Below are positions 1 through 60,123 of a stretch of 60,123 bases of DNA, in pieces. The translations under genes were made by a program, and so were the position numbers. Source of the stretch: an uncultured Gammaproteobacteria bacterium (GTDB lineage Bacteria > Patescibacteriota > Patescibacteriia > UBA11705); the NCBI GenBank assembly GCA_964592195.1, contig CAZQEI010000001.1, forward strand, positions 52,885-113,007, given 5' to 3'. How positions within the stretch are numbered: position 1 is the first letter of the stretch; each line of letters starts with the position of its first letter. The notes under the pieces were generated by a model that was not told the origin of the DNA, ran no database searches, and was given only the letters and a program-made list of their open reading frames with translations.

Positions 1-293
1 ACTGGTTCATCCGACTTGATCATCGACACCAACTGCTGCCTGGAATGTTCATCCTCATGGGAAATCGAAAGAACATCATATGAACGCTTCTCCGGATCGC
101 GAGTCATAGCTCGCTTCAGATCATCCGGAAGTTCAGCCAGGATCTTTTCTGCCTTTTCATTTTCCACTTGCTGAATCGCTTGCACTTCCCGATTGGTTGC
201 CTCCAATACTATACGCTTCTGTTCCAAATGGTTCATGAGCAAGTGATGATTAATAACTCTTACTTGAGCGACAGAAATCCTCAGCGTTGCCAT
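1..293 (-). CDS. hypothetical protein, 3'-truncated by window start (MATLRISVAQVRVINHH...)
   Basis: ATG at 293 preceded by GGGAGG SD; frame stays open to position 1; absent from the ORF track because it lacks a stop. Confidence 0.75.
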   Translation of the reverse strand, partial: MATLRISVAQVRVINHHLLMNHLEQKRIVLEATNREVQAIQQVENEKAEKILAELPDDLKRAMTRDPEKRSYDVLSISHEDEHSRQQLVSMIKSDEP

Positions 294-368
294 GATCGCC
301 TCCCTGCCTCGACTCCGTTTACCGGAGGCGGGCCGTTGTTTGTTTCGTTTATCTAGAATGTCTATCAA

Positions 369-836
369 TCAACGAGCATTAATATTTTTCAATTCTACTT
401 TTACTTTGACACAGAACTGCCCATTGGAAAAAGCGGCTCGTTTGTCAACCGTAGTCATGAACATTTGTGCCGAGCTAGAGGAATTGGAGCGACTGCGAAT
501 ATCAGTATTTTCATTCAATCCATTCTTCGTTGAATAGTTGTAACCCTTATCCACATCCACAGTGGAAGAAACATTGGTCTTCATATATTTGGCAATCACG
601 CGACGAGCCTCATCCTCTGCCGTATCCCACGCGAATTTCCACTGCCTCGGATTATCCGCCAGCGCTTGATGACAACCAGTGGCAATGACGAAATCTCCCT
701 CCTGCTTCACATCACCCGAGAACCACGACGGCCCTTCGGTGTAGTTCCACTCTGAACGATACGGATTGTTGCTCAGAGTAGCGCCGCAAGCGGAAAACAG
801 CAGTGAAAAGACAATCAAAGGGATGATTCTGCTCAT
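369..836 (-). CDS. putative lipoprotein (LPP20-like)
   Basis: Signal peptide with lipobox FSA-C; GGAGG SD; PSW...A...AR..IAK pattern resembles LPP20 proteins. Confidence 0.6.
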   Translation of the reverse strand: MSRIIPLIVFSLLFSACGATLSNNPYRSEWNYTEGPSWFSGDVKQEGDFVIATGCHQALADNPRQWKFAWDTAEDEARRVIAKYMKTNVSSTVDVDKGYNYSTKNGLNENTDIRSRSNSSSSAQMFMTTVDKRAAFSNGQFCVKVKVELKNINAR

Positions 837-838
837 GT

Positions 839-1243
839 TTAACCCTCCGTTGCAGGTTTGTCATCACTCGGCTGGTTACACGAAAACACACCAGTATACC
901 ATTTATATCCAAGCAAAGTAGCACTGAAGCCAACACACAAACCCATGCCTGAGCACAGCAAGAAAGGCGTTGAGCTGACAGCGCCGGGATACTCGATGCA
1001 CAAAGCCAGAATGATTAAAGCGCCAAGAATACTGGAAATAATTCCTGAGATTGGTCCACTCTTAAACCAAGTAATAACCGCACAACTTCCACCCACGCTG
1101 ATAGTTGATACCAGCACAATGGCAAAGTCTCCATAAGTAAAAGTGAATCCCATCAAGTCCAAATGAAAAGCCATCACTATTTCATATATCACTGAAATAT
1201 TGAACGCAATTAACAGCGTGTTCTTAAACTTGTGGCTGTTCAT
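839..1243 (-). CDS. small ~4-TM membrane protein
   Basis: 134 aa hydrophobic ORF, GGAGG SD, ATGA overlap with upstream gene. Confidence 0.75.
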   Translation of the reverse strand: MNSHKFKNTLLIAFNISVIYEIVMAFHLDLMGFTFTYGDFAIVLVSTISVGGSCAVITWFKSGPISGIISSILGALIILALCIEYPGAVSSTPFLLCSGMGLCVGFSATLLGYKWYTGVFSCNQPSDDKPATEG

Positions 1244-1626
1244 TCCTGCCTCCCCTGGTTGTTGTTGTTTCTGGTATAGATGATTGAATACAAAGTGTAA
1301 GTGAAAAAACCTCCAATCAAAACCGGAATTAGATACCGAGTACTGAACATGATAACTGAATCAAAACTGTAATGTGTCCATGAATAATTTACCACCGCGA
1401 TGAACATCAGGAAACCCAGAACATCCATCATGGTAAAATTGCGACTCCATCTAGCCAACACTTGTCCGAGAAGACTCCCAACAAAAACCAGAGCCACTGC
1501 AAAACCATAGTCGACTTCACTGAAAGTCACACCCTTGGCTTGCATTCCGTAACAGAAAATAACTTCGACAATCACAAAAGTAAAAATAGCGGCAATATTG
1601 GAACCCAAAACCCAGAATGTACCCAT
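1240..1626 (-). CDS. small ~4-TM membrane protein
   Basis: 128 aa hydrophobic ORF, GGAGGG SD. Confidence 0.75.
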   Translation of the reverse strand: MGTFWVLGSNIAAIFTFVIVEVIFCYGMQAKGVTFSEVDYGFAVALVFVGSLLGQVLARWSRNFTMMDVLGFLMFIAVVNYSWTHYSFDSVIMFSTRYLIPVLIGGFFTYTLYSIIYTRNNNNQGRQE

Positions 1627-1662
1627 TCGTCCCTCCGGTTTGGTTGTTTCGAACCATTTTTA

Positions 1663-1711
1663 TTGTAAAAGTTCAATAAATCAATATACTACAAAACTAA
1701 TCTTTTGTCAA
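1663..1711 (-). promoter_or_regulatory. sigma70 promoter plus boxA-like motif
   Basis: TTGACA(1711-1706)-17-TATATT(1688-1683), then GAACTTTTACAA (1674-1663). Confidence 0.65.
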
Positions 1712-1748
1712 TCAAAAAAGCAATTTCTAGCCTAATTCTAGATAATTA

Positions 1749-1778
1749 AAACAAAAAATCACCGCATTTACGGTGATT
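1749..1778 (-). terminator. intrinsic terminator
   Basis: AATCACCG-TAAATG-CGGTGATT followed by a T-run on the minus strand, just after the 1785 stop. Confidence 0.65.
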
Positions 1779-1784
1779 ATAATT

Positions 1785-2441
1785 TTACCAGTCGATTACG
1801 AGCACAACCACTCCATCTTGATTCGAATAGCGGCATCGGAACCCCTTAGCTTCAAAAACATCGGTCAAGATTGTTTCAGTAAAAATCAGCCTGGCCTGGA
1901 GATTATCGGGAAGAGATTGAGAAAAGGTTGAGCGCTCTCTTTGTGTCGTTATATCAACACGATGAATTTCACAAGTAGTCAGTTTTGATCGCTGCAATGA
2001 TTCAACCGAATTATTAAATCTAGCAATCATCATACTAGCATTAGCACTCTCTTGCTCATTGAACTTCTTGATGATTTCTTCCGTAGATTCGTCTCTAAAC
2101 TTTTCCTGAGCCGCTCGCAGATCATTTGCAGTGATCTTTACTCCAGTCTTTTCCTCCTCTTCAAAATATGTTCTGAAGTAATTATCAGTGTATGAATATC
2201 CCAACTTATCTTTATGTTCCAAAATTGTCTCGGCTCGAAGGCTGTGATAAATTCTTTGCGCCAATTCAACATTTGATTTACAATCAAACTTTCTCCGAAG
2301 CATATCCAAATCATGATCAGAAAATGAAATCTCTAGCCTACCATCATCACATTTGGAAACCGACAAAATACGTCGCACGAGACTTTCCACGGAAAGTTCA
2401 TTGTTACTGATCTTAAATTCTTTTCCTTTCAACTCAGCCAT
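1785..2441 (-). CDS. hypothetical protein (N-terminus related to the two upstream ORFs)
   Basis: 218 aa, AAGGAGG SD; MAELKGKEF...DGR resembles MANLNGKNV...DGR. Confidence 0.75.
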   Translation of the reverse strand: MAELKGKEFKISNNELSVESLVRRILSVSKCDDGRLEISFSDHDLDMLRRKFDCKSNVELAQRIYHSLRAETILEHKDKLGYSYTDNYFRTYFEEEEKTGVKITANDLRAAQEKFRDESTEEIIKKFNEQESANASMMIARFNNSVESLQRSKLTTCEIHRVDITTQRERSTFSQSLPDNLQARLIFTETILTDVFEAKGFRCRYSNQDGVVVLVIDW

Positions 2442-2469
2442 GGTGTGCCTCCTTGTCTGGAATGTTTAT

Positions 2470-2739
2470 TTAGGTGTGAAAAACACGATCAGCATAAGTG
2501 TATTTCGCTCCATTAGGTCTTTGTCCAGTTTTCTTTTCAACTGCGTCAGCCACAAGATCCATTAATACAAAGCCGACTCTTAATCCGAAATTTCTGACAA
2601 AAGTGTTTTCCTCATGAAAATCCAGTTCAAGAGTAACACCTCTGCCATCTCCAGCTGGTGATGCTTCGGAAACCAACTCTCCGATCTGAACGAATGTTTT
2701 TCCGGCAAATGATACATTTTTTCCATTTAGGTTTGCCAT
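2470..2739 (-). CDS. hypothetical protein, paralog of 2760-3068
   Basis: Start moved to ATG 2739 (AGGAGG SD); MANLNGKNVSFAGKTFVQIG. Confidence 0.7.
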   Translation of the reverse strand: MANLNGKNVSFAGKTFVQIGELVSEASPAGDGRGVTLELDFHEENTFVRNFGLRVGFVLMDLVADAVEKKTGQRPNGAKYTYADRVFHT

Positions 2740-2759
2740 AATTGGCCTCCTCTGTTTGT

Positions 2760-3068
2760 TCACTTACCGGATTTTGAATAGGTCTGAAAAACATAATAGC
2801 CTCGAGTGTTCAAGAAACAATGATAACAAAGACCACGCGGATTCTTCTCTTGATTTTTCAATGTGTTCACCAATAAGTTATAAATAAACCGACCAACACT
2901 TACACGCGCTCCAATCAAAGGCAAATACTGAAGCGCTTCAGCTTCGGAAATGATAAGCACGATCCAGCGACCATTCTTCGTGGGTGAAAACGAGGCGATC
3001 CAGGTTCCTATTTCATCCAAACTTTTGCCATCAAGAATAACTTCCTTGCCATTGATGTTTGCCATCAC
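2760..3068 (-). CDS. hypothetical protein, paralog of 2470-2739
   Basis: MANINGKEVILDGKSLDEIG; GGAGGAG SD. Confidence 0.7.
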   Translation of the reverse strand: MMANINGKEVILDGKSLDEIGTWIASFSPTKNGRWIVLIISEAEALQYLPLIGARVSVGRFIYNLLVNTLKNQEKNPRGLCYHCFLNTRGYYVFQTYSKSGK

Positions 3069-3448
3069 ACTCCTCCCTTCACTTCAACGACTCGTCCCAC
3101 CCCACGCCACAAGCCAATGACAGAAATACCAACCAAGAACATCATCAAGAAATGGGCAAACACCCAACCTCCAATAATCCAACCTTCATAATACGAAACA
3201 ATATAACTATAAAGAATAATTAGGGATACGACTAATCCCATTCCCAAATTTGGACGCTCTTTTCTTTCCGCTTTCATCCAACCAACAATTCCACCACCAG
3301 CCAATATACACAACGATTGTAACAAATTAATCGTATTGAAACTCTCAGGGATCAAATGAAAAACTCTACAATAAAATTCAGTCCAAAGTGTAATGCCAAT
3401 GACAAATTGAAAAAGCACAAGCTCAAAATTTGTTAATTTGCTTTTCAT
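3065..3448 (-). CDS. small ~4-TM membrane protein
   Basis: 127 aa hydrophobic; GGAGG SD; abuts the upstream stop. Confidence 0.75.
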   Translation of the reverse strand: MKSKLTNFELVLFQFVIGITLWTEFYCRVFHLIPESFNTINLLQSLCILAGGGIVGWMKAERKERPNLGMGLVVSLIILYSYIVSYYEGWIIGGWVFAHFLMMFLVGISVIGLWRGVGRVVEVKGGV

Positions 3449-3844
3449 TTAGGCCTCCGGTTGTTGTTTTTTGGTTAACCTATGATAAACATCAACACTG
3501 ATAAATCCAATAGCATTACCCGACAAGAACCATGCGTAGCAATAACAATTGAAAACTGCAGTTTCGGGAATTGGTTTCACTATCATTAAAGCTAAATTAA
3601 ATATTCCAATAGCAAAAGCAGTAGAGATAAAAATGATAAAACCGAAATTGTGATTCACCTCACGGACAAAGACTCCTGCCAAGCCTAACAGCAATAGAAT
3701 TGCTGAGATAACAATATCCAATGACTGGTCAATTTTAAATGGCACCAAGTGAGAAAAAAATACTCGACGAACAACTTCAAACACTATTGAAAAACAAATA
3801 ATCATAAGCCAATTGAAAGATTCTCTTCGCGTGAGCCGCTTCAT
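3449..3844 (-). CDS. small ~4-TM membrane protein
   Basis: 131 aa hydrophobic; GGGGGAG SD. Confidence 0.75.
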   Translation of the reverse strand: MKRLTRRESFNWLMIICFSIVFEVVRRVFFSHLVPFKIDQSLDIVISAILLLLGLAGVFVREVNHNFGFIIFISTAFAIGIFNLALMIVKPIPETAVFNCYCYAWFLSGNAIGFISVDVYHRLTKKQQPEA

Positions 3845-3871
3845 GTCTCCCCCTTGTTTGGGCTGTTTAGA

Positions 3872-3925
3872 TTGTCAACGTTCAGAACGATTTATGATGT
3901 TATAATTTTTCTTTGTTTTTGTCAA
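3872..3925 (-). promoter_or_regulatory. sigma70 promoter plus boxA-like motif
   Basis: TTGACA(3925-3920)-17-TAACAT(3902-3897), then GAACGTTGACAA (3883-3872). Confidence 0.65.
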
Positions 3926-4011
3926 TTTCAATCTGTGGCAGATGCATTCCTAGTACAGACGATTCACGAATCGTCTCATAATATCTTCAAATTGCCATAT
4001 GCCACCCAAAC

Positions 4012-4037
4012 CAAAAACCCCGCTGTTCGGGGCTTTT
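4012..4037 (-). terminator. gyrA intrinsic terminator
   Basis: AAAAGCCCCG-AACAG-CGGGGTTTTT on the minus strand. Confidence 0.7.
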
Positions 4038-4046
4038 GTATTTCAC

Positions 4047-6611
4047 CTAATCTTCTTTTGTATCTCGAGGAACCAAGGTAACACTAGCCACCTTATCCCC
4101 TGTTAACTTGAATCTCATTATTCTCACACCTTGCGTATCGCGACCAAGCACTGGTACGCTGGCTAAAGGCAGACGGATCACTTGACCCTTTTCGGAAATC
4201 ACCATGAGGTCGAAGTTCTTCACTTCATCTTTCAAGGTTATAAAGCTTTTAACTACTGGTCCGGTTTTTGACGTGACTTTTTGAGTTCGAATACCTGAAC
4301 CGCCACGATTTTGGACTTTGTAATATTGGAATTCTGAACGTTTACCATATCCATTTTCAGTAACCACAGAATTTTGCATGTTCTTGGATTCCTTGCCATC
4401 AATCTTAATCATTCCAACTACGAAATCACTACCCTTCAATCTAATACCACGAACACCGGCTGCCGCGCGTCCCATAGCTCGGACATCTTTTTCTTCGAAA
4501 CGGATTGATTGACCCTTGCTGGAAATAATTTGCAATTCACTATTACCGAGCGTTGGTTCTACCCATTCCAAGCGATCATCATCATGCAGTTTAATCGCAA
4601 TTAATCCGGAACGACGCACGTTTTCAAAATCTTCCACCGGCACTTTCTTCACCGTGCCTTTAACTGTGGTCATGAACAAGAATTTGAACGTGGCATTCTT
4701 ATTATCAAATGGCAAAATAGCAGAAACTTTTTCATTCGGTGCCAATGACAAGAAGTTCACAATCGAATTGCCCTTCGCAGTTCTCGATCCCAACGGCACA
4801 TCATAAGCTTTCAATTGGAACACGCGACCGCGAGTAGTGAAGTACAACAAATTGTCGTGAGTCATGGTAGTTAACAAAGTATCAACCACATCTTCTTCCT
4901 TCGTAGTTAAACCAATGACACCCTTACCACCTCGAGCTTGCGTCTTGAAAATATCTGGAGGTAAACGTTTAATGTAACCATCACGAGTTAAGAATATTAT
5001 TGTTGGTTCATTTGGTACCAAATCTTCTTGCTTAAATTCACCAATGTCGCCTTTTACAATCTTAGTTCGGCGATCATCACCGTATTTATCTTTCAATCCG
5101 GTCACTTCATCCTTGATCACTTGTAAAATCTTTTTCTCTGAAGCTAATAATTCTTTTAAATCTTTAATCAACGCTCGTTTTTCTTTTAATTCAGTTTCAA
5201 TCTTCAAACGTTCCAAGTTCGCCAAGTTTTGCAATCTCATTTCGAGAATGGCAGTGGCTTGCAAATCTGATAATTTAAACTTCTTCATCAACCCTTGTTT
5301 CGCAGCTTCACGATCTGGAGATTGTTTAATTAACTTGATAACAGCATCGATATTATCAATGGCAATTTGTAAACCTTCCAAAATATGTGCTCGCGCTTCC
5401 GCTTTATTCAAATCAAATTGCGTGCGTCGGCGAACTACGATCTGGCGGTGTTTAACAAAATATTCCAAAATTTCTTTTAAGTTCAAAATCTTCGGCTGTA
5501 AACCATCTACCAATGCCAACATGTTAACATTGAAACTGGCTTGGAGTGGAGTTAACTTAAACAAACGATTCAAAACTTTTTGTGGGAATGCATCTCGTTT
5601 CAAATCGATAACAATACGGACGCCGGACTTATCAGACTCATCACGAATATCTCGGATACCTTCGATTTTTTTATCTTTTACTAACTCAGCAATTTTTTCC
5701 AACAAGGTTGCTTTATTCACTTGATAAGGAATTTCATGCACTAAAATTTGGAATTGATTTTCTTTGGTTTCCGTGATTTCCGTTTTCGCCCGCATGATAA
5801 TCTTACCGCGACCGGTGGAATATGCGCTCTTAATTTCTTTAATATTATAAATAATACCGCCAGTGGGGAAATCAGGTCCCAAAACAAAATTCATCAATTC
5901 TTCCACTTCACATTCAGGATTAGCAATCAAATGAGAGATAGCATCGCAAATTTCTCGTAAATTATGTGGGGGAATATTCGTTGCCATACCCACAGCAATA
6001 CCTGAAGTACCGTTTAACAATAAATTCGGTAACAAGGCTGGCAAGACTTGAGGTTCTTTGTGTGAACCATCATAGTTGGGAATAAAATTAACCGTGTCTT
6101 TATCAATATCGCGTAACAATTCTTCCGCAATGCCCATCATCTTCGCTTCAGTATAACGCATAGCAGCCGCACCATCACCATCCATGGAACCGAAGTTACC
6201 TTGACCATTGATCAATGGATAACGCAAAGAGAATGTCTGCGCCATACGCACCATGGAATCGTAAACAGCAGAGTCACCATGAGGATGATATTTACCCAAA
6301 ACTTCACCGACCACAGTCGCTGACTTACGAAATCTCGCATTGGCGCGCAAACCCACGTTCCACATGGCATACAAAATACGACGATGAACCGGCTTCATAC
6401 CATCACGAACATCTGGTAACGCGCGAGACACAATCACGCTCATGGCATAGGCAATATACGAATTTTCCATTTCGGAAACAATCGGCTGATCAACCACATT
6501 AATGTGAGAGGTCTCAGTTTCAACATGAATATCTTCGTTGAATTTTTTCTTTTTTTCTTTTGAGTCATCGGCTGGTGACTGACTCATTTTCTTTTTTCTT
6601 TTCAATATCAT
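4047..6611 (-). CDS. gyrA: DNA gyrase subunit A
   Basis: [23 protein letters not shown], catalytic AAMRYTE, GyrA-box QARGGKG; start may be ATG 6587. Confidence 0.98.
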
Positions 6612-6626
6612 ATATGATTATAAATT

Positions 6627-7286
6627 TTATTCTTTTTCCAAAACCACCAATTTAATCGTATCTTCTGGTAATTCTTTTCGAGAAATCTTTAATTTTGGTA
6701 ATTTTTCAAATTTATTTCCCATTTCTTTCAAAAATAACTTTTCATCATTAATATCAATCTTTAAATCATCGATTTTATAATGCATCGGAATAACCATTCT
6801 CGGTTCAATATCACGCACCACTTCAGCCGCATCCGCCGCACTCAAGGTATATTTACCACCAACCGGAATTAACAAAATATCCACTTCGCCTAATTCAGCG
6901 ATTTGTTTTTCGGTTAATTTATGACCCAGGTCTCCCAAATGAGCCACGCTAATATCGCCGAATTCCATTTTAAAAATCGTATTAGTACCACGCTCTGCGC
7001 CTTCCTTGCCATCATGAAAACTAGCAATGCCGGTAAAGAAAACTTTTTTCGTTTCAAATTCACCTGGAGTGTCGAACACTGAATAGTTATCTTCCAAATT
7101 TCCGGAAACCTTTTCTAAATTATCATGATCAAAGTGATGATGAGAAATCGTAACAATGTCCGCTTTTAATTTCGGAGGAAATAAACCGGTTTCTTTGCTA
7201 TATGGATCAGTAACGACCAACACTTCTTTACCATCGATTTTCTCGCTAATGCGGAAACATGATTGACCGAGCCATGAGATATTCAT
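6627..7286 (-). CDS. MBL-fold metallo-hydrolase
   Basis: WLGQSCF, DPY, SHHHFDH, HLGD, IPMHY motifs. Confidence 0.9.
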   Translation of the reverse strand: MNISWLGQSCFRISEKIDGKEVLVVTDPYSKETGLFPPKLKADIVTISHHHFDHDNLEKVSGNLEDNYSVFDTPGEFETKKVFFTGIASFHDGKEGAERGTNTIFKMEFGDISVAHLGDLGHKLTEKQIAELGEVDILLIPVGGKYTLSAADAAEVVRDIEPRMVIPMHYKIDDLKIDINDEKLFLKEMGNKFEKLPKLKISRKELPEDTIKLVVLEKE

Positions 7287-7322
7287 ACAAACTATATTAA
7301 AGATTGATTAATAATGCTTACT

Positions 7323-7418
7323 GCTACGTATGACAAATTTGCTACGAAACTACGAATATAAAAAATCTAATTACAAACTATCAAATTCGTAGATTTGTAG
7401 CCGATTAGTTATTGGTAG
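7323..7418 (-). repeat. TACGAA-family intergenic element
   Basis: GCTACG..TACGAA left arm and TTCGTAG..GTTATTGGTAG right arm; relatives at 8478, 38608, 43868, 44675, 49426, 50986, 58189. Confidence 0.75.
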
Positions 7419-7530
7419 AGAGCTACAGACTGCCCCCATTATACCAAAAAACAACTCCAAACACAAGCCCGTTTATGCCCAAATTTAAACTGAAATAAAT
7501 AAAAAACTACTCATATTGAGTAGTCAAATT

Positions 7531-8379
7531 TCAACTAACGAGAGCCTCGATTTGTTCATATTCTTCCATGGTCACACCGTACTGACCCAGCTCCATATAC
7601 GGATTGTTTTCCGCGTGGTAATCGGATCCACCAGTAATCAACATTCGGTGTTGCTTTGCCAGGTTCAATAGATAATCGCGACACGTTTCATTGTGATAAT
7701 GATTCGCTTCAAGTCCGGCAAGTCCCTGGTTCCTCATTTTATGAAAAATGGCATCGCATTCGACCGGATCCTTTTTATAAATCTTTCCAGTATGAGCCCA
7801 GAATGGCGCACCGTTCAAAGCGCGAATCATGGAAATGATCAATTCTGAATCAACCAACAACGATTTATCCGGCTCAGCAAAATACTTGCCACCGCGAATC
7901 ACGGTTGTGCGAGCATCGGCAAAAGTCATATTCTGGAATCTAATCAAATAGTTACGAAACCAAGTAATGAAAGCCGACGGTCCATGAGCGCCAACAATTT
8001 CCTTCATTTGTTCAACCGAAAGATTCGGACCACCGCTTCTGGCCAACGCTTCCAAATTCCCAGCCACTCGCTGATAATGATATTTCCAACTCTTGTCTTT
8101 CACAATGGATTCGATAATCTTCGACTTGGTCAAATCAATGCCATAGCCAAGAATATGCAGTTGCCGACCGTTGCAAACAGCGGTGAACTCAATCGCGGGC
8201 AATCCCCGCAAACCGAATTCCTTCAACGCCGCTTCAAACTCCGGCCAACCTTGCCAGATGTCATGATCAGAAAGACAAACCGCCTTCAGTCCACGTTCTT
8301 TGGCTCGTTTAACAATCTCGCGAGGTGAGATCGTGCCATCAGAGTAATAAGAATGAGTATGCATGTCCGCTTCGAACAT
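7531..8379 (-). CDS. PHP-domain metal-dependent phosphoesterase (TrpH-like)
   Basis: DMHTHSYYSDG, SDHD, HILGY, AH, GGSDYH. Confidence 0.92.
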   Translation of the reverse strand: MFEADMHTHSYYSDGTISPREIVKRAKERGLKAVCLSDHDIWQGWPEFEAALKEFGLRGLPAIEFTAVCNGRQLHILGYGIDLTKSKIIESIVKDKSWKYHYQRVAGNLEALARSGGPNLSVEQMKEIVGAHGPSAFITWFRNYLIRFQNMTFADARTTVIRGGKYFAEPDKSLLVDSELIISMIRALNGAPFWAHTGKIYKKDPVECDAIFHKMRNQGLAGLEANHYHNETCRDYLLNLAKQHRMLITGGSDYHAENNPYMELGQYGVTMEEYEQIEALVS

Positions 8380-8394
8380 GAAGGCTCCTTTTGT

Positions 8395-8450
8395 TGGTTA
8401 AAGGACATTTGCGTATTTGCTAATTTAATGTAATTTTTATCAAAAGTCAA
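8395..8450 (-). promoter_or_regulatory. sigma70 promoter plus boxA-like motif
   Basis: TTGACT-17-TAAATT, then GTCCTTTAACCA (8406-8395). Confidence 0.6.
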
Positions 8451-8557
8451 CAATAATTTCAATTTCTATCCATAACATATTCGTAGATTCGTAGCTGATT
8501 CGTTATTGGTAGTATATAAAAAAGGACCTGATTAAGTCCTTAAATTTTATTTTTTAC

Positions 8558-8794
8558 CTATGCATCCAGATCATCAACATCATCAGGATCAGCAGGCGTG
8601 CGAGTGGTCACGACCTTGGGCCGAGTAAAAAGCTGCACAACATCGTGAATCAAAGCCGCACCAATACCAACCAAACCTAGAATAAACAAATTATTGAGAG
8701 TTTCAGGAGAAGCATTTTGCATAAACTGTCGTCCTTCTGGAAAAAATAGAAACACTACCAGAATACCAATTCCGCCAAGCACATACTGAAGCAT
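8558..8794 (-). CDS. small 2-TM protein, paralog of 8839-9141
   Basis: ML..VLGGI...HD.V pattern shared with neighbour; GAGG SD. Confidence 0.7.
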   Translation of the reverse strand: MLQYVLGGIGILVVFLFFPEGRQFMQNASPETLNNLFILGLVGIGAALIHDVVQLFTRPKVVTTRTPADPDDVDDLDA

Positions 8795-8838
8795 AGGGCC
8801 TCGCTTTCACGCCTCTACATATGAGGCGAGTCTGTTTG

Positions 8839-9141
8839 TCAGTTGAAACTCACATAACATCCATTTCCCTTTTTGAGAATATTCTCATCAGGAGGGGCAA
8901 CATCCGGTGACAACTCAGTCGTTGAATTCAAAACAGGACAACGACAATTGCTCATCTTCTCAGCAATCACATAATCATGGAAACATGCGGCACAGATTGC
9001 CACCAAACTGACCACCAAGAAACTTACATGAAAGAATCTATATTCCTTGGCAAACAAAGATCTGGCAAAGATTGCAATCAAAACAACTGCGGTACAAATT
9101 CCACCCAGAACCGAATGCAACATCATGCCATTTTCAGCCAT
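8839..9141 (-). CDS. small 2-TM protein
   Basis: AAGGAGG SD; MLHSVLGGI...FHDYV. Confidence 0.7.
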   Translation of the reverse strand: MAENGMMLHSVLGGICTAVVLIAIFARSLFAKEYRFFHVSFLVVSLVAICAACFHDYVIAEKMSNCRCPVLNSTTELSPDVAPPDENILKKGNGCYVSFN

Positions 9142-9292
9142 AGCCGCCTCCTTTCCGTCTGCACCGTTTTACACGGTTGGTGGTAAAGACTTCTCGTAAA
9201 GCTTCAAAACACACTGTTGCTGTTCTTCCTCAAAAAGAATACCAGAACATAGAAAACAGTATCAATAATAGCCATTTTTCCTCCAGTGTTTG

Positions 9293-9346
9293 TTGTAAAA
9301 GAGCAAAAGGATTATTATATTTATCATTTTAATTAGAACATGTCAA
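9293..9346 (-). promoter_or_regulatory. promoter plus near-canonical boxA
   Basis: TTGACA (9346-9341); TGCTCTTTTACAA (9305-9293), one mismatch from the E. coli boxA TGCTCTTTAACA. Confidence 0.6.
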
Positions 9347-9419
9347 ACAATTAAAGTTCGATATTCGTAACTCGAGAAGCGAGAAGCGATTGGTATGGCG
9401 TTAAATTGTTTTTTTGATC

Positions 9420-9449
9420 TCCGCCAAAGGCGGATCCGCCTTCGGCGGA
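9420..9449. repeat. 30-bp double palindrome TCCGCC-N3-GGCGGATCCGCC-N3-GGCGGA
   Basis: Copies at 10728, 14664, 33170, 37386, 48931; variants at 14760, 28633; halves at 36498, 38758. Confidence 0.9.
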
Positions 9450-9456
9450 AATGGCC

Positions 9457-9614
9457 TTGACACTTTCCCATATTTAATCTAGAATATCTTTATAAATCTT
9501 AATCCTGCTCAGCGTGCCAGAGACAAGGCACGAAGCGAGCAGACTTGCTCACCCTGTGAGCGGGTTAACTTTACTTCATTGTTAAGTCAATCCGCCACAA
9601 AGCGGAATTTTTTT
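9457..9614 (+). promoter_or_regulatory. rpsA promoter and multi-hairpin 5' leader
   Basis: TTGACA(9457)-17-TAGAAT(9480); hairpins CTGCTC/GAGCAG, GCTCAC/GTGAGC, TCCGC/GCGGA before an SD-less ATG. Confidence 0.7.
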
Positions 9615-10793
9615 ATGACAAAAGTTACCACTACCGTTGCCAATACTGTCATGGACAATTTATTGGCCAAAGATGAAAATGAAATCAAACCTCTCGAGGT
9701 CGGCCAGATGGTCAAAGGCACTGTTATCAGCTCCACTAAAACTGAAATGCTCGTCGATATTGGCGGCATCAATACCGGTATTATTCGCAAAAAAGAATTA
9801 TTTGTCGATGATGCCACTGAATTAAATTTAAATCCAGGCGACGAAATCGAAGCCATGGTTATCGACCCTGAAAATGAAATTGACATGGTTGAATTATCCT
9901 TGCGCTTTGCCGGTCATGCCAAGGCTTGGGATGCTTTATCTCAATTGCGAGATGCCAACACTATCAATAAAGCTCGTATCCTCGATGCCAACAAAGGCGG
10001 TTTATTGGTCAGCATCAATGGTGTCAACGGTTTCTTACCAGTTTCCCAATTGAACCCAGAACATTATCCTCGCGTTCCAGGTGGCGATAAGAATCGTATT
10101 TTAGAAAAATTGAAAAGCTATGTCGGTGAAGACTTTGAAGTCAAAGTTCTTGACGTAGATGAAGAACAAAATAAATTAATCGTTTCTGAAAAAGCGGCTT
10201 GGGAAGAATCTCAAAAAGATGTTCTCGACAAACACAAAGTTGGTGAATTAATCGAAGGCTCCGTGACTGCAGTCACCGACTTCGGCGTGTTCGTCCGCTT
10301 TGGTGAAAACCTCGAAGGTTTGGTCCACATTTCAGAATTAGCTTGGCAAAGAATTGACGACCCGAATGATTTATTCAAAGTCGGTCAAAGCATCCAAGCT
10401 GAAGTCATCAACATTGAAGGTTCCAAAATTTTCTTGTCAATCAAAAAATTGCAAAAAGATCCTTGGACTAACATTGAAGAAAAATACAAGATCGGTCAAA
10501 TGGTTGAAGGTAAAGTCATCAAAGCTAACCCATTCGGTTTATTCGTCGAATTGGACAATGAAATTCATGGTTTGGCTCACATTTCTGAACTTTCAGACAA
10601 ACCGGTTACCGATGTTTCTACTATTGCCAAACCTGGCGACACCATCTCTTTCCGAATTGTTTCTATTGAACCAAAAGAACATCGATTAGGTTTGAGTTTG
10701 AAGCCGGAAGAAAAAAAGACTGAGAAGTCCGCCGAAGGCGGATCCGCCTCCGGCGGAAAAGAGGAGAAAGAAGAAGAAGTAAAAGCTGAATAA
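9615..10793 (+). CDS. rpsA: 30S ribosomal protein S1 (4 S1 domains)
   Basis: ANKGGLLV...GFLPVSQL, DFGVFV...EGLVHISELAW, PFGLFVEL...GLAHISEL; ATG 9615 preferred over TTG 9579. Confidence 0.95.
   Translation: MTKVTTTVANTVMDNLLAKDENEIKPLEVGQMVKGTVISSTKTEMLVDIGGINTGIIRKKELFVDDATELNLNPGDEIEAMVIDPENEIDMVELSLRFAGHAKAWDALSQLRDANTINKARILDANKGGLLVSINGVNGFLPVSQLNPEHYPRVPGGDKNRILEKLKSYVGEDFEVKVLDVDEEQNKLIVSEKAAWEESQKDVLDKHKVGELIEGSVTAVTDFGVFVRFGENLEGLVHISELAWQRIDDPNDLFKVGQSIQAEVINIEGSKIFLSIKKLQKDPWTNIEEKYKIGQMVEGKVIKANPFGLFVELDNEIHGLAHISELSDKPVTDVSTIAKPGDTISFRIVSIEPKEHRLGLSLKPEEKKTEKSAEGGSASGGKEEKEEEVKAE
10728..10757. repeat. 30-bp double palindrome in frame inside rpsA (SAEGGSASGG)
   Basis: TCCGCCGAAGGCGGATCCGCCTCCGGCGGA, exactly 10 codons. 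Confidence 0.9.
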
Positions 10794-10810
10794 TTTAGAT
10801 TCTCAAATAG

Positions 10811-10873
10811 AAAACAGCCCCTCGGGTTGTCACGCAAGATCTTGCGTGACCACGCGAAAAAGGGGCTGTTTTT
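10811..10873 (+). terminator. rpsA terminator with a perfect palindrome in its loop
   Basis: AAAACAGCCCCT...AGGGGCTGTTTTT enclosing GTCACGCAAGATCTTGCGTGAC. Confidence 0.7.
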
Positions 10874-10887
10874 GTTTTTGCATTACA

Positions 10888-10940
10888 TTGACAATTTCCA
10901 ACCTTTAGTTTAATATAATCAATCAATCGGACATTGACAA
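10888..10940 (+). promoter_or_regulatory. sigma70 promoter plus boxA-like motif
   Basis: TTGACA-17-TAATAT, then GGACATTGACAA (10929-10940). Confidence 0.65.
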
Positions 10941-10972
10941 TTCTCCACAAAAAACCTGGGAGGGAAAACCTC

Positions 10973-11536
10973 ATGTCTAATCCCACATATTACGACAACC
11001 TACCAGCCCTGGGGATTATGTTCATCCTTTGCTCATGTTTGGCGGTTACTAGTGGTTATGAATATTATAGAAAGAATAAGATGAGAACTTTCAGTTTTTT
11101 TACCACCATGTTATTTTCTGCTTTGCAATCACTGGCATTGATTGCGTATGCCTACTTCACCGACAACCCGGCATTTCGCTGCCCGATCACTATCAACTTA
11201 GCCATTATTTTACTGGTCGAATTCTTGATCCTGTTTGAGATTCAAGCTGTCATCAAACGCAAACTGCTGATTTGCTGGCGGCATGAAAACAAACTTCCAC
11301 TGACCATTTCCCGTTATCAAATGTCGCTCGACAGTTTAATGTGGCTGGGATTCAGTGTCATCGTGGCTATCTTACTTTCATCCATTACCTTCAACCAATT
11401 CTGGCCAGCCATGGCGCTGTTCCTGCCTTATGCTCTGGGCTTCTTGTTTTTCCATACTAAACTTTCACTGATATATTTACTGTATTTGAACGAAAAGCAT
11501 TTGCGAAAAGACAAAAAAAGTCAGGAGGCAGCATGA
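10973..11536 (+). CDS. membrane protein, paralog of 11533-12060
   Basis: ATG 10973 with GGGAGGG SD; about 5 TM segments. Confidence 0.75.
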   Translation: MSNPTYYDNLPALGIMFILCSCLAVTSGYEYYRKNKMRTFSFFTTMLFSALQSLALIAYAYFTDNPAFRCPITINLAIILLVEFLILFEIQAVIKRKLLICWRHENKLPLTISRYQMSLDSLMWLGFSVIVAILLSSITFNQFWPAMALFLPYALGFLFFHTKLSLIYLLYLNEKHLRKDKKSQEAA

Positions 11537-12060
11537 ACGCAATTTGGTTCATTCTTGTCAGCATCGTAACTGTCATTTTTCTAATCTATTCGCTTTATCA
11601 GTATTATTACATTAAAGATGAAAAAGCTTTGCATATTGTTGTCATCTCAATTGCGAGCGCTGTGGCAATTATTACCACTGTATTACTTGGCCAAACAGAC
11701 GCCTACGATATTCCTTTAAGCGCTGTCCTTATCTCTCTGGGAGTAATAATGATCTATATGTTTAGAGAATTCTATCTGGCGAAAAAGAACGGGACACTGA
11801 AAACCTTGATTGACAAAAACAATATGAACTATCCCATTAAAGGTAAATCTGTTATTCTCTGGCTCGCGTTCGGATCGATTATCCCAATAATGGTCGTGGC
11901 AATATTCGCATTCTTTGGAACTCTCTCCAGTAATATCTTTTCCCAAGCATTTGAACATGGCGTTAATTTCTCCTATTTTTTCTTCTTTATTACAATAGAA
12001 CCAATCTGTATGAGCCTCCCCGCCTACCTCTGTCAACGCTTTGTAAAAGAAAATTCTTAA
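11533..12060 (+). CDS. membrane protein
   Basis: AGGAGG SD, ATGA overlap, about 5 TM segments. Confidence 0.75.
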   Translation: MNAIWFILVSIVTVIFLIYSLYQYYYIKDEKALHIVVISIASAVAIITTVLLGQTDAYDIPLSAVLISLGVIMIYMFREFYLAKKNGTLKTLIDKNNMNYPIKGKSVILWLAFGSIIPIMVVAIFAFFGTLSSNIFSQAFEHGVNFSYFFFFITIEPICMSLPAYLCQRFVKENS

Positions 12061-12189
12061 TTGATTATTTGATCAATGTTCAATGGTCAATGATCAATGA
12101 AATGGCTTATCACGGCCGTTCACCATGGTGGTGACGGTGCGTGCCACAGAAGTCCTGGCTGAGCTGGGGCGAACTTCGTGGAGGGTGCC

Positions 12190-12708
12190 ATGAACGGATT
12201 TGTGAACCTGCGATTTCCCTATTCAATGTTCAGAGTGAACAAGGTTGGATTACCGACAGGAAGAAGTTCAAACTTGATCTCTAAAGAAGAGGCCGTGGTT
12301 AGAACTAAATTCAAAAAGACTCCTTTTGCTACGTATTTTCCCATTTACAAACTGAATAACACCAACCAAATTCGAGTTCATCAAGATTATTTTGAAGTGC
12401 AAGTCCCTCTTAAGTTCAATCCTGCTACTGGAAAACTAATGTTTGATTTCGATGTTGAGAAGTTCACACCCCTGGATGTTTTCATTTTTTGCAATGCCCA
12501 TGTCATCCCTGCCTACGGAGAAAAAATGGACTGCGGTGTGGTAAATCACGAAGATGGCACTGTTCTCATTTATCACAATCCCAGCGAAAAATTCAACAGC
12601 CGCATGGCTTTGGAAATCAGCTCCAAGACTATGGCTGGTGCAACAAATCTGCTTCTTGGTACTTTTGAACGGCGCATCAAACCCGCCAATCCCTGGTTTC
12701 AGGCATAA
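12190..12708 (+). CDS. hypothetical protein
   Basis: ATG 12190 with GGAGGG SD; terminator GCTTCC/GGAAGC-T6 at 12721-12744. Confidence 0.7.
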   Translation: MNGFVNLRFPYSMFRVNKVGLPTGRSSNLISKEEAVVRTKFKKTPFATYFPIYKLNNTNQIRVHQDYFEVQVPLKFNPATGKLMFDFDVEKFTPLDVFIFCNAHVIPAYGEKMDCGVVNHEDGTVLIYHNPSEKFNSRMALEISSKTMAGATNLLLGTFERRIKPANPWFQA

Positions 12709-12769
12709 TTAAATTAAATCGCTTCCTATCATGGAAGCTTTTTTGTTTCAAAGAACTATGCATACGTGC

Positions 12770-12876
12770 CTACAGATGCTACAGATATCTAAAGTGTTTT
12801 AGTTCTCTACAGATACTACGGATTTCAAATCCCACATCCGTAGCATCTGCATTATGTTATCCGTAGCATCCGTAGC
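12770..12876. repeat. TACAGAT/ATCCGTAG-family intergenic element
   Basis: Left arm of TACAGAT/TACGGAT units, right arm of ATCCGTAG units; relatives at 20975-21078, 54788-54907, 58257-58296. Confidence 0.75.
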
Positions 12877-12895
12877 TTTGTATTTCAATATTAAT

Positions 12896-12930
12896 TAAAC
12901 AAAAAACACCGCCCTTTTCGACGGTGCAAA
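12896..12930 (-). terminator. pyrBI terminator, near-identical to 54929-54962
   Basis: GCACCGTC-GAAAA-GGGCGGTG-TTTTTT on the minus strand. Confidence 0.75.
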
Positions 12931-12934
12931 CTTA

Positions 12935-14515
12935 TTAAATCAAATCACCAACATCAATCGGTTTGTCGCAGAAGTCGCAACAATATGAGTTGTCAGCGAG
13001 TCGACGGAAACGAGGGAGCACATGCTCATTAAACTCAGGACGAGTAATGCAACCGCCCTTGGGGACTCCGGTCTTTTGATCGTAAACAATATTTGAACAT
13101 TTACCAATACCTTCAATCAACGCCGGCCGTCTCAGATCGAACTTACCAGCCACTTTTCCTTCACGAATATCATTCCACGTCGTCAACTCTCCACAAATTT
13201 TCACATCACCAGACAAAGCGGCCAAGACTTTTCTCTCGCGAGGATTCGGTGACCAATTTTCCACCATCAACAAACCTTTAACTTTCGACGGATCACTGCG
13301 CTTGCGCACATTCCCGCCGCGCCAAACATGATTTTCCAAATTAAATTCTTTCACCAAACGAGGCACAATACCAACCGGCAGATGATCAATCACCGTGCCC
13401 CAATCGCGAATCGGCAAGATACTATATTCATATTCAACCGCTTTAGGGGTAATAATTCTGGGGAATTCAAATTCATCATGAACCTCATTTTTCACTTTTG
13501 GTTCACCTTCGAAATCATCACCCCATCCTAGAAAGAAATTACCGAAAATCGACATGCGAGTCGGCACTCCACCACCAGCTTGATTAAAGTAGAATTGATA
13601 TACAGTGTCGTCCAAATCAGGAGCAATTTCAGGAAAATATTTGTTGATCGGGAGGGGATGAAGCAAGAAGAAACCAGGTTTAACATATTGCATATGCTCT
13701 GCTCTGAAATTACAATCTCGTCTGGCCTTTTCCAACTTTGAAGTATCAGAAATTCTTTTGGTTTGAAACCGCAGGGAGACGGCAAAATCAGCGTTTCTTA
13801 ATATTTTTTCATCTAAGCCACTCACTTGTTCATAGGTGCTTCCGAGCGACTCCACCAATCGGCAATACTCTTTTGGCATTTGGAATTCATCATGGGCAAC
13901 AAAATAGAAATGCACACCGTGTGAGCCAAAACTTTTTACCATGGAGTGAGGGACCCGACCATAAAGCAAATCACCGGACAAAATAATATTAAGGCCTTTT
14001 AACGAATATTCATTTCTTGCCAATCTACCGGTCTTCTTCAAAATGGCAAACAAATCCAGCAAAGTTTGAGACGGATGCTCATGCATACCATCGCCACCAT
14101 TCACCACGCCGACATTATGCTTGGCCATTATTTCAGATACATATTGCGCTGCGCCATCCAAATTATGTCTCATGACAATCCCTTGAGCTCTCATCACTCG
14201 CAACATTTCCAAGGTATGACGCAACGATTCACCTTTTTCCAAAACCGAAGTGCCTTCCAACGATCCAAAACCGCTCACGGAAAAACCTAAACGTTTTAAG
14301 GCTTCTTCGGAACTCAGTCTAGTGCGAGTACTATCTTCAAAAAAACAAGAGGCAAACATATGATACTCGTTTTCAGGACAAGCAAACGGTGGCACCAATC
14401 TTTTACGCAAAGCTATCTGCTCTTCTGCCCAGGCCGCTTTCTTCATCAAATGCCGCACTTCATCCGGACTTAAATCGTCAATGGAAATCAGCGATCTGCC
14501 CTTGAATGGATTCAA
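12935..14515 (-). CDS. pyrB: aspartate carbamoyltransferase, fused catalytic + regulatory (PyrB-PyrI)
   Basis: FFEDSTRT, GESL, RH, HEHPSQTLLD, GDL..GRV.HS, HPLP; C-terminal PyrI motifs GTVIDHL and Zn site C..N...CIT...CDFC; TTG start with GGGAGG SD. Confidence 0.9.
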   Translation of the reverse strand: MNPFKGRSLISIDDLSPDEVRHLMKKAAWAEEQIALRKRLVPPFACPENEYHMFASCFFEDSTRTRLSSEEALKRLGFSVSGFGSLEGTSVLEKGESLRHTLEMLRVMRAQGIVMRHNLDGAAQYVSEIMAKHNVGVVNGGDGMHEHPSQTLLDLFAILKKTGRLARNEYSLKGLNIILSGDLLYGRVPHSMVKSFGSHGVHFYFVAHDEFQMPKEYCRLVESLGSTYEQVSGLDEKILRNADFAVSLRFQTKRISDTSKLEKARRDCNFRAEHMQYVKPGFFLLHPLPINKYFPEIAPDLDDTVYQFYFNQAGGGVPTRMSIFGNFFLGWGDDFEGEPKVKNEVHDEFEFPRIITPKAVEYEYSILPIRDWGTVIDHLPVGIVPRLVKEFNLENHVWRGGNVRKRSDPSKVKGLLMVENWSPNPRERKVLAALSGDVKICGELTTWNDIREGKVAGKFDLRRPALIEGIGKCSNIVYDQKTGVPKGGCITRPEFNEHVLPRFRRLADNSYCCDFCDKPIDVGDLI

Positions 14516-14549
14516 GTCTACCTCCCTTACCCCGATTAAGGGGGTTTGG

Positions 14550-14601
14550 TTGTTAACGAACCAAATTATCTATATATTAGGTTATTTAGTGGTTAAGTCA
14601 A
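14550..14601 (-). promoter_or_regulatory. sigma70 promoter plus boxA-like motif
   Basis: TTGACT-16-TAATAT, then GTTCGTTAACAA (14561-14550). Confidence 0.6.
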
Positions 14602-14663
14602 TGCTTAACTGGGGATGAAATTTACTAATAGTCAAAAATCCTAAGCACTAAATCTTAAATTCT

Positions 14664-14693
14664 TCCGCCAAAGGCGGATCCGCCTCAGGCGGA
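14664..14693. repeat. 30-bp double palindrome
   Basis: TCCGCCAAAGGCGGATCCGCCTCAGGCGGA; hybrid variant at 14760-14788. Confidence 0.85.
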
Positions 14694-14820
14694 AAAGAAG
14701 GTTGTTATTTTAAAAGGACACAAGAATACTTTTAGCAAATTGCTTTTTTGTTTTATTGTCCCGCGAAGCGGGATCCGCCTCTGGCGGGCTTTCTTGTTTT
14801 CTTGCTAATCTAACCATCCC

Positions 14821-15076
14821 TTGTCAATCTCATTTCCTTTTGCTACTATATAAATGTTCACAAATAAATAACATTAGACGTATTTGAAGTTTCCGACAAG
14901 TGAAGATTTTTGGCTAAATTATAAGCAAACAGACTTATATCTCTCCTATACTATGGAATTAAAATTAACAAATCTGACTCTTTTTAAGAACTAATCACTG
15001 GTTAGAGCTGATTTTTAATTTTTCGCCAAAATCAAACTTCTCAAAAGCTTCTCTTACGACCAAGTGAGAGAATTTT
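14821..15076 (+). promoter_or_regulatory. rny promoter and ~220-nt structured leader
   Basis: TTGTCA-17-TACTAT (14821-14849); long-range stems; hairpin TTCTCTTAC/GTGAGAGAA just before the ATG. Confidence 0.55.
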
Positions 15077-16594
15077 ATGTATTATGCCATTATTGCGGTC
15101 GTCGCAATGGGACTTGGGCTCCTCTTTGGATATTTTTTAAGAAAGAAAGTGGCGCAATCAGAAGCGAACTCAATCGAGGCCAAAACCATCGCTATGGTGG
15201 AAGAAGCTAAGAACAAGGAACGCGAAATATTGCTCCAAGCCAAAGATAAAGCTATCAAGATCATTGACGAGGCCAAACAAGAAGAACATACTCGCAGACA
15301 AGAAATGCAAAATTTGCAACATCGTCTAGAAAAGCGAGAAACCCTCTTTGATCAAAAATTGTTAGATCTCGAAAACAAGCAAACAAAACTTCAAGACAAG
15401 GCTAAAGAGATCGAAGAGATCAAAGAACAAATCAAACAAATCAAGACTGATCAATTGGACAAGCTCCAAAAGATCGCCGGTATGAATAAAGAAGGCGCGT
15501 TAAAAGTTCTCATGGATAATGTGGAACGAGAAAACGAAGAAACTTTATTGAACCGCATTAAAAAGTTAGAAACAGAATCAGTGACCGAATTGGAACGCCG
15601 AGGCAAGTTAACTCTCGCCAACGTGATTCAACGATGCTCAGTCAATCACTCCACTGAAATGACCACTACCACCATTGATATTCCAAATGATGAAATGAAA
15701 GGACGAATCATCGGTCGTGAAGGTCGAAACATTCGTACTATTGAACAATTGACCGGTGTAGAAATCGTAGTTGATGATACTCCAAATGCCATCACTATTT
15801 CCGGCTTCTCCCCTATTCGTCGTCATGTGGCCAAGAAAGCTTTGGAAAAATTAATCGTCGATGGTCGCATTCATCCAGCCAAAATTGAAACTGCTGTGGA
15901 AGATGCGAAAAAAGAAATCGCTGTGGAAATCCAAAAAGCTGGTGATGATGCTGCTTATGAAGTCGGTATTGCTGGCATGGACAACAAGATCATTCAAATC
16001 ATCGGACGTTTAAAATACCGAACCAGTTACGGACAAAATGTTTTGCAACACACAATTGAGGTTGCCACTTTGTCCGCATTATTAGCCGAACAATTAGGTG
16101 CTGATGTGAACTTAGCTCGCAAGGCTGGTTTCTTGCACGATATTGGTAAAGCGGTGGATCATGAAATCCAAGGTACTCACGTGGAAATCGGCGCTGATAT
16201 TTGTCGCAAGTTCGGTATCTCCGAAGACATTATCAAGGCAGCCATGCAACACCACGAAGATCATCCGGAAACTTTGGAAGGTATCATTATCAAAACTGCT
16301 GATGCCATTTCCGGCGCTCGTCCTGGTGCTCGTAAAGACACTTATGAACGCTACATTCAACGGTTAACCGAACTGGAAACTTTAGCCAAGACTTTCGAAG
16401 GCGTAGACAAAACTTTTGCCATCCAAGCCGGTCGCGAAGTTCGCGTGTTTGTGAAAGCTGATGTAGTCAGCGATTTACAATCAGAAAAGATTGCCAAAGA
16501 AATCGCCAAAAAGATTGAAGCTGAATTGAAGTATCCGGGTGAAATCAAAGTCACCGTCATTCGTGAAAATAGAATTATTGAATACGCTCGATAA
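15077..16594 (+). CDS. rny: ribonuclease Y
   Basis: N-terminal TM, coiled coil, KH (KGRIIGREGRNIR), HD domain (RTSYGQNVL.H, LHDIGK). Confidence 0.97.
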   Translation: MYYAIIAVVAMGLGLLFGYFLRKKVAQSEANSIEAKTIAMVEEAKNKEREILLQAKDKAIKIIDEAKQEEHTRRQEMQNLQHRLEKRETLFDQKLLDLENKQTKLQDKAKEIEEIKEQIKQIKTDQLDKLQKIAGMNKEGALKVLMDNVERENEETLLNRIKKLETESVTELERRGKLTLANVIQRCSVNHSTEMTTTTIDIPNDEMKGRIIGREGRNIRTIEQLTGVEIVVDDTPNAITISGFSPIRRHVAKKALEKLIVDGRIHPAKIETAVEDAKKEIAVEIQKAGDDAAYEVGIAGMDNKIIQIIGRLKYRTSYGQNVLQHTIEVATLSALLAEQLGADVNLARKAGFLHDIGKAVDHEIQGTHVEIGADICRKFGISEDIIKAAMQHHEDHPETLEGIIIKTADAISGARPGARKDTYERYIQRLTELETLAKTFEGVDKTFAIQAGREVRVFVKADVVSDLQSEKIAKEIAKKIEAELKYPGEIKVTVIRENRIIEYAR

Positions 16595-16601
16595 TCATAT
16601 A

Positions 16602-16631
16602 AAAATGCTCCGCTTCGGCGGAGTGTTTTTT
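16602..16631 (+). terminator. rny terminator
   Basis: ATGCTCCGC-TTCG-GCGGAGTGT-TTTTT. Confidence 0.8.
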
Positions 16632-16864
16632 ATTTATGCGATTACCATTCCCATCAATCTTATCGGAACTCGCAAAGGAATTAGACTACCTACTCTTCGC
16701 CCTTTATTCTCTTTATCTCTTTATCCTCTTTATTCTCTCCTAAAGAATTTGGCAAAAACTAGCAAATTTGATACAATACGAATATTCGAATCAGTTTCGA
16801 ATGTGTACGAATTATTATAAGATTTGTAATTCGAAAAAATTCGTATTTAATTCGTATATTCGTA

Positions 16865-17671
16865 ATGCCTATGAAGACATTTAACATCCTATTCTTCGGA
16901 GACGTAGTTGGTAAACCAGGCCGACATGCTTTAATTAAGAAACTTCCGGAATTTAGAAAAAAATACAAAGCTGATTTCGTGATTGCCAATGGTGAAAATA
17001 TTGCGCATGGTTTTGGCATGACAGTAAAAACCACTAAAGAATTAATGGACGCTGGAGTGGATTTTTTCACCTCTGGTAATCATATTTTCAAAAACCCGGT
17101 TGATCTCGATGTAATATTGAAAGACTATCCAGTTATTCGTCCGGCCAATTACCCTGTGGGTACCGAAGGTCGAGGACAAAAGTTAATTGAAGTTAACGGA
17201 GTTAAAATATTAATCATTAATATTATTGGCGAAGCTTTTTTCCGAGATGATTATGCCAACCCATTCAAAACTCTAGATAAAATTATAAAACGACAAACGA
17301 AATATAAACCGCAAATTACAATTCTAGATTTCCATGCTGAAGCTACCAGTGAAAAAAAATGTATTGGTGAATATGCTGACGGTCGCGTTTCCCTCGTTGT
17401 CGGAACACATACTCATGTTCAAACTGCGGATGAACAAGTGTTACCAAAAGGCACCGCCTACATTACTGACGCTGGTATGGTAGGCTTGAAACACTCTTCA
17501 TTGGGAATGGACTTCAAAAACATTTTAAGAAACTTTCTCGAGGATACAGCTGAACCAAAACTTATCCCCGACCATGGGCATTGCATAATCAATGGTATTT
17601 TTGCTAAAATATATGTAGATACAGGACTAGCCCAGAGCATTGAGAGAATCGCGGAAGAAGTAACAGTTTAG
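16865..17671 (+). CDS. ymdB: YmdB/TIGR00282-family metallophosphoesterase
   Basis: GDVVGKPGR, NGEN, TSGNH, DFHAEATSEK, GTHTHVQTAD; follows rny as usual. Confidence 0.93.
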   Translation: MPMKTFNILFFGDVVGKPGRHALIKKLPEFRKKYKADFVIANGENIAHGFGMTVKTTKELMDAGVDFFTSGNHIFKNPVDLDVILKDYPVIRPANYPVGTEGRGQKLIEVNGVKILIINIIGEAFFRDDYANPFKTLDKIIKRQTKYKPQITILDFHAEATSEKKCIGEYADGRVSLVVGTHTHVQTADEQVLPKGTAYITDAGMVGLKHSSLGMDFKNILRNFLEDTAEPKLIPDHGHCIINGIFAKIYVDTGLAQSIERIAEEVTV

Positions 17672-17819
17672 AATCATTGACCAATGAACAAGGATCATTG
17701 ATCAAATAAAAAAGTAATTCCGGACTTATAAACTTACTCACTTAAAAACTTACAAACTTAAATAATATTAACACGGTGTGGCGAATTAAACCTTTCCCCA
17801 CTCCGCGCCTTTATCTAAT

Positions 17820-18125
17820 ATGAATAAAGCCACATTGGCCAACGTGATCTCCGACAAAATCGGCGTAACAAAGAAGCAAGCCGAAGAAATGCTCGATGTA
17901 ATGGTGGAAACCGTTATCAAAGAGCTTCAAAACAATGGTGAAGTCACCATCACTGGCTTCGGTACTTTCTCATCCTTCATCCGCAAGGGTCGTGAAGGCG
18001 TCAATCCTCAAAAGCCGGAATTGAAAATCAACATCAATCCGACCAAAGTCGCTCGCTTTAAACCAGGTAGCACTTTGAAGAAAGCCATGAAGAGCGCTCA
18101 AACACCAGCAGCTCCAGCTGTCTAA
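17820..18125 (+). CDS. hup: HU-family DNA-binding protein
   Basis: MNK..L, GFGTF, R.GVNP, F.PG..LK. Confidence 0.93.
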   Translation: MNKATLANVISDKIGVTKKQAEEMLDVMVETVIKELQNNGEVTITGFGTFSSFIRKGREGVNPQKPELKININPTKVARFKPGSTLKKAMKSAQTPAAPAV

Positions 18126-18139
18126 ATTAAATCTCAAGC

Positions 18140-18165
18140 AAAATATCCCGTTTCGGGATATTTTT
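18140..18165 (+). terminator. HU terminator
   Basis: AAAATATCCCG-TTT-CGGGATATTTTT. Confidence 0.75.
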
Positions 18166-18333
18166 GTTTATTAATGATTGAGCCTTTCGGCTCGTCCTTT
18201 TGTGACCAAAAGGACCAAAAGTCCTGGGGCTCCGTTACTCGCGCTCATTGTTTAAGTGAGTGCGACTCGCCGGGGCGAAAGCTCCGCCCCAGACCCCGCC
18301 CGATAAAATTAGTTCGTGATTATTTAAATAACT

Positions 18334-18362
18334 TTGACTACATTGGAATAAACTAATATAAT
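18334..18362 (+). promoter_or_regulatory. sigma70 promoter for hsp20
   Basis: TTGACT-17-TATAAT. Confidence 0.7.
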
Positions 18363-18381
18363 GTAGAGGTAAAAACCGCTT

Positions 18382-18903
18382 ATGAGTCAAACAACAAAAA
18401 ATTCTATTCCAATTTGGCAAAAGCATTTGGATGAACTGCACAACGAAGATAGCGCTCCGCAGTTTTTTATCAACCAAATAAAAAAACATCATCATCGAGA
18501 ATTGCTTGACCCTCAGCATGACTTTTATGTTTCGCCTTTTGACAAAGAAGAACTCCTAGCCGCCACTGAAGGCCAACTGTCTTTAGATGTTTTTCAAACT
18601 GAAAACGAGATTATTGTTAAAGCCGCCATCGCTGGTGTACAACCGGAAGATGTAGAAATTATTGTTGAAAATGATATTTTAACTATTCGCGGTGAACGCT
18701 TCAATGACGAAACTGAAAGTTATCATGACTATCTCTATCAAGAATGTTATTGGGGACGTTTTTCCCGCAGTATTATACTCCCTCACGACATTGACGCCGA
18801 TAATATTACCGCAGTAATAAAAAACGGCATTCTGAAAATTACTTTGCCAAAAGTTGTTCGCAATGTAAACAAAAAAATTTCTGTTCACGAAATCGAAAAT
18901 TGA
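18382..18903 (+). CDS. Hsp20/alpha-crystallin small heat-shock protein
   Basis: AGV..EDVEI, LTIRGER, ECYWGRFSRSIILP, NGILKITLPK. Confidence 0.92.
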   Translation: MSQTTKNSIPIWQKHLDELHNEDSAPQFFINQIKKHHHRELLDPQHDFYVSPFDKEELLAATEGQLSLDVFQTENEIIVKAAIAGVQPEDVEIIVENDILTIRGERFNDETESYHDYLYQECYWGRFSRSIILPHDIDADNITAVIKNGILKITLPKVVRNVNKKISVHEIEN

Positions 18904-19041
18904 CTTGACTAAGGCGTTTCCGACTGTTTGGAGAACGAATCAATCACTATCAAATCCTATCAGTCGACGCGCTTGAATGGTCAACATTCGACTCGGCGAC
19001 ACCTTGGCGCTTATTTTTTTTCAAAAATAATTATAAACAAT

Positions 19042-20913
19042 ATGAGTGAACTCATCCCTGAAAACAAACCACGCATTGCTTGGTGGATCATTGTCATCAT
19101 TATAATTGGTGGCGTTTTGCTTATCACCATTGGCCTGGCAGTCGCAGTCAATCAAATCTTTGCCAATAAAATTTATCCTGGTGTAACAGCTGGTGAGGCA
19201 TCCCTTTCTGGGTTAACAGTTGAACAAGCAGAACGCGTCATTACCGGTCAATTCGACGAGAAGTTTCATCAAAGCCTACCCTTCTCCTACAATCAAACTA
19301 ATAAAGACCTGTCTTTCAAATTTGAAGACCAAGATGTTATAAAGATCAACACACAAGCCATGGCAGAAAACGCTTACCGGTTGGGTAGACAGAGCAATGT
19401 GGTAATAAACACCTTCTCGCCTTTATGGTTAATGTTAACGCAAAAAGATGTGCCTACTGATATTAAAGTTGATCGCTATCTTTTGGAAAAACAACTCAAA
19501 CAAGAATTTGGCGGATTTGAATCGCCTGCCAGCGAACCGCAATTGGAATTAAATATTTTCAGCGCGCATAATTACTTTATTAACTTCAACGAACCCAAAG
19601 CCGGTCAAGGTTTTGATTATGCTAATTTAGTGGAACAAAGTTTGGCAAAGTTGAATAAATACGATAATTCAGTCACTGTTCTGGCCCTTATTTCTCAAGT
19701 TCCAAAATACACAGTTCAAGATGCTGAAAATCTGCACTCCCAAATCACTGAGGCTTTAAATCTTGATAACATAAATATTTTCTGGGACACAGAAAAAACA
19801 AAAGTTGATTGGATCGACTATGCCAAATGGTTAGAAATATATGTAAATACTGATTATGAAAACAAATTAAGTTTACGATTAAACAAAGAGTTAGTCCGTG
19901 GCCACCTGGAATCCTTGGCACAAGCTGTTAATCAGCCAGCGCAAGACGCAAAATTTCAAATGAAAGATAATAAAGTGGTGGAATTTAGCGCTAGCCAAAA
20001 TGGCAGAGAAGTTGATTTGGAAAAATCTTATGAAAAAATTAATGATGCTATCATTAACCAAAAACAAGTCGATATTGAAGTGGTTGTAGCTGAGACTGAA
20101 CCAAATAACGCTACCGCTGAAGTGAATGAAATGGGAATTAAAGAATTAATTGGTGTAGGTAAATCAAGTTTCCCTGGATCACCAGCCAATCGCCGACATA
20201 ACATTGGAGTTGGTGCTGCGGCATTAAACGGTATGCTGATTAAACCTGGCGAAGAATTCTCATTAATAACAACGCTTGGATCAATTGACGCTGAAAGTGG
20301 ATATCTACCTGAGCTCGTAATTAAAGAAAATAAAACAATCCCAGAGTTTGGCGGTGGTTTGTGTCAAGTTGGCACCACCACTTTCAGAATGGCACTCGAT
20401 GCCGGACTCCCAATTACAGAACGACGTAATCACTCATATCGTGTTAGCTACTATGAACCGGCGGGAACAGATGCAACGATTTATGACCCAAAGCCAGACT
20501 TTCGATTTGTAAATGATACTGGTAATTATATCTTAATCCAAGCCAAAGTTATTAAAGATGATTTGCGTTTCGAACTTTGGGGGACAAAAGATGGACGTAA
20601 AGTCGAACAAACCGCTCCAACTATTTATAACATAGTTGCACCAGGTCCGACCAAAATAATTGAAAGTGCAGACTTGAAACCAGGTGAAAAGAAATGCACT
20701 GAGAAAGCTCACAATGGCGCTGACGCCTACTTTGATCGCAAAGTTACCTATGCCAATGGCGAAGTCAAAGAAGAACGCTGGAAGAGCCACTACGTGCCAT
20801 GGCAAGCTGTTTGTTTAGTGGGTATTGATCCAAACAAAGTAGTTGAACCGCCAGTAGTAGAGCCTGTTCTTCCCCCAGCACCCGACGTCCCAGTTGTTCC
20901 ACCGACAACATAA
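19042..20913 (+). CDS. VanW-family protein with N-terminal TM and PG-binding-4 region
   Basis: NR..NI, PGEEFS, GGGLCQVGTT, ER.NHS, GTDATI, DFRFVNDT; ATG 19042 preferred. Confidence 0.88.
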   Translation: MSELIPENKPRIAWWIIVIIIIGGVLLITIGLAVAVNQIFANKIYPGVTAGEASLSGLTVEQAERVITGQFDEKFHQSLPFSYNQTNKDLSFKFEDQDVIKINTQAMAENAYRLGRQSNVVINTFSPLWLMLTQKDVPTDIKVDRYLLEKQLKQEFGGFESPASEPQLELNIFSAHNYFINFNEPKAGQGFDYANLVEQSLAKLNKYDNSVTVLALISQVPKYTVQDAENLHSQITEALNLDNINIFWDTEKTKVDWIDYAKWLEIYVNTDYENKLSLRLNKELVRGHLESLAQAVNQPAQDAKFQMKDNKVVEFSASQNGREVDLEKSYEKINDAIINQKQVDIEVVVAETEPNNATAEVNEMGIKELIGVGKSSFPGSPANRRHNIGVGAAALNGMLIKPGEEFSLITTLGSIDAESGYLPELVIKENKTIPEFGGGLCQVGTTTFRMALDAGLPITERRNHSYRVSYYEPAGTDATIYDPKPDFRFVNDTGNYILIQAKVIKDDLRFELWGTKDGRKVEQTAPTIYNIVAPGPTKIIESADLKPGEKKCTEKAHNGADAYFDRKVTYANGEVKEERWKSHYVPWQAVCLVGIDPNKVVEPPVVEPVLPPAPDVPVVPPTT

Positions 20914-21103
20914 ACTCAACAAAAATAAAAGCCCCGACTCACGGGGTTTTTTGTTTTTAATAATACCACACGAAGCTACGGATGCTACAGATAAAACAAG
21001 CCAGATACTACGGATATGAAATTCACAATCTGTAGTATCCGTAGATATTGATATATTTTGAATCTGTAGAATCGGTAGTTATATATATATAATTAATTAA
21101 AAC

Positions 21104-21660
21104 AAAAAAGAACCTTCATCAGATTCTTTTAACTCACATACAAATACAGAATCGAAGTCGTAACAGTCAGGAAAATAAATCAATACTGTGTCTTCATTGT
21201 TTGCTCAGCGGGATAAACTGTCCATCAAATCGTAAATCGTATTTAGATAGTCCAAGTTACCTGATCAGCCGGTAGAGCGTGTATGCTGTATTTGTATGTA
21301 AGGTCATTTATGAAGGAATCTCTAAAAATTGTTTTTCATCTACGCTTTTCAAATTTTAACTGCAAATCGTCAAAATTTCGTCAGTTTATTACCGATAAAC
21401 CTCCTCAATTTTTACTATTTTCGTTTAAAAATTATTAAAAGCTCGCTGTAATAAACACTTTTTAGCGCTTCCTTAACAAAAAGAAAAGGCCCGCTTGAAA
21501 AGGCAGACAAGAAATTTTTACATAGGCGAAATCGAGCCGAAGCCTGATTTTACCTAGAGTAAAAATCCCATGCTTGTCGTGTCTGCCCATTCAAACCGAC
21601 CTTAAACCTCTCGTCACTTCAATGACTCATCATCATATCATGTGAAAACAAAACTGTCAA
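21104..21660 (-). ncRNA. candidate non-coding transcription unit (promoter, two long hairpins, MITE, terminator)
   Basis: TTGACA-17-TATGAT (21660-21632); rod 21486-21603 with C(UUCG)G loop; 14-bp IR 21136-21149/21286-21299; terminator 21130-21104; no ORF of 60 aa or more. Confidence 0.4.
21313..21474. mobile_element. MITE copy 1 (~162 bp, terminal inverted repeats)
   Basis: Diverged inverted copy of 32496-32658; ends AAGGAATCTCTAAAAA...TTTTTAGCGCTTCCTT. Confidence 0.75.
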
Positions 21661-21817
21661 TAGTTACTATTACTGTAATTTTAGCCAAATTCAATTAAAT
21701 AACCTCTCTTCTTGGTTATTGTAACACTATTATGGGGTTCTGAAAACAGTGATTTCATCCCGATATTAATCACATATTATACACATCCCACCCCCATATC
21801 ATTACAATATCCGGTAT

Positions 21818-24628
21818 TTATTGTATATTTATTGTTATTTCAGGTGAATTTTTCACTTGGCCATTCTTTAAAGACACCTGGGCACGCAGAACCACAGATC
21901 CGGAATAATCCATTCCAGGCAGAGCCATTTCAACCTGACTGCCACTTGGAGCAATGCTGGAACCAAACAATTGATAAGCTCCATTAGTTTGGTAATAGAA
22001 GTCCACCTTTTTAACCAAAGCCCAATCATCTATTCTCAATCTGGTAGTTAAAGGAAACTGATTTCTTGAAACAACCTGCCCACTATTTGGAGTTTCCCAT
22101 TGCATGCCGGTACTCAATCGCTCGCCGGTTAAATTGATCTCAACCGTAATCGAACTCTGATTATCAATATCATCAAACGCCGTTACCTTCAATTGATGAT
22201 AACCATTTTCAAACATGGAGCTGATAGTGTAATTTAAATTATACGGATAATTAGATACTCGTTCAATCAAAATATTATCTAAATAATATTCCACTCGACT
22301 AATGCCTCGAGGCGCATACAATGAAATATCAGAGGTTAAAATTGGCGAATTAATAGTAGCATTATTATTCGGATAGCGAACTGTTAATGTTGGCGCGTCT
22401 TCTGCTCGGTGAATATTATCTGTTTCAGTCGGAGCTTGTGAATTGATAAATTGAAACTCAGCAGCAATAGCTGGATCAGGATTATTCTTTTGTCGATTGA
22501 TCCAATCTTGCACTCCGGCTTCCCAATTATTAAATTGTGGATCATCAGACGGATTGGTCGGGACTGGGCCTTGAGGATTATCTTTATTTACATAATATAA
22601 AATATCATGCATTTCTTTGAACGTTCTTTCTTCAATGGCTGATAGCGGAGTACTGTCAGTAGCTAACTTACCAGAAAACTTATCAACTTTTACAGTTGTT
22701 TCAACGGCTGATACTCCGTTCAATACTGCCTTGTCTGTCACAACAGGGGTATAACCAGGAAAATTCTCCACCACCATGCCTTCGTGCGCTTTTGACATGT
22801 ATTCATTCCATATTGGTGCAGCAATGACAGAACCATCTGCTCCGCGTTTCATCGCATTATTATTATTGTTCCCTACCCAAACTCCAGTAACTATTTGCGG
22901 AGAGAACCCCATAGTCCAAGCATCGTGATAATCATTGGTAGTACCAGTCTTAGCCGCTACTGGACGACCAGATAAAACCAAGTAGTTACTAGCGCCAAAA
23001 ACATAAGCCCGCGCATCGTTATCGCTAATTACATTGGTAATCATGTTGGCAATATTGGAATCTAAAACTTTTCGAGTTTTATCTTTGTATTCATATAAAA
23101 CATTCCCTTTGCTGTCTTCAACTTTAAGAATCGCAGCTGGTTCATGATAAGTACCTTGATTGGCAAACACATTGTAAGCGGCAGCATGTTCAATCATTTT
23201 CACTTCACCGCCTCCAAGAACCAAAGCTAAACCAAAGCGACTTCTTTCACCAAAAGAAGTATACCCCATCATATCCAAGTAATTCAGAACATTATCCATT
23301 CCCACCAAATATAATGTTTTCACCGCTGGAATATTTAACGAACCTTGTAAAGCTTTGCGCATGGTAACTGGGCCGTGTTCGTTCAAATCATAATTCTTTG
23401 GTTCGTAATCTTTGGTATCAGTTTTAAATTTCGTATTAACATCAAATAAAATCGTATCTGGCGTATACCCCTTATTAAACGCTGCAGCGTAAACTAATGG
23501 TTTAATTGAAGACCCTGGTTGGCGCAAACGAGTCGTTACGTTCACCTTACCATCAATAGTGTCATCAAAATAATCTTTGGAACCAACCATGGCCAAGATT
23601 TGTCCGGTCTTGGTGTCTAGAGATAACAAAGCCGCGTTATTAAATTGATATTGCTTACCCTTTTTTTCAACGCCATTAACAACGGCCTTCTCAGCAATAT
23701 CCTGTTTTTTCAAGTCCAAAGTTGTTGTTACTTTTAATCCGCCCTGTTCCACCACTTTATCACCAAATCTTTCAGACAGCTGTTCTTTCACATACATCAC
23801 AAAATGCGGAGCGGTAATAGATTCCCGTTTTTCCGCGAATTTAATTTCCTGCTTTTTCGCTTCTTCTGCTTGTTCTTTGGTAATGTATTTATTTTCCACT
23901 AAAGTATCCAAAATGTATTTTTGTCTAGCCATCAACTTATCAACATTACTGCCATAAGGTGAATAGTAACTGGGTGCCTGAGGCATACCAACTAAGACTG
24001 CAGCCTCAGCCAAAGTAATATCTTTAACATCTTTACCAAAAAAAGTTTGAGAAGCAGAAGCAATGCCATAAGAAGTGGAACCATAAGGAATCTCATTCAA
24101 ATACATTTGCAAAATTTCGTCCTTAGTAAACTTACTTTCAATTCGATATGACAAAATGAACTCCTTGATCTTACGAGAAATACTTCGTTCATTGGTTAAA
24201 ATAGCGTTTTTAACTAGTTGTTGAGTTAACGTCGAACCGCCACGAGCGCGTCTTCCCATCAATGGGTCAATCAACGTTCCCTTTACCATGGCCAACAAAT
24301 TAAACCCATGATGTTCGTAGAAGGTTTTATCTTCCGTTGACACCGTAGCCCATTTCACATAATCGGGAATATCTTGGAGTTTAATCAACGTTCTTTTTTG
24401 ATCACCGTGAATATCATACAAAACCGTTTTACCTTCCCGATCATAAATCTTGGTGCTTTGTGCTACTTGCCGGTCAACCAATTTATCCGGATTCGGTAAA
24501 TCACGAGAATACCAAGCAAACATGGCGACTATGCCGATAATAAAAATCGCAATCGCCATCAGTCCGTAGCGACGAATTAAAATGAATAATTTTTTTAGCC
24601 ACAAGCGCCAGAGTTTTGGGTGAGACAT
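21818..24628 (-). CDS. class A penicillin-binding protein (PBP1A family) with C-terminal Ig-like domains
   Basis: EDKTFYEHHG, GGSTLTQQLVKN, RKIKE, QPGSSIKP (SxxK), SLN, KTG. Confidence 0.93.
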   Translation of the reverse strand: MSHPKLWRLWLKKLFILIRRYGLMAIAIFIIGIVAMFAWYSRDLPNPDKLVDRQVAQSTKIYDREGKTVLYDIHGDQKRTLIKLQDIPDYVKWATVSTEDKTFYEHHGFNLLAMVKGTLIDPLMGRRARGGSTLTQQLVKNAILTNERSISRKIKEFILSYRIESKFTKDEILQMYLNEIPYGSTSYGIASASQTFFGKDVKDITLAEAAVLVGMPQAPSYYSPYGSNVDKLMARQKYILDTLVENKYITKEQAEEAKKQEIKFAEKRESITAPHFVMYVKEQLSERFGDKVVEQGGLKVTTTLDLKKQDIAEKAVVNGVEKKGKQYQFNNAALLSLDTKTGQILAMVGSKDYFDDTIDGKVNVTTRLRQPGSSIKPLVYAAAFNKGYTPDTILFDVNTKFKTDTKDYEPKNYDLNEHGPVTMRKALQGSLNIPAVKTLYLVGMDNVLNYLDMMGYTSFGERSRFGLALVLGGGEVKMIEHAAAYNVFANQGTYHEPAAILKVEDSKGNVLYEYKDKTRKVLDSNIANMITNVISDNDARAYVFGASNYLVLSGRPVAAKTGTTNDYHDAWTMGFSPQIVTGVWVGNNNNNAMKRGADGSVIAAPIWNEYMSKAHEGMVVENFPGYTPVVTDKAVLNGVSAVETTVKVDKFSGKLATDSTPLSAIEERTFKEMHDILYYVNKDNPQGPVPTNPSDDPQFNNWEAGVQDWINRQKNNPDPAIAAEFQFINSQAPTETDNIHRAEDAPTLTVRYPNNNATINSPILTSDISLYAPRGISRVEYYLDNILIERVSNYPYNLNYTISSMFENGYHQLKVTAFDDIDNQSSITVEINLTGERLSTGMQWETPNSGQVVSRNQFPLTTRLRIDDWALVKKVDFYYQTNGAYQLFGSSIAPSGSQVEMALPGMDYSGSVVLRAQVSLKNGQVKNSPEITINIQ

Positions 24629-24900
24629 AAAGTTATTTAGATTATAGATTTTAGATTATAGTTGAAAGTTTATAGAGCTCACCACACTTCTTTCCTTGTC
24701 CCGCCAAGGCGGGAGGGATCTATTATGAATTGTTGTGACTGGGAAAGTAGGAGACCCTCCGCAAAGACGGAGTCCGTCTCCGCGGACCGGATCCCCGCAC
24801 CAGTCACTTTGTTCCGGTACTGGGCAAGCAAGTCCGGGGAAAAGGATAAGAGTGGCTCGTCTTCTTATTTTTTGCTTTATTGCTTTTTTGTTTTCTTGCT

Positions 24901-26640
24901 TTATTCAATCCTCTCCCTCACCAACAAATCATCGCGCATACCAGTGACATACAGCTTACCACCCACCACTTCGGTTGACAAGACTTTGTCATAATGGAAT
25001 CCGGTGTCTTGAAAATCAGAATTGTAAACTGCCACTTTCTTGCCATCAGGAAAAGGCACTCCGATAAAATATTGCTCATTATTTACTACAACTCGTTGAC
25101 AATATTCCTCTTGAAGAAACGAAAGACAAAACTTACCTTCTTTCATTACTCTCCGAACATTTGTCATTGGTTCCACTCGCCCAGAAACAAAACCAAAATT
25201 TAAATCAACACACGGTTTCTGATTAATTTTAAACATTCCCACAATCTTAAGGACGTTTTTATTTGGTAACTCTTTAATAATCACCTTGCCATCCTTATTA
25301 TATATTCTATTTTCAATCACGAAATACGGTTCACCATCGCAATCAAATATGTTTATAGTTGGGGACTGCGGTAAATCAAAATAATTATTATTGGCATCAA
25401 AAACCTTCACTGAATTAGTTCTCTCTGCAAAGATCGGTTTGCCACCAATAGTAGTTACAGCATCAACCTTGGCAAATGGCCCGCCAATTTGTTTTCCTTC
25501 GTCATTAAACACCAAAACTCCTTGATCAACTGCTTTTAATAAATACAATTTCCCATCAATACCCATGAGATGCTTATCAAACCACCCAATTTCATTGCCT
25601 TGCTCATCAAGAACCAAATAGGGCTTCTTATCCTTAACAAAATGATATATTTTATTATTATATTTCGAATGGGTGTGATACTCATTGGATGAAATCTTTT
25701 TTCCAGATAAACCAAAGACCTGCTCTTTTCCTCCAATTAGCGATGTAAATACAATTGTTCGGTTTATATATTTTGCACTGCTAGGTGGCCACAACTCAGT
25801 TTTAAACACTTTTTTGCCATCTTTATCCGCCAAGAAATATTCGTACGTTAATTTATTTCCTTTTTGCCAAAAGGCTTTCCATTCACCATCGTAATTCCAT
25901 AATTGTAAATTCTTTGCCCCTTCTCCTCCATACGTCTTGCCTGAAGAGGTTATTATCCTTTCAGCTGTGACTTTTCCTTTTTTGAAATCGATACAATCCA
26001 CAATTACATCATCAGCAGTACAGATAACATTTTTTATTTTTGTATAATCCTTCATTGGGACATTCACTCTCAACCCATTTTTTCCTATAACCACAATATC
26101 TCTGATTTGATCTTGATAAAATCCCTCCCCTTGTTCTTGTATTGGTGGGAAGCCACTATTATCATAACCAGGGAAGGTTACTTTACAATTGTTGGTAGTG
26201 GAATAAATAGTAGTCTGTTCTTTTTGAATATCCTCAACTTTAATCAAGAGAGCCCTTTCTTCTTGACCTGGATCTTGTTCAAAAGTAGCTTTGATTTCAT
26301 TACCACGAGAATCAAACATTACAGGAATTGGTTCTTCTGAATGGATATCTTGACGATAAAATACAAAATACACATCATTACCAGATCCAATTTGTTTAAA
26401 AAATGTATAACCAGGCTTTATGGGAATTTCAATTTCACTTAAACACTTTTCCCTTAACTCTGATTTATAAATATTATCCAAATCTGTCACCAAATCCAAA
26501 GCCAACTTCACAAACTCCGGACTAGCCTCCTCTGGCCTTTCCGGTTTTTTCAAATCATGAAGCTTACCCAAAACCTCAGCCGCAGAAAGATCTTTTTCGC
26601 GGGAGCCGGTGGTAGTTAATTTGTGTTCGAAGTTTGGCAT
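24901..26640 (-). CDS. large hypothetical protein, paralog 1 of 3 (beta-rich repeats)
   Basis: Shares N-terminal GSREKDLSAAEVLG and C-terminal GKLYVTGMRD with its neighbours. Confidence 0.85.
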   Translation of the reverse strand: MPNFEHKLTTTGSREKDLSAAEVLGKLHDLKKPERPEEASPEFVKLALDLVTDLDNIYKSELREKCLSEIEIPIKPGYTFFKQIGSGNDVYFVFYRQDIHSEEPIPVMFDSRGNEIKATFEQDPGQEERALLIKVEDIQKEQTTIYSTTNNCKVTFPGYDNSGFPPIQEQGEGFYQDQIRDIVVIGKNGLRVNVPMKDYTKIKNVICTADDVIVDCIDFKKGKVTAERIITSSGKTYGGEGAKNLQLWNYDGEWKAFWQKGNKLTYEYFLADKDGKKVFKTELWPPSSAKYINRTIVFTSLIGGKEQVFGLSGKKISSNEYHTHSKYNNKIYHFVKDKKPYLVLDEQGNEIGWFDKHLMGIDGKLYLLKAVDQGVLVFNDEGKQIGGPFAKVDAVTTIGGKPIFAERTNSVKVFDANNNYFDLPQSPTINIFDCDGEPYFVIENRIYNKDGKVIIKELPNKNVLKIVGMFKINQKPCVDLNFGFVSGRVEPMTNVRRVMKEGKFCLSFLQEEYCQRVVVNNEQYFIGVPFPDGKKVAVYNSDFQDTGFHYDKVLSTEVVGGKLYVTGMRDDLLVRERIE

Positions 26641-26749
26641 CTTTATGTAATTAGTAACTAGTAAAATGGTAAATCAGTACTTGGAGTTTATTTATAAAAA
26701 TATTTCCATGTACCAATATACCAATTACCGATTGCCAATTTACTCTTTT

Positions 26750-28561
26750 TTAATCAATTTTCTCCCTCACCAACACCCCATCTCGCATACCGGTAACATA
26801 CAAATCACCACTAACCACCTCAGTATTTACTATTTCTTCAAAGTTATGGTTGGTATTTTCAAGATCTGAATTATAAACTTCAATTGTGTTTCTACCCAAT
26901 GATGGATTTTCAGGAACGCCGATAAAGTACTTCTTTTCACCAGCGTCAACAAATGTTGCATTTTTTAATAACAGTCGTCGATTATCAGAATAGTCAATAG
27001 AATACATTTCCGAACCATCAGACAACTTATACATAGCGGCCAAATCATATTTATTTGGTTTAAATAGTTTAACATTACCTGGAACTAGCTGAACACCACT
27101 ATTAAAAACCACTTTAGCGGCACCAACTAGAATTACAGACTCTAAACCTCTCTCGTTGTAAATAATATTGCCAGAAAGAAAATATGCACGCCCTTCAATT
27201 TCAAAGGTTCTCAAAGGCACTGGAATATTTACATTGTTTCCTAAATTATCCACTAATTTTTTCTGCCCGCCTTTGTTCAATGTTATATAAAACTTTCCAC
27301 AAACCATACCGGCACTTTCGATTTTATCACCAGATTCAAACGGTCCACCGATTTGTTTACCAGTTTCATCATAAACCTCTAATCCACCTTGATCATTTTT
27401 CTTGGTAAAATACACTTTGCCATCAAAACCCTTTTTCCATTCGTTAAAATTATCTCCAATCTTAATCCCCTCTTCCGTATAGGCAGAATAAATACCTCCA
27501 TTCAAAAACACATGGAAAGTTCTATTTTTTTCGTTCATTACAATAACATTTGTGTAATCACCTTTTTCATCCATTAAATCACCATTAAGGTTATAATACT
27601 CCGACGGATTGTAAGCGAGAGCTCTTTGGTATTTAATCACGTCAAGAGATTTTTCCATTGTTCCTCCAACCAAAAACGCCGAAGTGGTTTTAATTGTTTT
27701 TTCCCCATTTTTATCAACCAAAACATATTTTCGTTTCATTCCTTCTTTTCGAACTAACAAACCTTGCCATTTATCATCCTTTTCCCAAATTTTAACGATA
27801 TCCTGACCTTCGCCACCATATTGAACACCCGACGAGGTCACAATCTTTTGTGCGATCTCTTTATTATTATGATTTAATTCTTTGTACTGAACAATTACTT
27901 CATCACCAACACACAAAATATTTTCTATCCTCATTTTGGGAGAATTACCGAAAGGGATGTCTAACCGAGTACCATTTTTTCCCACAACCACCATCATATC
28001 GCCTTGAACTTGTTTAAAGCCTTCAAACTGCTCACTGACTATACTGTGAGGATCTTCCAAAACATCACTTCCTGGAAAAACTATCCGACAATTATTATAG
28101 GCAGAATATACAACGGTCTGATTATTTAAACGATCTTCCACTTTACCAAAAAACAAATGCTGCCCGACTTTTTCTGAACCTTTATTAAATTTAAACTCAA
28201 AGCGGAAATCCCCTTCCATTAATTTACCGGAAGAATCATACAAATAAGCAAGAGGAATAGTACTATCTTCTCTGTCTTCCTCGAAAACATAATATGATTG
28301 ATCTCCAGATCCAATCACGCTATTGAATTTAAGTTTTGGATCAATCTTGACCTCAAATTCTCTCAATTCTTTTTTTGCCTCTCCTTTATAAATCGCAGAC
28401 AAATCAGTCACTAAATCCAAAGCCAATCTCACGAACTCAGGATCAGCTTCTTCTGGCTTTTTCGGTTTCTTCAAATCATGAATCTTACCCAAAACCTCAG
28501 CCGCGGAAAGATCTTTTTCGCGGGAGCCGGTGGAAGTTAATTTATGTTCGAAGTGAAGCAT
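26750..28561 (-). CDS. large hypothetical protein, paralog 2 of 3
   Basis: 603 aa; same conserved termini. Confidence 0.85.
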   Translation of the reverse strand: MLHFEHKLTSTGSREKDLSAAEVLGKIHDLKKPKKPEEADPEFVRLALDLVTDLSAIYKGEAKKELREFEVKIDPKLKFNSVIGSGDQSYYVFEEDREDSTIPLAYLYDSSGKLMEGDFRFEFKFNKGSEKVGQHLFFGKVEDRLNNQTVVYSAYNNCRIVFPGSDVLEDPHSIVSEQFEGFKQVQGDMMVVVGKNGTRLDIPFGNSPKMRIENILCVGDEVIVQYKELNHNNKEIAQKIVTSSGVQYGGEGQDIVKIWEKDDKWQGLLVRKEGMKRKYVLVDKNGEKTIKTTSAFLVGGTMEKSLDVIKYQRALAYNPSEYYNLNGDLMDEKGDYTNVIVMNEKNRTFHVFLNGGIYSAYTEEGIKIGDNFNEWKKGFDGKVYFTKKNDQGGLEVYDETGKQIGGPFESGDKIESAGMVCGKFYITLNKGGQKKLVDNLGNNVNIPVPLRTFEIEGRAYFLSGNIIYNERGLESVILVGAAKVVFNSGVQLVPGNVKLFKPNKYDLAAMYKLSDGSEMYSIDYSDNRRLLLKNATFVDAGEKKYFIGVPENPSLGRNTIEVYNSDLENTNHNFEEIVNTEVVSGDLYVTGMRDGVLVREKID

Positions 28562-28733
28562 GGAACAAGGTTATAGATTATAGTTGAAAGATTATAGATT
28601 GTAGTAAAAAAGCAAAAAAACAATAAAGCAAGTCCCGCGAAGCGGGATCCCGCCTAGCGGGAAAAACAAAATAATATACCAGCAAATCAAATATTATTTC
28701 TGTGATCAATGGTCAATGATCATTGTTCAATGA

Positions 28734-30509
28734 CTATTCGATTTTCTCCCTCACCAACATCCCATCCCGCATACCGGTAACATACAACTTGCCGCCAGCG
28801 ACTTCAGTATTTAAAACTTTATCAAAATAGTGATGTGTATTTCCGAGGTTAGAATCATATACACCAATAGGATTATCAGAACTGGGCAACTCGCTTTCAC
28901 CAATATAATAATTTTGACCATCGACATCGATAAACTGCATGTTTTTCAAATGCGTCCAATTACCATCGGACATATCGATTGCCATAGTTGTATCAAATAA
29001 ACAATATATCGCCACCATTAATCCATTCTGCTTCAATAATTTTACAGCATTGCCAGCCATGGGATTCTGATGATTAACTGCTCGTTGAGAAGCTGACGTC
29101 AAAACCATCGCGACCTGCCCATCCTCTTGGTATATGTTATAACCAGACAAAAAATATGCTTTACCATCCAACTCAAATATTTTCTTTATGGTTGGAGGAA
29201 CATTGATTTGATTTCCTAGATTATCCACTATTTTATTATCAGTGCCAATTAACAATGTTATAAAAGTCTTACCTGCGGCACGACCAACTTTTACAATATT
29301 TTCACCTTTTTTAAATGGCCCTGCAAGTAACTGACCATCATGATCATATAAATAGTCCTGACCATTTATTTTTTTAATTAAATACACATCATTGTCAAGG
29401 CCAGTTACCGTAAAATCAAACTCTCCCGGTAAACGACCAGCTTCATTGAAAAAATCAATTTTTGTCTTTCCCCAGGATCTTCTTTTTGCTCCGTAAAAAT
29501 AATGGCCGTCTATTTTATCAAATATAATATTAGGACTTGTCCCAGAATATCTTACAGCTTCTCCAGTGTGAAAATAAAACTTTGTAATATCATCCTGGCC
29601 CACTCCATCCTTGATAAATCCTTCCCATGAATCATGAAATAATCTATCCTTCCTTTTCTCAAAAACTGAGCCATCTATTTTTGTAGTTTTATCTTTTGTA
29701 ACTAATAGATAATCGTATCCAAATCTTGTTTTTTTTGAAACTAAAGCGCGCCATTCATTATTAAATTTTCGAAGACCTGAAACAATATATTCACTTCCTC
29801 CCATTGTAAAACCCGAAAATGACTGAAGTTTATTTGCAATATTACCAATTTTTTCACGTTCCCAATAGTGAACCACCATATCATTGTCAGTGCAAACAAT
29901 CCCGTCCACAGCGGAAACACTATCAACCGGTATTTCGAGCTTGAGTCCGTTTTTACCAACTACAATCAATTGTTCTCTTTCATTAATACAAAAACCGTCT
30001 CCGACCTGTATTATACTCTTCATCTTTTCTGCTGGTAAAAAAACGTGACAATTATTACCAATGGAAAAAATTTCAATGCTGCCTTTACCCTTATTACTGT
30101 TCGATTTTTTTAGAATTAATTTTCGTTCTTTTCCATTAGCATCTTTTTTTGCGGAATTGATTTCAAATGGGCCTAAAACTTCATTCCCATTGTCATCAAA
30201 TATACAAACATCTTCGTTAGCATTTGAAAAGACATAAAACGCCCTTTTACCATCGTCAATTTTTGAATCAAATTTCATGCCTTCATCAAGGTCAACTTCA
30301 AACGGAGGCAGCGAATTCTCTTTTTCCTCCGCAAAATATATTTGACTCAAATCTTCCACCAATGCTAACACCAATTTAATATATTCAGGATCAGCCTCTT
30401 CCGGTCTTTCCGGCTTTTTCAAATCATGTAATTGACCCAAAACCTCAGCCGCGGAAAGATCTTTTTCGCGGGAACCGGGTGAAGTTAGTTTGTTTTCAAA
30501 ATGAAGCAT
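28734..30509 (-). CDS. large hypothetical protein, paralog 3 of 3
   Basis: 591 aa; same conserved termini. Confidence 0.85.
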   Translation of the reverse strand: MLHFENKLTSPGSREKDLSAAEVLGQLHDLKKPERPEEADPEYIKLVLALVEDLSQIYFAEEKENSLPPFEVDLDEGMKFDSKIDDGKRAFYVFSNANEDVCIFDDNGNEVLGPFEINSAKKDANGKERKLILKKSNSNKGKGSIEIFSIGNNCHVFLPAEKMKSIIQVGDGFCINEREQLIVVGKNGLKLEIPVDSVSAVDGIVCTDNDMVVHYWEREKIGNIANKLQSFSGFTMGGSEYIVSGLRKFNNEWRALVSKKTRFGYDYLLVTKDKTTKIDGSVFEKRKDRLFHDSWEGFIKDGVGQDDITKFYFHTGEAVRYSGTSPNIIFDKIDGHYFYGAKRRSWGKTKIDFFNEAGRLPGEFDFTVTGLDNDVYLIKKINGQDYLYDHDGQLLAGPFKKGENIVKVGRAAGKTFITLLIGTDNKIVDNLGNQINVPPTIKKIFELDGKAYFLSGYNIYQEDGQVAMVLTSASQRAVNHQNPMAGNAVKLLKQNGLMVAIYCLFDTTMAIDMSDGNWTHLKNMQFIDVDGQNYYIGESELPSSDNPIGVYDSNLGNTHHYFDKVLNTEVAGGKLYVTGMRDGMLVREKIE

Positions 30510-30719
30510 GGAACAAGATTAGATTATAGTTGAAAGATTATAGAACTCACCACACCTCTTTCCTCGCGAATGCGGGGATCTATGTTTATTGTGGTGAGTA
30601 AAAAAACTCTGAGGCCCCGGATCAATTGACACAATAGGTGGTCCGGGGAAACGGATAAAGGGACTTGTTTTTCCCGCAAGGTGGGGTCTCGCTTCGCGAG
30701 ACTTTATTGTTTTCTTGCT

Positions 30720-31658
30720 TTATTGCTTTCTTGTTTTCTTTCTCTTATATACCTTAACCGAATAATCAATAATCGCACCGGCGATGTCACGTTGAGTCGC
30801 CAATGAAATACCTTCTAATCCTGGATTGGAATTAACTTCGAGAATTTTCGGACCTTCGTTGGTGCGAATAACATCAACACCGGCGAAATCCAAATCGCAA
30901 GCTGCAATAGCATCAAAAGACACGCGTTTTTCTCGTTCAGTCATTTCCGCCACGCGGACACGACCACCCAAATGGAAATTAGAGCGGAACTCGCCACGTC
31001 TTTGTGCAATTCTCTCCATGGCTCCCACAATCTTTTTACCCACAATAAATACGCGAACATCCTTACCACTCGATTCCTTCACGTATTCTTGAACTAACAA
31101 AGGTTGTGCGGCAGAAGCATCTTTGGTTAACATTTCCACCACTGATTTCAAACCACGACGACTTTCCACAATGGAAACTCCTCGTCCATGAGAACCGGAA
31201 ACTGATTTTAAGATCATGGGAAATGAACCGATTTGATTAATTATTTCATCTAAATATTCAGAGTGCGTAATAACAAAAGTTTTCGGCACAGGAACGTTAT
31301 TTTTCAATAAAACTTGAAGGGTACGCAATTTATTTTTCGCTCTCATTACCGGTAATTCTTTGTTGATCACCGTAACACCCAAATTTTCAAATTGTTTAAT
31401 CAAAGTACTGCGATACATCAAATTTTCACCCGCCGCATTAGCTTGAACAATTAACAATTTAATATCTTTCAATTTATGATTTTTCATAAACAAGCCCGGT
31501 TTTGAGCCGAACTCCATATGACACTCATAATCATAAACCACAGCCACTTCATGTCCTCTGGCCTCGGCTGATTTTGTTAATAACTCTAAGTTTTTTCCCG
31601 TTACCGGGCCAAGTCGTCCTGGGCGACCGAAGACTAAAATGTGTATTTTCATATTCAT
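30720..31658 (-). CDS. rimK: RimK-family ATP-grasp alpha-L-glutamate ligase
   Basis: VPVPKT, GSHGRGV, VQEYV, D.RVFIVG, FRSNFHLGG, AGVD, LEVNSNPG. Confidence 0.88.
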   Translation of the reverse strand: MNMKIHILVFGRPGRLGPVTGKNLELLTKSAEARGHEVAVVYDYECHMEFGSKPGLFMKNHKLKDIKLLIVQANAAGENLMYRSTLIKQFENLGVTVINKELPVMRAKNKLRTLQVLLKNNVPVPKTFVITHSEYLDEIINQIGSFPMILKSVSGSHGRGVSIVESRRGLKSVVEMLTKDASAAQPLLVQEYVKESSGKDVRVFIVGKKIVGAMERIAQRRGEFRSNFHLGGRVRVAEMTEREKRVSFDAIAACDLDFAGVDVIRTNEGPKILEVNSNPGLEGISLATQRDIAGAIIDYSVKVYKRKKTRKQ

Positions 31659-31744
31659 TGCGAATTTTCGAATTTGTTACGAATATTTTCGAATTACCAT
31701 TACAATAATTCGTACACATTCGAAATTGATTCGGACATTCGTAA

Positions 31745-32482
31745 TTATCTAAAGATGGTTTTTAATGATTGAGATAATATATTTATAATGGAATCGATTT
31801 GTTCTTTGGTGTTTTTCAATTCTTTAGTTATTTCCAACTGAATAGCATAGTCATTCCGTCCGTTGAACTTGTGAAACTGGACACCGATACGCCGGCTCCA
31901 CGCAGGAAAATTTTCGCCTAATCCAATCGGCAAGTTATATTCTTTCAAGGTTAACGGTTCAACCACGCGCTTAATCATTTTCAAATATTTAATCGGCAAA
32001 GTTGGGACACCAGTACTTACGTCACATTCATAACTGCCTTGAAATCGCATATTACGTTTTTTCGATCGCAAGCCGGTTCCGAAATCAAAGGCAATCTTGT
32101 CATATTTCATACCATGCAAATAAATGGCGACTGCCTTACCTTCGTGACTTTTTAACTTGGCTTCATCACAATACTCTGCAATATCCTGATAAAAAACTTT
32201 CATGGCTGGTTTCTTTTTTCGCCAAAAGTGTCGTTGGTGTTTATTGCTCCATGACAAACGGTTGAAATCTTCTGCAAACTCTGGAGACTGGACAGCCTTT
32301 TTATTTGTTTCTTTGTAAAATTTATTATTAACGATCACTGAGCCATGCAATCTTCTGCCCAACAATCGGGCAATGTAGGCAGTTCTCAAATCATCCCCCG
32401 CGGCATGCGGAGCAATGACGACAAAATTGGAACGACCACGGATTTTATATCCATAATCAGTATTTTCTCGTACTCGAACCAT
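31745..32482 (-). CDS. putative Zn-dependent amidohydrolase/peptidase-fold protein
   Basis: APHAAGDD, YLHG, IQLEI spacing resembles poly-glutamate hydrolase / N-formylglutamate amidohydrolase folds. Confidence 0.5.
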   Translation of the reverse strand: MVRVRENTDYGYKIRGRSNFVVIAPHAAGDDLRTAYIARLLGRRLHGSVIVNNKFYKETNKKAVQSPEFAEDFNRLSWSNKHQRHFWRKKKPAMKVFYQDIAEYCDEAKLKSHEGKAVAIYLHGMKYDKIAFDFGTGLRSKKRNMRFQGSYECDVSTGVPTLPIKYLKMIKRVVEPLTLKEYNLPIGLGENFPAWSRRIGVQFHKFNGRNDYAIQLEITKELKNTKEQIDSIINILSQSLKTIFR

Positions 32483-32495
32483 ATTATTTTTTTAT

Positions 32496-32658
32496 GAGGA
32501 AGCTCTGAAAAATGTTTATTACAACGAGCCTTTAACAATTTTTCAAACGAAAATCGTTAAAATTGAGGAAGCTTATTGGTAATAAGCTGACGAAATTTTG
32601 ACGATTTGCAGTTAAAATTTTAAAGGCGCAGATGAAAAACATTTTTCAGGGCTTCCTC
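32496..32658. mobile_element. MITE copy 2 (163 bp), supplies the ruvC stop codon
   Basis: TIRs GAGGAAGCTCTGAAAAATGTTT / AAACATTTTTCAGGGCTTCCTC; internal hairpin AGCTTATT-GGT-AATAAGCT. Confidence 0.8.
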
Positions 32659-33140
32659 TGATATTTTAATAAACGATAGCTACCAGCGGCGCAGAACGCC
32701 ACGGCCAACGCATCAGCCGCGTCATCTGGCTTTGGAATTTTTTCCAGGTTAAAAATCATCTTTACCATTTGTTGTACTTGCTTCTTGTCTGCTTTGCCAT
32801 AACCGGAAATGGCTTGTTTGATTTGCAATGGAGTAAATTCTAAGAAGGGTAATTTGTTAAGCCTCAGTGTTAACAACACCACTCCGCGTGCTTGACCGAC
32901 ATTTAACGCAGTTTTCACATTGGCACAGAAAAATAATTCTTCAACCCCCACCAAATCAGGTTTATATTTCTTTATAATTTTCGTTAACTCAATATGCAAA
33001 TACTCCAACCGATGAGAAAAATTTAAATCTTTATCGGTTTCCAAACAACCATAAGCCTTCATTTTCACGCAACTGCCGGTAGATTCAATCACTCCCCAAC
33101 CAGTGCGAGCAAAACCTGGGTCGATGCCGAGTATAATCAT
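32646..33140 (-). CDS. ruvC: Holliday junction resolvase RuvC
   Basis: ILGIDPG, EELFF, QARGV, PDDAADALAVA. Confidence 0.96.
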   Translation of the reverse strand: MIILGIDPGFARTGWGVIESTGSCVKMKAYGCLETDKDLNFSHRLEYLHIELTKIIKKYKPDLVGVEELFFCANVKTALNVGQARGVVLLTLRLNKLPFLEFTPLQIKQAISGYGKADKKQVQQMVKMIFNLEKIPKPDDAADALAVAFCAAGSYRLLKYQRKP

Positions 33141-33340
33141 ATAATCAAAAATAAACTGTTAGAGAGAATTCCGCCAGAGGCGGATCCGCCTTCGGCGAAA
33201 AAGGGAGAACAAGAGAATAAATACATTAGTTACTTCAGAGATTGCCACGTCCCGCTTTGCGGGACTCGCAAAAGAGGCTAAACTTTATTACTATCCGTAA
33301 CACATCCGTAAAATCCGTATGTATCCGTATATCCGTAACA

Positions 33341-34060
33341 TTAAACCTCGGCATTCGTATAATAATCTGAAACATCGTCGTTCTCTTCGAACGCCTCGAA
33401 CAAGTTAGCCACTTTTTCTTTGGCCTCATCGCTGATCTTAGTTGGCTCCTTGGGGATCCATTCCATGGCCGCGGATAAAGTTTTGATGCCTTTGGCTTCT
33501 AAGGCTTTATTTAGAACAGGAAAATTTTCAAAAGTGGTGTAAACAATCAAATTGTCTTCATCTTCCTCCACATCATTAGCACCCATATCAATCAATTCCA
33601 ATTCAAAAGTATCTTTGTCTTGATATTGATCATGGGCAATGCAAATTACACCTTTATATTCAAACATCCATTTAACAGCATTCGGACCGGCCAAAGAACC
33701 GCCGGCATGATCGAATAAATGCTTCATATCAGCGGACGTTCGATTGCGATTATCTGTGGCAGTGACAACTAAAATAGCTGTTCCCGCCGGACCAAAACCT
33801 TCGTAGATAACTTCTTCCATCGGCGCTCCACCGTCAGTACCGGCACCGCGCGCAATGGCACGTTCTATATTATCCTTTGGCATGTTGGAAGCCTTAGCCT
33901 TACCCACTGCCAACCGTAATTTAAAGTTGGTTTCCAAATCAGCGCCACCTTTGGCCGCAATGATGATGGTTTTAATGATCTTCGAGAACTCATTTGACCG
34001 CTTTTGATCAGCCACGCCTTTTTTACCGGCGATTTTGCTCCATTTGTTGTGTCCTGACAT
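33341..34060 (-). CDS. yebC: YebC/PmpR-family protein
   Basis: MSGHNKWSKI, MPKDNIERAI, YEGFGP, TDNRNRT; adjacent to ruvC. Confidence 0.95.
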   Translation of the reverse strand: MSGHNKWSKIAGKKGVADQKRSNEFSKIIKTIIIAAKGGADLETNFKLRLAVGKAKASNMPKDNIERAIARGAGTDGGAPMEEVIYEGFGPAGTAILVVTATDNRNRTSADMKHLFDHAGGSLAGPNAVKWMFEYKGVICIAHDQYQDKDTFELELIDMGANDVEEDEDNLIVYTTFENFPVLNKALEAKGIKTLSAAMEWIPKEPTKISDEAKEKVANLFEAFEENDDVSDYYTNAEV

Positions 34061-34331
34061 ACATTTTACGCTTATGAATTTTGCGTATAAAACCGAAAAA
34101 TAAATCCTTGAACTTAGGAATATTTTAAAGTCATATTACAGAGAGAAATGTATCATTTTTTTAAGTAAAAATCAAGCGAATGGAGCACGTAACATGGAAC
34201 ATGGAACATGAAGCAAAACACACATAAAATTATCTATCAATATCATCCGTAATTATCCGTAATATCAGTAATTATCGGTATATCCGTAATATAAAACCGC
34301 CCGGATTTCCGAGCGGCGGTGCGAACATAAT

Positions 34332-34610
34332 TTATTCTTTATGTTCCTTCATCTTTTGCCTCAACTCTGATCTTTCAAACATTTTTCTCAAAGCTAAATA
34401 ATGTAACATTTCCAACAAACCATAAGTGAGAATCGATATCCGAACTAATCCCCAATCCACGCTTTTCTCTATCTTAAAATCAAAATATCCAAAAACCATA
34501 AACACAATAAAGACAACAATCAAAAAGGTGAACTGATAATCGCTGGCTTTCAGCCGAATCAGCAATTTTTCCTCATCAGTCAGAACTACACTTGGCTTAC
34601 TTTTTGTCAT
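34332..34610 (-). CDS. small 2-TM protein
   Basis: ATG 34610 with AAGGAG SD; LTDEEK resembles LTPDEEQ in the neighbour. Confidence 0.65.
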   Translation of the reverse strand: MTKSKPSVVLTDEEKLLIRLKASDYQFTFLIVVFIVFMVFGYFDFKIEKSVDWGLVRISILTYGLLEMLHYLALRKMFERSELRQKMKEHKE

Positions 34611-34899
34611 TTTTAACTCCTTGTCCTGGGTTTGTTCGAACACAATGCATGTAGTTAATCAAATATGCAACATAGAACAACAACTGTCCAGCCAGTAGAA
34701 ATCCAAAACTAAATTTGCTATGTAAACATTCCCAAAAATCAACTGCGTGATAGCTTTCCCACAATGACGCAATGATCCACAACCATAAATATATACAAAT
34801 TTGCTTCATGCAACCGTTATAAACATACTGTTCTTCGTCTGGTGTTAACGCTCGATATTTCTTGTGTAACCGTTTAACAAACCTAGCGTGCAGTCCCAT
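34597..34899 (-). CDS. small 2-TM protein
   Basis: AAGGAG SD. Confidence 0.65.
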   Translation of the reverse strand: MGLHARFVKRLHKKYRALTPDEEQYVYNGCMKQICIYLWLWIIASLWESYHAVDFWECLHSKFSFGFLLAGQLLFYVAYLINYMHCVRTNPGQGVKNDKK

Positions 34900-34917
34900 T
34901 GTATCTCCTTTTTGATG

Positions 34918-35442
34918 TTAATAGCTTCTGCTGCCTCTTGGCCAATCTCTCTGATAATGATGGCCACCTTTGTAAAATTTCCATTTAATGCGACGAACAT
35001 CGTAAGCTTCAGTGTAATCTCTTGGTAACCAATATTTTTTCGGATCAGAATAATACGACACATCTGGAAATTCAAAATATATCTGCTGAGAACAAAAATA
35101 CGGATGATTACCTCTTTTTCTCAAGACTTCAGTAGAATTTTTCAGATTCCACATTTTCAAAGCAAAGGATTTATCACCTGCCCATTTTAACAAGTTTAAC
35201 ACATCAATGCCTGATCCCGGTAAAAAAACATCTTCGAAATGACTGAATTCATGCAATTGATCAAATTGAATAGTTTTAATCGATGGGTACTCAGTTTTTG
35301 GTAAGTCAACTTTCGATTTTTCTACTTTCACAACCCCTTTTTTACAATAGTTTGGCGATTCCATAAACTCCACAACAACTATACAAAGAACAATAATAAT
35401 AGGTATTCCAATTATTCCAAAAAAAAACCACAGAATAATCAT
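34918..35442 (-). CDS. hypothetical protein with N-terminal TM
   Basis: ATG 35442 with GGGAGG SD. Confidence 0.7.
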   Translation of the reverse strand: MIILWFFFGIIGIPIIIVLCIVVVEFMESPNYCKKGVVKVEKSKVDLPKTEYPSIKTIQFDQLHEFSHFEDVFLPGSGIDVLNLLKWAGDKSFALKMWNLKNSTEVLRKRGNHPYFCSQQIYFEFPDVSYYSDPKKYWLPRDYTEAYDVRRIKWKFYKGGHHYQRDWPRGSRSY

Positions 35443-35483
35443 TTTTCCCCTCCCTGCTTTGTTTGCCTGCCTGCGCAGGCAGG

Positions 35484-35545
35484 TTGTCAACGAACCATCC
35501 CCACTCTGGACCACCCATTATATCAATCTTTTGTCACTTTGTCAA
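35484..35545 (-). promoter_or_regulatory. consensus sigma70 promoter plus boxA-like motif
   Basis: TTGACA-17-TATAAT, then GTTCGTTGACAA (35495-35484). Confidence 0.75.
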
Positions 35546-35654
35546 TACATCAAGACACTATATTTATTTAAAATTAGATTAAAATTAGTATTTTGTGCTA
35601 TATTATTGACACAAATAGCGATTTTTGCTAAAATAGAATTATAATACAAAACCT

Positions 35655-36440
35655 ATGGATAAAAACTTCAGTTCAATTTTAAAAGATCTTGGATTATCTA
35701 ATGATGAAGCTCGAGTTTACGAAGCGATTCTTGAATTGGGACAATCAGTGGTAACCCCGATCGCCTCTTTGGCCAAAGTTAACCGAACAACCTGCTACAA
35801 CATTCTCGAAACCTTGGTGCAAAAAAAAATGGTAAGCAAAGCGCGTTACCATGGAAAATTATCTTACAATGTTGATGACCCGATGCGGTTAATTAGCAAT
35901 CTGGAAGAACAAAAAAAGAACTTAGAATTAACTTTACAAAAAGCCAGACTACTCGAACCGGAGTTAGCTCGCCGCTATGCGCAAAAATATACTAAACCAA
36001 TTATTCGTTATGTTGAAGGCTTTGAAGGTATTATTGAACTCTATGAAGACAGTTTACGTTGCGTGAATAAAGAAGAAGGTTTGCGCGCCTACACTTCACT
36101 TCGCGATTTAAGACAAGAGCTTGGCGATTACCCAGATAAATATTTTGCCGAGAGAACCAAGCGTGGCATTCCCATCCGCTCCATGGTACCGGATACTGAA
36201 TATGGGAAGGAAGTTAAACGATTAGAAAAAGAATTTATCCGCCAAGTCCGATTATTGCCAAAAGAAAGATTTGATTTTTCACCGGAGATTTATTTATACG
36301 ATAATAAACTTTCCGTCATGTCATTCAAAGAAAAATTTGGCTTCCTACTTGAAAGCAAAGAGATTGTTGACGCTTTGAAAATTGCATGGGAATTGGCGTG
36401 GGAGAAGGCGGAGGAGTATGATAAAAATATTAAAGTATAA
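35655..36440 (+). CDS. TrmB-family HTH transcriptional regulator
   Basis: LGLS..EA.VY, RTTCY..LE.L, Y.EG.EGI, EIYLYDNK; architecture common in CPR. Confidence 0.85.
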   Translation: MDKNFSSILKDLGLSNDEARVYEAILELGQSVVTPIASLAKVNRTTCYNILETLVQKKMVSKARYHGKLSYNVDDPMRLISNLEEQKKNLELTLQKARLLEPELARRYAQKYTKPIIRYVEGFEGIIELYEDSLRCVNKEEGLRAYTSLRDLRQELGDYPDKYFAERTKRGIPIRSMVPDTEYGKEVKRLEKEFIRQVRLLPKERFDFSPEIYLYDNKLSVMSFKEKFGFLLESKEIVDALKIAWELAWEKAEEYDKNIKV

Positions 36441-36592
36441 ATAATATTAACCTTACCCACCACTTTAGTGGTGGAAGAAAAGCTTTCCTCCCCGAATTCC
36501 GCCTAAGGCGGATTATAAAGAATTCGGGGGTAAGAATATATATTATTGTTAAACTTGAAATTTAAAAAACTACGTTCTACGTAGTTTTATGT

Positions 36593-37105
36593 TTAACTAT
36601 TAATCGCCTCATTCAACTTCTTCACTCGACTGCGGAAACTGCGCATTTCACGTGCCGTAGCAAAACCCAGATTAAAGTCGCGTTCAATACCACCCTGGTC
36701 TGGATCATTGTATTTGAAATTAAACTCTTCGGTTACTAATCTTCTATTTGGATTTTGATAAGTGATAAATTGCGACCAACCTTGTTTGGCAGATATCCCA
36801 ACAACCGCCGCGCCTCTCATACACAATTCAACGCGTACCCAATCAACCGGCAAAGTAAATCGCATACCATGAGAAACAGTCAAAGCTTTCACCTTTAGAT
36901 CCAAATGATAAATGCGAAGGTCATCACCTTTTTCAGGTCTACAGTATTTAACCTTTACAGCCAGAATCTTAACAAAAATATTCAACGGCCTGGAAGAACC
37001 ATAACAAGATGATGGCCGACGATTCACCATATACAAACCAGGCTGAAAAACTTTTCGAATGTTTTCTAGGACATAGTCATATGGTTCGAGTTTGAACTTT
37101 GGCAT
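36593..37105 (-). CDS. hypothetical protein
   Basis: ATG 37105 with GCGGAG SD; promoter TTGCTT-17-TAACAT (37177-37149) and GTCCTTTTCACA (37141-37130). Confidence 0.65.
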   Translation of the reverse strand: MPKFKLEPYDYVLENIRKVFQPGLYMVNRRPSSCYGSSRPLNIFVKILAVKVKYCRPEKGDDLRIYHLDLKVKALTVSHGMRFTLPVDWVRVELCMRGAAVVGISAKQGWSQFITYQNPNRRLVTEEFNFKYNDPDQGGIERDFNLGFATAREMRSFRSRVKKLNEAINS

Positions 37106-37279
37106 TTGAACTCCGCGGGGTTGTTGGTCTGTGAAAAGGACTGAGTGAATGTTAACAAGAAAAAAGTAAGAAAGCAAGAAAACAATAAATCAACAAAGCA
37201 AAAAAGTAAAGCTTAATTAGAGATTGCTTCGTCACTCCGTTCCTCGCAAAAAAGAGCACTCTTCTGTCCCGAGGGGATC

Positions 37280-37299
37280 CCTGCCTGCCGGCAGGCAGG
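37280..37299. repeat. 20-bp palindrome CCTGCCTGCCGGCAGGCAGG
   Basis: Identical copy at 38738-38757; 18-bp variant at 35466-35483. Confidence 0.85.
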
Positions 37300-37525
37300 C
37301 CTTTGGGACAAATGAGGAAATGTTTTTATCCCGCAAATTTCATTTTTCATCTCCCCTTTATTCTCTTCATTCTCCTTATCTCTTTTCCGCCGAAGGCGGA
37401 TCCGCCTCTGGCGGAATTCTCTTTTCTCCACATCTCTTTATTCTCTTTCCCAATATGTGCATAAATACATTGCCAAATTTATTCTCATCTGGTAAGTTAT
37501 TATTAATCGAAACAAAATAAAAATT

Positions 37526-38539
37526 ATGTTTTCTTCTCCCCGTGAAAAATTCGACCTGTCGAACCTGCATGATGTGATCGCGGCTTTGCCAAATCAATTG
37601 GCCAAGGCCTGGGATTTTACGACAGCGAAATTTCCGGAACCGGTGAAGAAAATTTTTATTTTCGGAATGGGCGGATCTGCTCTTCCCGGTGATTTGGTGA
37701 AAAATATTTTAGACAACGGAACAGAAACTATTAATTTCAGCATCACCGTAGTGCGCGATTACAAATTACCTCGAGAATTCACCGCTGATTGCGGTGGCAT
37801 CTTCATTTCTTACTCTGGTAACACCGAAGAAACTGTCACTTGCGTCAATGAAGCCCTGGAAAAGAACTTCAAAAACATGATTATCATGGCCAGCGGTGGA
37901 AAATTGTTAGAAATGGCAAATGAAAAGAGAATCCCTTCAGTTACGATTCCGACTGACTGCTTACAACCGCGAATGGGCTATGGATATTTTGTCTCAGCCT
38001 TGTTAAAAGTATTTTATTTAAATAATTTAATCGCCGATCAAACTGCCGATATTACTGATGTAACTGAAAAATTAAATACTCAAATTTCTGAATTGGAAAC
38101 CCGAGCTGAAAAGTTAGCCGAGACTTTAAAACACTCAACACCTTTAGTCTATACTTTCGATTGCTGGAAATATATTGCCATGGTCATCAAAATTAATTTC
38201 AATGAAAACAGTAAGACCGAAAGTTTCTGGAATGTTTTCCCGGAATTAAATCATAATGAAATGGTGGGATTCACTCACGCTGTAGGAAAATATAAAATTC
38301 TTATATTTAATGACCCCGATGCCAATCCACATTTATTAAAACGCACAGAAGTATTTACCAAACTGCTGAAAGATAAACTGGAAATCGAAAACTTCACCAT
38401 GCCAACCGGTTCCGCATTATATAAAGCTTTCCACACCTTACTCTTTGGACTCTGGACCTCATATCACTTAGCCCTCATCAAAGGCATTGACCCAACCCCA
38501 GTTGACTTAGTGGAACAGTTCAAGAAAGACATTCAGTAA
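37526..38539 (+). CDS. bifunctional phosphoglucose/phosphomannose isomerase (SIS domains)
   Basis: GMGGSALPG, SYSGNTEET, QPRM, NENSK, FPELNHNE. Confidence 0.92.
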   Translation: MFSSPREKFDLSNLHDVIAALPNQLAKAWDFTTAKFPEPVKKIFIFGMGGSALPGDLVKNILDNGTETINFSITVVRDYKLPREFTADCGGIFISYSGNTEETVTCVNEALEKNFKNMIIMASGGKLLEMANEKRIPSVTIPTDCLQPRMGYGYFVSALLKVFYLNNLIADQTADITDVTEKLNTQISELETRAEKLAETLKHSTPLVYTFDCWKYIAMVIKINFNENSKTESFWNVFPELNHNEMVGFTHAVGKYKILIFNDPDANPHLLKRTEVFTKLLKDKLEIENFTMPTGSALYKAFHTLLFGLWTSYHLALIKGIDPTPVDLVEQFKKDIQ

Positions 38540-38943
38540 ATTATTAAAGGGGCAACCCTGTTAGTAATAGAACCCTTCGCACCCATGCTTGGCGAGGGGT
38601 TTTTTAACTACGAATTACGAATCCGCTACGAATCTACGAATAATGACACATTTAAGTTCAGTTTCCTCTTTTGCGAGTCCCGATTTATCGGGACGTGGCA
38701 ATCTCGAAGCTCTCTTATCTCTGGCTTTTTTATAATCCCTGCCTGCCGGCAGGCAGGCGCCTCTGGCGGAAGCCCGAAGACCGGTTTTGCAGTTCTACCA
38801 TTTAAATTAAACTTGGATTGTTTGCAGAGTCACTTTCCGCGTCAATGACGCGAGAGAAGACTATCTGCCACCTGAAGGTGGCGATAATATCCAAATATTT
38901 AGCCTTGTATATCTTGTTATTTCACGGTAAAATACAATCAAAT

Positions 38944-40509
38944 ATGCCTCTATTTTTATCAAAATTATGGTATAAACTCAAAACCCGCCCGAGCTGGCAA
39001 TATGGCGTGGTTTTTATTTTATGGGTAATTTTGTTGACCTCCATTTCCTGGTATCCAGCCTTTGGTGATCCTGATGGTTATTATCATGCCAAGATGGGAG
39101 AGATAATGAGTCAACAATTAGTTTACAAAACTTTTCCCTGGATGCAATTGTCAATTCTAAAAGATAATTTCGTTGATCATCACTTCTTGTACCATATATT
39201 GTTAATCCCCTTTTGCTGGTTGTTCACGCCTTTGTGGGGGTTAAAAATCGCTACGATTTTAATTGGTGCCGTATTCTTAACTTTGTTCTATCGTTTTTTC
39301 AAAGTTAATCATTTCAGTTGGCCTTGGTTATATCCAATATTATTACTTTCCGGCACTTTATTTACTTTCCGATTAGTCCTAGGCAAAGCTAATGGACTAG
39401 CTTTTATTTTTGTAATTTTATTATTGGAACAAATTATCAAACGCCAAAACAAACTTCTAGCACTAACCTCATTTTTGTTCACTCTAAGCTATGGCGGTTG
39501 GCCACTAGGATTATTTTTCGCGTTAATCTATGTTTTTAGCGATAGCGTAAATGTTCTCATTCAAACAAAAAAAATAAAACTCGCAATCTTTAACATTTGG
39601 AGTGCAGTTAACCGTAAACTTTTATTCAGTATTGGTTTGGGCAACTTAGCCGGAATAATCATTAACCCCTACTTCCCACAAAATATTAAATTTTATTGGG
39701 TTCAATTTGTAGAAATTGGAATTGTTAACTACCAAAAGTTTTTAAACGTGGGACGCGAATGGTTACCGGCCGATCCGGTTAATATTTTGAACACCGCCTT
39801 AATAATTTTATCCGCCTGGACACTGGCGTGGGTGTTATTTGTGATTAATCGTAAGCAATTAACAGTCAACCAAATATTTTTCGGATTGCTAAGCTTTACT
39901 TTTCTATGCTTAACCTTAAAATCCTTACGTTACGTTGAATATTTTATACCCCTCGCAGTTATTTTTATTGCCTATATTTTCACCTTAAAAAAAGATTCAA
40001 TTATAAATATCGTTCAACAATTAAACGAACTAAAAACACGAATACTTTATCTAATTAGCTATATCATCATAGTCGCGCTAGTTGGTGTGCATTTAATTCT
40101 AAACTTTTCCGCCATTGTAGTGTATTTGCGAAACATACCCTTCAACTATTTGGAAGCTGGCATGCAATATGTGCATGATAAAATTCCCGCCGGCACTGTG
40201 ATTGCTCATGCATCGTGGAGCAATTGGCCAAACATGTTTTATCACGACGACACGCATTTATATTTAAACGGACTTGATCCGACTTTCAGTTATAAATTTA
40301 ATCCTGAAATTCACAAGGCATGGGATAAAATTAACAATTCAGAAATTAATAATCCTTTGAATACCGTTGAATTTTTCCAAGAAATCCTCAAGACTGACTA
40401 TGTGTTTGTGCCACGCGCCAACGATAGATTTTTGCAAAACCTTCAAAGCAATCAATATTTTCAAGCCATTTACCAAGATGATCACGTGGTAATATTCAAA
40501 CTTTTGTAA
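38944..40509 (+). CDS. GT-C-like multi-TM membrane protein (putative glycosyltransferase)
   Basis: DPDGYYH after TM1, about 11 TMs, GREW; ATG 38944 preferred. Confidence 0.65.
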   Translation: MPLFLSKLWYKLKTRPSWQYGVVFILWVILLTSISWYPAFGDPDGYYHAKMGEIMSQQLVYKTFPWMQLSILKDNFVDHHFLYHILLIPFCWLFTPLWGLKIATILIGAVFLTLFYRFFKVNHFSWPWLYPILLLSGTLFTFRLVLGKANGLAFIFVILLLEQIIKRQNKLLALTSFLFTLSYGGWPLGLFFALIYVFSDSVNVLIQTKKIKLAIFNIWSAVNRKLLFSIGLGNLAGIIINPYFPQNIKFYWVQFVEIGIVNYQKFLNVGREWLPADPVNILNTALIILSAWTLAWVLFVINRKQLTVNQIFFGLLSFTFLCLTLKSLRYVEYFIPLAVIFIAYIFTLKKDSIINIVQQLNELKTRILYLISYIIIVALVGVHLILNFSAIVVYLRNIPFNYLEAGMQYVHDKIPAGTVIAHASWSNWPNMFYHDDTHLYLNGLDPTFSYKFNPEIHKAWDKINNSEINNPLNTVEFFQEILKTDYVFVPRANDRFLQNLQSNQYFQAIYQDDHVVIFKLL

Positions 40510-40510
40510 C

Positions 40511-42148
40511 ATGAATACTATTCGTTCAATATTCAAACAAATCTCAAAAGCCGAATGGAAAATTGTCGGGTTATTTTCAATTATTGCAATTATTTTAACT
40601 TCAATTTCACTAGTTCCTTTACTGTGGTCACCAAATGATTTGCACTGGACCGGCATTCGTTCATTAACCCCGGTTGATTACAATGTTTATTATTCTTATA
40701 TTCATCAAGTGAAAACCGGCCATTGGTTAATTTTTGACCATTTAACCACAGAAGCCCAACCGCTTGGTTTATTAAACATCTTCTGGTTAGGCACCGGTTT
40801 ACTAGCTAAACTATTCAATTTATCACCCATTGTTATTTTTCAACTAACTAGAATTTTGTTGATTCCTATTTTTACAATACTCGCCTATTTGTTCATTAGT
40901 TATTTTATCAAAGAAAAGTTCAAACGCTATTGGGCATTATTTTTTACGCTCTTTAGCAGTGGACTAGGCGTTTACATTTCAAACATTGATGAAGTAACAA
41001 ATACCGCTGGTTCAATGAAGTTTTATTTTTCGCGAGCCAGCGACCTTTGGATGACCGAGGGAACAATTTTCAACACCTTGATGAACTCATCGCACATGAC
41101 GGCTGCTTTAATTCTGATTATTGCGATTTTTTTATTACTAATTCTTGCCTTCGATTCTTTACGTTACCGATATTCAATCATCGCAGGTTGCTTGTCTTTA
41201 TTATTATTTAACTTCCACCCATATCAGTTGCCAACTATATTTTTTGTGCCCTTGTTATACGCCATAATGCTGGCAGTTTTCTATAAAAAAAATATTTGGT
41301 CGTTAGCCAAACACTATTTTTTATCCTGTTTAATCACAGCTCCGTCAATTCTCTATCATTTTTACACCATGACCGATAGTTTTTTAGGCGCCAGAGCTTA
41401 TCAAAATCAAACAGTCAGCTCTCCCCTATTTTTCACTTTAATCGGAATTGGTCTTCCAGGTATTTTAGCGGTAATCGGTTGGTGGCAAAAGAAAAATACA
41501 ATTCAAAGTAAAGACTGGTTTTTATTCTTTTGGGTAATTGTAATACTTCTCACTTTATACTTACCTGATTGGCAATTTCAACGCCGCGCTTTTCTGGGAT
41601 TATCGCTACCACTCGGAATATTATCAGCCGAAGGTTGGTTTTATTTAAAAGAAAAATTTATCCCATTTAAAAAACTACTAACAACTCCGATTATCTACGG
41701 CGGGTTAATTATATTTTTATTTGTACCAACAACGTTCTACAACATTATTCGCGATTATCGATATTTTCAAACACCAAATGATTATTTTTATCAATCGACG
41801 GATGAACAACGAGCTTTGAATTGGTTAAACGAACAACCAACCGGAGTGGTTTTATCGTCACCGTTTAACTGCGCCTACATTGTGGCAAAAACTGAACAAA
41901 TTACGTGGCTCGGACATCCGCATGAAACATTAAATTTCCACGCAAAAAAATTAACCGTTGAAAAAATGTTCAACAACGAAATGGCCGAGAATGAATTATT
42001 ATCACAGTGGCAAACCATGAATTTAAAATATCTATATTGGAATAAAGTCGACCAAGAAAGTTTCCCCGAGTTTAAACCAGAAACAAAAAAATACCTAAAG
42101 CCGGTATTTTCCAATTCAGATGTGACTATTTTTGAATTTGTCTACTAA
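40511..42148 (+). CDS. GT-C-like multi-TM membrane protein
   Basis: D...YYSYI.Q after TM1, FHPY, C-terminal soluble domain. Confidence 0.6.
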   Translation: MNTIRSIFKQISKAEWKIVGLFSIIAIILTSISLVPLLWSPNDLHWTGIRSLTPVDYNVYYSYIHQVKTGHWLIFDHLTTEAQPLGLLNIFWLGTGLLAKLFNLSPIVIFQLTRILLIPIFTILAYLFISYFIKEKFKRYWALFFTLFSSGLGVYISNIDEVTNTAGSMKFYFSRASDLWMTEGTIFNTLMNSSHMTAALILIIAIFLLLILAFDSLRYRYSIIAGCLSLLLFNFHPYQLPTIFFVPLLYAIMLAVFYKKNIWSLAKHYFLSCLITAPSILYHFYTMTDSFLGARAYQNQTVSSPLFFTLIGIGLPGILAVIGWWQKKNTIQSKDWFLFFWVIVILLTLYLPDWQFQRRAFLGLSLPLGILSAEGWFYLKEKFIPFKKLLTTPIIYGGLIIFLFVPTTFYNIIRDYRYFQTPNDYFYQSTDEQRALNWLNEQPTGVVLSSPFNCAYIVAKTEQITWLGHPHETLNFHAKKLTVEKMFNNEMAENELLSQWQTMNLKYLYWNKVDQESFPEFKPETKKYLKPVFSNSDVTIFEFVY

Positions 42149-43799
42149 GAATAAAACCCTGGCCAATATTAATAATCGAATAATCAACTTGCGCTGTTCC
42201 CATTTTATTTAGACCAACTCCTCGCGTTTCAATTGTTACAGGGGTAATGTTCGTTCGTGAAGAATGATTGACTCGACACCCAAAGGTTTCATTCACCCAC
42301 CAACCTGGAATAGGAGTTTCTAGATTTTCAACTTGATACCAACCATTTTCATCAATCAAATTACTAAATGTCGGACAGATAACCTCTGTCTCATTTTTTT
42401 TAAATAAATAATAATGACCGTAATTATTAACCAAAGAAAAATTCTTTAAAAGTTTAACTATATTCGCTTTTCCGGTTGAATAATATTGCGAGTAAATAGC
42501 ATGATCTTTGTAGGTAGATTCATAATCTAACCACTCACGATCGTTAATCAAAAGATAGCTCAAATCTGACGGCAGTTCGTAGCGGCCACGTCCAAACTGT
42601 TTGACCTCGAGAAAGGCGTAATTCAAGCTGTAAACCTCATTTTGAGTCGCCAGAGGCGCTAAAAACTCTGAACTGGCAAGCACTTTTGAATTTTCGGGAA
42701 TTAACTGTAACATTGAGTTAATTGACTGCTTTTCTTGAGTACTTCTAGTTAACGTTTGCCAATCTAAAACTGGACTTAAAATTATGAAGCAATACACCGT
42801 GGCTAAGACTAAAACGAAACCAAAGAATTGTTGTTTTTCTTTCGTTGAGACTGCAAATAATTCCATTACCCCCAAATAAATTATTGGGTAGAAAAACGCG
42901 CTGTAGTGCATCTGCCAAACCAAAGAACCTTGACCACCAAGCAAGGCGAATTCCAAGTAAATTAGAATTAAAGGAATCAGCCAGCGACCGCGAAATAGGA
43001 TTAAAAAACCAACCGGTAACAATGCGCCGATAATTAATTCCACTTGATTGAGATTAAACAAATTGGCAATAATGTTTTCATAATATCCGAAGAATTTATT
43101 GCCGCCATTATTGATGATTGAAATTATTCCCATTGAAACAGCGAAATATGCGCCACTTAAAATTACCGTCAACAAACTGAATTTACTACCATGCAACTGT
43201 CGATTGTTTTTTGTTAACAAGAACAAACCAAGCATGCCGGTTAATAATGAAACATCCTCACGGAGAAATAAACAAAAAAGCAAAAAAACAATAAAACAAG
43301 AAAGCAATTTTTTCTCGAGAGACCAGAACAGCAACATAATCCCTAGGGGCAACAAACATAGTGGAGAGAATTCAAAAACTGACTGATTCCACAAATATGG
43401 GTTGAATAAATAAGCCAAACCTATGAGTAACGATAGGCTGGGCGACAGTTTTTTCTTGGCGAGAACGAAAAACAGGACTCCGCTTAAAACTAAAAACAAA
43501 ACTTGTTCAATAATCAATAATAAGGGAGACTCAAACAACAAAAAATCCGGTAACCATAACAACAAAATCGGTGAAAAATGGTCGCCCAAGTAATTTGTTT
43601 GTTGAATTGATGAATAGAAAAAGTTGCCTTGACTGGAATGTTTCAATACATCGGTAAAGATTCCCAAGTCTAAGGCGTTATATTGAAAATTAAAATATTT
43701 AAACGTTACAATTACTGACAACAAAACAAATACCAAAATGGCGATTGAATAAAATATCTTTTGATAATGTTTGTTAATAAAAACTGAAAGTTGTTTCAT
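42126..43799 (-). CDS. DUF2079-like membrane protein (putative GT-C)
   Basis: DLGIF, NYLGDHFSPIL, REDV, HYS motifs. Confidence 0.7.
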   Translation of the reverse strand: MKQLSVFINKHYQKIFYSIAILVFVLLSVIVTFKYFNFQYNALDLGIFTDVLKHSSQGNFFYSSIQQTNYLGDHFSPILLLWLPDFLLFESPLLLIIEQVLFLVLSGVLFFVLAKKKLSPSLSLLIGLAYLFNPYLWNQSVFEFSPLCLLPLGIMLLFWSLEKKLLSCFIVFLLFCLFLREDVSLLTGMLGLFLLTKNNRQLHGSKFSLLTVILSGAYFAVSMGIISIINNGGNKFFGYYENIIANLFNLNQVELIIGALLPVGFLILFRGRWLIPLILIYLEFALLGGQGSLVWQMHYSAFFYPIIYLGVMELFAVSTKEKQQFFGFVLVLATVYCFIILSPVLDWQTLTRSTQEKQSINSMLQLIPENSKVLASSEFLAPLATQNEVYSLNYAFLEVKQFGRGRYELPSDLSYLLINDREWLDYESTYKDHAIYSQYYSTGKANIVKLLKNFSLVNNYGHYYLFKKNETEVICPTFSNLIDENGWYQVENLETPIPGWWVNETFGCRVNHSSRTNITPVTIETRGVGLNKMGTAQVDYSIINIGQGFILSRQIQK

Positions 43800-43801
43800 A
43801 C

Positions 43802-43975
43802 TAAGTAGATTATATCATGTTCATCCTTGACACTAAAGTGTCTGATATAAATTTTTTATAGGTTAGTGCTACGAATGACGTATTTGCTACGAATCAACGA
43901 ATACGGAATACTTTTGATAAATTGTCAGTTTAATTAATTATATTCGTAGATACGTAGCTGATTTGTTATTGGTAG
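43802..43975. repeat. ~173-bp direct repeat, left copy
   Basis: Near-identical to 44610-44782. Confidence 0.9.
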
Positions 43976-44022
43976 GAACAAAAAAGCTCCGGGCGGTTAC
44001 CAGAGCTTGAGACATCGTCGCT

Positions 44023-44472
44023 TTATGACGAGTAAATTTCTTTGATATACATTTTACGAGAGAACCTACCAATTACGAAATCCACTTTCGCGGGAGAACC
44101 ATTAATTGCGCTGTCATAACAATCCTGACTCACACCAACCGAATCTTGTAGTCCATCAACTTCAACACAGACAGACCAACTAGCTGGACAATAAATCGGC
44201 GTCATTGTAGTAACCCCATTACAGGTATTGCTAACATAGGTAGTATGTGCAGGTGAGTAACTTCTGCCAACGATTTGACCTAATCCTTGCATTCGAGGCA
44301 AAAACCAAGAATCAACAGCAATGAAGATCCCCCAAAAAATCATCGCCAGACAAAATAGGCTCACTAAAACGATGATAACAAAGAGGACCGTACCGAGAGG
44401 CCAATCCTTTGCCATCCTGATCATGTCTTCAATAAACCATCTCAAACTCGGATGATTGGCTAAATCTAGCAT
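44023..44472 (-). CDS. hypothetical single-TM protein in a repeat-flanked cassette
   Basis: AAGGAGG SD; own promoter TTGACA-17-TATATT (44547-44519), GCACCTTCACAA motif, terminator 43980-44008. Confidence 0.75.
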   Translation of the reverse strand: MLDLANHPSLRWFIEDMIRMAKDWPLGTVLFVIIVLVSLFCLAMIFWGIFIAVDSWFLPRMQGLGQIVGRSYSPAHTTYVSNTCNGVTTMTPIYCPASWSVCVEVDGLQDSVGVSQDCYDSAINGSPAKVDFVIGRFSRKMYIKEIYSS

Positions 44473-44609
44473 CCTCGCCTCCTTTGTGAAGGTGCTGGGT
44501 TCGCAAAACTAACTAATAAATATATAACATTTAAAAACATTTGTCAACAGCAAGTATCCAAATTTTATTTAATTTTAGATAAAAATATACACAATAATCT
44601 AATTCATTA

Positions 44610-44782
44610 TAAGTAGCTTATCATAGTGTCAGCCTTGACACTAAAGTGTCAGATATGAATTTTTATAGGTTAGAGCTACGAATGACGTATTTGCTACGAA
44701 TCAACGAATACGGAATACTTTTGATAAATTGTCAGTTTAATTAATTATATTCGTAGATACGTAGCTGATTTGTTATTGGTAG
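44610..44782. repeat. ~173-bp direct repeat, right copy
   Basis: Near-identical to 43802-43975. Confidence 0.9.
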
Positions 44783-44831
44783 TAATAAAAAAAACCCCGA
44801 CCAAACGATCGAGGTTTTAAAAGATTTTTTA

Positions 44832-45224
44832 TTACGGATTGGAAGGAGTCCCAGTAGCCTTGATAACTTGAGAGATAACGAAAGTGGAAATACTGTAAGC
44901 AGCCAGCATGAGAATCATACCAATGGCGGCGTTCTTGATCATAGCTTTTCCTTTTTTAACACCTTCATCACCACCGGTCATATACAAATAACCACCCCAG
45001 ATGATATAAACCACCATCAAAATACCGAGGAAACCGAGCACGACGTTGATAAGATTACCGATCATTTCCGGCAAATTGGTAGTCGGCGCTCCGCTTGGAC
45101 CATAAATACCTTCAGCGGTGGTGTTCAAATTTTTCTCAATGTCTAATTGCGCGAACGCGACTGGAGCCACGAGCACGAAGCACAGCACTAAAGCGAGCAC
45201 TGCACCAAAAACTTTTTTCTTCAT
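44832..45224 (-). CDS. VirB2/TrbC-like (CPR) pilin
   Basis: Signal peptide, I..V LGFLG, GG..YMT.GG, K.K.MIKNA.IG. Confidence 0.85.
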   Translation of the reverse strand: MKKKVFGAVLALVLCFVLVAPVAFAQLDIEKNLNTTAEGIYGPSGAPTTNLPEMIGNLINVVLGFLGILMVVYIIWGGYLYMTGGDEGVKKGKAMIKNAAIGMILMLAAYSISTFVISQVIKATGTPSNP

Positions 45225-45247
45225 AGCTATAAATTAATTATTTATAT

Positions 45248-45628
45248 TTAAGTTAAATAAGCGGCGGCGGTCAACTGTCTGATAACATAATATGAGATTG
45301 AATAAGCGGTTAAACAAATGATTAATCCAATTACGGCATTTTTAATCATGGCCTTTCCTTTCTTCACACCTTCATCACCACCAGTCATATACAGATACCC
45401 ACCCCAGATGATGTAAACGACTAATAGAATTCCCAAGAAACCTAGTGCCACGTTGATAATTCTTCCAATTAAAACCGGGAGATAAACAGCATCAGTGGTG
45501 CCGTAGGCAGAATTTCCCAATTGCCCATTTGCACTGTTAATATCTTCAGCTAACGAGGCGGCGAGCACTGGAGAAACTAGCATGAAACAAATAATTAATG
45601 CACTGACAATTCCAAATATTTTTTTCAT
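45248..45628 (-). CDS. VirB2/TrbC-like pilin
   Basis: Same motif; core nearly identical to 44832-45224. Confidence 0.85.
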   Translation of the reverse strand: MKKIFGIVSALIICFMLVSPVLAASLAEDINSANGQLGNSAYGTTDAVYLPVLIGRIINVALGFLGILLVVYIIWGGYLYMTGGDEGVKKGKAMIKNAVIGLIICLTAYSISYYVIRQLTAAAYLT

Positions 45629-45632
45629 ATAT

Positions 45633-46028
45633 TTATTGTCCTTCAGTCGCGGCTTTCACCATCCAGGAGATAACGTAACTCGATATGGAGTAGGCCAAGA
45701 GCATTATGACTAAACCGATTATACCATTTTTTATCATGTCTTTAGCCTTGGTGGTCATAGCAGGATCACCACCGGCTTGCATATACTTATATCCAGCTTG
45801 AACAATGTATACTGTTAAAACTAAACTGCAGATAACGATAATGGCTCTCACAATATTGCCAATCACCACCGGTAAATTCGCATTAGCAGAATCACCCATA
45901 GCCGCCGTACCGCCAGTTTGCAAAGTATTTTTTGCTGTTGTAAATGGGTTTTCAGCTGCCAATGCAATACTAGATAAAAACATAGTTAGTATTACTGCCA
46001 GCGAAAAACCAATTAAAAACTTTCGCAT
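45633..46028 (-). CDS. VirB2/TrbC-like pilin
   Basis: AGYKYMQAGGD...AKDMIKNGIIGL. Confidence 0.82.
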   Translation of the reverse strand: MRKFLIGFSLAVILTMFLSSIALAAENPFTTAKNTLQTGGTAAMGDSANANLPVVIGNIVRAIIVICSLVLTVYIVQAGYKYMQAGGDPAMTTKAKDMIKNGIIGLVIMLLAYSISSYVISWMVKAATEGQ

Positions 46029-46034
46029 AAATTT

Positions 46035-46403
46035 TTATGATCCTTGAATTTTTATAATTAAATTGAAAATATAAGTGGAAGCTGTGTATGAAATCGCAAT
46101 GATTACCACACCAATAATGGCGTTCTTCATCATGTCTTTGGCCTTTTGCACATTGGCTGGTACATCACCAGCAATCATCCACATAATTCCAGAGATAACA
46201 ATGAGGATCATTAACACCAAACCGATCAAACCCAACGCAGCATTTATTATCGTGCCAATCATAGTTACTAAATCTGTTTTTCCCGTATCATAACCAGCCG
46301 CAGTAGCAGTATTAGTTAAACCAGTGCTATTGGGATCAAAAGCTAAAGCGGAAAATCCAAACATTAATATTCCCAGAATTGAAATTGCCAATACTTTTTT
46401 CAT
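46035..46403 (-). CDS. VirB2/TrbC-like pilin
   Basis: SGIMWMIAGD...AKDMMKNAIIG. Confidence 0.82.
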   Translation of the reverse strand: MKKVLAISILGILMFGFSALAFDPNSTGLTNTATAAGYDTGKTDLVTMIGTIINAALGLIGLVLMILIVISGIMWMIAGDVPANVQKAKDMMKNAIIGVVIIAISYTASTYIFNLIIKIQGS

Positions 46404-46404
46404 A

Positions 46405-46836
46405 TTAAAAGTTTTTGCCTAAAGTTGCAATAATAAAATTTGTCCCTGCGTAACTTAAAACTATCACAATCACACCAATGGCTGAATATATCATATAACC
46501 CTTGGCTTTCTTCAATGTGCCAGTATCACCAGCCGAGGTCATAAACAAGAAACCACCGTAAAGCATTAACAGGAAAAACAACATACCAACAAACGAAATA
46601 ATTATATTTAAAAAATATCCGACTTTATTTTGCACCAAGGTGGTAGAACTTGCATCCTTATATTCTTTATCTTTACCAAGTAAATTCGCCGCATCTGCTG
46701 CATCATTCAAACCAGAAAGTACTGGTGGAGTGCCATCGTCAGCTGGAGGAGTGGCAGGTGGAATTGTTTGCGCCAATACCAAAACCGGCAAACAAAACAT
46801 TACACTGAATATAATTAAAACTATCAATTTCTTCAT
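46405..46836 (-). CDS. VirB2/TrbC-like pilin
   Basis: GGFLFMTSAGD...KKAK; ATG 46836 preferred (upstream extension is a 7-mer repeat). Confidence 0.82.
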   Translation of the reverse strand: MKKLIVLIIFSVMFCLPVLVLAQTIPPATPPADDGTPPVLSGLNDAADAANLLGKDKEYKDASSTTLVQNKVGYFLNIIISFVGMLFFLLMLYGGFLFMTSAGDTGTLKKAKGYMIYSAIGVIVIVLSYAGTNFIIATLGKNF

Positions 46837-46963
46837 AAAGCTTTCATCAACTGACAACATTGAACATTGATCATGGATCATGGATCATTGATCACGGGAA
46901 ACATATGTTGAACAAGGTCACCAACTGATGAAAGCGGCAGAGATGAACTCCGCCGCGAAATAA

Positions 46964-47335
46964 CTAGTTAGTCGCTGCGATATTAAATTGACCGATAACA
47001 AAGGTCGTAATAGCGTAGGCGCAGAGAATGATAGCTAAACCAATGACGCCGGAGATAATGAAACCTCGAGCTTTTTTGGTCTTGGCATCTTCACCACCGG
47101 AAGTCATATACATGAAACCACCAGCGAGCACTACGGCTACAGCGATGAGGCCCAAGAAGCCCAAAGCGGTGTTGATAAGGTTACCAGCAGTCGCCTTTAA
47201 ATCCTTGGAACCGAGTTCGAGAGTCTTGCCTACTGAATTGACACCAAATGGGTCATCAGAAGCAAACACTGGAGTGACGCAAATCAACGCCACGAGCACC
47301 AATGCGAGAGACACGCCTAAAAATTTCTTTGACAT
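46964..47335 (-). CDS. VirB2/TrbC-like pilin
   Basis: GGFMYMTSGGE...KKAR..I.SGVIGL. Confidence 0.85.
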   Translation of the reverse strand: MSKKFLGVSLALVLVALICVTPVFASDDPFGVNSVGKTLELGSKDLKATAGNLINTALGFLGLIAVAVVLAGGFMYMTSGGEDAKTKKARGFIISGVIGLAIILCAYAITTFVIGQFNIAATN

Positions 47336-47404
47336 GTGTTTTATTTTTAATTATTTATCTTTATAGTTATCGACCTTTGAATAGCTATATTATACACTAT
47401 TTTA

Positions 47405-48919
47405 TTAAAGCTTGGAAATCACAAAGTTCAAAACTGCGAAACTGGCAAAAACCGCCAACAAACCACCAATCGCCCATACTATGGTGCTCTTGGCTTCGGT
47501 TAACTTCTTCTGATCACCAGCACTGGTCATATATTTGAACCCAGAGAAGACAAACATGGCCAAAGCTAAGCTACCAATTAAACCTAATATTATCTTCAAC
47601 GAAGCACCGAGGATTTCAGACACTCTTTTGTCAGGACTGACAATCTGAGTTGCCGAAGCAATCGTTGATAATTTGGCTTTTATATCTTTCAATAACTGAG
47701 AATCTTCTTTGGTTTCACCAGTTTGACCGGGTGTGGTAACGGGAGAATCGGCTTTTACCGCCGTACACTTTGTTCCTTGCTCCATCTTCCCAGATAATGT
47801 AAAGACATCAATACAAATCTTTTCTGCTCCTGCTCTATCAGTACTCTTGTTTATATCATTACACTTATTTGTGTGCGGGGCGATTCCTTCACTCAAACAA
47901 AGATTTTTAATTTTCAAAATATCCGAAGGCATGCTTTGCACAATCACTTTAATAACATTTGAGCCACCAAAACTAGAGGTCACTGTCACACTGGCACTAC
48001 CATAATTTTCCGAAGCAATAGTTACAGCGGCCGCACCTGTGATAGTATCTGTGGTTTGACCGTCAAACTTGACGACAGTTGTTCCATCTAACTTCCAATC
48101 AAAGGTAGCACCGGCCATATTTGAAGCACCTGTTAATGTTACTTTTTCAGGCGTTCCACCAACTGTAAAATTTAAATATGCCGTGGTTTCTGTTTTACTG
48201 TTTACCGATATTGAAACTAAATCCTTTTCTGGGTAAGAAACAAAGTCCTTAAAAGCATTTTCTGGTTTATATGCATCCTTGCAAAAACTATCCATGGACT
48301 GTCCTTTTAAGAAATTGCTGTAATAAACATAGAACCAATATTTCACCATGGCTTGGGTACTTGGAACCAGTGCTTTCGATTTTGCTACAAAATCAGTGGC
48401 CACAGCATCGATAGTCTGAGCAGACGAAAACATTGGATCAAAAGTTCCTAAAGGAAAATTCGTTTCGTAGAAAATCGTTGATTTCGTACCATCTAAAATC
48501 CACTGTCCTTCATGTGGAGTAACACTTGCCAGATATTTAACATCCGAACCGTCTGGTTTAATCGCGCAACTGGCAAAATAATCATAAACCACATTTTCCC
48601 ACTCATCACTGTCCAACATTTTAAGCCCTACCACATTATCATGTTGAGTTTTATATTTTTCGACACAGGCTGCTTGATTCTCTGGGCCACTAACTGAAAA
48701 ATAATTATATGTCAGATCCATGCCTTTCTCCGCCCATAACTTTTGCGCGCAAAAGGAATAACATGACGTTTCATTTGAAACAGATGAATCATGAAAATCT
48801 GCCACAGTTGCTTCCTTTCTTATATGACAGCAACAATTATCTGCCAACGCCGCCGTAGCAATTAAATTTATCGCGAAAAAAGTCGCGAGGCTAAATAGAA
48901 TTTTTGTTTTAAATTTCAT
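47405..48919 (-). CDS. large Cys-containing exported protein with C-terminal pilin domain
   Basis: Signal peptide, ~390-aa insert, C-terminal GFKYMTSAGD...AKSTIVWAIGGL. Confidence 0.8.
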   Translation of the reverse strand: MKFKTKILFSLATFFAINLIATAALADNCCCHIRKEATVADFHDSSVSNETSCYSFCAQKLWAEKGMDLTYNYFSVSGPENQAACVEKYKTQHDNVVGLKMLDSDEWENVVYDYFASCAIKPDGSDVKYLASVTPHEGQWILDGTKSTIFYETNFPLGTFDPMFSSAQTIDAVATDFVAKSKALVPSTQAMVKYWFYVYYSNFLKGQSMDSFCKDAYKPENAFKDFVSYPEKDLVSISVNSKTETTAYLNFTVGGTPEKVTLTGASNMAGATFDWKLDGTTVVKFDGQTTDTITGAAAVTIASENYGSASVTVTSSFGGSNVIKVIVQSMPSDILKIKNLCLSEGIAPHTNKCNDINKSTDRAGAEKICIDVFTLSGKMEQGTKCTAVKADSPVTTPGQTGETKEDSQLLKDIKAKLSTIASATQIVSPDKRVSEILGASLKIILGLIGSLALAMFVFSGFKYMTSAGDQKKLTEAKSTIVWAIGGLLAVFASFAVLNFVISKL

Positions 48920-49073
48920 ATTTATTCATTTCCGCCGGAGGCGGATCCGCCTTTGGCGGAGAACATTGACCAAGGATCATTGATCAAAGAAAACTACTAA
49001 AAAATAATATTTGTAGATTTGTCCCCGCTTCTCGCGAGAGGCGGGGTGTGGTAGATTTGTGGATTCGTGGTCT

Positions 49074-49418
49074 TTATCCGGCTAACGCTTCGATCACCAT
49101 CGTTAAAAGTACTCCGGACAACAAAGCAATTACTAAGCCAGTAGCCGAATAAACCAGGCCTTTTTTTGCAGATTCAAGTTCTTTGGTCATCGCCCCGCTT
49201 AGGATATACCTAATACCGCTAACCACAAAGCCCAGCAAAGCTAACGCACCAGCCAAACCCAGCAAAAACCTGGAGATAACAACTATCGTTTCTTCCACAG
49301 TAGTTAAATTACATGTTTCTAAGTTTCCGTCCTTACAACCATCTGGAACCAAACCGGCCGCACTTACTTGAGTAACGAAAATAAAGCTGATTAATAGAAT
49401 TGCGAATAATCTTTTCAT
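49074..49418 (-). CDS. VirB2/TrbC-like pilin (Cys pair)
   Basis: GLVP.C...C, SGIRYILSG...AKK; ATG 49418 preferred. Confidence 0.78.
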   Translation of the reverse strand: MKRLFAILLISFIFVTQVSAAGLVPDGCKDGNLETCNLTTVEETIVVISRFLLGLAGALALLGFVVSGIRYILSGAMTKELESAKKGLVYSATGLVIALLSGVLLTMVIEALAG

Positions 49419-49516
49419 AAATTTTCTACGAATGACATATTTGCTACGAAACAACGAATATAATTTTCCAATTTGTAGATTCGTAGCCGATTCGTTATTG
49501 GTAGGATCTTCTCTAC

Positions 49517-50926
49517 CTATCTAAGAGTCTGCTGTACCTTGCCAACGCCCAACTCAAGAATTTCCCTGGTTTTATAATTACCGGTCAAAACCTGATCAAT
49601 CATCTCGCCAAAAATCTTGGCAGCGGCACGTTCATCTTTACCCCGATACCAACTCTTGGCCGTCAAAGTTTGTTCTGTAAAAATTGCCAAGTTTTCATCA
49701 GCTACACCTTTATCATATAGTTCTCGCAAGGCTGATGGTCTTTGAGCTTTAGTTAAATATTTTTCTGCTTGATCTTTTGATGTCATGAATTTAATAAAAT
49801 CCCAAGCATAATCAATATTTTTTGATTTTTTTGAAACACTGTAAACCCAGTAATTAGCATAATTAACAGTATCATAGCCTTGCACTTGTAACATCGGAGC
49901 CACTTCCAGATTTAACTTTGGCGCCTGTGCCTGAATCACCTGCTTATCATAGGCATAACCGATATAGTAAGCAGCCTGGCCACGAATAAAGGCTTCGCGT
50001 GCGTTTGGCATTTTGTCGTTCCAAGTATATGAACTTAAAATCGGATCAGCAAATTGTGTATAAAATTCTAAAGCATTTAACCCTGGTGCTTGATTAACAC
50101 CTTCTGCCGCCAAACCCTGAGGGATCTTGTCGAACTCCACCGTGCCATCCACAATCATATTTGCTCGCAGTTGCATCATTAACAAAGATAAAATATCAAA
50201 ATAATTATCAATATTAGTCGATGTGCCCAAAGGTATCGCAGCTAATAAAACATTATTATCTAAATCTAAACGACGAATTTTTTCTACTTGAGCCTGTAAA
50301 TCAGTCCAATATTTTACCGGACTGGCGATGCCGGCTTTATCCAAAATATCTCGATTGTAATATAAAACTAAAGTATCTAAACTCAATGGCAAGCCAAAGA
50401 TTCGTTGCGTAATTTTTGGATTGTCAGCATTACCCTCGTTAAAAGGCAAAACAACATCAGACGTGACAGTATCTCCAAACATGGTTTTAACTTGGAGCGG
50501 AGAAAGCATCTTTACCGGTTGCATTTCCGTGACATACTCTTGTTTAACTGAACCCTTTAAAACTCTGAATGGCAAAGTCACGCTTGCCGGCATAGGAGCC
50601 ATAAGCGGTTGGTATTTCTGTGTCCAAGTATTATGAACTGCAAAAATATCAGGACCTTCGTCCAAAGCAAAACCATTTAATAATTCACTTTCATATTCCT
50701 CTGGAGATAATTGGCGGAATTCAATGTTCACATTGGGATGAATCGCTTTATAACCTTGCAACAACTCAGAATAGTTTTCAGTATTATCATGAACCATCCA
50801 CATTTTCAAAGCAATTTTTTTTGCCCCAGCTTGTTGAGCTGCAGCATCACCACCCTTGGTACAGCTGGCACCACTGGTAATTAAAAAAGTGAACAATAGG
50901 AAGATTGATAAGATGCGTAGTTTCAT
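49517..50926 (-). CDS. extracellular solute-binding lipoprotein (family 1)
   Basis: Lipobox GAS-C, GPDIF, LPLS.DTL.LYYN.D, AW.F.KF. Confidence 0.85.
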   Translation of the reverse strand: MKLRILSIFLLFTFLITSGASCTKGGDAAAQQAGAKKIALKMWMVHDNTENYSELLQGYKAIHPNVNIEFRQLSPEEYESELLNGFALDEGPDIFAVHNTWTQKYQPLMAPMPASVTLPFRVLKGSVKQEYVTEMQPVKMLSPLQVKTMFGDTVTSDVVLPFNEGNADNPKITQRIFGLPLSLDTLVLYYNRDILDKAGIASPVKYWTDLQAQVEKIRRLDLDNNVLLAAIPLGTSTNIDNYFDILSLLMMQLRANMIVDGTVEFDKIPQGLAAEGVNQAPGLNALEFYTQFADPILSSYTWNDKMPNAREAFIRGQAAYYIGYAYDKQVIQAQAPKLNLEVAPMLQVQGYDTVNYANYWVYSVSKKSKNIDYAWDFIKFMTSKDQAEKYLTKAQRPSALRELYDKGVADENLAIFTEQTLTAKSWYRGKDERAAAKIFGEMIDQVLTGNYKTREILELGVGKVQQTLR

Positions 50927-51022
50927 ATATTACCGATCTACGGATTAGTTACGGATATTACTGATAATCACCGATTAACATTTCATATTCGTAGATTCGT
51001 AGCCGATTTGTTATTGGTAGTA

Positions 51023-51892
51023 TTATTTTAACTTTAACCCTTTCAAATACTTTTTAAATTCCGGCGCAATGTCTGGTCGGCGCAAAGCCATTTCAACATT
51101 AGCTCGCAGGTAACCAAGCTTGGAACCAGTATCATAATAAGTGCCTTCAACTTTCTTGGCATAAACCGCTCTCTCTTTCATCAATTTTACAATCGCATCC
51201 ACCAACCAAAGCTCACCACCCTTACCCAGCTTAGTATTTTCCAAAACATCAAAGATGTCAGGTGTTAAGATATAACCACCAACTGAACCGAGTAATGACG
51301 GCGCTTTCAGGGGCCCTGGCTTTTCCACTAACTTCTTGACTTCATACGTATTCTTCGATAATTCCACACCATCAATAACACCATATCGGTTCGTTTCTTC
51401 TTTATTAATATCAATCACCGTCAAAACCGGATCCTGATATTTCTCATAAGTTTCAATTAACTGTTTCAATCGAGGTCGATGTGGACATTGCCAAAATTCA
51501 TCGCCCCACAATACGGCAAATGGTTCGTCACCAACAATACTTTTCGCGCACAATACAGGAGTACCATTACCATACGGGCCTTTTTGTCTAATGAAAATAA
51601 AGTTCGCCATGTCAGCAATTTTTTTCAGCTCTTCCCTCTCTTTATCCTTACCGGCGGCTTTTAAAAAATGTTGAATTTCAAAACTATAACTAAAGTGATC
51701 TTCCACTGCTCGTTTACCACTGCCGGTAACTAAAATAATATCGGTAATCCCCGAAGCCACACACTCTTCCACCACGTATTGAATAATTGGTTTATCAACA
51801 ATAGGCAACATTTCTTTTGGTTGCGCTTTGGTAGCTGGCAAAAACCGAGTGCCATAACCGGCGACTGGTATAACAGCTTTACGTATTTTCAT
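51023..51892 (-). CDS. galU: UTP--glucose-1-phosphate uridylyltransferase
   Basis: KAVIPVAGYGTRFLPATKAQPKEMLPIVDKP, VEKP. Confidence 0.95.
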   Translation of the reverse strand: MKIRKAVIPVAGYGTRFLPATKAQPKEMLPIVDKPIIQYVVEECVASGITDIILVTGSGKRAVEDHFSYSFEIQHFLKAAGKDKEREELKKIADMANFIFIRQKGPYGNGTPVLCAKSIVGDEPFAVLWGDEFWQCPHRPRLKQLIETYEKYQDPVLTVIDINKEETNRYGVIDGVELSKNTYEVKKLVEKPGPLKAPSLLGSVGGYILTPDIFDVLENTKLGKGGELWLVDAIVKLMKERAVYAKKVEGTYYDTGSKLGYLRANVEMALRRPDIAPEFKKYLKGLKLK

Positions 51893-52039
51893 ATATAAAA
51901 TTCCTCAATTCAAATAAATAAGTTCAATATTATTATAGCACAAAATACCAAATTAACTTAATTAAAAAGTGAATAAGTAGTGAAATCAAGTTTAAAATAT
52001 CCGTAATCATCTGTAATACCTGTATTTATCCGTAAATCC

Positions 52040-52080
52040 GTCATGTCATACGACATGACTGGCATATCGAATGATATGCC
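52040..52080. repeat. tandem double hairpin (TGTC-N4-GACA + TATC-N4-GATA)
   Basis: GTCATGTC-ATAC-GACATGAC-T-GGCATATC-GAAT-GATATGCC, flanked by CCGT on both sides. Confidence 0.75.
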
Positions 52081-52137
52081 GTAATAATCAAAAACTCCCC
52101 ATTACTGGAGAGTTCTTGGAGAAATATAATCTGTAGA

Positions 52138-52398
52138 TTAATTTCGAGGAGCTGAAGGTCGCGCTTCAGAAACATTGATGTTGCGACCGTCGATGGTGTA
52201 GCCATTGAATTGGCTGATAGCATTTTGCGCTTCTTCGTCCGTTGACATTTCAACGAAGCCAAAGCCGCGGCTGCGGCCGGTTTCGCGATCTGTGATCACG
52301 GTCGCTGACACGACGTTACCTGCTTGCGAAAATAACGCTTGCAAGTCTTCGCTCGTAGTCTTGAAGGGCAAACTACCGATGAATAACTTTTTCGCCAT
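52138..52398 (-). CDS. RRM RNA-binding protein
   Basis: RNP2 LFIGSL, RNP1 RGFGFVEM. Confidence 0.95.
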   Translation of the reverse strand: MAKKLFIGSLPFKTTSEDLQALFSQAGNVVSATVITDRETGRSRGFGFVEMSTDEEAQNAISQFNGYTIDGRNINVSEARPSAPRN

Positions 52399-52547
52399 AC
52401 TTGGATGGTGTAATAATTATTGTTTCAACCGACTGGATAACTTCTTATCCTGCCGACCTATCCAATAATTGTAATCAACTTCCCGTCGACCTTATTGTCC
52501 ACCCAAATATAACATATAACAAAGACAATAATCAGGAACTTTTTAAC

Positions 52548-52668
52548 TGGTGCAATCAGAGGGACTCGAACCCCCAGCCTCCTTGATTCGCCATGTCTTA
52601 CGACATAACAAAAAGCCAAGAAGACTTTCCAGTTGCAAACCTGTCGATCGACAGGCAGCTATGACTGC
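52548..52668 (-). other. tRNA-Arg-derived copy 3 with two hairpin inserts
   Basis: Acceptor stem, T-arm and CCA retained; inserts at 52591-52612 and 52636-52656. Confidence 0.85.
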
Positions 52669-52676
52669 TTATTTAT

Positions 52677-52798
52677 TGGTGCAGCCAGAGGGACTCGAAC
52701 CCCCAACCCCTTGGTTCGCCGCGTCATTCGACACGGCTTGAAGCCAAGAAACTTTATCCAGTTGCTTGCCCTGTCGCATGACAGGGAGCTATGACTGC
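52677..52798 (-). other. tRNA-Arg-derived copy 2 with two hairpin inserts
   Basis: 3' half identical to the tRNA; 22-nt inserts at 52719-52740 and 52765-52786. Confidence 0.88.
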
Positions 52799-53058
52799 CT
52801 ATATTTAATTTGAACTAGCAAATCTCGTATTTGTTGTCTTAACAACCTTTTACCTTCAGTAGTTTTTAAAAATTTCTCCCTACGAACAGCATCAGATTTC
52901 AATCGATAAACTTCATAATGTATTAATTCTAGTGGTAACTTTCCCTTTGTTGAATCTACCTTACCAGTCTCATGTTGCTTCAATCGTTTCGTTAAATCTT
53001 CAGTTTCTCCTGTATACAACGTATTATTATTTAGATGTAGGATATATACATAATGCAT
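52789..53058 (-). CDS. small GIY-YIG nuclease-family protein (89 aa)
   Basis: YVYIL...LYTG.T..L.KRL.QH, YE......A.RREK.LK; ATG 53058 lies 6 nt after the tRNA CCA. Confidence 0.92.
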   Translation of the reverse strand: MHYVYILHLNNNTLYTGETEDLTKRLKQHETGKVDSTKGKLPLELIHYEVYRLKSDAVRREKFLKTTEGKRLLRQQIRDLLVQIKYRQS

Positions 53059-53064
53059 ATTAAC

Positions 53065-53141
53065 TGGTGCAGCCAGAGGGACTCGAACCCCCAACCCCTT
53101 GGTTCGAAGCCAAGTACTCTATCCAGTTGAGCTATGACTGC
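53065..53141 (-). tRNA. tRNA-Arg(TCG)
   Basis: GCAGTCA/TGGCTGC acceptor, CTTGG-CTTCGAA-CCAAG anticodon arm, TTCGAGT T-loop, encoded CCA, 77 nt. Confidence 0.96.
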
Positions 53142-53306
53142 CTATACTCTAAATAACAAACATTTTTATTTAATCGTATTCTACCATATTAATTTGGTTT
53201 ATGCAATCCAGGAGCTCAAAAATTCTAAATCCTAAATTCTAAGCACTAAAGATGGTTTTTACCGATTGCTTTGTTGCTTTTTTGATTTCTTAATTTTTTC
53301 CAAAAA

Positions 53307-54005
53307 CTACACTCCCCAACCCTGCTTTTCAAGGGCTAATCGAGCGGCCGCTTCTTGGGCTTCTTGTTTACTGGAACCAGTGCCGGTAGCTAATAATTCT
53401 TTGTTAACGTAAACACCCACTTCAAAAGTCTTCGCATGATCAGGACCTTCTTCGCTTAAAACTTTGTAAACAGGTGTAGAACCAGAATGCTCCTGCGCCT
53501 GTTCTTGAAAATGTGTTTTGGGATCCATGTACAATTTCTTGTCCAAAATTTCTTTTAATTCTGGTAATAAGAAAGTATGCACAAATTCTTTTGCTTCTTT
53601 ATAGCCTTGATCTAAATAAATAGCTCCAGTCAAAGACTCAAAAGTATTGGATAAAATATAATTACGCGCTTTTCCAGTATCTTTCTGTTCTCCTTTGCTT
53701 AACAATAAAAATTCTTCCGCTCCAATCATTTTGGCAATCTTGGCCAACATAGTGCCATTTACCAAACTAGCGCGCCAATTGGTCAACTCGCCTTCCGGAT
53801 TTTTGAAGGTTGAATATAAATGTTCGGTTACAATTAATTCCAAAACTGCGTCACCTAAAAATTCTAAACGCTCATTGTGTTCCAAGGGAAAATCACGATG
53901 CTCATTTAAATACGAACGGTGAACAAACGCTTGTTGCAGCAATTCTTTGTTTTTAAATTTCACTTTGATGGCTTTTTCAAAAGCCGTAAATTTATTTTCT
54001 GACAT
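53307..54005 (-). CDS. rnc: ribonuclease III
   Basis: NERLEFLGDAVL signature, C-terminal dsRBD. Confidence 0.97.
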   Translation of the reverse strand: MSENKFTAFEKAIKVKFKNKELLQQAFVHRSYLNEHRDFPLEHNERLEFLGDAVLELIVTEHLYSTFKNPEGELTNWRASLVNGTMLAKIAKMIGAEEFLLLSKGEQKDTGKARNYILSNTFESLTGAIYLDQGYKEAKEFVHTFLLPELKEILDKKLYMDPKTHFQEQAQEHSGSTPVYKVLSEEGPDHAKTFEVGVYVNKELLATGTGSSKQEAQEAAARLALEKQGWGV

Positions 54006-54163
54006 AAAAAAACCGACATCATTCCATTACGCCGGTGATCGTCTCCTCTTGATTTTAGCAAAAAATAACAATCAACCACGTAAAAGAATAATTTACGTGC
54101 ACGCAAAGAATAACAAGAGTTAAACTTATTCCCCTTTGCCTGCTTAATTATTTAAAAAACTAA

Positions 54164-54688
54164 CTATTTATCTTCTTTGGGTACTTTTGCTGTCTTTTCA
54201 ATCTTTTCTTCTGCCACAACTGGAATTTCAGCCGCCACTTCTGGTTGCTGTTCTTTGTCCTCTGTTTTCAAAACATTACCCAAATTCTTATATATAGAAC
54301 CTAACACGCCATTTACAAATTTTCCAGATGAATCACCACCAAAATTCTTGGCCACTTCAATAGCTTCATTGATAGCCACTTTTGATGGAACGTCTTGGTC
54401 AAAGACCAATTCGTAAATTCCAATACGCAAAATATTGCGATCAACATTCGTGATCTGATCCAATGGCCATTCTGGAGCATATTTTACAATATACCCATCA
54501 ATGTCCGTGATATTTTTTAATACGCCGGTGATAATCTTCTTGGTAAAAGTTTGATCCGCTTCTTTGGTCGAAAACTCGGTGTAATCATAGTCAATAATCT
54601 GCGGCATCTTACCCTCAGCTGACTGACGAAAATCCCACTCATAGAGAGCTTGCATGGCCAAAGTTCGAGCTAAATGGCGATTGGACAT
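54164..54688 (-). CDS. nusB: transcription antitermination factor NusB
   Basis: [36 protein letters not shown]; ATG 54688. Confidence 0.95.
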
Positions 54689-54928
54689 AAGGTACAAATT
54701 AATATTTTTAACGTATTACAAGCATTATTATACACTATTTTTTAAAAAATTGCAAGTTTTAGAGGTAAATTTAGCTTATTTTAGTGCTACTGATCTACAG
54801 ATACCTACAGATACTACCGATAAAACAACAAAAACTATCATTTTATCTTATCCGTAGTATCCGTAGCTCATATATTATTCAATCTAAAAATTCGTAACAT
54901 CCGTAGTCCTATTATTGGCTCTGTATAA

Positions 54929-54962
54929 TAAACAAAAAACACCGCCTTTTCGACGGTGCAAA
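54929..54962 (-). terminator. terminator near-identical to the pyrBI terminator
   Basis: GCACCGTC-GAAA-AGGCGGTG-TTTTTT on the minus strand. Confidence 0.75.
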
Positions 54963-54963
54963 A

Positions 54964-55368
54964 TTAAATGTTAATCAATCGGAATTGCTCTCCAAAGGAA
55001 CAAGAAATGGGCTCACTGCTATTAAATCTAGCGATCAGGTCGTCTAATTTACGTTGACGAAGAACAACTACAAACGGTAAATCATAATCTTGAAAGGTGA
55101 AATGAATAACCAATACATTATCGACCAACTCATTGGTGAAGTTTTCATCAATGAAACACGCTAAGCGAACGGCGGTCATCCTGGCTCTATTTAATTCATC
55201 ACCGTTAATTAGACGTAACCGGATAGGAATAGCTTCATCAATTGCACGTTCAAACGCTCTCTTGAGTTTTCGTTCTAATTCAACCGCTTGAGTTCGAATT
55301 TCAACACAAAGCTGGGCATCACGATCATTCGAGTAGTCTCTCGGGTTATTCTCGCCAGGATACAACAT
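54964..55368 (-). CDS. hypothetical protein, paralog of 55405-55806
   Basis: GGGAGG SD; C-terminus LDDLIARFNSSEPIS...RLINI. Confidence 0.7.
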   Translation of the reverse strand: MLYPGENNPRDYSNDRDAQLCVEIRTQAVELERKLKRAFERAIDEAIPIRLRLINGDELNRARMTAVRLACFIDENFTNELVDNVLVIHFTFQDYDLPFVVVLRQRKLDDLIARFNSSEPISCSFGEQFRLINI

Positions 55369-55404
55369 GATGACCTCCCTCTCGGTTGTGGGAAGGATTT
55401 ATGA

Positions 55405-55806
55405 TTAAACGTTAACAGCTCTGACTCTTTCTGAATTCAATCCACAAATGGGTTCACCTTTTTCAAAATTATCAAAGACTTTATCTAATTCATCCGTAGT
55501 GCCTTCAAATTTGAAAGAACATTGTTGATTGGCTAATTCAAAATTGACTTGAGCATGACAAACTGCGCCAACGAACCAAACTTTGCCCAACGAAACTTTT
55601 GACACTTCAGTTAAAACCAGAGACATGGGATGATGACCTTCGTAACGCCAAGAGACTTTACGTTGCCAACATTTATTCAGACGTTCCATCAATCGTTCGC
55701 GAATACTTTTTTCAAAAGCATGATTCAATTCACATTGTTCAATCTCTTTTTCATCTTCCGACAACCGAGCGCACTTACAGCACTTAAACGCCGGGACTTG
55801 AAGCAT
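55405..55806 (-). CDS. hypothetical protein with N-terminal CxxC...C..H
   Basis: ATG 55806 with GGAGG SD; C-terminus LDKVFDNFEKGEPIC...RAVNV. Confidence 0.7.
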   Translation of the reverse strand: MLQVPAFKCCKCARLSEDEKEIEQCELNHAFEKSIRERLMERLNKCWQRKVSWRYEGHHPMSLVLTEVSKVSLGKVWFVGAVCHAQVNFELANQQCSFKFEGTTDELDKVFDNFEKGEPICGLNSERVRAVNV

Positions 55807-55889
55807 GCAGTCCTCCGTTTTGGTTTGTGATACGCATCTCTTTATTCTCTTCTTCAAAATTGGTATACTATAACTATCAAGAGCTTAAC

Positions 55890-57203
55890 ATGCCGAAGGC
55901 ATTTATGCAAAAACTCAAACTGGTGATAAATTGGTTAATTGTTTTGGTGATAGTTTTGCTACCATTTCAAACTCGATTTATTATTCCCAATCAAAACTGG
56001 CCGCAAATTGAATATTTGTCCCTGTCTTTTTATTTTACTGAAATACTCATAGCGCTTGTAATAATACTATCCACCATCCGCTTATTATTAACCCGAAAAG
56101 AACGTTCAAAAACTCATCGTTTTGCTTTATTGCTTTCTTGCTTTCTTGCTTTCTTACTCTTCTCCAACCTTTCACTCTTCCACACTACAAACTACGATCT
56201 ATATCTTCAAAAAATCACTTGGTTAATTCTGAGCACTAGTTTTTGTTTATCAATTCTAATTAGCCAAATCGAGAGGCCTCGTTTATCGTTTGCTCTCATA
56301 ATGTCAGGAGTCATTCAATCTTTGTTTGCTATTCAACAACATATTTCTCAAAAAGTTTTTGCCAGCAAATGGTTAGGCATGGCCACTCAAACACCTGATA
56401 TTCAAGGCGTGCCAGTAATAATTGGCGAATCAGGCAATAGAATTCTTCGCGTTTTTGGTAGCTTCCCTCACCCAAACATACTCGGCGGCTTTTTGGCTTT
56501 AACTCTAGTTATCAGTATTTGGTATTTAATCAAAGAAAAACATAATAACTGCTGGCTTTGTTTCTTTATCGTTGTTCAATCGCTGGGGTTGTTATTTACA
56601 TTTTCTCGAAGCGCTATTATCGCCGCTGTCGCTGGAATCATAACCATTATGATTATTGGATTAATAAAAAAAATCCCCAGAGCATTTACCACCGGACTCG
56701 CCACCATAATCTTATTAACAATTCTTAGCAGTTATATTTTTCAATTTATTCATGTTTCTATCTCCACTCGTTTTAATTCAATTAATCCTATTCAAAAACA
56801 ATCACAGATAGAACGCGTTGATCAATACAAAGAATCGTTTATTATTTGGAAAAATAATTGGTTGCTCGGTGTCGGGTACGGCAACTATATTCCAGCCTTG
56901 ATTAAACAATTCCCCAAGCACGAACATTGGTGGTATCAGCCAGTTCATAATTCTTTGTGGTTAATGATAATTGAAGGCGGTATTGGTCTTACTATTTCTT
57001 TGATCACACTGCTTTATTTAATATTTAAAAAGATTAGGTCAGAGAACTTTCTATTTGTTTTGCCCACACTCATTCCGTTATTCATACTTTTATTACTCGA
57101 CCATTATTTATATAGTTTCTATTTTGGAATAATGTTTACTGGTCTAATTTTTACATTTATTATCAAACAAAACCAAGGAGCTAATCATGAGCTTCCGAGT
57201 TGA
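55890..57203 (+). CDS. O-antigen ligase/polymerase-family (Wzy_C) membrane protein
   Basis: R.FGSFPHPNILGG, TFSRSA, G.G.GNY, VHN.....E.G. Confidence 0.85.
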   Translation: MPKAFMQKLKLVINWLIVLVIVLLPFQTRFIIPNQNWPQIEYLSLSFYFTEILIALVIILSTIRLLLTRKERSKTHRFALLLSCFLAFLLFSNLSLFHTTNYDLYLQKITWLILSTSFCLSILISQIERPRLSFALIMSGVIQSLFAIQQHISQKVFASKWLGMATQTPDIQGVPVIIGESGNRILRVFGSFPHPNILGGFLALTLVISIWYLIKEKHNNCWLCFFIVVQSLGLLFTFSRSAIIAAVAGIITIMIIGLIKKIPRAFTTGLATIILLTILSSYIFQFIHVSISTRFNSINPIQKQSQIERVDQYKESFIIWKNNWLLGVGYGNYIPALIKQFPKHEHWWYQPVHNSLWLMIIEGGIGLTISLITLLYLIFKKIRSENFLFVLPTLIPLFILLLLDHYLYSFYFGIMFTGLIFTFIIKQNQGANHELPS

Positions 57204-57555
57204 GAGATCATTGACTTTTTTCCGCCAAAACTTTCTCTTGATTTTGAAAAGTAAAATTGTAGCCAACTTGTTCTTTCGTTTTTTTGAACCTTTTCAACGC
57301 GCTGATTTGAAATGCTATCTCGATTCCCTGTATCGCACGCTGTGTGTCAGAGAGAACTTCATTCAACTAGTTGATAAACATGAAAAACGTTATGGCTTTG
57401 AGACACCGGAAGAACTGGTAAAGTTCAAACAACGCGCCCAATCTCAATACAAAGACATGCTGAAAATGTTGCAAAATGAACAAGAATATCTTATTTCCCG
57501 CGGAATTTCACTATCACTAAGCAAAGCGCTGGCCATTATCGTTCTCGGAGAATAG
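57187..57555 (+). CDS. hypothetical protein
   Basis: AAGGAG SD, 122 aa. Confidence 0.6.
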   Translation: MSFRVERSLTFFRQNFLLILKSKIVANLFFRFFEPFQRADLKCYLDSLYRTLCVRENFIQLVDKHEKRYGFETPEELVKFKQRAQSQYKDMLKMLQNEQEYLISRGISLSLSKALAIIVLGE

Positions 57556-57679
57556 ACAACCTAAACCGGTTGTCCCGTCCAAATCCTTCCAAAAAATTGA
57601 GGCGAGGATCCCGATACAATCGGGATTTTTTATTATATTTATCCTCATTTTACCCACGAAATAACCATTGCCAAGACTC

Positions 57680-57745
57680 TTGACATGTGGTAAAGATGTA
57701 TTACAATATTCTGTGTAATTAGCAGTCTTAGGTATTAAGTGCTAA
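57680..57745 (+). promoter_or_regulatory. groESL promoter and CIRCE (HrcA operator)
   Basis: TTGACA-16-TACAAT; TTAGCAGTC-N9-AAGTGCTAA (57719-57745) vs consensus TTAGCACTC-N9-GAGTGCTAA. Confidence 0.85.
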
Positions 57746-57897
57746 GCTAGGGACTAGTGACCAGGTATCAGAGACTAGATTTATTCATACGCTTACACCT
57801 AGGCGCTAGTCGCTTGTCCCAAAACTATTAATCAGCGATTACTCCCCTGCCAATCTACATAAGTAAATTCGCACGGGGAAGTCAATCCAAAACAAAT

Positions 57898-58185
57898 ATG
57901 TTAAAACCATTAAATGATCACGTGATCGTCAAACCACTTTCTTTGGAAACAAAATCCGAAGGTGGCATTATCATTCCGGATACTGTTAACAAAGAAAAAC
58001 CAGAACAAGGTGAAGTCATCGCTGTTGGTCCGGGTAAAAGAAATGACAAAGGTGAATTGAACGCGATGTCAGTCAAAGTCGGAGACAAGGTCGTCTTTAC
58101 CAAATACTCACCAAACGAAGTTAAAATTAACAATGAAAAATACTTGGTGCTGTCCGAATCAGACATTCTCGCCATTATTGAATAA
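57898..58185 (+). CDS. groES: co-chaperonin GroES
   Basis: KPL.D.V, GGIIIPD, VIAVGPG, VKVGD.V. Confidence 0.97.
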   Translation: MLKPLNDHVIVKPLSLETKSEGGIIIPDTVNKEKPEQGEVIAVGPGKRNDKGELNAMSVKVGDKVVFTKYSPNEVKINNEKYLVLSESDILAIIE

Positions 58186-58310
58186 ATTTCTACCAATAAC
58201 GAATCTACGAGACATTACGAATTTACGAATTTAATACGAATTTTTACGAATTACATATCCGTAGAATCGGTAGTATCAATCCGTAACATCCGTAGCCTCG
58301 TATTATATAA

Positions 58311-59948
<1,638 letters not shown>

Positions 59949-59967
59949 TTCTCAACTTCAAATATTC

Positions 59968-59995
59968 AAAAACTCAGTCGTAAGGCTGAGTTTTT
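59968..59995 (+). terminator. groEL terminator
   Basis: AAAAACTCAGTC-GTAA-GGCTGAGTTTTT. Confidence 0.85.
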
Positions 59996-60018
59996 GTGTG
60001 GTGTGGTATAATAGAATA

Positions 60019-60123
60019 TGTGGTCACCAGTTACTTCTGACCCTCCCTTTAGGGAGGATAAAAAGCTCTATCCCCCACATAAATGTGTGGTCACCAGTTA
60101 CTTCTGACCCTCCCTTTAGGGAG
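60019..60123 (+). repeat. direct repeat of at least 38 bp with 67-bp period, truncated at window end
   Basis: TGTGGTCACCAGTTACTTCTGACCCTCCCTTTAGGGAG at 60019-60056 and 60086-60123. Confidence 0.85.

Follow-up and report, generated by a model that had tools for sequence, protein, structure and literature searches.

The 1.39-Mb genome studied here belongs to a tiny uncultivated freshwater bacterium of the Patescibacteria/CPR. Within the window, i.e. the whole stretch of 60,123 nucleotides that was analysed, a first-pass annotation had listed nine sites at which a boxA-like 12-mer follows a promoter. These sites and the nusB gene are given below, with weight-matrix scores in bits, distances counted from the promoter -10 and promoter mismatches out of 12.

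1663..1674, minus strand: boxA-like GAACTTTTACAA (11.7 bits), 8 nt past the -10 of promoter 1683-1711 (1 mismatch).
3872..3883, minus strand: boxA-like GAACGTTGACAA (17.8 bits), 13 nt past the -10 of promoter 3897-3925 (2 mismatches).
8395..8406, minus strand: variant GTCCTTTAACCA (12.1 bits), 15 nt past the -10 of promoter 8422-8450 (3 mismatches).
9293..9304, minus strand: boxA-like GCTCTTTTACAA (15.7 bits), with a weaker promoter (3.5 mismatches).
10929..10940, plus strand: boxA-like GGACATTGACAA (11.3 bits), 12 nt past the -10 of promoter 10888-10916 (2 mismatches).
14550..14561, minus strand: boxA-like GTTCGTTAACAA (19.6 bits), 12 nt past the -10 of promoter 14574-14601 (3.5 mismatches).
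35484..35495, minus strand: boxA-like GTTCGTTGACAA (19.9 bits), 21 nt past the -10 of the perfect promoter 35517-35545 (0 mismatches).
37130..37141, minus strand: listed site GTCCTTTTCACA, a non-member (-8.9 bits; promoter with 5 mismatches).
44484..44495, minus strand: boxA-like GCACCTTCACAA (11.5 bits), 23 nt past the -10 of promoter 44519-44547 (1 mismatch).
54164..54697, minus strand: nusB (PF01029, 6e-37), whose product, with S10, presumably reads the motif.

An SD and a start codon lie downstream at all nine sites, where 7-23 nt separate the -10 from the motif (5-23 nt genome-wide). The site at 1663..1674 is followed by GGAGG, with the start codon 36 nt past the motif, and heads a three-ORF unit (369-1626), while that at 3872..3883 heads a five-ORF unit (1785-3844) that ends at a terminator-like hairpin (1757-1778). 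Neither unit has a Pfam family, and the same holds for ORFs 10973-11536 and 11533-12060 behind the plus-strand site, for the unit 34332-35442, which the motif at 35484..35495 precedes by way of a GC hairpin and GGGAGG, and for gene 44023-44472, whose AGGAGG lies directly 3′ of the motif at 44484..44495. The near variant at 8395..8406 (AAGGA, start codon 15 nt past the motif) heads a PHP-domain gene (7531-8379), the site at 9293..9304 is followed by GGAGG, an ORF of 23 codons only and then ORF 8839-9141, and the site at 14550..14561 leads through a small hairpin and GGGAGG into an OTCase-like gene (12935-14515).

The strict motif pattern was set to GNNCNTTNACAA, which matches exactly at seven of the nine sites, at the coordinates given above. 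Eight of the nine proved to be genuine members of a motif class located downstream of promoters, as the annotation had claimed; the candidate at 37141, with its negative score and poor promoter, was dropped. Taken alone, the window is only weakly significant, with 3.04 matches expected (sd 1.67) and seven reached in 2 of 100 shuffles. A count of just 7 against 3.0 would suit a motif that arose by chance or from the base composition of AT-rich strong promoters, or that was inherited with copies of a single duplicated promoter cassette, but the genome as a whole makes this explanation barely credible. Here, 57 of the 277 promoters of the form TTGAC-N18-TAnnnT carry GNNCNTTNACAA at +4 to +24, against ~0.3 expected and 0 for the reversed motif. 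There are 133 strict matches genome-wide, 25 of them 5-23 nt past the -10 of 304 promoter-like sites, and the weight matrix returned 211 matches at 11 bits (87-122 under a Markov null) and 85 at 14 bits (18-22 under the null), with about 100 sites over background by this measure. The two halves of the motif also co-occur: anchoring on TT.ACAA alone (80 promoters) recovered G at position 1 in 69 cases and C at position 4 in 61, and anchoring on G..C.TT alone (118 of the 277 promoters) recovered A9 in 92, C10 in 73, A11 in 85 and A12 in 88. Unbiased 6-mer enrichment past promoters placed AACAAC and ACAACC on top. Among 63 high-confidence leaders, pairwise similarity is limited to stretches of 15-28 nt, mostly over the motif; the leaders have nothing but the motif in common and are not repeats. 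The conservation of the motif across the order and in homologous leaders, described below, likewise argues against chance or duplication. In all, roughly 60 to 100 transcripts would start with a boxA signal, mostly those of orphan genes with a strong SD.

No match to the reverse-complement motif was found downstream of promoters, and genome-wide no motif starts between -33 and +4 of the -10, the earliest start being at +5, a sharp onset that would be expected if all of the motif has to be transcribed. By promoter geometry, orientation and placement are consistent with a motif that lies inside the transcript, on the sense strand. An RNA run yielded short contigs only, which carry no information on 5′ ends. 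A second -35 element, which the annotation had named as a possible undoing of its claim, was rejected, as a -10-like hexamer lies 16-18 nt downstream in only 2 of the 63 sites, compared with 237 of 911 TTGACA occurrences genome-wide. The motif could still act as DNA. Just past the promoter, it might be the asymmetric operator of a global regulator, or else an early transcribed element of the non-template strand through which sigma or NusG imposes a promoter-proximal pause, much as ops does with RfaH or the T-rich pause motif with NusG in B. subtilis. Its placement is tighter relative to the promoter (59 of 63 sites at 5-16 nt from the -10) than to the SD (0 to >70 nt), TTCTTT-like runs occur inside many copies, and the second half, TTNACA, resembles a -35 hexamer. 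We nevertheless consider action as DNA quite improbable: the orientation is strictly one, the promoter is never overlapped, and a -10 spacing that varies over 18 nt ill suits an operator or a pause at a fixed position. Moreover, a single NusG-family gene was found (one PF02357 match in the genome), hence no specialised paralogue. The likeness to a -35 hexamer is also weak, with position 8 being A in 33, G in 21, C in 6 and T in 3 of the 63 sites, and the best-conserved bases, G1, C4, T6 and T7, are those that define boxA rather than a T-run.

Indeed, the consensus, G[TAC]TC[N]TT[AG]ACAA, agrees with that of boxA (UGCUCUUUAACA in E. coli, AUGAUCUUUGAAA in B. subtilis; PMC13753749), and an exact GCTCTTTAACAA is present in the genome. 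The boxA elements of E. coli and Aquifex differ at positions 1, 6 and 9, of which 6 and 9 were judged insignificant (Stagno et al., PMC3177189); in that numbering, these two are the free positions 5 and 8 of the motif described here. According to the available part of the suhB report (PMC5725501), mutating C4 and U6 kills the suhB boxA, and the equivalents of these bases vary least of all positions here. Against a boxA identity, motif positions 2-3 show more freedom than those of known boxA, and the 3′ ACAA is strongly kept, although in the crystal structure NusB/NusE were seen to read nucleotides 1-8 and not this part (PMC3177189).

Comparison with the rRNA leaders, as put forward in the first-pass annotation, revealed the same core in both the 16S and the 23S leader. 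The genome's own 16S leader has GAACATTTACAT 11 nt past the -10, a site that ends in T and scores low (<6 bits) on the mRNA-derived matrix, and the 23S leader has GATCGTTGAAAA, with A instead of C at position 10. In a comparison of 17 16S leaders including its own, 5 of the 16 from relatives reached at least 7.7 bits, and G[AT][AT]CNTTNACA, read by eye, stands just past the promoter in most of 13 same-order leaders. The boxA-like identity and regulon-scale use proposed in the annotation are both supported. Further non-mRNA carriers are one tRNA unit and a 1.5-kb GC-rich, ORF-free non-coding unit.

The protein-coding carriers are a distinct set. The annotation had offered an equal frequency before core genes as grounds for refutation; instead, the motif is rarer before genes of known families, with Pfam hits in 26 of 94 motif genes as against 75 of 141 length-matched controls. 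Its description of the carriers as ORFan cassettes is right in that they are mostly orphans, but genes of known families are included too, namely those for MetRS, PurA, a PurF-like, an OTCase-like and a DsbD-type protein and an ABC transporter protein. Terminator-like hairpins still end the motif-bearing units. The association with SDs that had been suggested was likewise borne out, as 46 of 50 motif genes have a strong SD compared with 96 of 165 comparison genes. Start codons lie at most 50 nt from the motif in 56 of the 63 high-confidence leaders, 78 matrix hits have an SD and a start within this distance, and the median distance from the motif end is 13 nt to the SD and 25 nt to the start codon. 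The spacers are A/C-rich and G-poor (A 37%, C 32%, G 17%, T 14%); of those at least 15 nt long, 22 of 30 fold at -4 kcal/mol or better, and in about a third of the leaders the motif is followed by a small hairpin.

The tight tie to strong SDs, the spacer composition and the well-kept 3′ ACAAC[CA], which lies beyond the nucleotides read by NusB/NusE (PMC3177189), would also fit an RNA element read by a factor other than NusB-S10, its boxA likeness being a partial convergence. Candidate readers would be S1 and a small RRM protein, in which case the motif would be a translation enhancer or stand-by site; alternatively, the element might be a 5′-end stabiliser against RNase Y or J. The genes for RNase Y, S1 and the RRM protein are in the window, and the motif is on no Nus gene. 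We regard such another reader as unlikely: the core also stands on the 16S, the 23S, the tRNA unit and the non-coding unit, all of them untranslated, and the motif does not pair specially with 16S rRNA (-8.3 to -11.8 for the duplex energies versus shuffled means of -7.7 to -13.3). In addition, homologous leaders keep the boxA-like 5′ half whereas the 3′ half drifts. For example, GTTCTTT lies shortly 3′ of a TTGAC-type box in the leaders of three homologues that share the family of the OTCase-like gene (40-41% identity), while the remainder of the leader differs.

The promoter-motif architecture was present in 24 of 25 same-order genomes (G001-G025), with 2-27 cases per genome as compared to 0-1 for the control, and all 20 sites sampled from five relatives have an SD and an ORF after the motif. 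Elsewhere in the phylum the architecture is rare, with at most seven cases per genome among 300.

NusA, NusB, NusG and S10 are all encoded in the genome. NusB aligns with solved NusB chains and keeps the boxA-binding helix, KFVNGVL, with the equivalent of E. coli F122. Of the further factors that the annotation had singled out for checking alongside nusA and nusG, rho was not found and a clear SuhB orthologue is not evident. The Rho_RNA_bind domain was detected in none of 41 genomes (this one and 40 relatives, 36 of the 41 at least 90% complete), and the best match to the rho model reached 42 bits against a cut-off of 509. Antitermination, one of the two uses put forward in the annotation, therefore cannot apply here in its classical anti-Rho sense. 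Matches to the Inositol_P family, two in number, are weak (48.5 and 44.7 bits). One gene carrying the motif belongs weakly to this family (48.9 bits), and none of the 40 relatives has a homologue of it at 1e-20. Among the listed sites, none precedes nusA, nusB, nusG or rpsJ, and with so divergent an Inositol_P-family carrier the hallmark autoregulation is not seen.

Judged from sequence, the motif is probably boxA, at which NusB/S10 would be loaded across a whole regulon. boxA is a single-stranded RNA signal, recognised by NusB and S10 (NusE) while rRNA is being made. The proposed ligand of NusB-S10 would be the motif as RNA, e.g. 5′-GUUCGUUAACAACC, which some 60-100 transcripts would carry at the 5′ end or no more than ~16 nt from it, and which would come out of RNA polymerase within the first 20-35 nt. 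NusB-S10 would then bind the 5′ part, G-N-U-C-N-U-U, and join NusG and NusA on the polymerase, such that the 5′ leader would remain tethered as a loop to the polymerase during elongation, as happens in rRNA operons. Two linked outputs are proposed. The first would be an elongation complex of the rrn type, resistant to pausing and to intrinsic termination, suggested because the same motif occupies the same promoter-proximal place on the 16S rRNA, the tRNA unit and the 1.5-kb non-coding unit. As the second, the SD of an mRNA would come to lie inside the loop, initiation would depend on the free NusB-S10 pool, and the motif genes would be tied to ribosome synthesis, with E. coli suhB as the model. 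Provided that the motif is boxA, the first output has close to an even chance of being the primary one, the second is a serious possibility that falls somewhat short of that, and the remaining probability goes to something else. The terminator-like hairpins at the ends of motif units do not point to strong antitermination. That Rho was not found removes the best-known role of Nus complexes. With around 100 strong sites on mRNAs, rRNA would face competition for NusB, and we know of no cell shown to tolerate this.

Textbook accounts of rRNA synthesis and of phage lambda feature both the Nus factors and boxA. The E. coli rrn boxA, with its antitermination complex of NusB, NusE/S10, NusA, NusG, SuhB and S4, provides a near-identical 12-nt sense-strand motif past a strong promoter, and the boxA-like element of B. 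subtilis rrn is likewise near-identical. Unlike rrn boxA, the motif here is found on about 60-100 units, mostly protein-coding with strong SDs, often at the very 5′ end with no boxB hairpin before it, and in a lineage in which Rho was not found and a clear SuhB orthologue is not evident. The succession of boxA and a small hairpin recalls lambda nutL/nutR; in contrast to nut sites, however, the feature is genome-wide and chromosomal rather than phage-borne, its hairpins vary in kind and are not always there, and no N-like protein is known. Similarly, ops with RfaH, LoaP and UpxY is a short leader signal favouring accessory, poorly conserved gene sets, but ops is non-template DNA that needs a NusG paralogue, whereas the present genome has one NusG-family gene and a boxA-like sequence.

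Beyond rRNA and lambda, the accessible portions of the literature name a handful of cellular boxA targets, i.e. suhB, a toxin gene and CRISPR arrays. As described in the available sections of PMC5725501, a boxA at most 50 nt from the start codon represses translation of E. coli suhB, a regulatory role beyond rRNA that persists when boxA and SD are moved apart by insertions of up to 100 nt; the motif here is similarly near the SD and within 50 nt upstream of the start. In the suhB system as set out there, the block on translation is followed by Rho termination and the typical targets are Nus genes, neither of which applies here. The survey in those sections counted between 0 and 7 exact matches close to gene starts in each gamma-proteobacterial genome, and 407 in 314 of 940 genomes (PMC5725501), compared with the 78 matrix hits in the present genome, although the criteria differ and the figures are not strictly comparable.

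For the order as a whole, we tentatively propose, while deeming it rather less than probable, that NusB-S10 may serve as a global regulator in Rho-less Patescibacteria, with boxA on up to ~40% of strong-promoter transcripts and with rRNA, tRNA, long non-coding RNAs and ~80 mostly orphan, strong-SD mRNAs in one Nus-dependent programme. Such a programme would be without precedent as a Nus regulon on the scale of a genome and would give the Nus factors a function not involving Rho, and an accessory, fast-evolving gene set would be coupled to ribosome synthesis. A free-living Rho-less lineage transcribing boxA from at least one fifth of its strong promoters would show a role of Nus factors with no Rho protection at stake, and would give a handle on the expression of the large CPR orphan gene sets, genetically inaccessible so far.

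The first-pass annotation had proposed nine transcription units in the window in which a promoter is followed by a boxA-like 12-mer and a Shine-Dalgarno sequence (SD). Eight of these were retained, with scores of 11.3-19.9 bits on a weight matrix derived from genomic sites associated with promoters, and with promoters with 0-3.5 mismatches and 8-23 nt between the -10 and the motif, while site 37141 (-8.9 bits, poor promoter) was dropped as a member. An SD and start codon follow all nine listed sites, and exact GNNCNTTNACAA occurs in seven of them against 3.0 expected, a number reached in 2 of 100 shuffles. No additional motif sites were found within the window. Behind motif 9304, and upstream of the ORF at 8839-9141, lies a 23-codon hydrophobic ORF (window 9204-9275, minus strand; GGAGG and ATG), whose product may be a leader peptide or may be small and membrane-bound.

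The window spans positions 52885-113007 of contig C1 in a genome (G000) of 1.39 Mb (40 contigs, 38.7% G+C, 96% complete). Its GyrA shares 63-67% identity with that of MAGs bearing the labels Patescibacteria, Parcubacteria, Kuenenbacteria and Falkowbacteria, so the host is a CPR bacterium; DNA runs containing the stretch are labelled freshwater metagenome. Pfam identified core genes (gyrA, S1, RNase Y, YmdB, HU, PBP1, RuvC, YebC, PGI, RNase III, groEL and, as initially noted, nusB), many ORFs without a family and a T4SS-pilin paralogue array, the domain (PF18895) occurring in each of eight successive ORFs (window 44832-49454, minus strand), one of 503 aa. Rfam at gathering thresholds returned nothing in the window besides a tRNA. 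Runs of the word CGAAT or TACGAAT directly follow some promoters, e.g. at window ~16740-16860 (plus strand), in the gap separating the RNase Y gene from ymdB. One metatranscriptome run contained exact short contigs (window 1792-1942, 8567-8717, 8736-8886, 8989-9159, 10643-10790, 12386-12687 and 15282-15432); these lack start and strand information and may represent DNA carry-over, and are therefore uninformative on the motif.

Genome-wide, the motif was found at +4 to +24 in 57 of 277 TTGAC-N18-TAnnnT sites, compared with none for the reversed motif and ~0.3 expected from its genome-wide frequency, in line with the regulon-scale use of boxA initially suggested. Under strict matching, 25 of 133 matches on both strands fell 5-23 nt past the -10 of 304 promoter-like sites. 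Matrix matches exceeded those in a second-order Markov genome (211 versus 87-122 at 11 bits; 85 versus 18-22 at 14 bits), and from this excess the real sites number roughly 65-110. Among the 85 sites of at least 14 bits, 42 combined a promoter with an SD-led ORF, 9 had just the promoter, 13 just the SD-led ORF and 21 neither. We consider an artefact very improbable. Open ZOOPS EM and a freely iterated weight matrix drifted to diffuse A/T-rich motifs, and the fixed seed matrix was retained. The top post-promoter 6-mers obtained without a prior motif were AACAAC and ACAACC. Each half of the motif also predicts the other: with TT.ACAA as the anchor, the 80 promoters that carry it had C4 in 61 and G1 in 69, and anchoring on G..C.TT (118 of the 277 promoters) recovered A9 in 92, C10 in 73, A11 in 85 and A12 in 88. 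Separately, TAGTTA is enriched genome-wide 4-9 nt past the -10 (16 versus 3.4 expected) and may mark a preferred start-site context.

Leader anatomy was examined in 63 high-confidence cases, each combining a promoter, the motif, an SD and an ORF. The motif begins 5-23 nt past the -10 (5-16 nt in 59 of 63), with medians of 13 nt from motif to SD and 25 nt from motif to start codon. The spacer is rich in A (37%) and C (32%; G 17%, T 14%), and among the 30 spacers that are 15 nt or longer, 22 can form a small hairpin (-4 kcal/mol or lower) without a U-tail. Counted from the -10, motif starts were absent between -33 and +4; the reverse-complement motif was never found downstream of promoters. Because motif starts are cut off sharply at +5, near the predicted transcription start, we infer that the whole motif probably has to be in RNA. 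An element acting at the DNA level, to which the close coupling to the promoter could also be ascribed, is accordingly improbable, and the reading as a second -35 or tandem promoter, named at the outset as one of the observations that would overturn the proposal, was rejected. A repeated mobile promoter cassette was likewise ruled out: similarity between leaders extends over 15-28 nt only, mainly over the motif, so a single copied cassette does not account for them. As a possible enhancer of translation, the motif pairs with 16S rRNA no better than shuffled motifs do. A strong SD follows 46 of 50 motif promoters versus 96 of 165 others, with a start picker that favours SDs in both groups. The leader at G000 C7:2763 (plus strand) runs ~95 nt from a 15-bit motif to GAGGAG-ATG.

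Two hairpins recur in leaders, neither with an Rfam match at gathering score. The first, CCGCCUCC-loop-GGAGUCGAGRC, contains an anti-SD-like CCUCC and lies between motif and true SD in the leaders of four unrelated genes; the second, CCACCUUCGC-N-UAAAGCU-N-CGGUGGA, occurs three times in G000 and once in another genus.

RNA form of the motif: 5'-GUUCGUUAACAACC
G000 C1:154480, minus strand, leader with the CCGCCUCC hairpin
G000 C27:1982, plus strand, leader with the CCGCCUCC hairpin
G000 C1:14518, minus strand, leader with the CCGCCUCC hairpin
G000 C10:9003, plus strand, leader with the CCGCCUCC hairpin
G000 C1:135024, minus strand, leader with the CCACCUUCGC hairpin
G000 C1:28825, minus strand, leader with the CCACCUUCGC hairpin
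G000 C14:11240, minus strand, leader with the CCACCUUCGC hairpin
Relative G025, leader with the CCACCUUCGC hairpin

The motif consensus, G[TAC]TC[N]TT[AG]ACAA, falls between the boxA consensuses of E. coli (UGCUCUUUAACA) and B. subtilis (AUGAUCUUUGAAA) (PMC13753749), and exact GCTCTTTAACAA is present in the genome. According to Stagno et al. 2011 (PMC3177189), NusB/NusE read boxA nucleotides 1-8, and the E. coli and Aquifex elements differ at positions 1, 6 and 9, of which 6 and 9 are likely insignificant; in that numbering, 6 and 9 are the free positions 5 and 8 of our motif. Its most invariant positions are C4 and U6, and mutation of C4 and U6 inactivates the suhB boxA (Baniulyte et al. 2017, PMC5725501). 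We therefore regard the motif as probably a NusB-S10 loading site, a prediction from sequence. Against full identity with boxA count the loose positions 2-3, the strongly kept 3' ACAA, which lies outside the bases that the crystal structure shows as read, and a score below 6 bits for the genome's own 16S site on the mRNA-derived matrix. The kept 3' ACAA would suit another RNA-binding factor reading the motif, a possibility that we judge unlikely.

The genome's own rRNA leaders carry related sites. In the 16S leader, GAACATTTACAT lies 11 nt past a consensus promoter. The comparison covered 17 such leaders (our own and those of 16 relatives, 13 from the same order): scores of 7.7 bits or more were obtained for 5 of those from the 16 relatives, and most of the 13 same-order leaders show, by eye, G[AT][AT]CNTTNACA right after the promoter. 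A whole-genome Rfam search did not detect 23S rRNA; its 5' end lies at the end of contig C1 (1-640, outside the window), with its own consensus promoter ~300 nt upstream and a leader hairpin followed by GATCGTTGAAAA. With the 16S gene on contig C7 behind a promoter of its own, 16S and 23S appear to be separate transcription units, although the assembly breaks at both genes and they may therefore still be linked. Beyond rRNA, a tRNA unit (contig C23) begins with the motif behind a perfect promoter, and a 1.5-kb unit on contig C5 (~51600-53200; 52-64% G+C, transcribed strand free of long ORFs) has a 17.8-bit motif behind its perfect TTGACA-17-TATAAT promoter.

Of the cognate machinery, the NusB encoded in the window keeps the KFVNGVL helix, including the equivalent of E. 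coli F122, and NusA, S10 and a single NusG are encoded. The only SuhB candidates are two weak Inositol_P-family genes. One Inositol_P-family gene, considered for suhB-style autoregulation, bears a 20.6-bit site; at 1e-20, none of 40 relatives has a homologue of it. The Rho RNA-binding domain was absent from a search of G000 and 40 relatives (36 of the 41 genomes at least 90% complete), and the best score of the rho model was only 42 bits, on ATP synthase genes. Because Rho was not found, the classical anti-Rho output of Nus factors is excluded.

The genes behind the motif had been described as ORFan cassettes. Pfam matches at 1e-4 are indeed rarer among them (26 of 94 first genes, leaving out one 1626-aa gene that crossed search tiles, versus 75 of 141 length-matched others, a set that includes downstream genes of motif units; Fisher p = 1.5e-4), yet known families are present: MetRS, PurA, a PurF-like amidotransferase, an OTCase-like protein, DsbD, TerC, an ABC transporter, a Ser/Thr kinase and two sigma-70 region-4 proteins. 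The set is thus orphan-enriched, but not limited to orphans. An N-terminal hydrophobic stretch is found in 29 of 95 motif genes versus 235 of 1238 others. Motif genes are slightly richer in G+C (40.5% versus 38.6%, p = 6e-6); GC-richness as a trait calling for boxA was rejected, the values within strong-SD genes being 40.4% versus 39.3% (p = 0.08). The sole MetRS gene (G000 C3:124298-125986) bears the motif. Its close homologues at 1e-30 in only 3 of 30 relatives suggest a displaced or divergent synthetase type.

Among relatives, the promoter-motif pattern occurs 2-27 times per genome in 24 of 25 same-order genomes (control 0-1), with an SD and ORF after 20 of 20 sites sampled in five relatives, and 0-4 times in 15 genomes from other families of the class. 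In a phylum-wide sample of 300 genomes, 75 had at least one match, with a maximum of 7, compared with 57 in G000. Three same-family homologues of the OTCase-like gene (40-41% identity) show, by eye, GTTCTTT shortly after a TTGAC-type box, while the 3' half of the motif and the remaining leader differ (10.4, 8.5 and below 7 bits). The matrix found no match in three homologues that are more distant, at 26-29% identity.

As a NusB-S10 loading site, the motif may serve in common to modify the elongation complex as in rrn operons. This is suggested by its position close to the promoter, which is shared by rRNA, tRNA, a long non-coding unit and mRNAs, and by a motif-promoter distance tighter than the motif-SD distance. 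Interference with intrinsic termination is a further stated effect of the rrn complex (PMC13753749). For mRNAs with a boxA close to the SD, the sole outcome known from experiment is translational repression via a boxA-polymerase loop, itself Rho-independent (PMC5725501). The boxA near the SD of the suhB leader is paralleled in 56 of the 63 leaders here, whose geometry fits such repression, and the output on mRNAs may be translational repression of the suhB kind.

Outside rRNA and phage, the literature searched describes boxA for suhB, a few other genes and CRISPR arrays, and the survey in PMC5725501 lists 0-7 candidate sites per gamma-proteobacterial genome; its supplement may name more targets. 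No link of boxA or Nus factors with CPR/Patescibacteria was found in that literature. An established signal, with an established machine as its probable reader, here occurs at a scale, and in a Rho-less setting, so far undescribed.

What the first reader, a model, noticed from the sequence alone, without database searches (positions are those of the whole stretch)
52548..53141. tRNA-Arg + GIY-YIG nuclease + two tRNA copies with programmed-looking hairpin inserts
Seen on the minus strand: intact tRNA-Arg(TCG), then 6 nt, then an 89-aa GIY-YIG ORF whose last codons and TAG stop lie inside the 5' end of a second tRNA copy (122 nt), then a third copy (121 nt). Both copies carry a 21-22-nt insert at the same two sites, the D-stem (GCT^CAA) and the anticodon (CTT^CGAA). 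The four inserts differ in sequence but all fold as hairpins with a TGTC-N4-GAC core: CCTGTC-ATGC-GACAGG, CGTGTC-GAAT-GACGCG, CCTGTC-GATC-GACAGG, TATGTC-GTAA-GACATG. Copy 3 keeps acceptor and anticodon-stem pairing through wobble-type changes, and both copies keep the T-arm and CCA. Random pseudogene decay would not give this. Inference: a nuclease-associated tRNA-like RNA array, such as a decoy, guide or antitoxin RNA processed by RNase P/CCA pathways, or the footprint of a GIY-YIG-driven micro-insertion system that targets tRNA genes.
Basis: partly seen in the sequence, partly recalled or inferred. Interest (0 to 1): 0.88.

Follow-up and report, generated by a model that had tools for sequence, protein, structure and literature searches.

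The report
Selfish nuclease cassette in tRNA duplication
A tiny nuclease gene and its matching DNA hairpins sit inside a duplicated arginine tRNA gene, one example of a compact, probably mobile element that recurs beside tRNA genes in ultra-small (CPR) bacteria and that I did not find described.

Summary
On the minus strand lie tRNA-Arg(TCG), 6 nt, an 89-aa GIY-YIG ORF whose TAG stop is T8-A9-G10 of a second tRNA copy, then a third copy. Each copy carries 21-22-nt hairpin inserts at tRNA positions 12/13 and 34/35.

It is not a one-off. This single-domain GIY-YIG family was found in 209 of 401 sampled genomes of the phylum. It lies next to a co-oriented tRNA in 28 of 42 genome loci and 60 of 67 metagenome loci. 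The usual layout is one intact tRNA, the ORF, and a broken copy of the same tRNA. The broken copy carries a conserved hairpin pair (CG-core-CG-core-CG; loops ATNC and GNAT) at a CpG of its T-loop or anticodon.

The NusB-RNase III-tRNA-Arg neighbourhood is kept in 11 of 11 relatives, but only 2 carry the ORF. That presence/absence pattern fits an insertion.

Best reading (0.68): a selfish nuclease-plus-hairpin cassette lodged in a tRNA duplication. It resembles Ssn/NTS and phage SegB. Copies 2 and 3 are rearranged, tandemly duplicated broken copies.

A role as RNA is not excluded. Copy 3, inserts included, lies in metatranscriptome contigs that run into the downstream gene. Splicing is unsupported.

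The parts
53065..53141 (-). Intact tRNA-Arg(TCG). It is the complete copy of the duplicated target gene, and the only CGN-reading tRNA that ARAGORN found in this genome.
   Evidence: ARAGORN; Rfam tRNA 66.4 bits.
52789..53058 (-). Single-domain GIY-YIG nuclease ORF, 89 aa. The ATG lies 6 nt after the tRNA's CCA. The TAG stop is positions 8-10 of copy 2.
   Evidence: ORF list. Pfam PF01541, E 1.6e-14. Closest solved structures are UPF0213 proteins, 1zg2 at E 2e-8. Conserved Y..Y, Y.G, R, H and RRE..K motifs across 27 homologues.
52677..52798 (-). Copy 2: a full-length tRNA-Arg copy broken by two hairpin inserts. Its first 12 nt and last 42 nt are identical to the intact tRNA.
   Evidence: Alignment A1. 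No full-length Rfam tRNA match. Predicted fold -57.1 kcal/mol, z -4.45.
52765..52786 (-). Copy 2, D-arm insert: hairpin core CCCTGTC-ATGC-GACAGGG plus the tail CAAG.
   Evidence: The same 18-nt core lies beside the closest genome homologue (L045).
52719..52740 (-). Copy 2, anticodon insert: head CAAG plus hairpin core CCGTGTC-GAAT-GACGCGG, followed by the anticodon CG.
   Evidence: The same 18-nt core lies directly upstream of the ORF in L045.
52548..52668 (-). Copy 3: a tandem, more diverged copy of copy 2 with the same two inserts. It lies in RNA-library contigs that continue into the downstream RRM gene.
   Evidence: Alignment A1. Rfam 25.6 bits, below the 29-bit threshold. Fold -54.6 kcal/mol, z -5.41. 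RNA contigs 52366-52650, 52510-52660 and 52499-52649 show 0 differences and no joints.
52636..52656 (-). Copy 3, D-arm insert: GCCTGTC-GATC-GACAGG plus the tail TTTG.
52591..52612 (-). Copy 3, anticodon insert: head TTTG plus TTATGTC-GTAA-GACATGG. The stem is kept through one double change and G.T wobbles on the tRNA-sense strand.
52040..52080 (.). Free-standing 41-nt hairpin pair of the same family (loops ATAC and GAAT), just 3' of the RRM gene.
   Evidence: Hairpin scans. It is one of the 14 pattern matches in the genome.

Best explanation
This is a compact selfish cassette typical of CPR (Patescibacteria) bacteria. It consists of a single-domain GIY-YIG nuclease gene plus its own pair of CG-bounded palindromic hairpins, lodged in a tRNA gene so that one complete tRNA survives. 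Here the surviving tRNA is tRNA-Arg(TCG), upstream of the ORF. The redundant copy carries the hairpins. In this window the redundant copy has been rearranged, so that the two hairpins are separated by tRNA positions 13-34, and then duplicated in tandem to give copies 2 and 3.

Shown here: the anatomy of the locus; the family-wide link between the ORF, a tRNA, a broken copy of that tRNA and the hairpins; the CpG-in-loop position of the hairpins; and the presence/absence of the ORF at a conserved neighbourhood.

Inferred by analogy with SsnA (which cuts single-stranded DNA next to a hairpin repeat) and with phage SegB (which has a T-loop target, leaves 2-nt 3' overhangs and drives recombination-dependent duplication of tRNA segments):
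- The nuclease recognises its hairpins and/or cuts at the loop CpG of tRNA genes.
- The break is repaired by recombination that uses the tRNA sequence itself as a portable homology arm. This copies the cassette in and creates the duplication.
- The CG on each side of each hairpin core is the 2-nt footprint of that cut.
- The ORF is expressed as part of the tRNA precursor transcript.

On this reading copies 2 and 3 are by-products rather than working tRNAs, because the D-arm and the anticodon loop are destroyed.
For: 1. The protein family is widespread: 209 of 401 sampled genomes of the phylum have a match at E<=1e-8, often several per genome.

2. It is linked to tRNAs. Among 42 loci from other genomes, 21 have a co-oriented tRNA starting -25 to +80 nt from the end of the ORF match, 7 have a tRNA at most 170 nt upstream only, and 14 have none. 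Among 67 distinct metagenome loci (80 fetched, 13 duplicates dropped), the figures are 43, 17 and 7. tRNAs make up about 0.3% of this genome (53 genes in 1.39 Mb).

3. A broken copy of the same tRNA lies on the other side of the ORF. This holds for 16 of 21 and 37 of 43 of the tRNA-downstream loci, and for 1 of 7 and 9 of 17 of the tRNA-upstream loci (9-mer test).

4. The hairpins travel with the ORF. An ATNC/GNAT core lies within 100 nt upstream of the ORF in 41 of 43 tRNA-downstream metagenome loci. It lies within 330 nt downstream in 16 of 17 loci with the window's orientation. Ten of the 11 closest genome homologues (L045-L055) carry this hairpin type, while more distant homologues carry other palindromes. 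L045 has both 18-nt cores of copy 2 letter for letter.

5. The insertion site is consistent. All 12 non-G000 pairs and all 12 G000 pairs listed are flanked C|...|G, giving CG-core-CG-core-CG at the T-loop TTCGA or at a CG-containing anticodon. Stem positions 2, 4, 5 and 6 covary across 47 distinct units.

6. Presence/absence fits an insertion. NusB-RNase III-tRNA-Arg(TCG) is kept in 11 of 11 relatives, and the ORF is present in 2 of them. In one of these (G007) the ORF is followed by a broken tRNA-Arg copy with the unsplit hairpin pair in the anticodon loop.

7. The genome holds a second such module at tRNA-Asn (G000:C15).

8. The hairpin-pair pattern was found in 17 of 401 genomes. Fourteen of the 16 other than G000 also have the GIY-YIG family.

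9. Known analogues exist. SegB: abstract and sections 9-10 of PMC13096335. Ssn: PMC11893778 sections 6, 7 and 10 plus passages.
Against: - No nuclease activity, cut site or movement has been shown. Every mechanistic step is inferred by analogy.
- The protein's best solved-structure matches are UPF0213 proteins. Membership of the Ssn clade (cd10448) could not be tested.
- The intact tRNA keeps the presumed target CpG, so how the host copy escapes cutting is unexplained.
- The window's layout is atypical. The TAGCT-site hairpin pattern was found in 0 of the 109 homologue loci, so an extra, unexplained rearrangement is needed. The 4-nt direct repeats around the middle segment (CAAG twice in copy 2, TTTG twice in copy 3) have no explanation.
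- Hairpin pairing is kept between copies 2 and 3 although loops and tails diverged, with G.T wobbles only on the sense strand. Copy 3 is also in RNA-library contigs. Both point towards some use as RNA.
- In G000, 22 of 53 tRNAs have partial self-copies, and most of those I read carry other hairpins and no ORF. The hairpins may therefore spread without this nuclease.
Confidence: 0.68

Rival explanations
1. Copies 2 and 3 are functional tRNA-shaped RNAs. They could be a structured leader for the downstream RRM-protein mRNA, a decoy or sponge for a tRNA-binding factor, or a regulator of the nuclease. On this reading they were co-opted from cassette debris and are kept by selection at the RNA level.
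For: Both copies fold far better than shuffled sequence (z -4.45 and -5.41). They keep the acceptor stem, T-arm and CCA, and turn the D and anticodon arms into long helices. Between copies 2 and 3 all 5 changed hairpin stem pairs stay paired. One is a double change, and the G.T wobbles are valid only on the sense strand. Loops and tails changed heavily over the same interval. Three metatranscriptome runs (one study, two samples) hold contigs identical to 52200-52660. These cover copy 3 with both inserts and continue into the RRM gene.
Against: The TAGCT-site hairpin of this layout was found in 0 of 109 homologue loci. The usual broken copy is only a 5' or 3' fragment that cannot form an acceptor stem. 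The exon identity of copy 2 can be explained by gene conversion from the intact tRNA 350 nt away. The tRNA-part stems of copy 3 differ from the intact tRNA by only 3 substitutions. RNA contigs show presence only. They give no ends, strand or processing, and all come from one study.
Confidence: 0.17
2. The hairpins are ordinary REP-like palindromes moved by another enzyme, for example one of the genome's two Y1 (RAYT / IS200-like) transposases. On this reading they merely accumulate in dispensable pseudo-tRNA copies, and the GIY-YIG gene is an unrelated neighbour.
For: G000 has 14 pattern matches for the hairpin pair (12 distinct free-standing pairs listed), none of them next to a GIY-YIG ORF. 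It also has two Y1_Tnp genes. Many tRNAs have hairpin-bearing partial copies without any ORF.
Against: The two Y1_Tnp genes are flanked by different repeats: CCCTCCC-TTTA-GGGAGGG and CAAGGGGT...ACCCCTTG. In other genomes the pair occurs 1-3 times, and several of the listed matches lie directly beside the ORF. The hairpin type follows the ORF lineage. Fourteen of 16 pair-bearing genomes have the GIY-YIG family.
Confidence: 0.1
3. Copies 2 and 3 are intron-bearing tRNA-Arg genes whose hairpin inserts are spliced out to give extra working tRNA.
For: If both inserts were removed exactly, the anticodon loop CTTCGAA, the T-arm and the CCA would be restored.
Against: The predicted folds show no bulge-helix-bulge at either junction. 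No splicing endonuclease (PF01974) and no RtcB ligase (PF01139) were found in the 96%-complete genome. RNA contigs keep both inserts of copy 3 and show no joints. After excision the D-stem would still lack the 13-22 pair, and there would be an extra base before the anticodon stem. Related loci hold only fragments of tRNAs.
Confidence: 0.02

Closest known systems
Ssn nucleases with NTS/SRM hairpin repeats (Neisseria SsnA). PMC11893778: abstract, sections 6, 7 and 10, and passages read.
   Same: Both have a single-domain GIY-YIG protein of about 90 aa (SsnA 94 aa, this ORF 89 aa). In both, the gene sits next to its own hairpin-forming repeats, the repeats are also scattered in the genome, and the hairpin sequence varies with the protein lineage.
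   Different: The hairpin sequence differs: CG-bounded cores with ATNC and GNAT loops here, against the NTS consensus there. The cassette here is nested in a tRNA gene duplication with the hairpins at a loop CpG, whereas the word 'tRNA' occurs 0 times in that paper's main text. Membership of the cd10448 clade was not testable, and the best solved-structure matches are UPF0213 proteins. Cutting of single-stranded DNA is untested.
Phage T4/T6 SegB, a free-standing GIY-YIG homing endonuclease in tRNA gene clusters. PMC2330249: abstract. PMC13096335: abstract and sections 9-10.
   Same: Both are GIY-YIG nuclease genes lying among tRNA genes. SegB's target includes the conserved T-loop motif and its cuts leave 2-nt 3' ends. 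It drives recombination-dependent tandem amplification of a segment holding its own gene and a tRNA. It is associated with many different tRNA isotypes.
   Different: SegB is a phage protein that depends on its C-terminal part (a C-terminally truncated SegB lost its toxicity). Here the protein is the catalytic domain alone and sits in a cellular genome. SegB has no hairpin repeats and no broken tRNA copy with palindromes at the cut site.
REP / REPIN elements and RAYT transposases, including GTAG- and CGTC-tagged palindromes. PMC3733652: passages read.
   Same: These are short GC-rich palindromes with 8-bp stems and 4-nt loops. They occur as head-to-head dimers, show compensatory stem variation, are scattered between genes and are occasionally found inside genes.
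   Different: The pairs here are not flanked by a RAYT gene, and the two Y1_Tnp genes have other repeats. They are tied to a GIY-YIG gene and to tRNA loops. I saw no GTAG or CGTC unpaired tag of the published form.
Integrative elements that insert in tRNA genes and restore the gene (attL/attR with a partial tRNA copy). This comparison is recalled from general knowledge; no paper was read.
   Same: One complete tRNA and one partial copy flank the inserted DNA. The crossover point lies in the anticodon loop or the T-loop.
   Different: There is no integrase and the whole cargo is about 0.3 kb. The junction carries a palindrome pair, and the partial copy can be the 5' part as well as the 3' part.

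Membership tests
GIY-YIG nuclease superfamily (Pfam PF01541) | Match to the domain model above the curated cut-off | tested here: met
   54.4 bits against a 22.6-bit cut-off, E 1.6e-14, residues 1-70.
GIY-YIG nuclease superfamily (Pfam PF01541) | Conserved catalytic-core residues (two Tyr motifs, Arg, Glu) | tested here: met
   The alignment of 27 homologues keeps YvY, Y.G, R, H and RRE. Which residues are catalytic is recalled, not tested.
Ssn family (cd10448) of site-specific ssDNA nucleases | Single-domain GIY-YIG protein of about 94 aa | tested here: met
   89 aa with one Pfam domain and no other family hit.
Ssn family (cd10448) of site-specific ssDNA nucleases | Falls in the cd10448 clade | not testable with these tools
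   No CDD search and no SsnA sequence were available. The best solved relatives are UPF0213 proteins. Identity is 33-34% to two other small GIY-YIG proteins of G000 that look Ssn-like to me; that label is recalled.
Ssn family (cd10448) of site-specific ssDNA nucleases | Gene flanked by hairpin repeats fitting the NTS/SRM consensus | tested here: not met
   Hairpin repeats do flank the gene, but their sequence (CG-CCCTGTC-ATNC-GACAGGG-CG type) does not fit the printed NTS consensus. The generic gene-plus-hairpin association is met.
Ssn family (cd10448) of site-specific ssDNA nucleases | Cuts single-stranded DNA only, next to the hairpin | not testable with these tools
   This needs a biochemical assay.
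SegB-type free-standing homing endonuclease | GIY-YIG domain plus a separate DNA-binding part | tested here: not met
   The protein has 89 aa, of which 70 belong to the catalytic domain.
SegB-type free-standing homing endonuclease | Gene associated with tRNA genes | tested here: met
   28 of 42 genome loci and 60 of 67 metagenome loci.
SegB-type free-standing homing endonuclease | Filled and empty alleles at a conserved site | tested here: met
   The ORF is present in 2 of 11 relatives that share NusB-RNase III-tRNA-Arg. These relatives belong to different genera, so this is not a within-population test.
SegB-type free-standing homing endonuclease | Cleaves the tRNA T-loop motif leaving 2-nt 3' ends | not testable with these tools
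   Only the CG-core-CG-core-CG junctions at TTCGA are seen. They are compatible with such a cut but do not demonstrate it.
REP/RAYT (REPIN) system | The repeats flank the RAYT gene | tested here: not met
   Both Y1_Tnp genes of G000 are flanked by other palindromes. Part of one flank is masked with N.
tRNA (copies 2 and 3) | Detected as a tRNA by ARAGORN, or by Rfam RF00005 at its threshold | tested here: not met
   ARAGORN finds only the intact gene. Copy 3 scores 25.6 bits and the copy 2 region 18 bits, against a 29-bit threshold.
Archaeal-type spliced tRNA intron | Bulge-helix-bulge at the junctions, plus a splicing endonuclease and a ligase in the genome | tested here: not met
   The folds show continuous helices. 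PF01974 and PF01139 were not found in the 96%-complete genome. RNA contigs show no joints.

The most novel reading that the evidence does not exclude
The single-domain GIY-YIG gene and its CG-bounded hairpin pair form a previously undescribed kind of mobile element. It uses the CpG in the exposed loops of tRNA genes (T-loop TTCGA, or CG-containing anticodons) as its integration point. It carries the missing tRNA part with it, so the host gene is rebuilt, and it uses the tRNA itself as a species-independent homology arm. Hairpin-only derivatives of such elements have colonised about 40% of the tRNA loci of this genome. At least one broken copy (copy 3) has been taken over as a structured, tRNA-shaped leader RNA of a neighbouring gene.
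Probability: 0.3. Interest if true: 0.85.

Novelty: new variant of a known kind. Interest (0 to 1): 0.66.

Why it matters
It would give a concrete, testable example of how a minimal nuclease of about 90 aa plus a 40-nt palindrome pair can persist and spread in the most reduced bacterial genomes. The element would do so by using the most conserved sequences available, tRNA genes, as both landing site and homology arm.

It links two recent lines of work: Ssn hairpin-guided nucleases that cut single-stranded DNA, and SegB-driven amplification of tRNA segments.

It explains why CPR genomes carry many tRNA fragments that confuse tRNA annotation.

It also points to a set of small nucleases with simple, readable DNA targets (a hairpin plus a CpG) that could be assayed directly.

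Tried and rejected
- **Rfam.** At a permissive threshold, 52300-53400 gave only tRNA and chance-level hits. Four other tRNA-linked elements of the genome likewise gave nothing.
- **Protein naming.** NCBIfam gave one sub-threshold hit and PHROGs gave none.
- **Promoter and terminator scan.** 3 promoter-like sites against 2.8 in shuffles, and 1 terminator-like site against 1.0. This is uninformative.
- **Exact-pattern scan of genome contigs.** It returned 6 stretches. Two (an Anaerotruncus record and a Bacillota MAG) have no tRNA nearby and I take them as chance matches.
- **RAYT link.** Rejected.
- **Archaeal-type splicing.** Rejected.
- **RNA runs over the ORF and copy 2.** No RNA contig covers 52684-53035. 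Contigs cannot show absence, so I draw no conclusion about expression there. RNA hits on the intact tRNA carry 2-4 mismatches and come from other organisms' tRNAs. The X2 joint 52580/53116 is likewise a foreign tRNA.
- **A 4-nt target duplication as the origin of the CAAG/CAAG and TTTG/TTTG repeats.** I considered this and a template-switch origin for the segment between the two hairpins. Neither could be tested.
- **Direction of the hairpin pair relative to the ORF.** This is meaningless, because the pair reads the same on both strands.
- **Prior description in the literature.** Searches returned no paper describing GIY-YIG genes nested in tRNA duplications with palindromes in CPR bacteria. 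Supplementary data of PMC11893778 and PMC13096335 were not opened. They may list CPR homologues or tRNA neighbours.
Full report
**1. What is in the window**

On the minus strand the order of parts is as follows.
- tRNA-Arg(TCG) at 53141-53065 (ARAGORN; Rfam 66.4 bits).
- Six bases.
- An ORF from the ATG at 53058 to the TAG at 52791-52789. It has 89 aa and matches Pfam GIY-YIG at E 1.6e-14.
- A 122-nt tRNA copy at 52798-52677.
- Eight bases.
- A 121-nt tRNA copy at 52668-52548.

The ORF's stop codon is T8-A9-G10 of copy 2. Each copy carries two inserts. One lies after tRNA position 12/13 and is 22 nt in copy 2 and 21 nt in copy 3. The other lies after position 34 and is 22 nt in both. All four inserts hold a TGTC-N4-GAC hairpin. 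The motif TGTCNNNNGACA occurs 6 times in the window against 0.66 expected. A second DNA run reproduces the arrangement without differences.

**2. The copies are not tRNAs**

ARAGORN ignores both copies. Rfam scores are 25.6 and 18 bits against a 29-bit threshold. If the inserts were removed, the anticodon loop, T-arm and CCA would be intact. The D-stem would still lack one pair, and an extra base would sit before the anticodon stem.

As RNA, both copies fold into a tRNA-like outline in which the D and anticodon arms become long helices (-57.1 and -54.6 kcal/mol; z -4.45 and -5.41).

I found no support for splicing. There is no bulge-helix-bulge. The 96%-complete genome shows no splicing endonuclease and no RtcB. 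RNA contigs keep both inserts of copy 3.

**3. The hairpins belong to a family**

The genome is G000: 1.39 Mb, 38.7% GC, 53 tRNAs. It holds 14 matches to a hairpin-pair pattern. Each pair consists of two 20-nt units. Each unit has an 8-bp stem and a 4-nt loop, ATNC in one unit and GNAT in the other, and the pair reads the same on both strands. One pair lies in the window at 52040-52080.

Across 47 distinct units, stem positions 2, 4, 5 and 6 show several Watson-Crick pair types, while the loop-closing TC/GA is invariant. That set was selected for pairing. The fair control is that 47 distinct units have at least 7 of 8 stem pairs, out of 209 core matches counted on both strands. By my own arithmetic, chance would give about 3%.

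**4. The nuclease family is tied to tRNA genes**

The 89-aa protein has relatives in 209 of 401 sampled genomes of its phylum, often in several copies. Record titles of matching loci name Candidatus Falkowbacteria and Candidatus Saccharimonas MAGs, so the phylum is CPR / Patescibacteria.

I examined 42 loci from other genomes: the 29 best hits plus 13 further copies from multi-copy genomes.
- 21 have a co-oriented tRNA starting -25 to +80 nt from the end of the ORF match.
- 7 have a tRNA only upstream, within 170 nt.
- 14 have none.

The stop codon lies from 59 nt before to 20 nt inside the tRNA. In two loci it is the tRNA's T8-A9-G10, as in the window.

A scan of metagenome contigs gave 80 loci, of which 67 are distinct after dropping 13 with identical ORF DNA.
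- 43 have the tRNA just downstream.
- 17 have it just upstream. The gap is -1 to 23 nt in 16 of them and 90 nt in one. This is the window's orientation.
- 7 have none, and 3 of those lie at contig ends.

tRNA genes cover about 0.3% of this genome, so the association is far beyond chance.

**5. The recurrent layout**

In the tRNA-downstream type, the region upstream of the ORF holds a partial copy of the same tRNA. In the loci I read in full the copy begins at the tRNA's first base. This holds in 16 of 21 and 37 of 43 loci by a 9-mer test. The copy is interrupted by the hairpin pair, continues for 4-11 more tRNA bases, and is followed 10-25 nt later by the ATG.

In the tRNA-upstream type, the ORF is followed by GGTT-CG-core-CG-core-CG-AATCC and then the tRNA's 3' end.

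The pair sits at the CpG of the T-loop TTCGA, or at the CG of a CG-containing anticodon (Arg-TCG, Arg-GCG, Ser-CGA). All 12 non-G000 pairs and all 12 G000 pairs listed have C|...|G flanks.

The ATNC/GNAT hairpin type accompanies the closest homologues: 10 of 11 genome loci (L045-L055), and 41 of 43 plus 16 of 17 metagenome loci. More distant homologues carry other GC-rich palindrome pairs, at least some of which are again CG-bounded. L045, the closest genome homologue at 67% identity, has both 18-nt hairpin cores of copy 2 letter for letter. There too the cores are separated by host sequence.

**6. Evidence that it is an insertion**

NusB-RNase III-tRNA-Arg(TCG) is conserved in 11 of 11 relatives examined. 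Only two have a GIY-YIG ORF after the tRNA. In G007 the ORF is followed by a broken tRNA-Arg copy whose 3' half is identical to the intact gene and whose anticodon loop holds the unsplit hairpin pair.

G000 itself has a second module at tRNA-Asn. It consists of a partial copy (positions 1-38) with two 30-nt double hairpins, then the ORF, then the intact tRNA.

Twenty-two of the 53 tRNAs of G000 have partial self-copies within 800 nt, where chance would give about one. In those I read, the copies are interrupted by palindromes in the D-loop, T-loop or anticodon region. Most have no ORF.

**7. The window's version is a derived one**

Here the intact tRNA is upstream of the ORF. The broken copy is full-length, and its two hairpins are separated by tRNA positions 13-34. 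That middle segment is flanked by 4-nt direct repeats: CAAG twice in copy 2 and TTTG twice in copy 3.

Copies 2 and 3 share derived changes in the middle segment, so they arose by tandem duplication of a copy that was already rearranged. A pattern scan found the TAGCT-site (D-arm) hairpin in none of the 109 homologue loci. D-arm insertions of the same hairpin do occur without an ORF. Examples are arrays upstream of tRNA-Val and tRNA-Phe in G007, upstream of tRNA-Arg(TCT) in a Saccharimonas MAG, and upstream of tRNA-Leu(GAG) in G000.

**8. RNA evidence**

Three metatranscriptome runs (one study, two samples) hold contigs identical to 52200-52660. This stretch covers the RRM-protein gene, its leader and nearly all of copy 3 with both inserts. 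The contigs end at 52649-52660, close to the 5' end of copy 3 at 52668. A DNA run continues beyond that point.

This is a weak hint that a transcript begins at or near the start of copy 3 and runs into the RRM gene. It says nothing about copy 2 or the ORF.

**9. Known relatives of the idea**

- **Ssn.** SsnA of Neisseria is a 94-aa single-domain GIY-YIG enzyme that binds a hairpin repeat (NTS) as single-stranded DNA and cuts beside it. The gene is typically flanked by its repeats, and different homologues have different hairpin specificities (PMC11893778). That paper does not mention tRNA.
- **SegB.** Phage SegB is a GIY-YIG homing endonuclease in tRNA clusters. Its site contains the T-loop motif and it leaves 2-nt 3' ends (PMC2330249, abstract). 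Its nuclease activity drives recombination-dependent tandem amplification of a segment holding segB and a tRNA (PMC13096335, sections 9-10).
- **REP/RAYT.** This system gives the general model for hairpin dimers (PMC3733652, passages). The two Y1 transposase genes of G000 are flanked by other repeats.

**10. Most likely mechanism (inferred)**

The nuclease recognises its hairpins and/or the loop CpG of tRNA genes, probably when the DNA is single-stranded and the tRNA gene is folded. The break is repaired by recombination in which the tRNA sequence on both sides of the cassette serves as the homology arm. This copies the cassette into the same tRNA gene of another genome and produces one complete and one broken copy.

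The CG on each side of each core fits a 2-nt staggered cut at a self-complementary CpG. The ORF has no promoter of its own that I could see. It lies within a few bases of a tRNA, so it is probably transcribed with the tRNA and released by tRNA processing.

Several things remain unexplained: how the intact copy escapes cutting, how the two hairpins became separated here, and what the 4-nt repeats mean.

**11. Verdict**

It is one member of a widespread and, as far as my searches show, undescribed class of tRNA-nested GIY-YIG/hairpin cassettes in CPR bacteria (literature searches). I file it as a new variant of known kinds (Ssn-like nuclease plus repeats; SegB-like tRNA targeting). My confidence is 0.68 that the copies are by-products of a selfish cassette and 0.17 that they now act as RNA.

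Supplementary files of the papers were not opened.

Noticed in passing
G000 contigs outside the window, e.g. L090 (G000:C2:93150-93420), L089 (C2:82800-83080), C14:11676-11960: 22 of 53 tRNAs of this genome have partial self-copies within 800 nt. In those I read, the copies are interrupted by GC-rich hairpins or hairpin pairs in the D-loop, T-loop or anticodon region. The hairpin families include TCCGCC-AAA-GGCGGA, CCCC-AAA-GGGG and others. Most have no nuclease ORF nearby.
   Followed up: partly
L088 (G000:C15:8518-9010): A second GIY-YIG module: a partial tRNA-Asn copy (positions 1-38) with two 30-nt double hairpins, then an 81-aa GIY-YIG ORF (36% identical to the window's), then the intact tRNA-Asn. 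The sequence before the partial copy repeats the ORF's 3' end, which suggests a tandem array. The stretch further upstream is masked with N.
   Followed up: partly
L086 (G000:C1:131150-131520) and L087 (G000:C4:40200-40560); also downstream of tRNA-Glu(CTC) on C8: An element of roughly 130-190 nt follows several tRNAs. It starts with an inverted T-arm sequence and ends with a copy of the tRNA's last 18-20 nt plus a copy of the terminator. It has no Rfam match.
   Followed up: partly
Directly after the CCA of many G000 tRNAs (view): A hairpin starts right after the CCA and is followed by the constant motif ATGGCACGCCAT, which imitates a tRNA 3' end. It occurs after tRNAs of different identity.
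   Followed up: no
window 60042-60057 and beyond the window end (G000:C1:112926-113610): CCCTCCC-TTTA-GGGAGGG hairpins, each preceded by GTGGTCACCAGTTAC, are repeated upstream of a Y1 (IS200/RAYT-like) transposase gene that lies just past the window. Part of the region is masked with N. This looks like a separate REP/RAYT-type system.
   Followed up: partly
G000:C2:3700-3950 (upstream of the GIY-YIG ORF at C2:3472-3693): Three copies of a GTCATCCCC-AGCGTAG-GCGGGGAT type hairpin lie upstream of another small GIY-YIG gene. In outline they resemble the published NTS/SRM repeats of Ssn nucleases.
   Followed up: no
Flanks of the free-standing hairpin pairs in G000: Free-standing pairs are embedded in short arrays of an 8-mer such as CTACGAAT or CCACGAAT, and appear to split one 8-mer at C|G. 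This site resembles the T-loop TTCGAAT.
   Followed up: partly
window 53065-53141 and the G000 tRNA list: tRNA-Arg(TCG) is the only CGN-decoding tRNA that ARAGORN finds in this 96%-complete genome; there is no ACG or CCG anticodon. A same-family relative has a tRNA-Arg(CCG) about 200 nt downstream of its tRNA-Arg(TCG) (L006).
   Followed up: no
L013, L014, L015 (G007): Tandem arrays of 2-4 units, each unit being the first 12-15 nt of a tRNA plus a 22-nt hairpin insert plus a few D-loop bases. They lie directly upstream of intact tRNA-Val(TAC), tRNA-Phe(GAA) and other tRNA-like starts, with no ORF between them.
   Followed up: partly

Follow-up and report, generated by a model that had tools for sequence, protein, structure and literature searches.

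Two interrupted tRNA-Arg copies raise a double question: what they are, and why the two hairpins within each copy should be set off from the tRNA segment between them by the same four nucleotides, when those four nucleotides differ from one copy to the other. The copies lie in a 60,123-nt stretch of DNA from a member of the Patescibacteria (hereafter the window, whose numbering is used unless a contig is named). A preliminary description had reported that the central segment is bracketed by CAAG on both sides in copy 2 and by TTTG on both sides in copy 3, and had likened this to a target-site duplication, a recombination core or the paired guide and cleavage words of HUH systems. The brackets were confirmed from the sequence, except that the extra G placed before the first CAAG of copy 2 is the last base of a 7-bp hairpin stem.

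Organization of the locus

All genes of the locus are on the minus strand. In the order of that strand, an RNase III gene (53307..54005, an ORF that is the synteny anchor common to the loci of two relatives) is followed by an intact tRNA-Arg gene with anticodon UCG and an encoded CCA (copy 1, 53065..53141; ARAGORN, Rfam tRNA 66.4 bits), by the gene of a small, stand-alone GIY-YIG nuclease of 89 aa (52789..53058; Pfam PF01541), by two tandem copies derived from tRNA-Arg(UCG), copy 2 (52677..52798, recognized by sequence comparison) and the more diverged copy 3 (52548..52668), and by an ORF for an RRM-type RNA-binding protein (52138..52398). The GIY-YIG gene starts 6 nt past the CCA of copy 1 and its stop codon TAG is T8-A9-G10 of copy 2. 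Beyond the RRM gene lies a double-hairpin element of the same family as the hairpins of copies 2 and 3 (52040..52081, i.e. C1:104924-104965, no strand given), the only one inside the window. The part of the window across both copies is matched identically by contigs in two DNA runs, possibly of the source sample itself, so the arrangement is not an error peculiar to this assembly. An Rfam scan of the region returned only tRNA at any meaningful score.

Both copies are interrupted at the same two sites, between T12 and C13 in the D arm and between T34 and C35 in the anticodon loop, and retain tRNA positions 1-12 before insert 1 and 35-76 plus CCA after insert 2. In copy 2, insert 1 (22 nt, 52765..52786) consists of the 18-nt hairpin CCCTGTC-ATGC-GACAGGG (52769-52786) and the tail CAAG (52765-52768). 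The central segment (positions 13-34, 24 nt, 52741..52764) is 20/24 identical to copy 1, with the 3' strand of the D-stem degraded, and insert 2 (22 nt, 52719..52740) consists of CAAG (52737-52740) and the 18-nt hairpin CCGTGTC-GAAT-GACGCGG (52719-52736). The hairpins are mutually inverted, as seen from their loops ATGC and GAAT, and on the plus strand insert 2 follows the T-loop-like target word GGTTCG. Copy 2 does not differ from copy 1 over its 5' 12 nt and its 3' 42 nt.

Copy 3 repeats this plan, with insert 1 (52636..52656) made of the hairpin GCCTGTC-GATC-GACAGG (52640-52656) and TTTG (52636-52639), a central segment of 23 nt (52613..52635; 18/23 identical to copy 1) and insert 2 (52591..52612) made of TTTG (52609-52612) and the hairpin TTATGTC-GTAA-GACATGG (52591-52608). 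Copies 2 and 3 agree at 12/12 positions of the 5' part, 22/24 of the central segment and 38/43 of the 3' part, whereas each tetranucleotide is only 1/4 identical and has changed identically on both sides. When the sequences of copies 2 and 3 were searched against the DNA of 60 relatives, the ordinary 3' half of tRNA-Arg alone was matched, and thus no orthologous two-insert copy was obtained for comparison.

ARAGORN called copy 1 alone and missed copies 2 and 3 even in intron mode. With the Rfam tRNA model, copy 3 scored 25.6 bits, under the gathering score of 29, and copy 2 gave no match. When both units were removed in silico, ARAGORN called tRNA-Arg(tcg) for either copy, with the same anticodon as the intact, adjacent copy 1. 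Copy 3 has lost the 3' strand of the D-stem, and the two copies leave the missing Arg isoacceptors unfilled. They are best read as nuclease-associated pseudo-tRNAs.

A family of palindromic units

The hairpins of copies 2 and 3 belong to a family of palindromic mini-elements with the core GTC-ATNC-GAC and co-varying outer stems. Its copies are dispersed, the core is conserved and stem changes are compensatory, which places it among repetitive palindromic mini-elements. The genome itself holds 15 double-hairpin elements, with outer stems GGCA/TGCC, GTCG/CGAC, GTGG/CCAC and GCCC/GGGC around the same core, together with single units. One single unit is nested in the loop of another hairpin (C4:46532), and another sits in a partial tRNA-Leu copy upstream of the intact tRNA-Leu(GAG). 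Nested units enter one another's loops at a constant position, GTCA|T.

A scan of species genomes with one stem variant gave at least 121 loci, many of them in MAGs of Patescibacteria. Many genomes of this group contain the family, mostly within the loop regions of tRNA gene copies that are displaced or incomplete, and distant lineages have the 18-nt hairpin in common. Among the matches listed, 38 occurrences are double and 84 single. The doubles are preceded by TTCG in 23 of 38 cases and have linkers of 0-2 nt (CG in 24/38, TG in 9/38, again among the matches listed), while single units follow TCA, GCT and other words. The pattern matched only two viral contigs, and there is thus no sign of a phage vehicle.

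Many units end in a constant 3' tail, either CAAG or a variant of the form C-R-R-G, which recurs in numerous genomes and unrelated settings. CAAG follows 12 of the 84 singles listed (about 0.3 expected), and the tail is also found after other hairpin families at the same D-arm site. Hairpins of opposite orientation normally carry CTTG or CCTG, the reverse complement of the tail. The hairpin+CAAG type of copy 2 insert 1 was found again in other genomes, and CAAG is absent from the intact tRNA at both insert sites. Since CAAG or C-R-R-G is the constant tail of the unit elsewhere, the left tetranucleotide of copy 2 is not derived from the target, and the CAAG beside hairpin 1 is the unit's own tail. 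A relation between the left-flank word and the tail was sought among the unit occurrences and none was seen.

Our literature search found no description of tRNA-linked hairpin units. The nearest counterparts in form are the mitochondrial double-hairpin elements, GC clusters and repetitive hairpin-forming elements of fungi and sponges, likewise tiny single or double hairpins with conserved stems that invade intergenic regions and structural RNA genes. In Allomyces, the double-hairpin elements occur together with the ORF of a mobile endonuclease that brings in a replacement for the end of a gene. Unlike these elements, the present units reside in a bacterial chromosome, are targeted to the loops of tRNA genes at defined nucleotides, and have an orientation-specific 4-nt tail. 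GIY-YIG proteins are mentioned in a 2024 study of CPR rRNA-gene insertions, whose main text contains neither the word tRNA nor the word hairpin (PMC11270868).

Insertion sites and the GIY-YIG gene

Both insert sites recur. The D-arm site TAGCT| (12/13) holds inserts in copies of tRNA-Arg, Phe, Asn, Arg(GCG) and others, from at least three hairpin families and with a C-R-R-G tail in 9 cases; one of the sources was a very noisy regular-expression screen of 122 rows, from which about a dozen real inserts were chosen by eye. The anticodon-loop site T34|C35 reads GGTTCG|AA on the opposite strand, which is the word of the family's most-used T-loop target. Many more partial tRNA copies with palindromic inserts adjoin intact genes, and hairpin-bearing copies in other genomes are mostly truncated fragments. 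Two relatives of the same order have the syntenic site in other arrangements: in L288 the RNase III gene is followed by an intact tRNA-Arg(UCG), the GIY-YIG gene and GTCTTCG joined to a double hairpin and a tRNA 3' half, and in L287 by a tRNA 5' half with a double hairpin, the GIY-YIG gene and an intact tRNA-Arg. At another locus (L053), tRNA positions 1-21 are joined via a double hairpin to AATCC and the middle is missing.

The GIY-YIG product has the catalytic domain (PF01541, 54.4 bits, E 1.6e-14). Its homologues form 194 clusters of about 85-110 aa (E<=1e-5), the best 120 of which are 60-73% identical. The hairpin family often lies less than 200 nt from a homologous gene (13 of the 121 listed loci, against a chance estimate of about 0.2%). 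Of 33 homologous ORFs at 29 loci in relatives, 22 lie no more than 300 nt from a tRNA gene, always in the same orientation, against about 2.6% by chance as estimated from the tRNA count. There are 1-10 copies of the gene per genome, adjoining different tRNAs, and the differing arrangements of L287, L288 and the window at one syntenic site show residence at a presumed target with presence/absence polymorphism, as in a homing cassette. In relatives of genus g12 the gene lies between tRNA-Arg and tRNA-Lys with no duplicated tRNA, and hence does not always accompany displaced copies. The adjacency suggests that the nuclease may have caused the displaced copies.

A GIY-YIG gene among tRNA genes recalls SegB of phage T4, a free-standing GIY-YIG homing endonuclease. 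The present protein differs in having 89 aa and the catalytic domain only, with no DNA-binding extension, and its gene is cellular rather than phage-borne, with the hairpin present in only two viral contigs. Palindromic units at the junctions are, to our knowledge, not a SegB feature. One report credits SegB with driving segmental amplification at a tRNA locus (PMC13096335).

The bracketing tetranucleotides

Two random 4-mers of the genome match with a probability of 0.0054. The chance of a match in both copies in exact register is 2.9e-5, which rises to at most 2.4e-3 with 3x3 registers per copy, before any post-hoc discount. Derived changes are common to the two copies, and yet 3 of 4 bases differ between them in parallel on both sides, which makes chance an unlikely source of the identity within the locus. 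To this extent the claim that the two inserts of a copy are not independent is supported: the identity exists and is hard to reconcile with independent evolution of the junctions.

The claim did not extend to the family. Thirteen other non-redundant separated hairpin pairs, defined by the ATNC/GNAT loop pattern among the matches listed, gave the larger set that the preliminary description had called for; none has identical tetranucleotides and one has reverse-complementary ones, the outcome that this description had named as refuting its claim. The right-hand word is CTTG in five and CCTG in four, the reverse complement of the usual tail. Against this norm of a CAAG tail facing CTTG or CCTG, CAAG/CAAG and TTTG/TTTG are doubly unusual, and the direct identity within each copy is a peculiarity of the locus and not a rule of the family. 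The repeats moreover flank the resident tRNA segment, not the inserts as expected of a target-site duplication, and are absent from all 13 other separated pairs. There is hence no basis for inferring a target-site duplication or HUH mechanism from the identity.

The parallel change at 3 of 4 bases, beside a central segment conserved at 22/24, argues for some coupling mechanism. The cause that we favour, at slightly less than even odds, is a single event in which one donor produced or renewed the two junctions of a copy together. Coincidence is less probable but carries real weight, and what is left falls to structural selection or something unseen. Models of template switching, quasi-palindrome correction and inversion, worked by hand, predict reverse-complementary and not identical tetranucleotides; they therefore explain the CAAG...CTTG norm of the family and not this locus. 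Two other parsings were rejected. An element taken to extend from hairpin 2 of copy 2 as far as hairpin 1 of copy 3 would have CAAG on one flank and TTTG on the other, and hence no duplication. Reading insert 2 as hairpin+CGAA would make CAAG or TTTG a mutated form of loop bases, and TTTG agrees with CGAA at 0/4 bases.

Contigs from DNA and RNA libraries

Four sequencing runs were examined as contigs. The DNA contigs of two runs contain no excised form, no hairpin-hairpin junction and no joint without the central segment, rare forms being hidden in contigs; the products that the preliminary description had proposed to look for were thus not seen. An apparent joint of 52580 to 53116 was discarded as a foreign tRNA contig bridging the conserved arms. 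Two RNA-library contigs cover 52366-52650 (X4) and 52510-52660 (X3) with 0 differences, and hold copy 3 with both inserts, joined to the leader of the downstream RRM gene. They end within 8-18 nt of the 5' end of copy 3, where the DNA contigs continue. These contigs come from one study, may contain DNA and carry no trustworthy strand or end information; copy 2 and the GIY-YIG gene are uncovered by them.

Proposed origin and alternatives

We consider it slightly favoured (probability about 0.55) that copies 2 and 3 are non-functional spare copies of tRNA-Arg(UCG) at a GIY-YIG locus, filled at the DNA level with hairpin+4-nt-tail units of the Patescibacteria family. In the sequence of events that we envisage, the nuclease, or the repair of its breaks, would duplicate all or part of the neighbouring tRNA gene, always keeping the intact gene and leaving a displaced copy. 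Palindromic units would then be written into the loop positions of this copy, destroying it as a tRNA and possibly as a nuclease target, and it would finally be transcribed unspliced within the neighbouring message. This reading does not predict the identity of the tetranucleotides within a copy.

A single reaction would account for that identity. The hairpins would be the halves of one double-hairpin site, and the central segment would have been cut out and put back, or captured, with a 4-nt overlap, in the manner of a target-site duplication or of attL/attR cores. Reactions of this kind characteristically leave direct repeats around a segment, the tetranucleotides change in parallel in copies that share derived changes of the central segment, and middle-less double hairpins as in L053 are the expected look of an empty site. 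However, none of the 13 other separated pairs agrees with it, the linkers of double hairpins are 0-2 nt long and mostly CG or TG instead of 4 nt, the segment-less joint was missing from the DNA contigs (with the proviso on rare forms given above), and no recombinase is assigned. We regard this origin as unlikely, if the least unlikely of the alternatives.

A bolder and rather improbable extension is that the hairpin+tail units belong together with the 85-90-aa GIY-YIG gene in a single selfish system, so far undescribed, of Patescibacteria. It would attack the two best-conserved words of tRNA genes, TAGCT|C in the D arm and TTCG| in loops, always regenerate the intact tRNA, write units into the displaced copy and make both junctions of the 23-24-nt central segment in one hairpin-directed cut-and-join with a 4-nt overlap. 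Such a reaction would leave the same tetranucleotide on both sides and a different one in each copy.

It is likewise rather improbable, though compatible with our reading of the copies as filled spare tRNA genes, that copy 3 has been exapted in the 5' leader of the RRM mRNA, where it would act as a long stem-loop or as a processing signal resembling a tRNA, its tetranucleotides being shaped by pairing. The RNA-library contigs join copy 3 to this leader and stop near its 5' end, with the reservations stated for these data, which come as contigs alone and leave copy 2 uncovered. Copy 3 is predicted to fold (-54.6 kcal/mol, z -5.4) with a single long helix that spans the central segment, hairpin 2 and the variable region, in which the TTTG of insert 2 pairs with C35-A38 and which is extended by the variable-region changes. 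Pairing would, however, account for the final G of both tetranucleotides and not for their identity.

A functional tRNA-Arg would result if the 21-22-nt units were mini-introns removed from the transcript. The exact in-silico removal described above, the position of the inserts in loops, the nesting of units at GTCA|T and the cloverleaf-like predicted folds of the native copies 2 and 3 (z -4.9 and -5.4) are in keeping with this. The inserts resemble archaeal non-canonical (BHB) tRNA introns, which also comprise inserts of 12-30 nt at D-loop, anticodon and T-loop positions, similar ones occurring at different sites. In contrast to these, no bulge-helix-bulge motif is evident here and the host copies are redundant or truncated; bacteria are not known to possess the splicing endonuclease. 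Moreover, the shared anticodon leaves no need for a further tRNA of this kind, the missing isoacceptors are not supplied, copy 3 lacks a D-stem strand, most hairpin-bearing copies elsewhere are fragments that could never give a tRNA, and both inserts of copy 3 are retained in the RNA-library contigs, from which mature tRNAs, being small, would be missing. The mitochondrial double-hairpin elements too are reported to stay in their transcripts (PMC2800124). We think processing of this kind very unlikely.

Least credible is an HUH system of the IS200/IS605 or REP/RAYT type, in which the tetranucleotides would be guide or cleavage words of a Y1 transposase that binds the hairpins in single-stranded DNA. 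The genome does encode two PF01797 proteins, and like the REP/BIME sequences of Proteobacteria with their Y1/HUH RAYT partners, the units are short imperfect palindromes with a conserved flanking tetranucleotide that form frequent inverted pairs, number tens per genome and are mostly intergenic. Subterminal hairpins and the insertion of 23 of the 38 listed doubles 3' of a fixed short word, TTCG, are also reminiscent of IS200/IS605 and its ORF-less derivatives (PATEs), the single units following other words. However, the Y1 genes are flanked by other repeat families, CCCTCCC-TTT-AGGGAGGG arrays at C1:112.9-113.3 kb and AAGGGGT...ACCCCTT hairpins at C2:147.1 kb, and the linkage to the units that was tallied across genomes is with the GIY-YIG nuclease gene. 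Enzymes of the IS200/IS605 type require the two end hairpins to lie on the same strand and in the same orientation, with guide and cleavage tetranucleotides at set distances. The present hairpins are inverted and not direct, as seen in copy 2 and in the CAAG/CTTG rule of the family, and the tetranucleotide faces the segment at both hairpins, a misfit with the LE/RE geometry of the IS608 model. The units further differ from IS200/IS605 and PATEs in being 20-40 nt long without internal sequence and with no cognate TnpA identified, and from REP/BIME in lying inside tRNA-copy loops and inside each other and in sharing one 18-nt hairpin among distant lineages.

Implications

Patescibacteria have tiny genomes with little room for junk, and yet the genomes examined repeatedly contain displaced pieces of tRNA genes that are filled with palindromes of conserved sequence and tied to a multi-copy gene for a mini-nuclease. 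If the link to the nuclease is causal, a homing-type nuclease would here have a new means of living on genes that are essential and invariant while sparing its host, and tRNA genes a source of tandem amplification. The displaced pieces would also confound tRNA annotation and any report of tRNA introns from these lineages, and few known mobile or templated DNA modules would be as small as the 18-22-nt units.

Organisation of the tRNA-Arg locus

The genes of the locus all lie on the minus strand. An RNase III gene (53307-54005) is followed by copy 1, an intact tRNA-Arg(UCG) (53141-53065) called by ARAGORN and scoring 66.4 bits in Rfam, and 6 nt further on by a GIY-YIG gene of 89 codons (53058-52789; Pfam E value 1.6e-14). 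Two tRNA-Arg-derived copies, copy 2 (52798-52677) and copy 3 (52668-52548), then stand in tandem with 8 nt between them, ahead of an RRM-protein gene (52398-52138). The GIY-YIG ORF enters copy 2 by 10 nt (52789-52798), its stop codon being the conserved tRNA T8-A9-G10 of that copy. Compared to copy 1, copies 2 and 3 each carry two inserts at identical sites, after T12 (hairpin 1, in the D arm) and after T34 (hairpin 2, in the anticodon loop). The inserts are [18-nt hairpin + CAAG] and [CAAG + 18-nt hairpin] in copy 2, and [17-nt hairpin + TTTG] and [TTTG + 18-nt hairpin] in copy 3. This two-insert layout was found in both copies and the preliminary description of hairpins with bracketing tetranucleotides was therefore accurate on re-reading.

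Neither copy was called as a tRNA by ARAGORN, intron mode included; copy 2 had no tRNA match in Rfam and copy 3, at 25.6 bits, fell short of the gathering score (29). When both units were deleted in silico, each copy was called as tRNA-Arg(tcg), with the same anticodon as copy 1. In the predicted RNA folds, which are strong (copy 2: -56.8 kcal/mol, z -4.9; copy 3: -54.6 kcal/mol, z -5.4), the D arm is replaced by hairpin 1 and hairpin 2 is stacked on the anticodon stem, while C35-A38 of copy 3 is paired with TTTG. Removal of the inserts from transcripts as RNA mini-introns is unlikely. Contigs of two DNA runs were identical to the window across both copies, with no joints of excised or rejoined forms over either copy. 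Contigs from two RNA-library runs of one study (52510-52660 and 52366-52650, 0 differences) contained copy 3, its two inserts retained, in continuity with the RRM-gene leader and stopped 8-18 nt short of the copy 3 5' end; being contigs only, with DNA carry-over possible, they agree weakly with unspliced transcription.

Hairpin units and their recurrent sites in tRNA genes

The genome to which the window belongs (G000; 1.39 Mb, 40 contigs, 38.7% GC) contains 15 double-hairpin elements with the core Y-R-T-C-(ATNC or GNAT)-G-A-Y-R and freely co-varying outer stem bases, one of them within the window (52040-52081). Single units also occur, including a 22-nt 'hairpin+CAAG' (C4:46532) that sits inside another hairpin's loop. 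Units are nested in one another's loops at the site GTCA|T; hairpin+CAAG/CAGG units sit exactly at this point of the host-hairpin loop in two further loci (L252, L242) and at G000:C4:46532, and in L252 the nested stem equals the host stem, as if copied from it. A scan of species genomes with a single stem variant, CCCTGTC-ATNC-GACAGGG, returned at least 121 loci; Patescibacteria MAGs accounted for many of those listed, and most of the others were chance matches in other phyla that resemble terminators. The matches listed comprised 38 double, 84 single and 11 terminator-like occurrences. Double units have the form GGTTCG-hairpin-CG-hairpin-CG-AATCC and mostly occupy T loops of tRNAs or words resembling a T loop; TTCG precedes 23 of the 38 listed.

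The D-arm site of copies 2 and 3, TAGCT|C (positions 12/13), also carries inserts on contigs C14 and C23 of the same genome, in tRNA-Phe and other arrays of one relative (G007), in tRNA-Arg(GCG) and tRNA-Arg(UCG) copies of other relatives and, from a different hairpin family (TCCGCC-NNN-GGCGGA), in a partial tRNA-Asn copy on contig C15. A C-R-R-G tail was present in 9 D-arm inserts spanning three hairpin families. The anticodon-loop site T34|C35 reads GGTTCG|AAG on the opposite strand, a canonical T-loop-type target, and tRNA-Arg pseudo-copies of another relative (G018, locus L014) are broken at the same GGCTT| point.

Several other arrangements were observed. A partial tRNA-Leu(GAG) 5' copy (C2:82903-83050), just upstream of the intact gene, bears a 22-nt 'hairpin+CTAA' after G10 and two more hairpins. 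In several genomes (G000:C5:30085-30150, L306, L311 and, as a loop variant, L014), partial copies of tRNA-Gly, Gln and Arg bear the palindrome CCTGCCTGCC-GGCAGGCAGG in the D loop or the anticodon loop. A conserved element of ~100 nt with a T-arm-like end, GTTCGATTCTCCG, occurs in three copies (G000:C1:131391, C5:30055 and C8:51349), each adjoining a tRNA-Glu or tRNA-Gly gene on the opposite strand. ARAGORN called 53 tRNAs in G000, with no tRNA-Arg ACG, GCG or CCG, no Gln-CUG and no Thr-CGU; these absences may reflect missing contigs, because the genome is 96% complete.

Tetranucleotide identity within and beyond the locus

For 4-mers drawn at random from this genome, the chance of a match between two is 0.0054. 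Chance matching of both copies in exact register is thus 2.9e-5, or at most 2.4e-3 with three registers per side; post-hoc discovery calls for a further discount. The central segments, i.e. the tRNA part between the two inserts, are identical at 22/24 positions between copies 2 and 3, 20/24 between copies 2 and 1, and 18/23 between copies 3 and 1. Because their segments are closer to each other than to copy 1, copies 2 and 3 descend from one ancestral copy, in which the inserts were probably already present. Their tetranucleotides differ at three of four positions, changed alike on both sides, and the coupling within this locus is probably real.

For a wider set, oppositely oriented hairpin pairs 16-46 nt apart were sought. 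A matching pair was found in 5 of 401 genomes of the class, this one among them, and metagenome contigs gave at least 117 loci; real stems were present in 17 of 121 among the matches listed. Pairs were kept if their stems had at least 3 extra Watson-Crick pairs and their hairpins stood 12 nt or more apart with no third hairpin core in the gap. This left 13 non-redundant pairs (12 from elsewhere, one from another place in the same genome) in a set without copy 2, whose T-G pair fails the filter, and copy 3, which lacks the loop pattern sought. The tetranucleotide after hairpin 1 equalled that before hairpin 2 in 0/13 and was its reverse complement in 1/13; a 4-mer common to both hairpins within 2 nt was found in 1/13 pairs vs 2/156 mismatched pairings. 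The expectation that left and right tetranucleotides would match beyond chance in a larger set was therefore not borne out. On the right, CTTG stood in 5 pairs and CCTG in 4; the family rule is hence a single tail per hairpin, its side set by loop orientation, giving CAAG...CTTG. Two tetranucleotides break this rule, CAAG on the right in copy 2 and TTTG on the left in copy 3, and each is identical to its partner.

The 4-nt identity is hence real at this locus and not general across the hairpin family. The proposal that the two inserts of a copy are not independent events probably stands here, on the identity and the parallel change, the identity having no counterpart among the 13 pairs. Creation of both junctions of a copy in one event is the leading guess for the identity. 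Inverted-repeat correction models were rejected, since they predict the family norm and not the CAAG/CAAG and TTTG/TTTG seen. Target-site duplication, also suggested earlier, fails on that wider set and on the origin of CAAG, which follows 12 of the 84 single units among the matches listed (~0.3 expected; otherwise CAGG, TAAA or TGAA).

Y1 transposase genes and known relatives

The suggested HUH mechanism (IS200/IS605, REP-RAYT) fails on enzyme association and on hairpin orientation. A tandem array of ~75-nt units with the hairpin CCCTCCC-TTT-AGGGAGG, interrupted by an N gap, runs from window 60016-60123 on to G000:C1:113260, and a Y1 (PF01797) transposase gene (C1:113281-113610) has this array immediately upstream; the arrangement is REP/RAYT-like, but the repeat family differs from the tRNA-insert hairpins. 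A second Y1 gene, on the minus strand at C2:147296-147589, is flanked on one side by AAGGGGT...ACCCCTT hairpins (G000:C2:147100-147200; 12 such in the genome) and on the other by a longer GIY-YIG-containing ORF, uvrC-like in appearance.

An endonuclease ORF bearing a replacement gene end is reportedly known from Allomyces. The nearest known elements are REP/BIME and IS200/IS605-derived palindromic elements, mitochondrial double-hairpin elements (PMC2800124) and free-standing GIY-YIG genes in tRNA clusters, e.g. T4 segB (PMC13096335). Our literature search turned up no description of hairpin units within tRNA genes of Patescibacteria, nor of their GIY-YIG link; in the main text of a study on CPR rRNA insertions (PMC11270868), the words 'tRNA' and 'hairpin' are absent.

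Association with GIY-YIG genes

In a tblastn search with the GIY-YIG protein of the window, 13 of the 121 hairpin loci listed were matched, with a flank of only 200 nt each; at these loci a tRNA piece with a hairpin either precedes the ORF start by a few to some tens of nt or comes just after the ORF end. Homologues number 1-10 per genome in 38/41 related genomes. A predicted tRNA lies within 300 nt of 22/33 ORFs (29 fetched loci), co-oriented every time, against a chance estimate of ~2.6% derived from 53 tRNAs in 1.39 Mb. In relatives of genus g12, the gene is flanked by tRNA-Arg and tRNA-Lys, and no tRNA is duplicated.

Palindrome-stuffed partial tRNA copies beside intact genes are common in the fetched loci, and some are tandemly repeated along with the nuclease gene (C15 of G000, L088, L053). 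At G000:C15:8540-9006, double-hairpin inserts occupy two places in the partial tRNA-Asn, position 12/13 and the anticodon stem. Next come another small GIY-YIG gene and the intact tRNA-Asn, and the unit seems to recur in tandem across an N gap.

Two genomes of the same order have a locus syntenic with that of the window, following the RNase III gene. L288 has an intact tRNA-Arg(UCG), 8 nt, GIY-YIG, then GTCTTCG, a double hairpin and a 3' half that matches the intact gene's exactly; L287 has a tRNA 5' half, a double hairpin and 12 nt, then GIY-YIG and an intact tRNA-Arg gene. These would be two mirror outcomes of a nuclease cassette in the anticodon loop with one whole tRNA kept, and the window would be a third, in which the displaced copies are full-length. 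The best-supported reading makes copies 2 and 3 displaced pseudo-tRNAs of a tRNA locus associated with a GIY-YIG gene, bearing palindromic units at the standard sites of the family.
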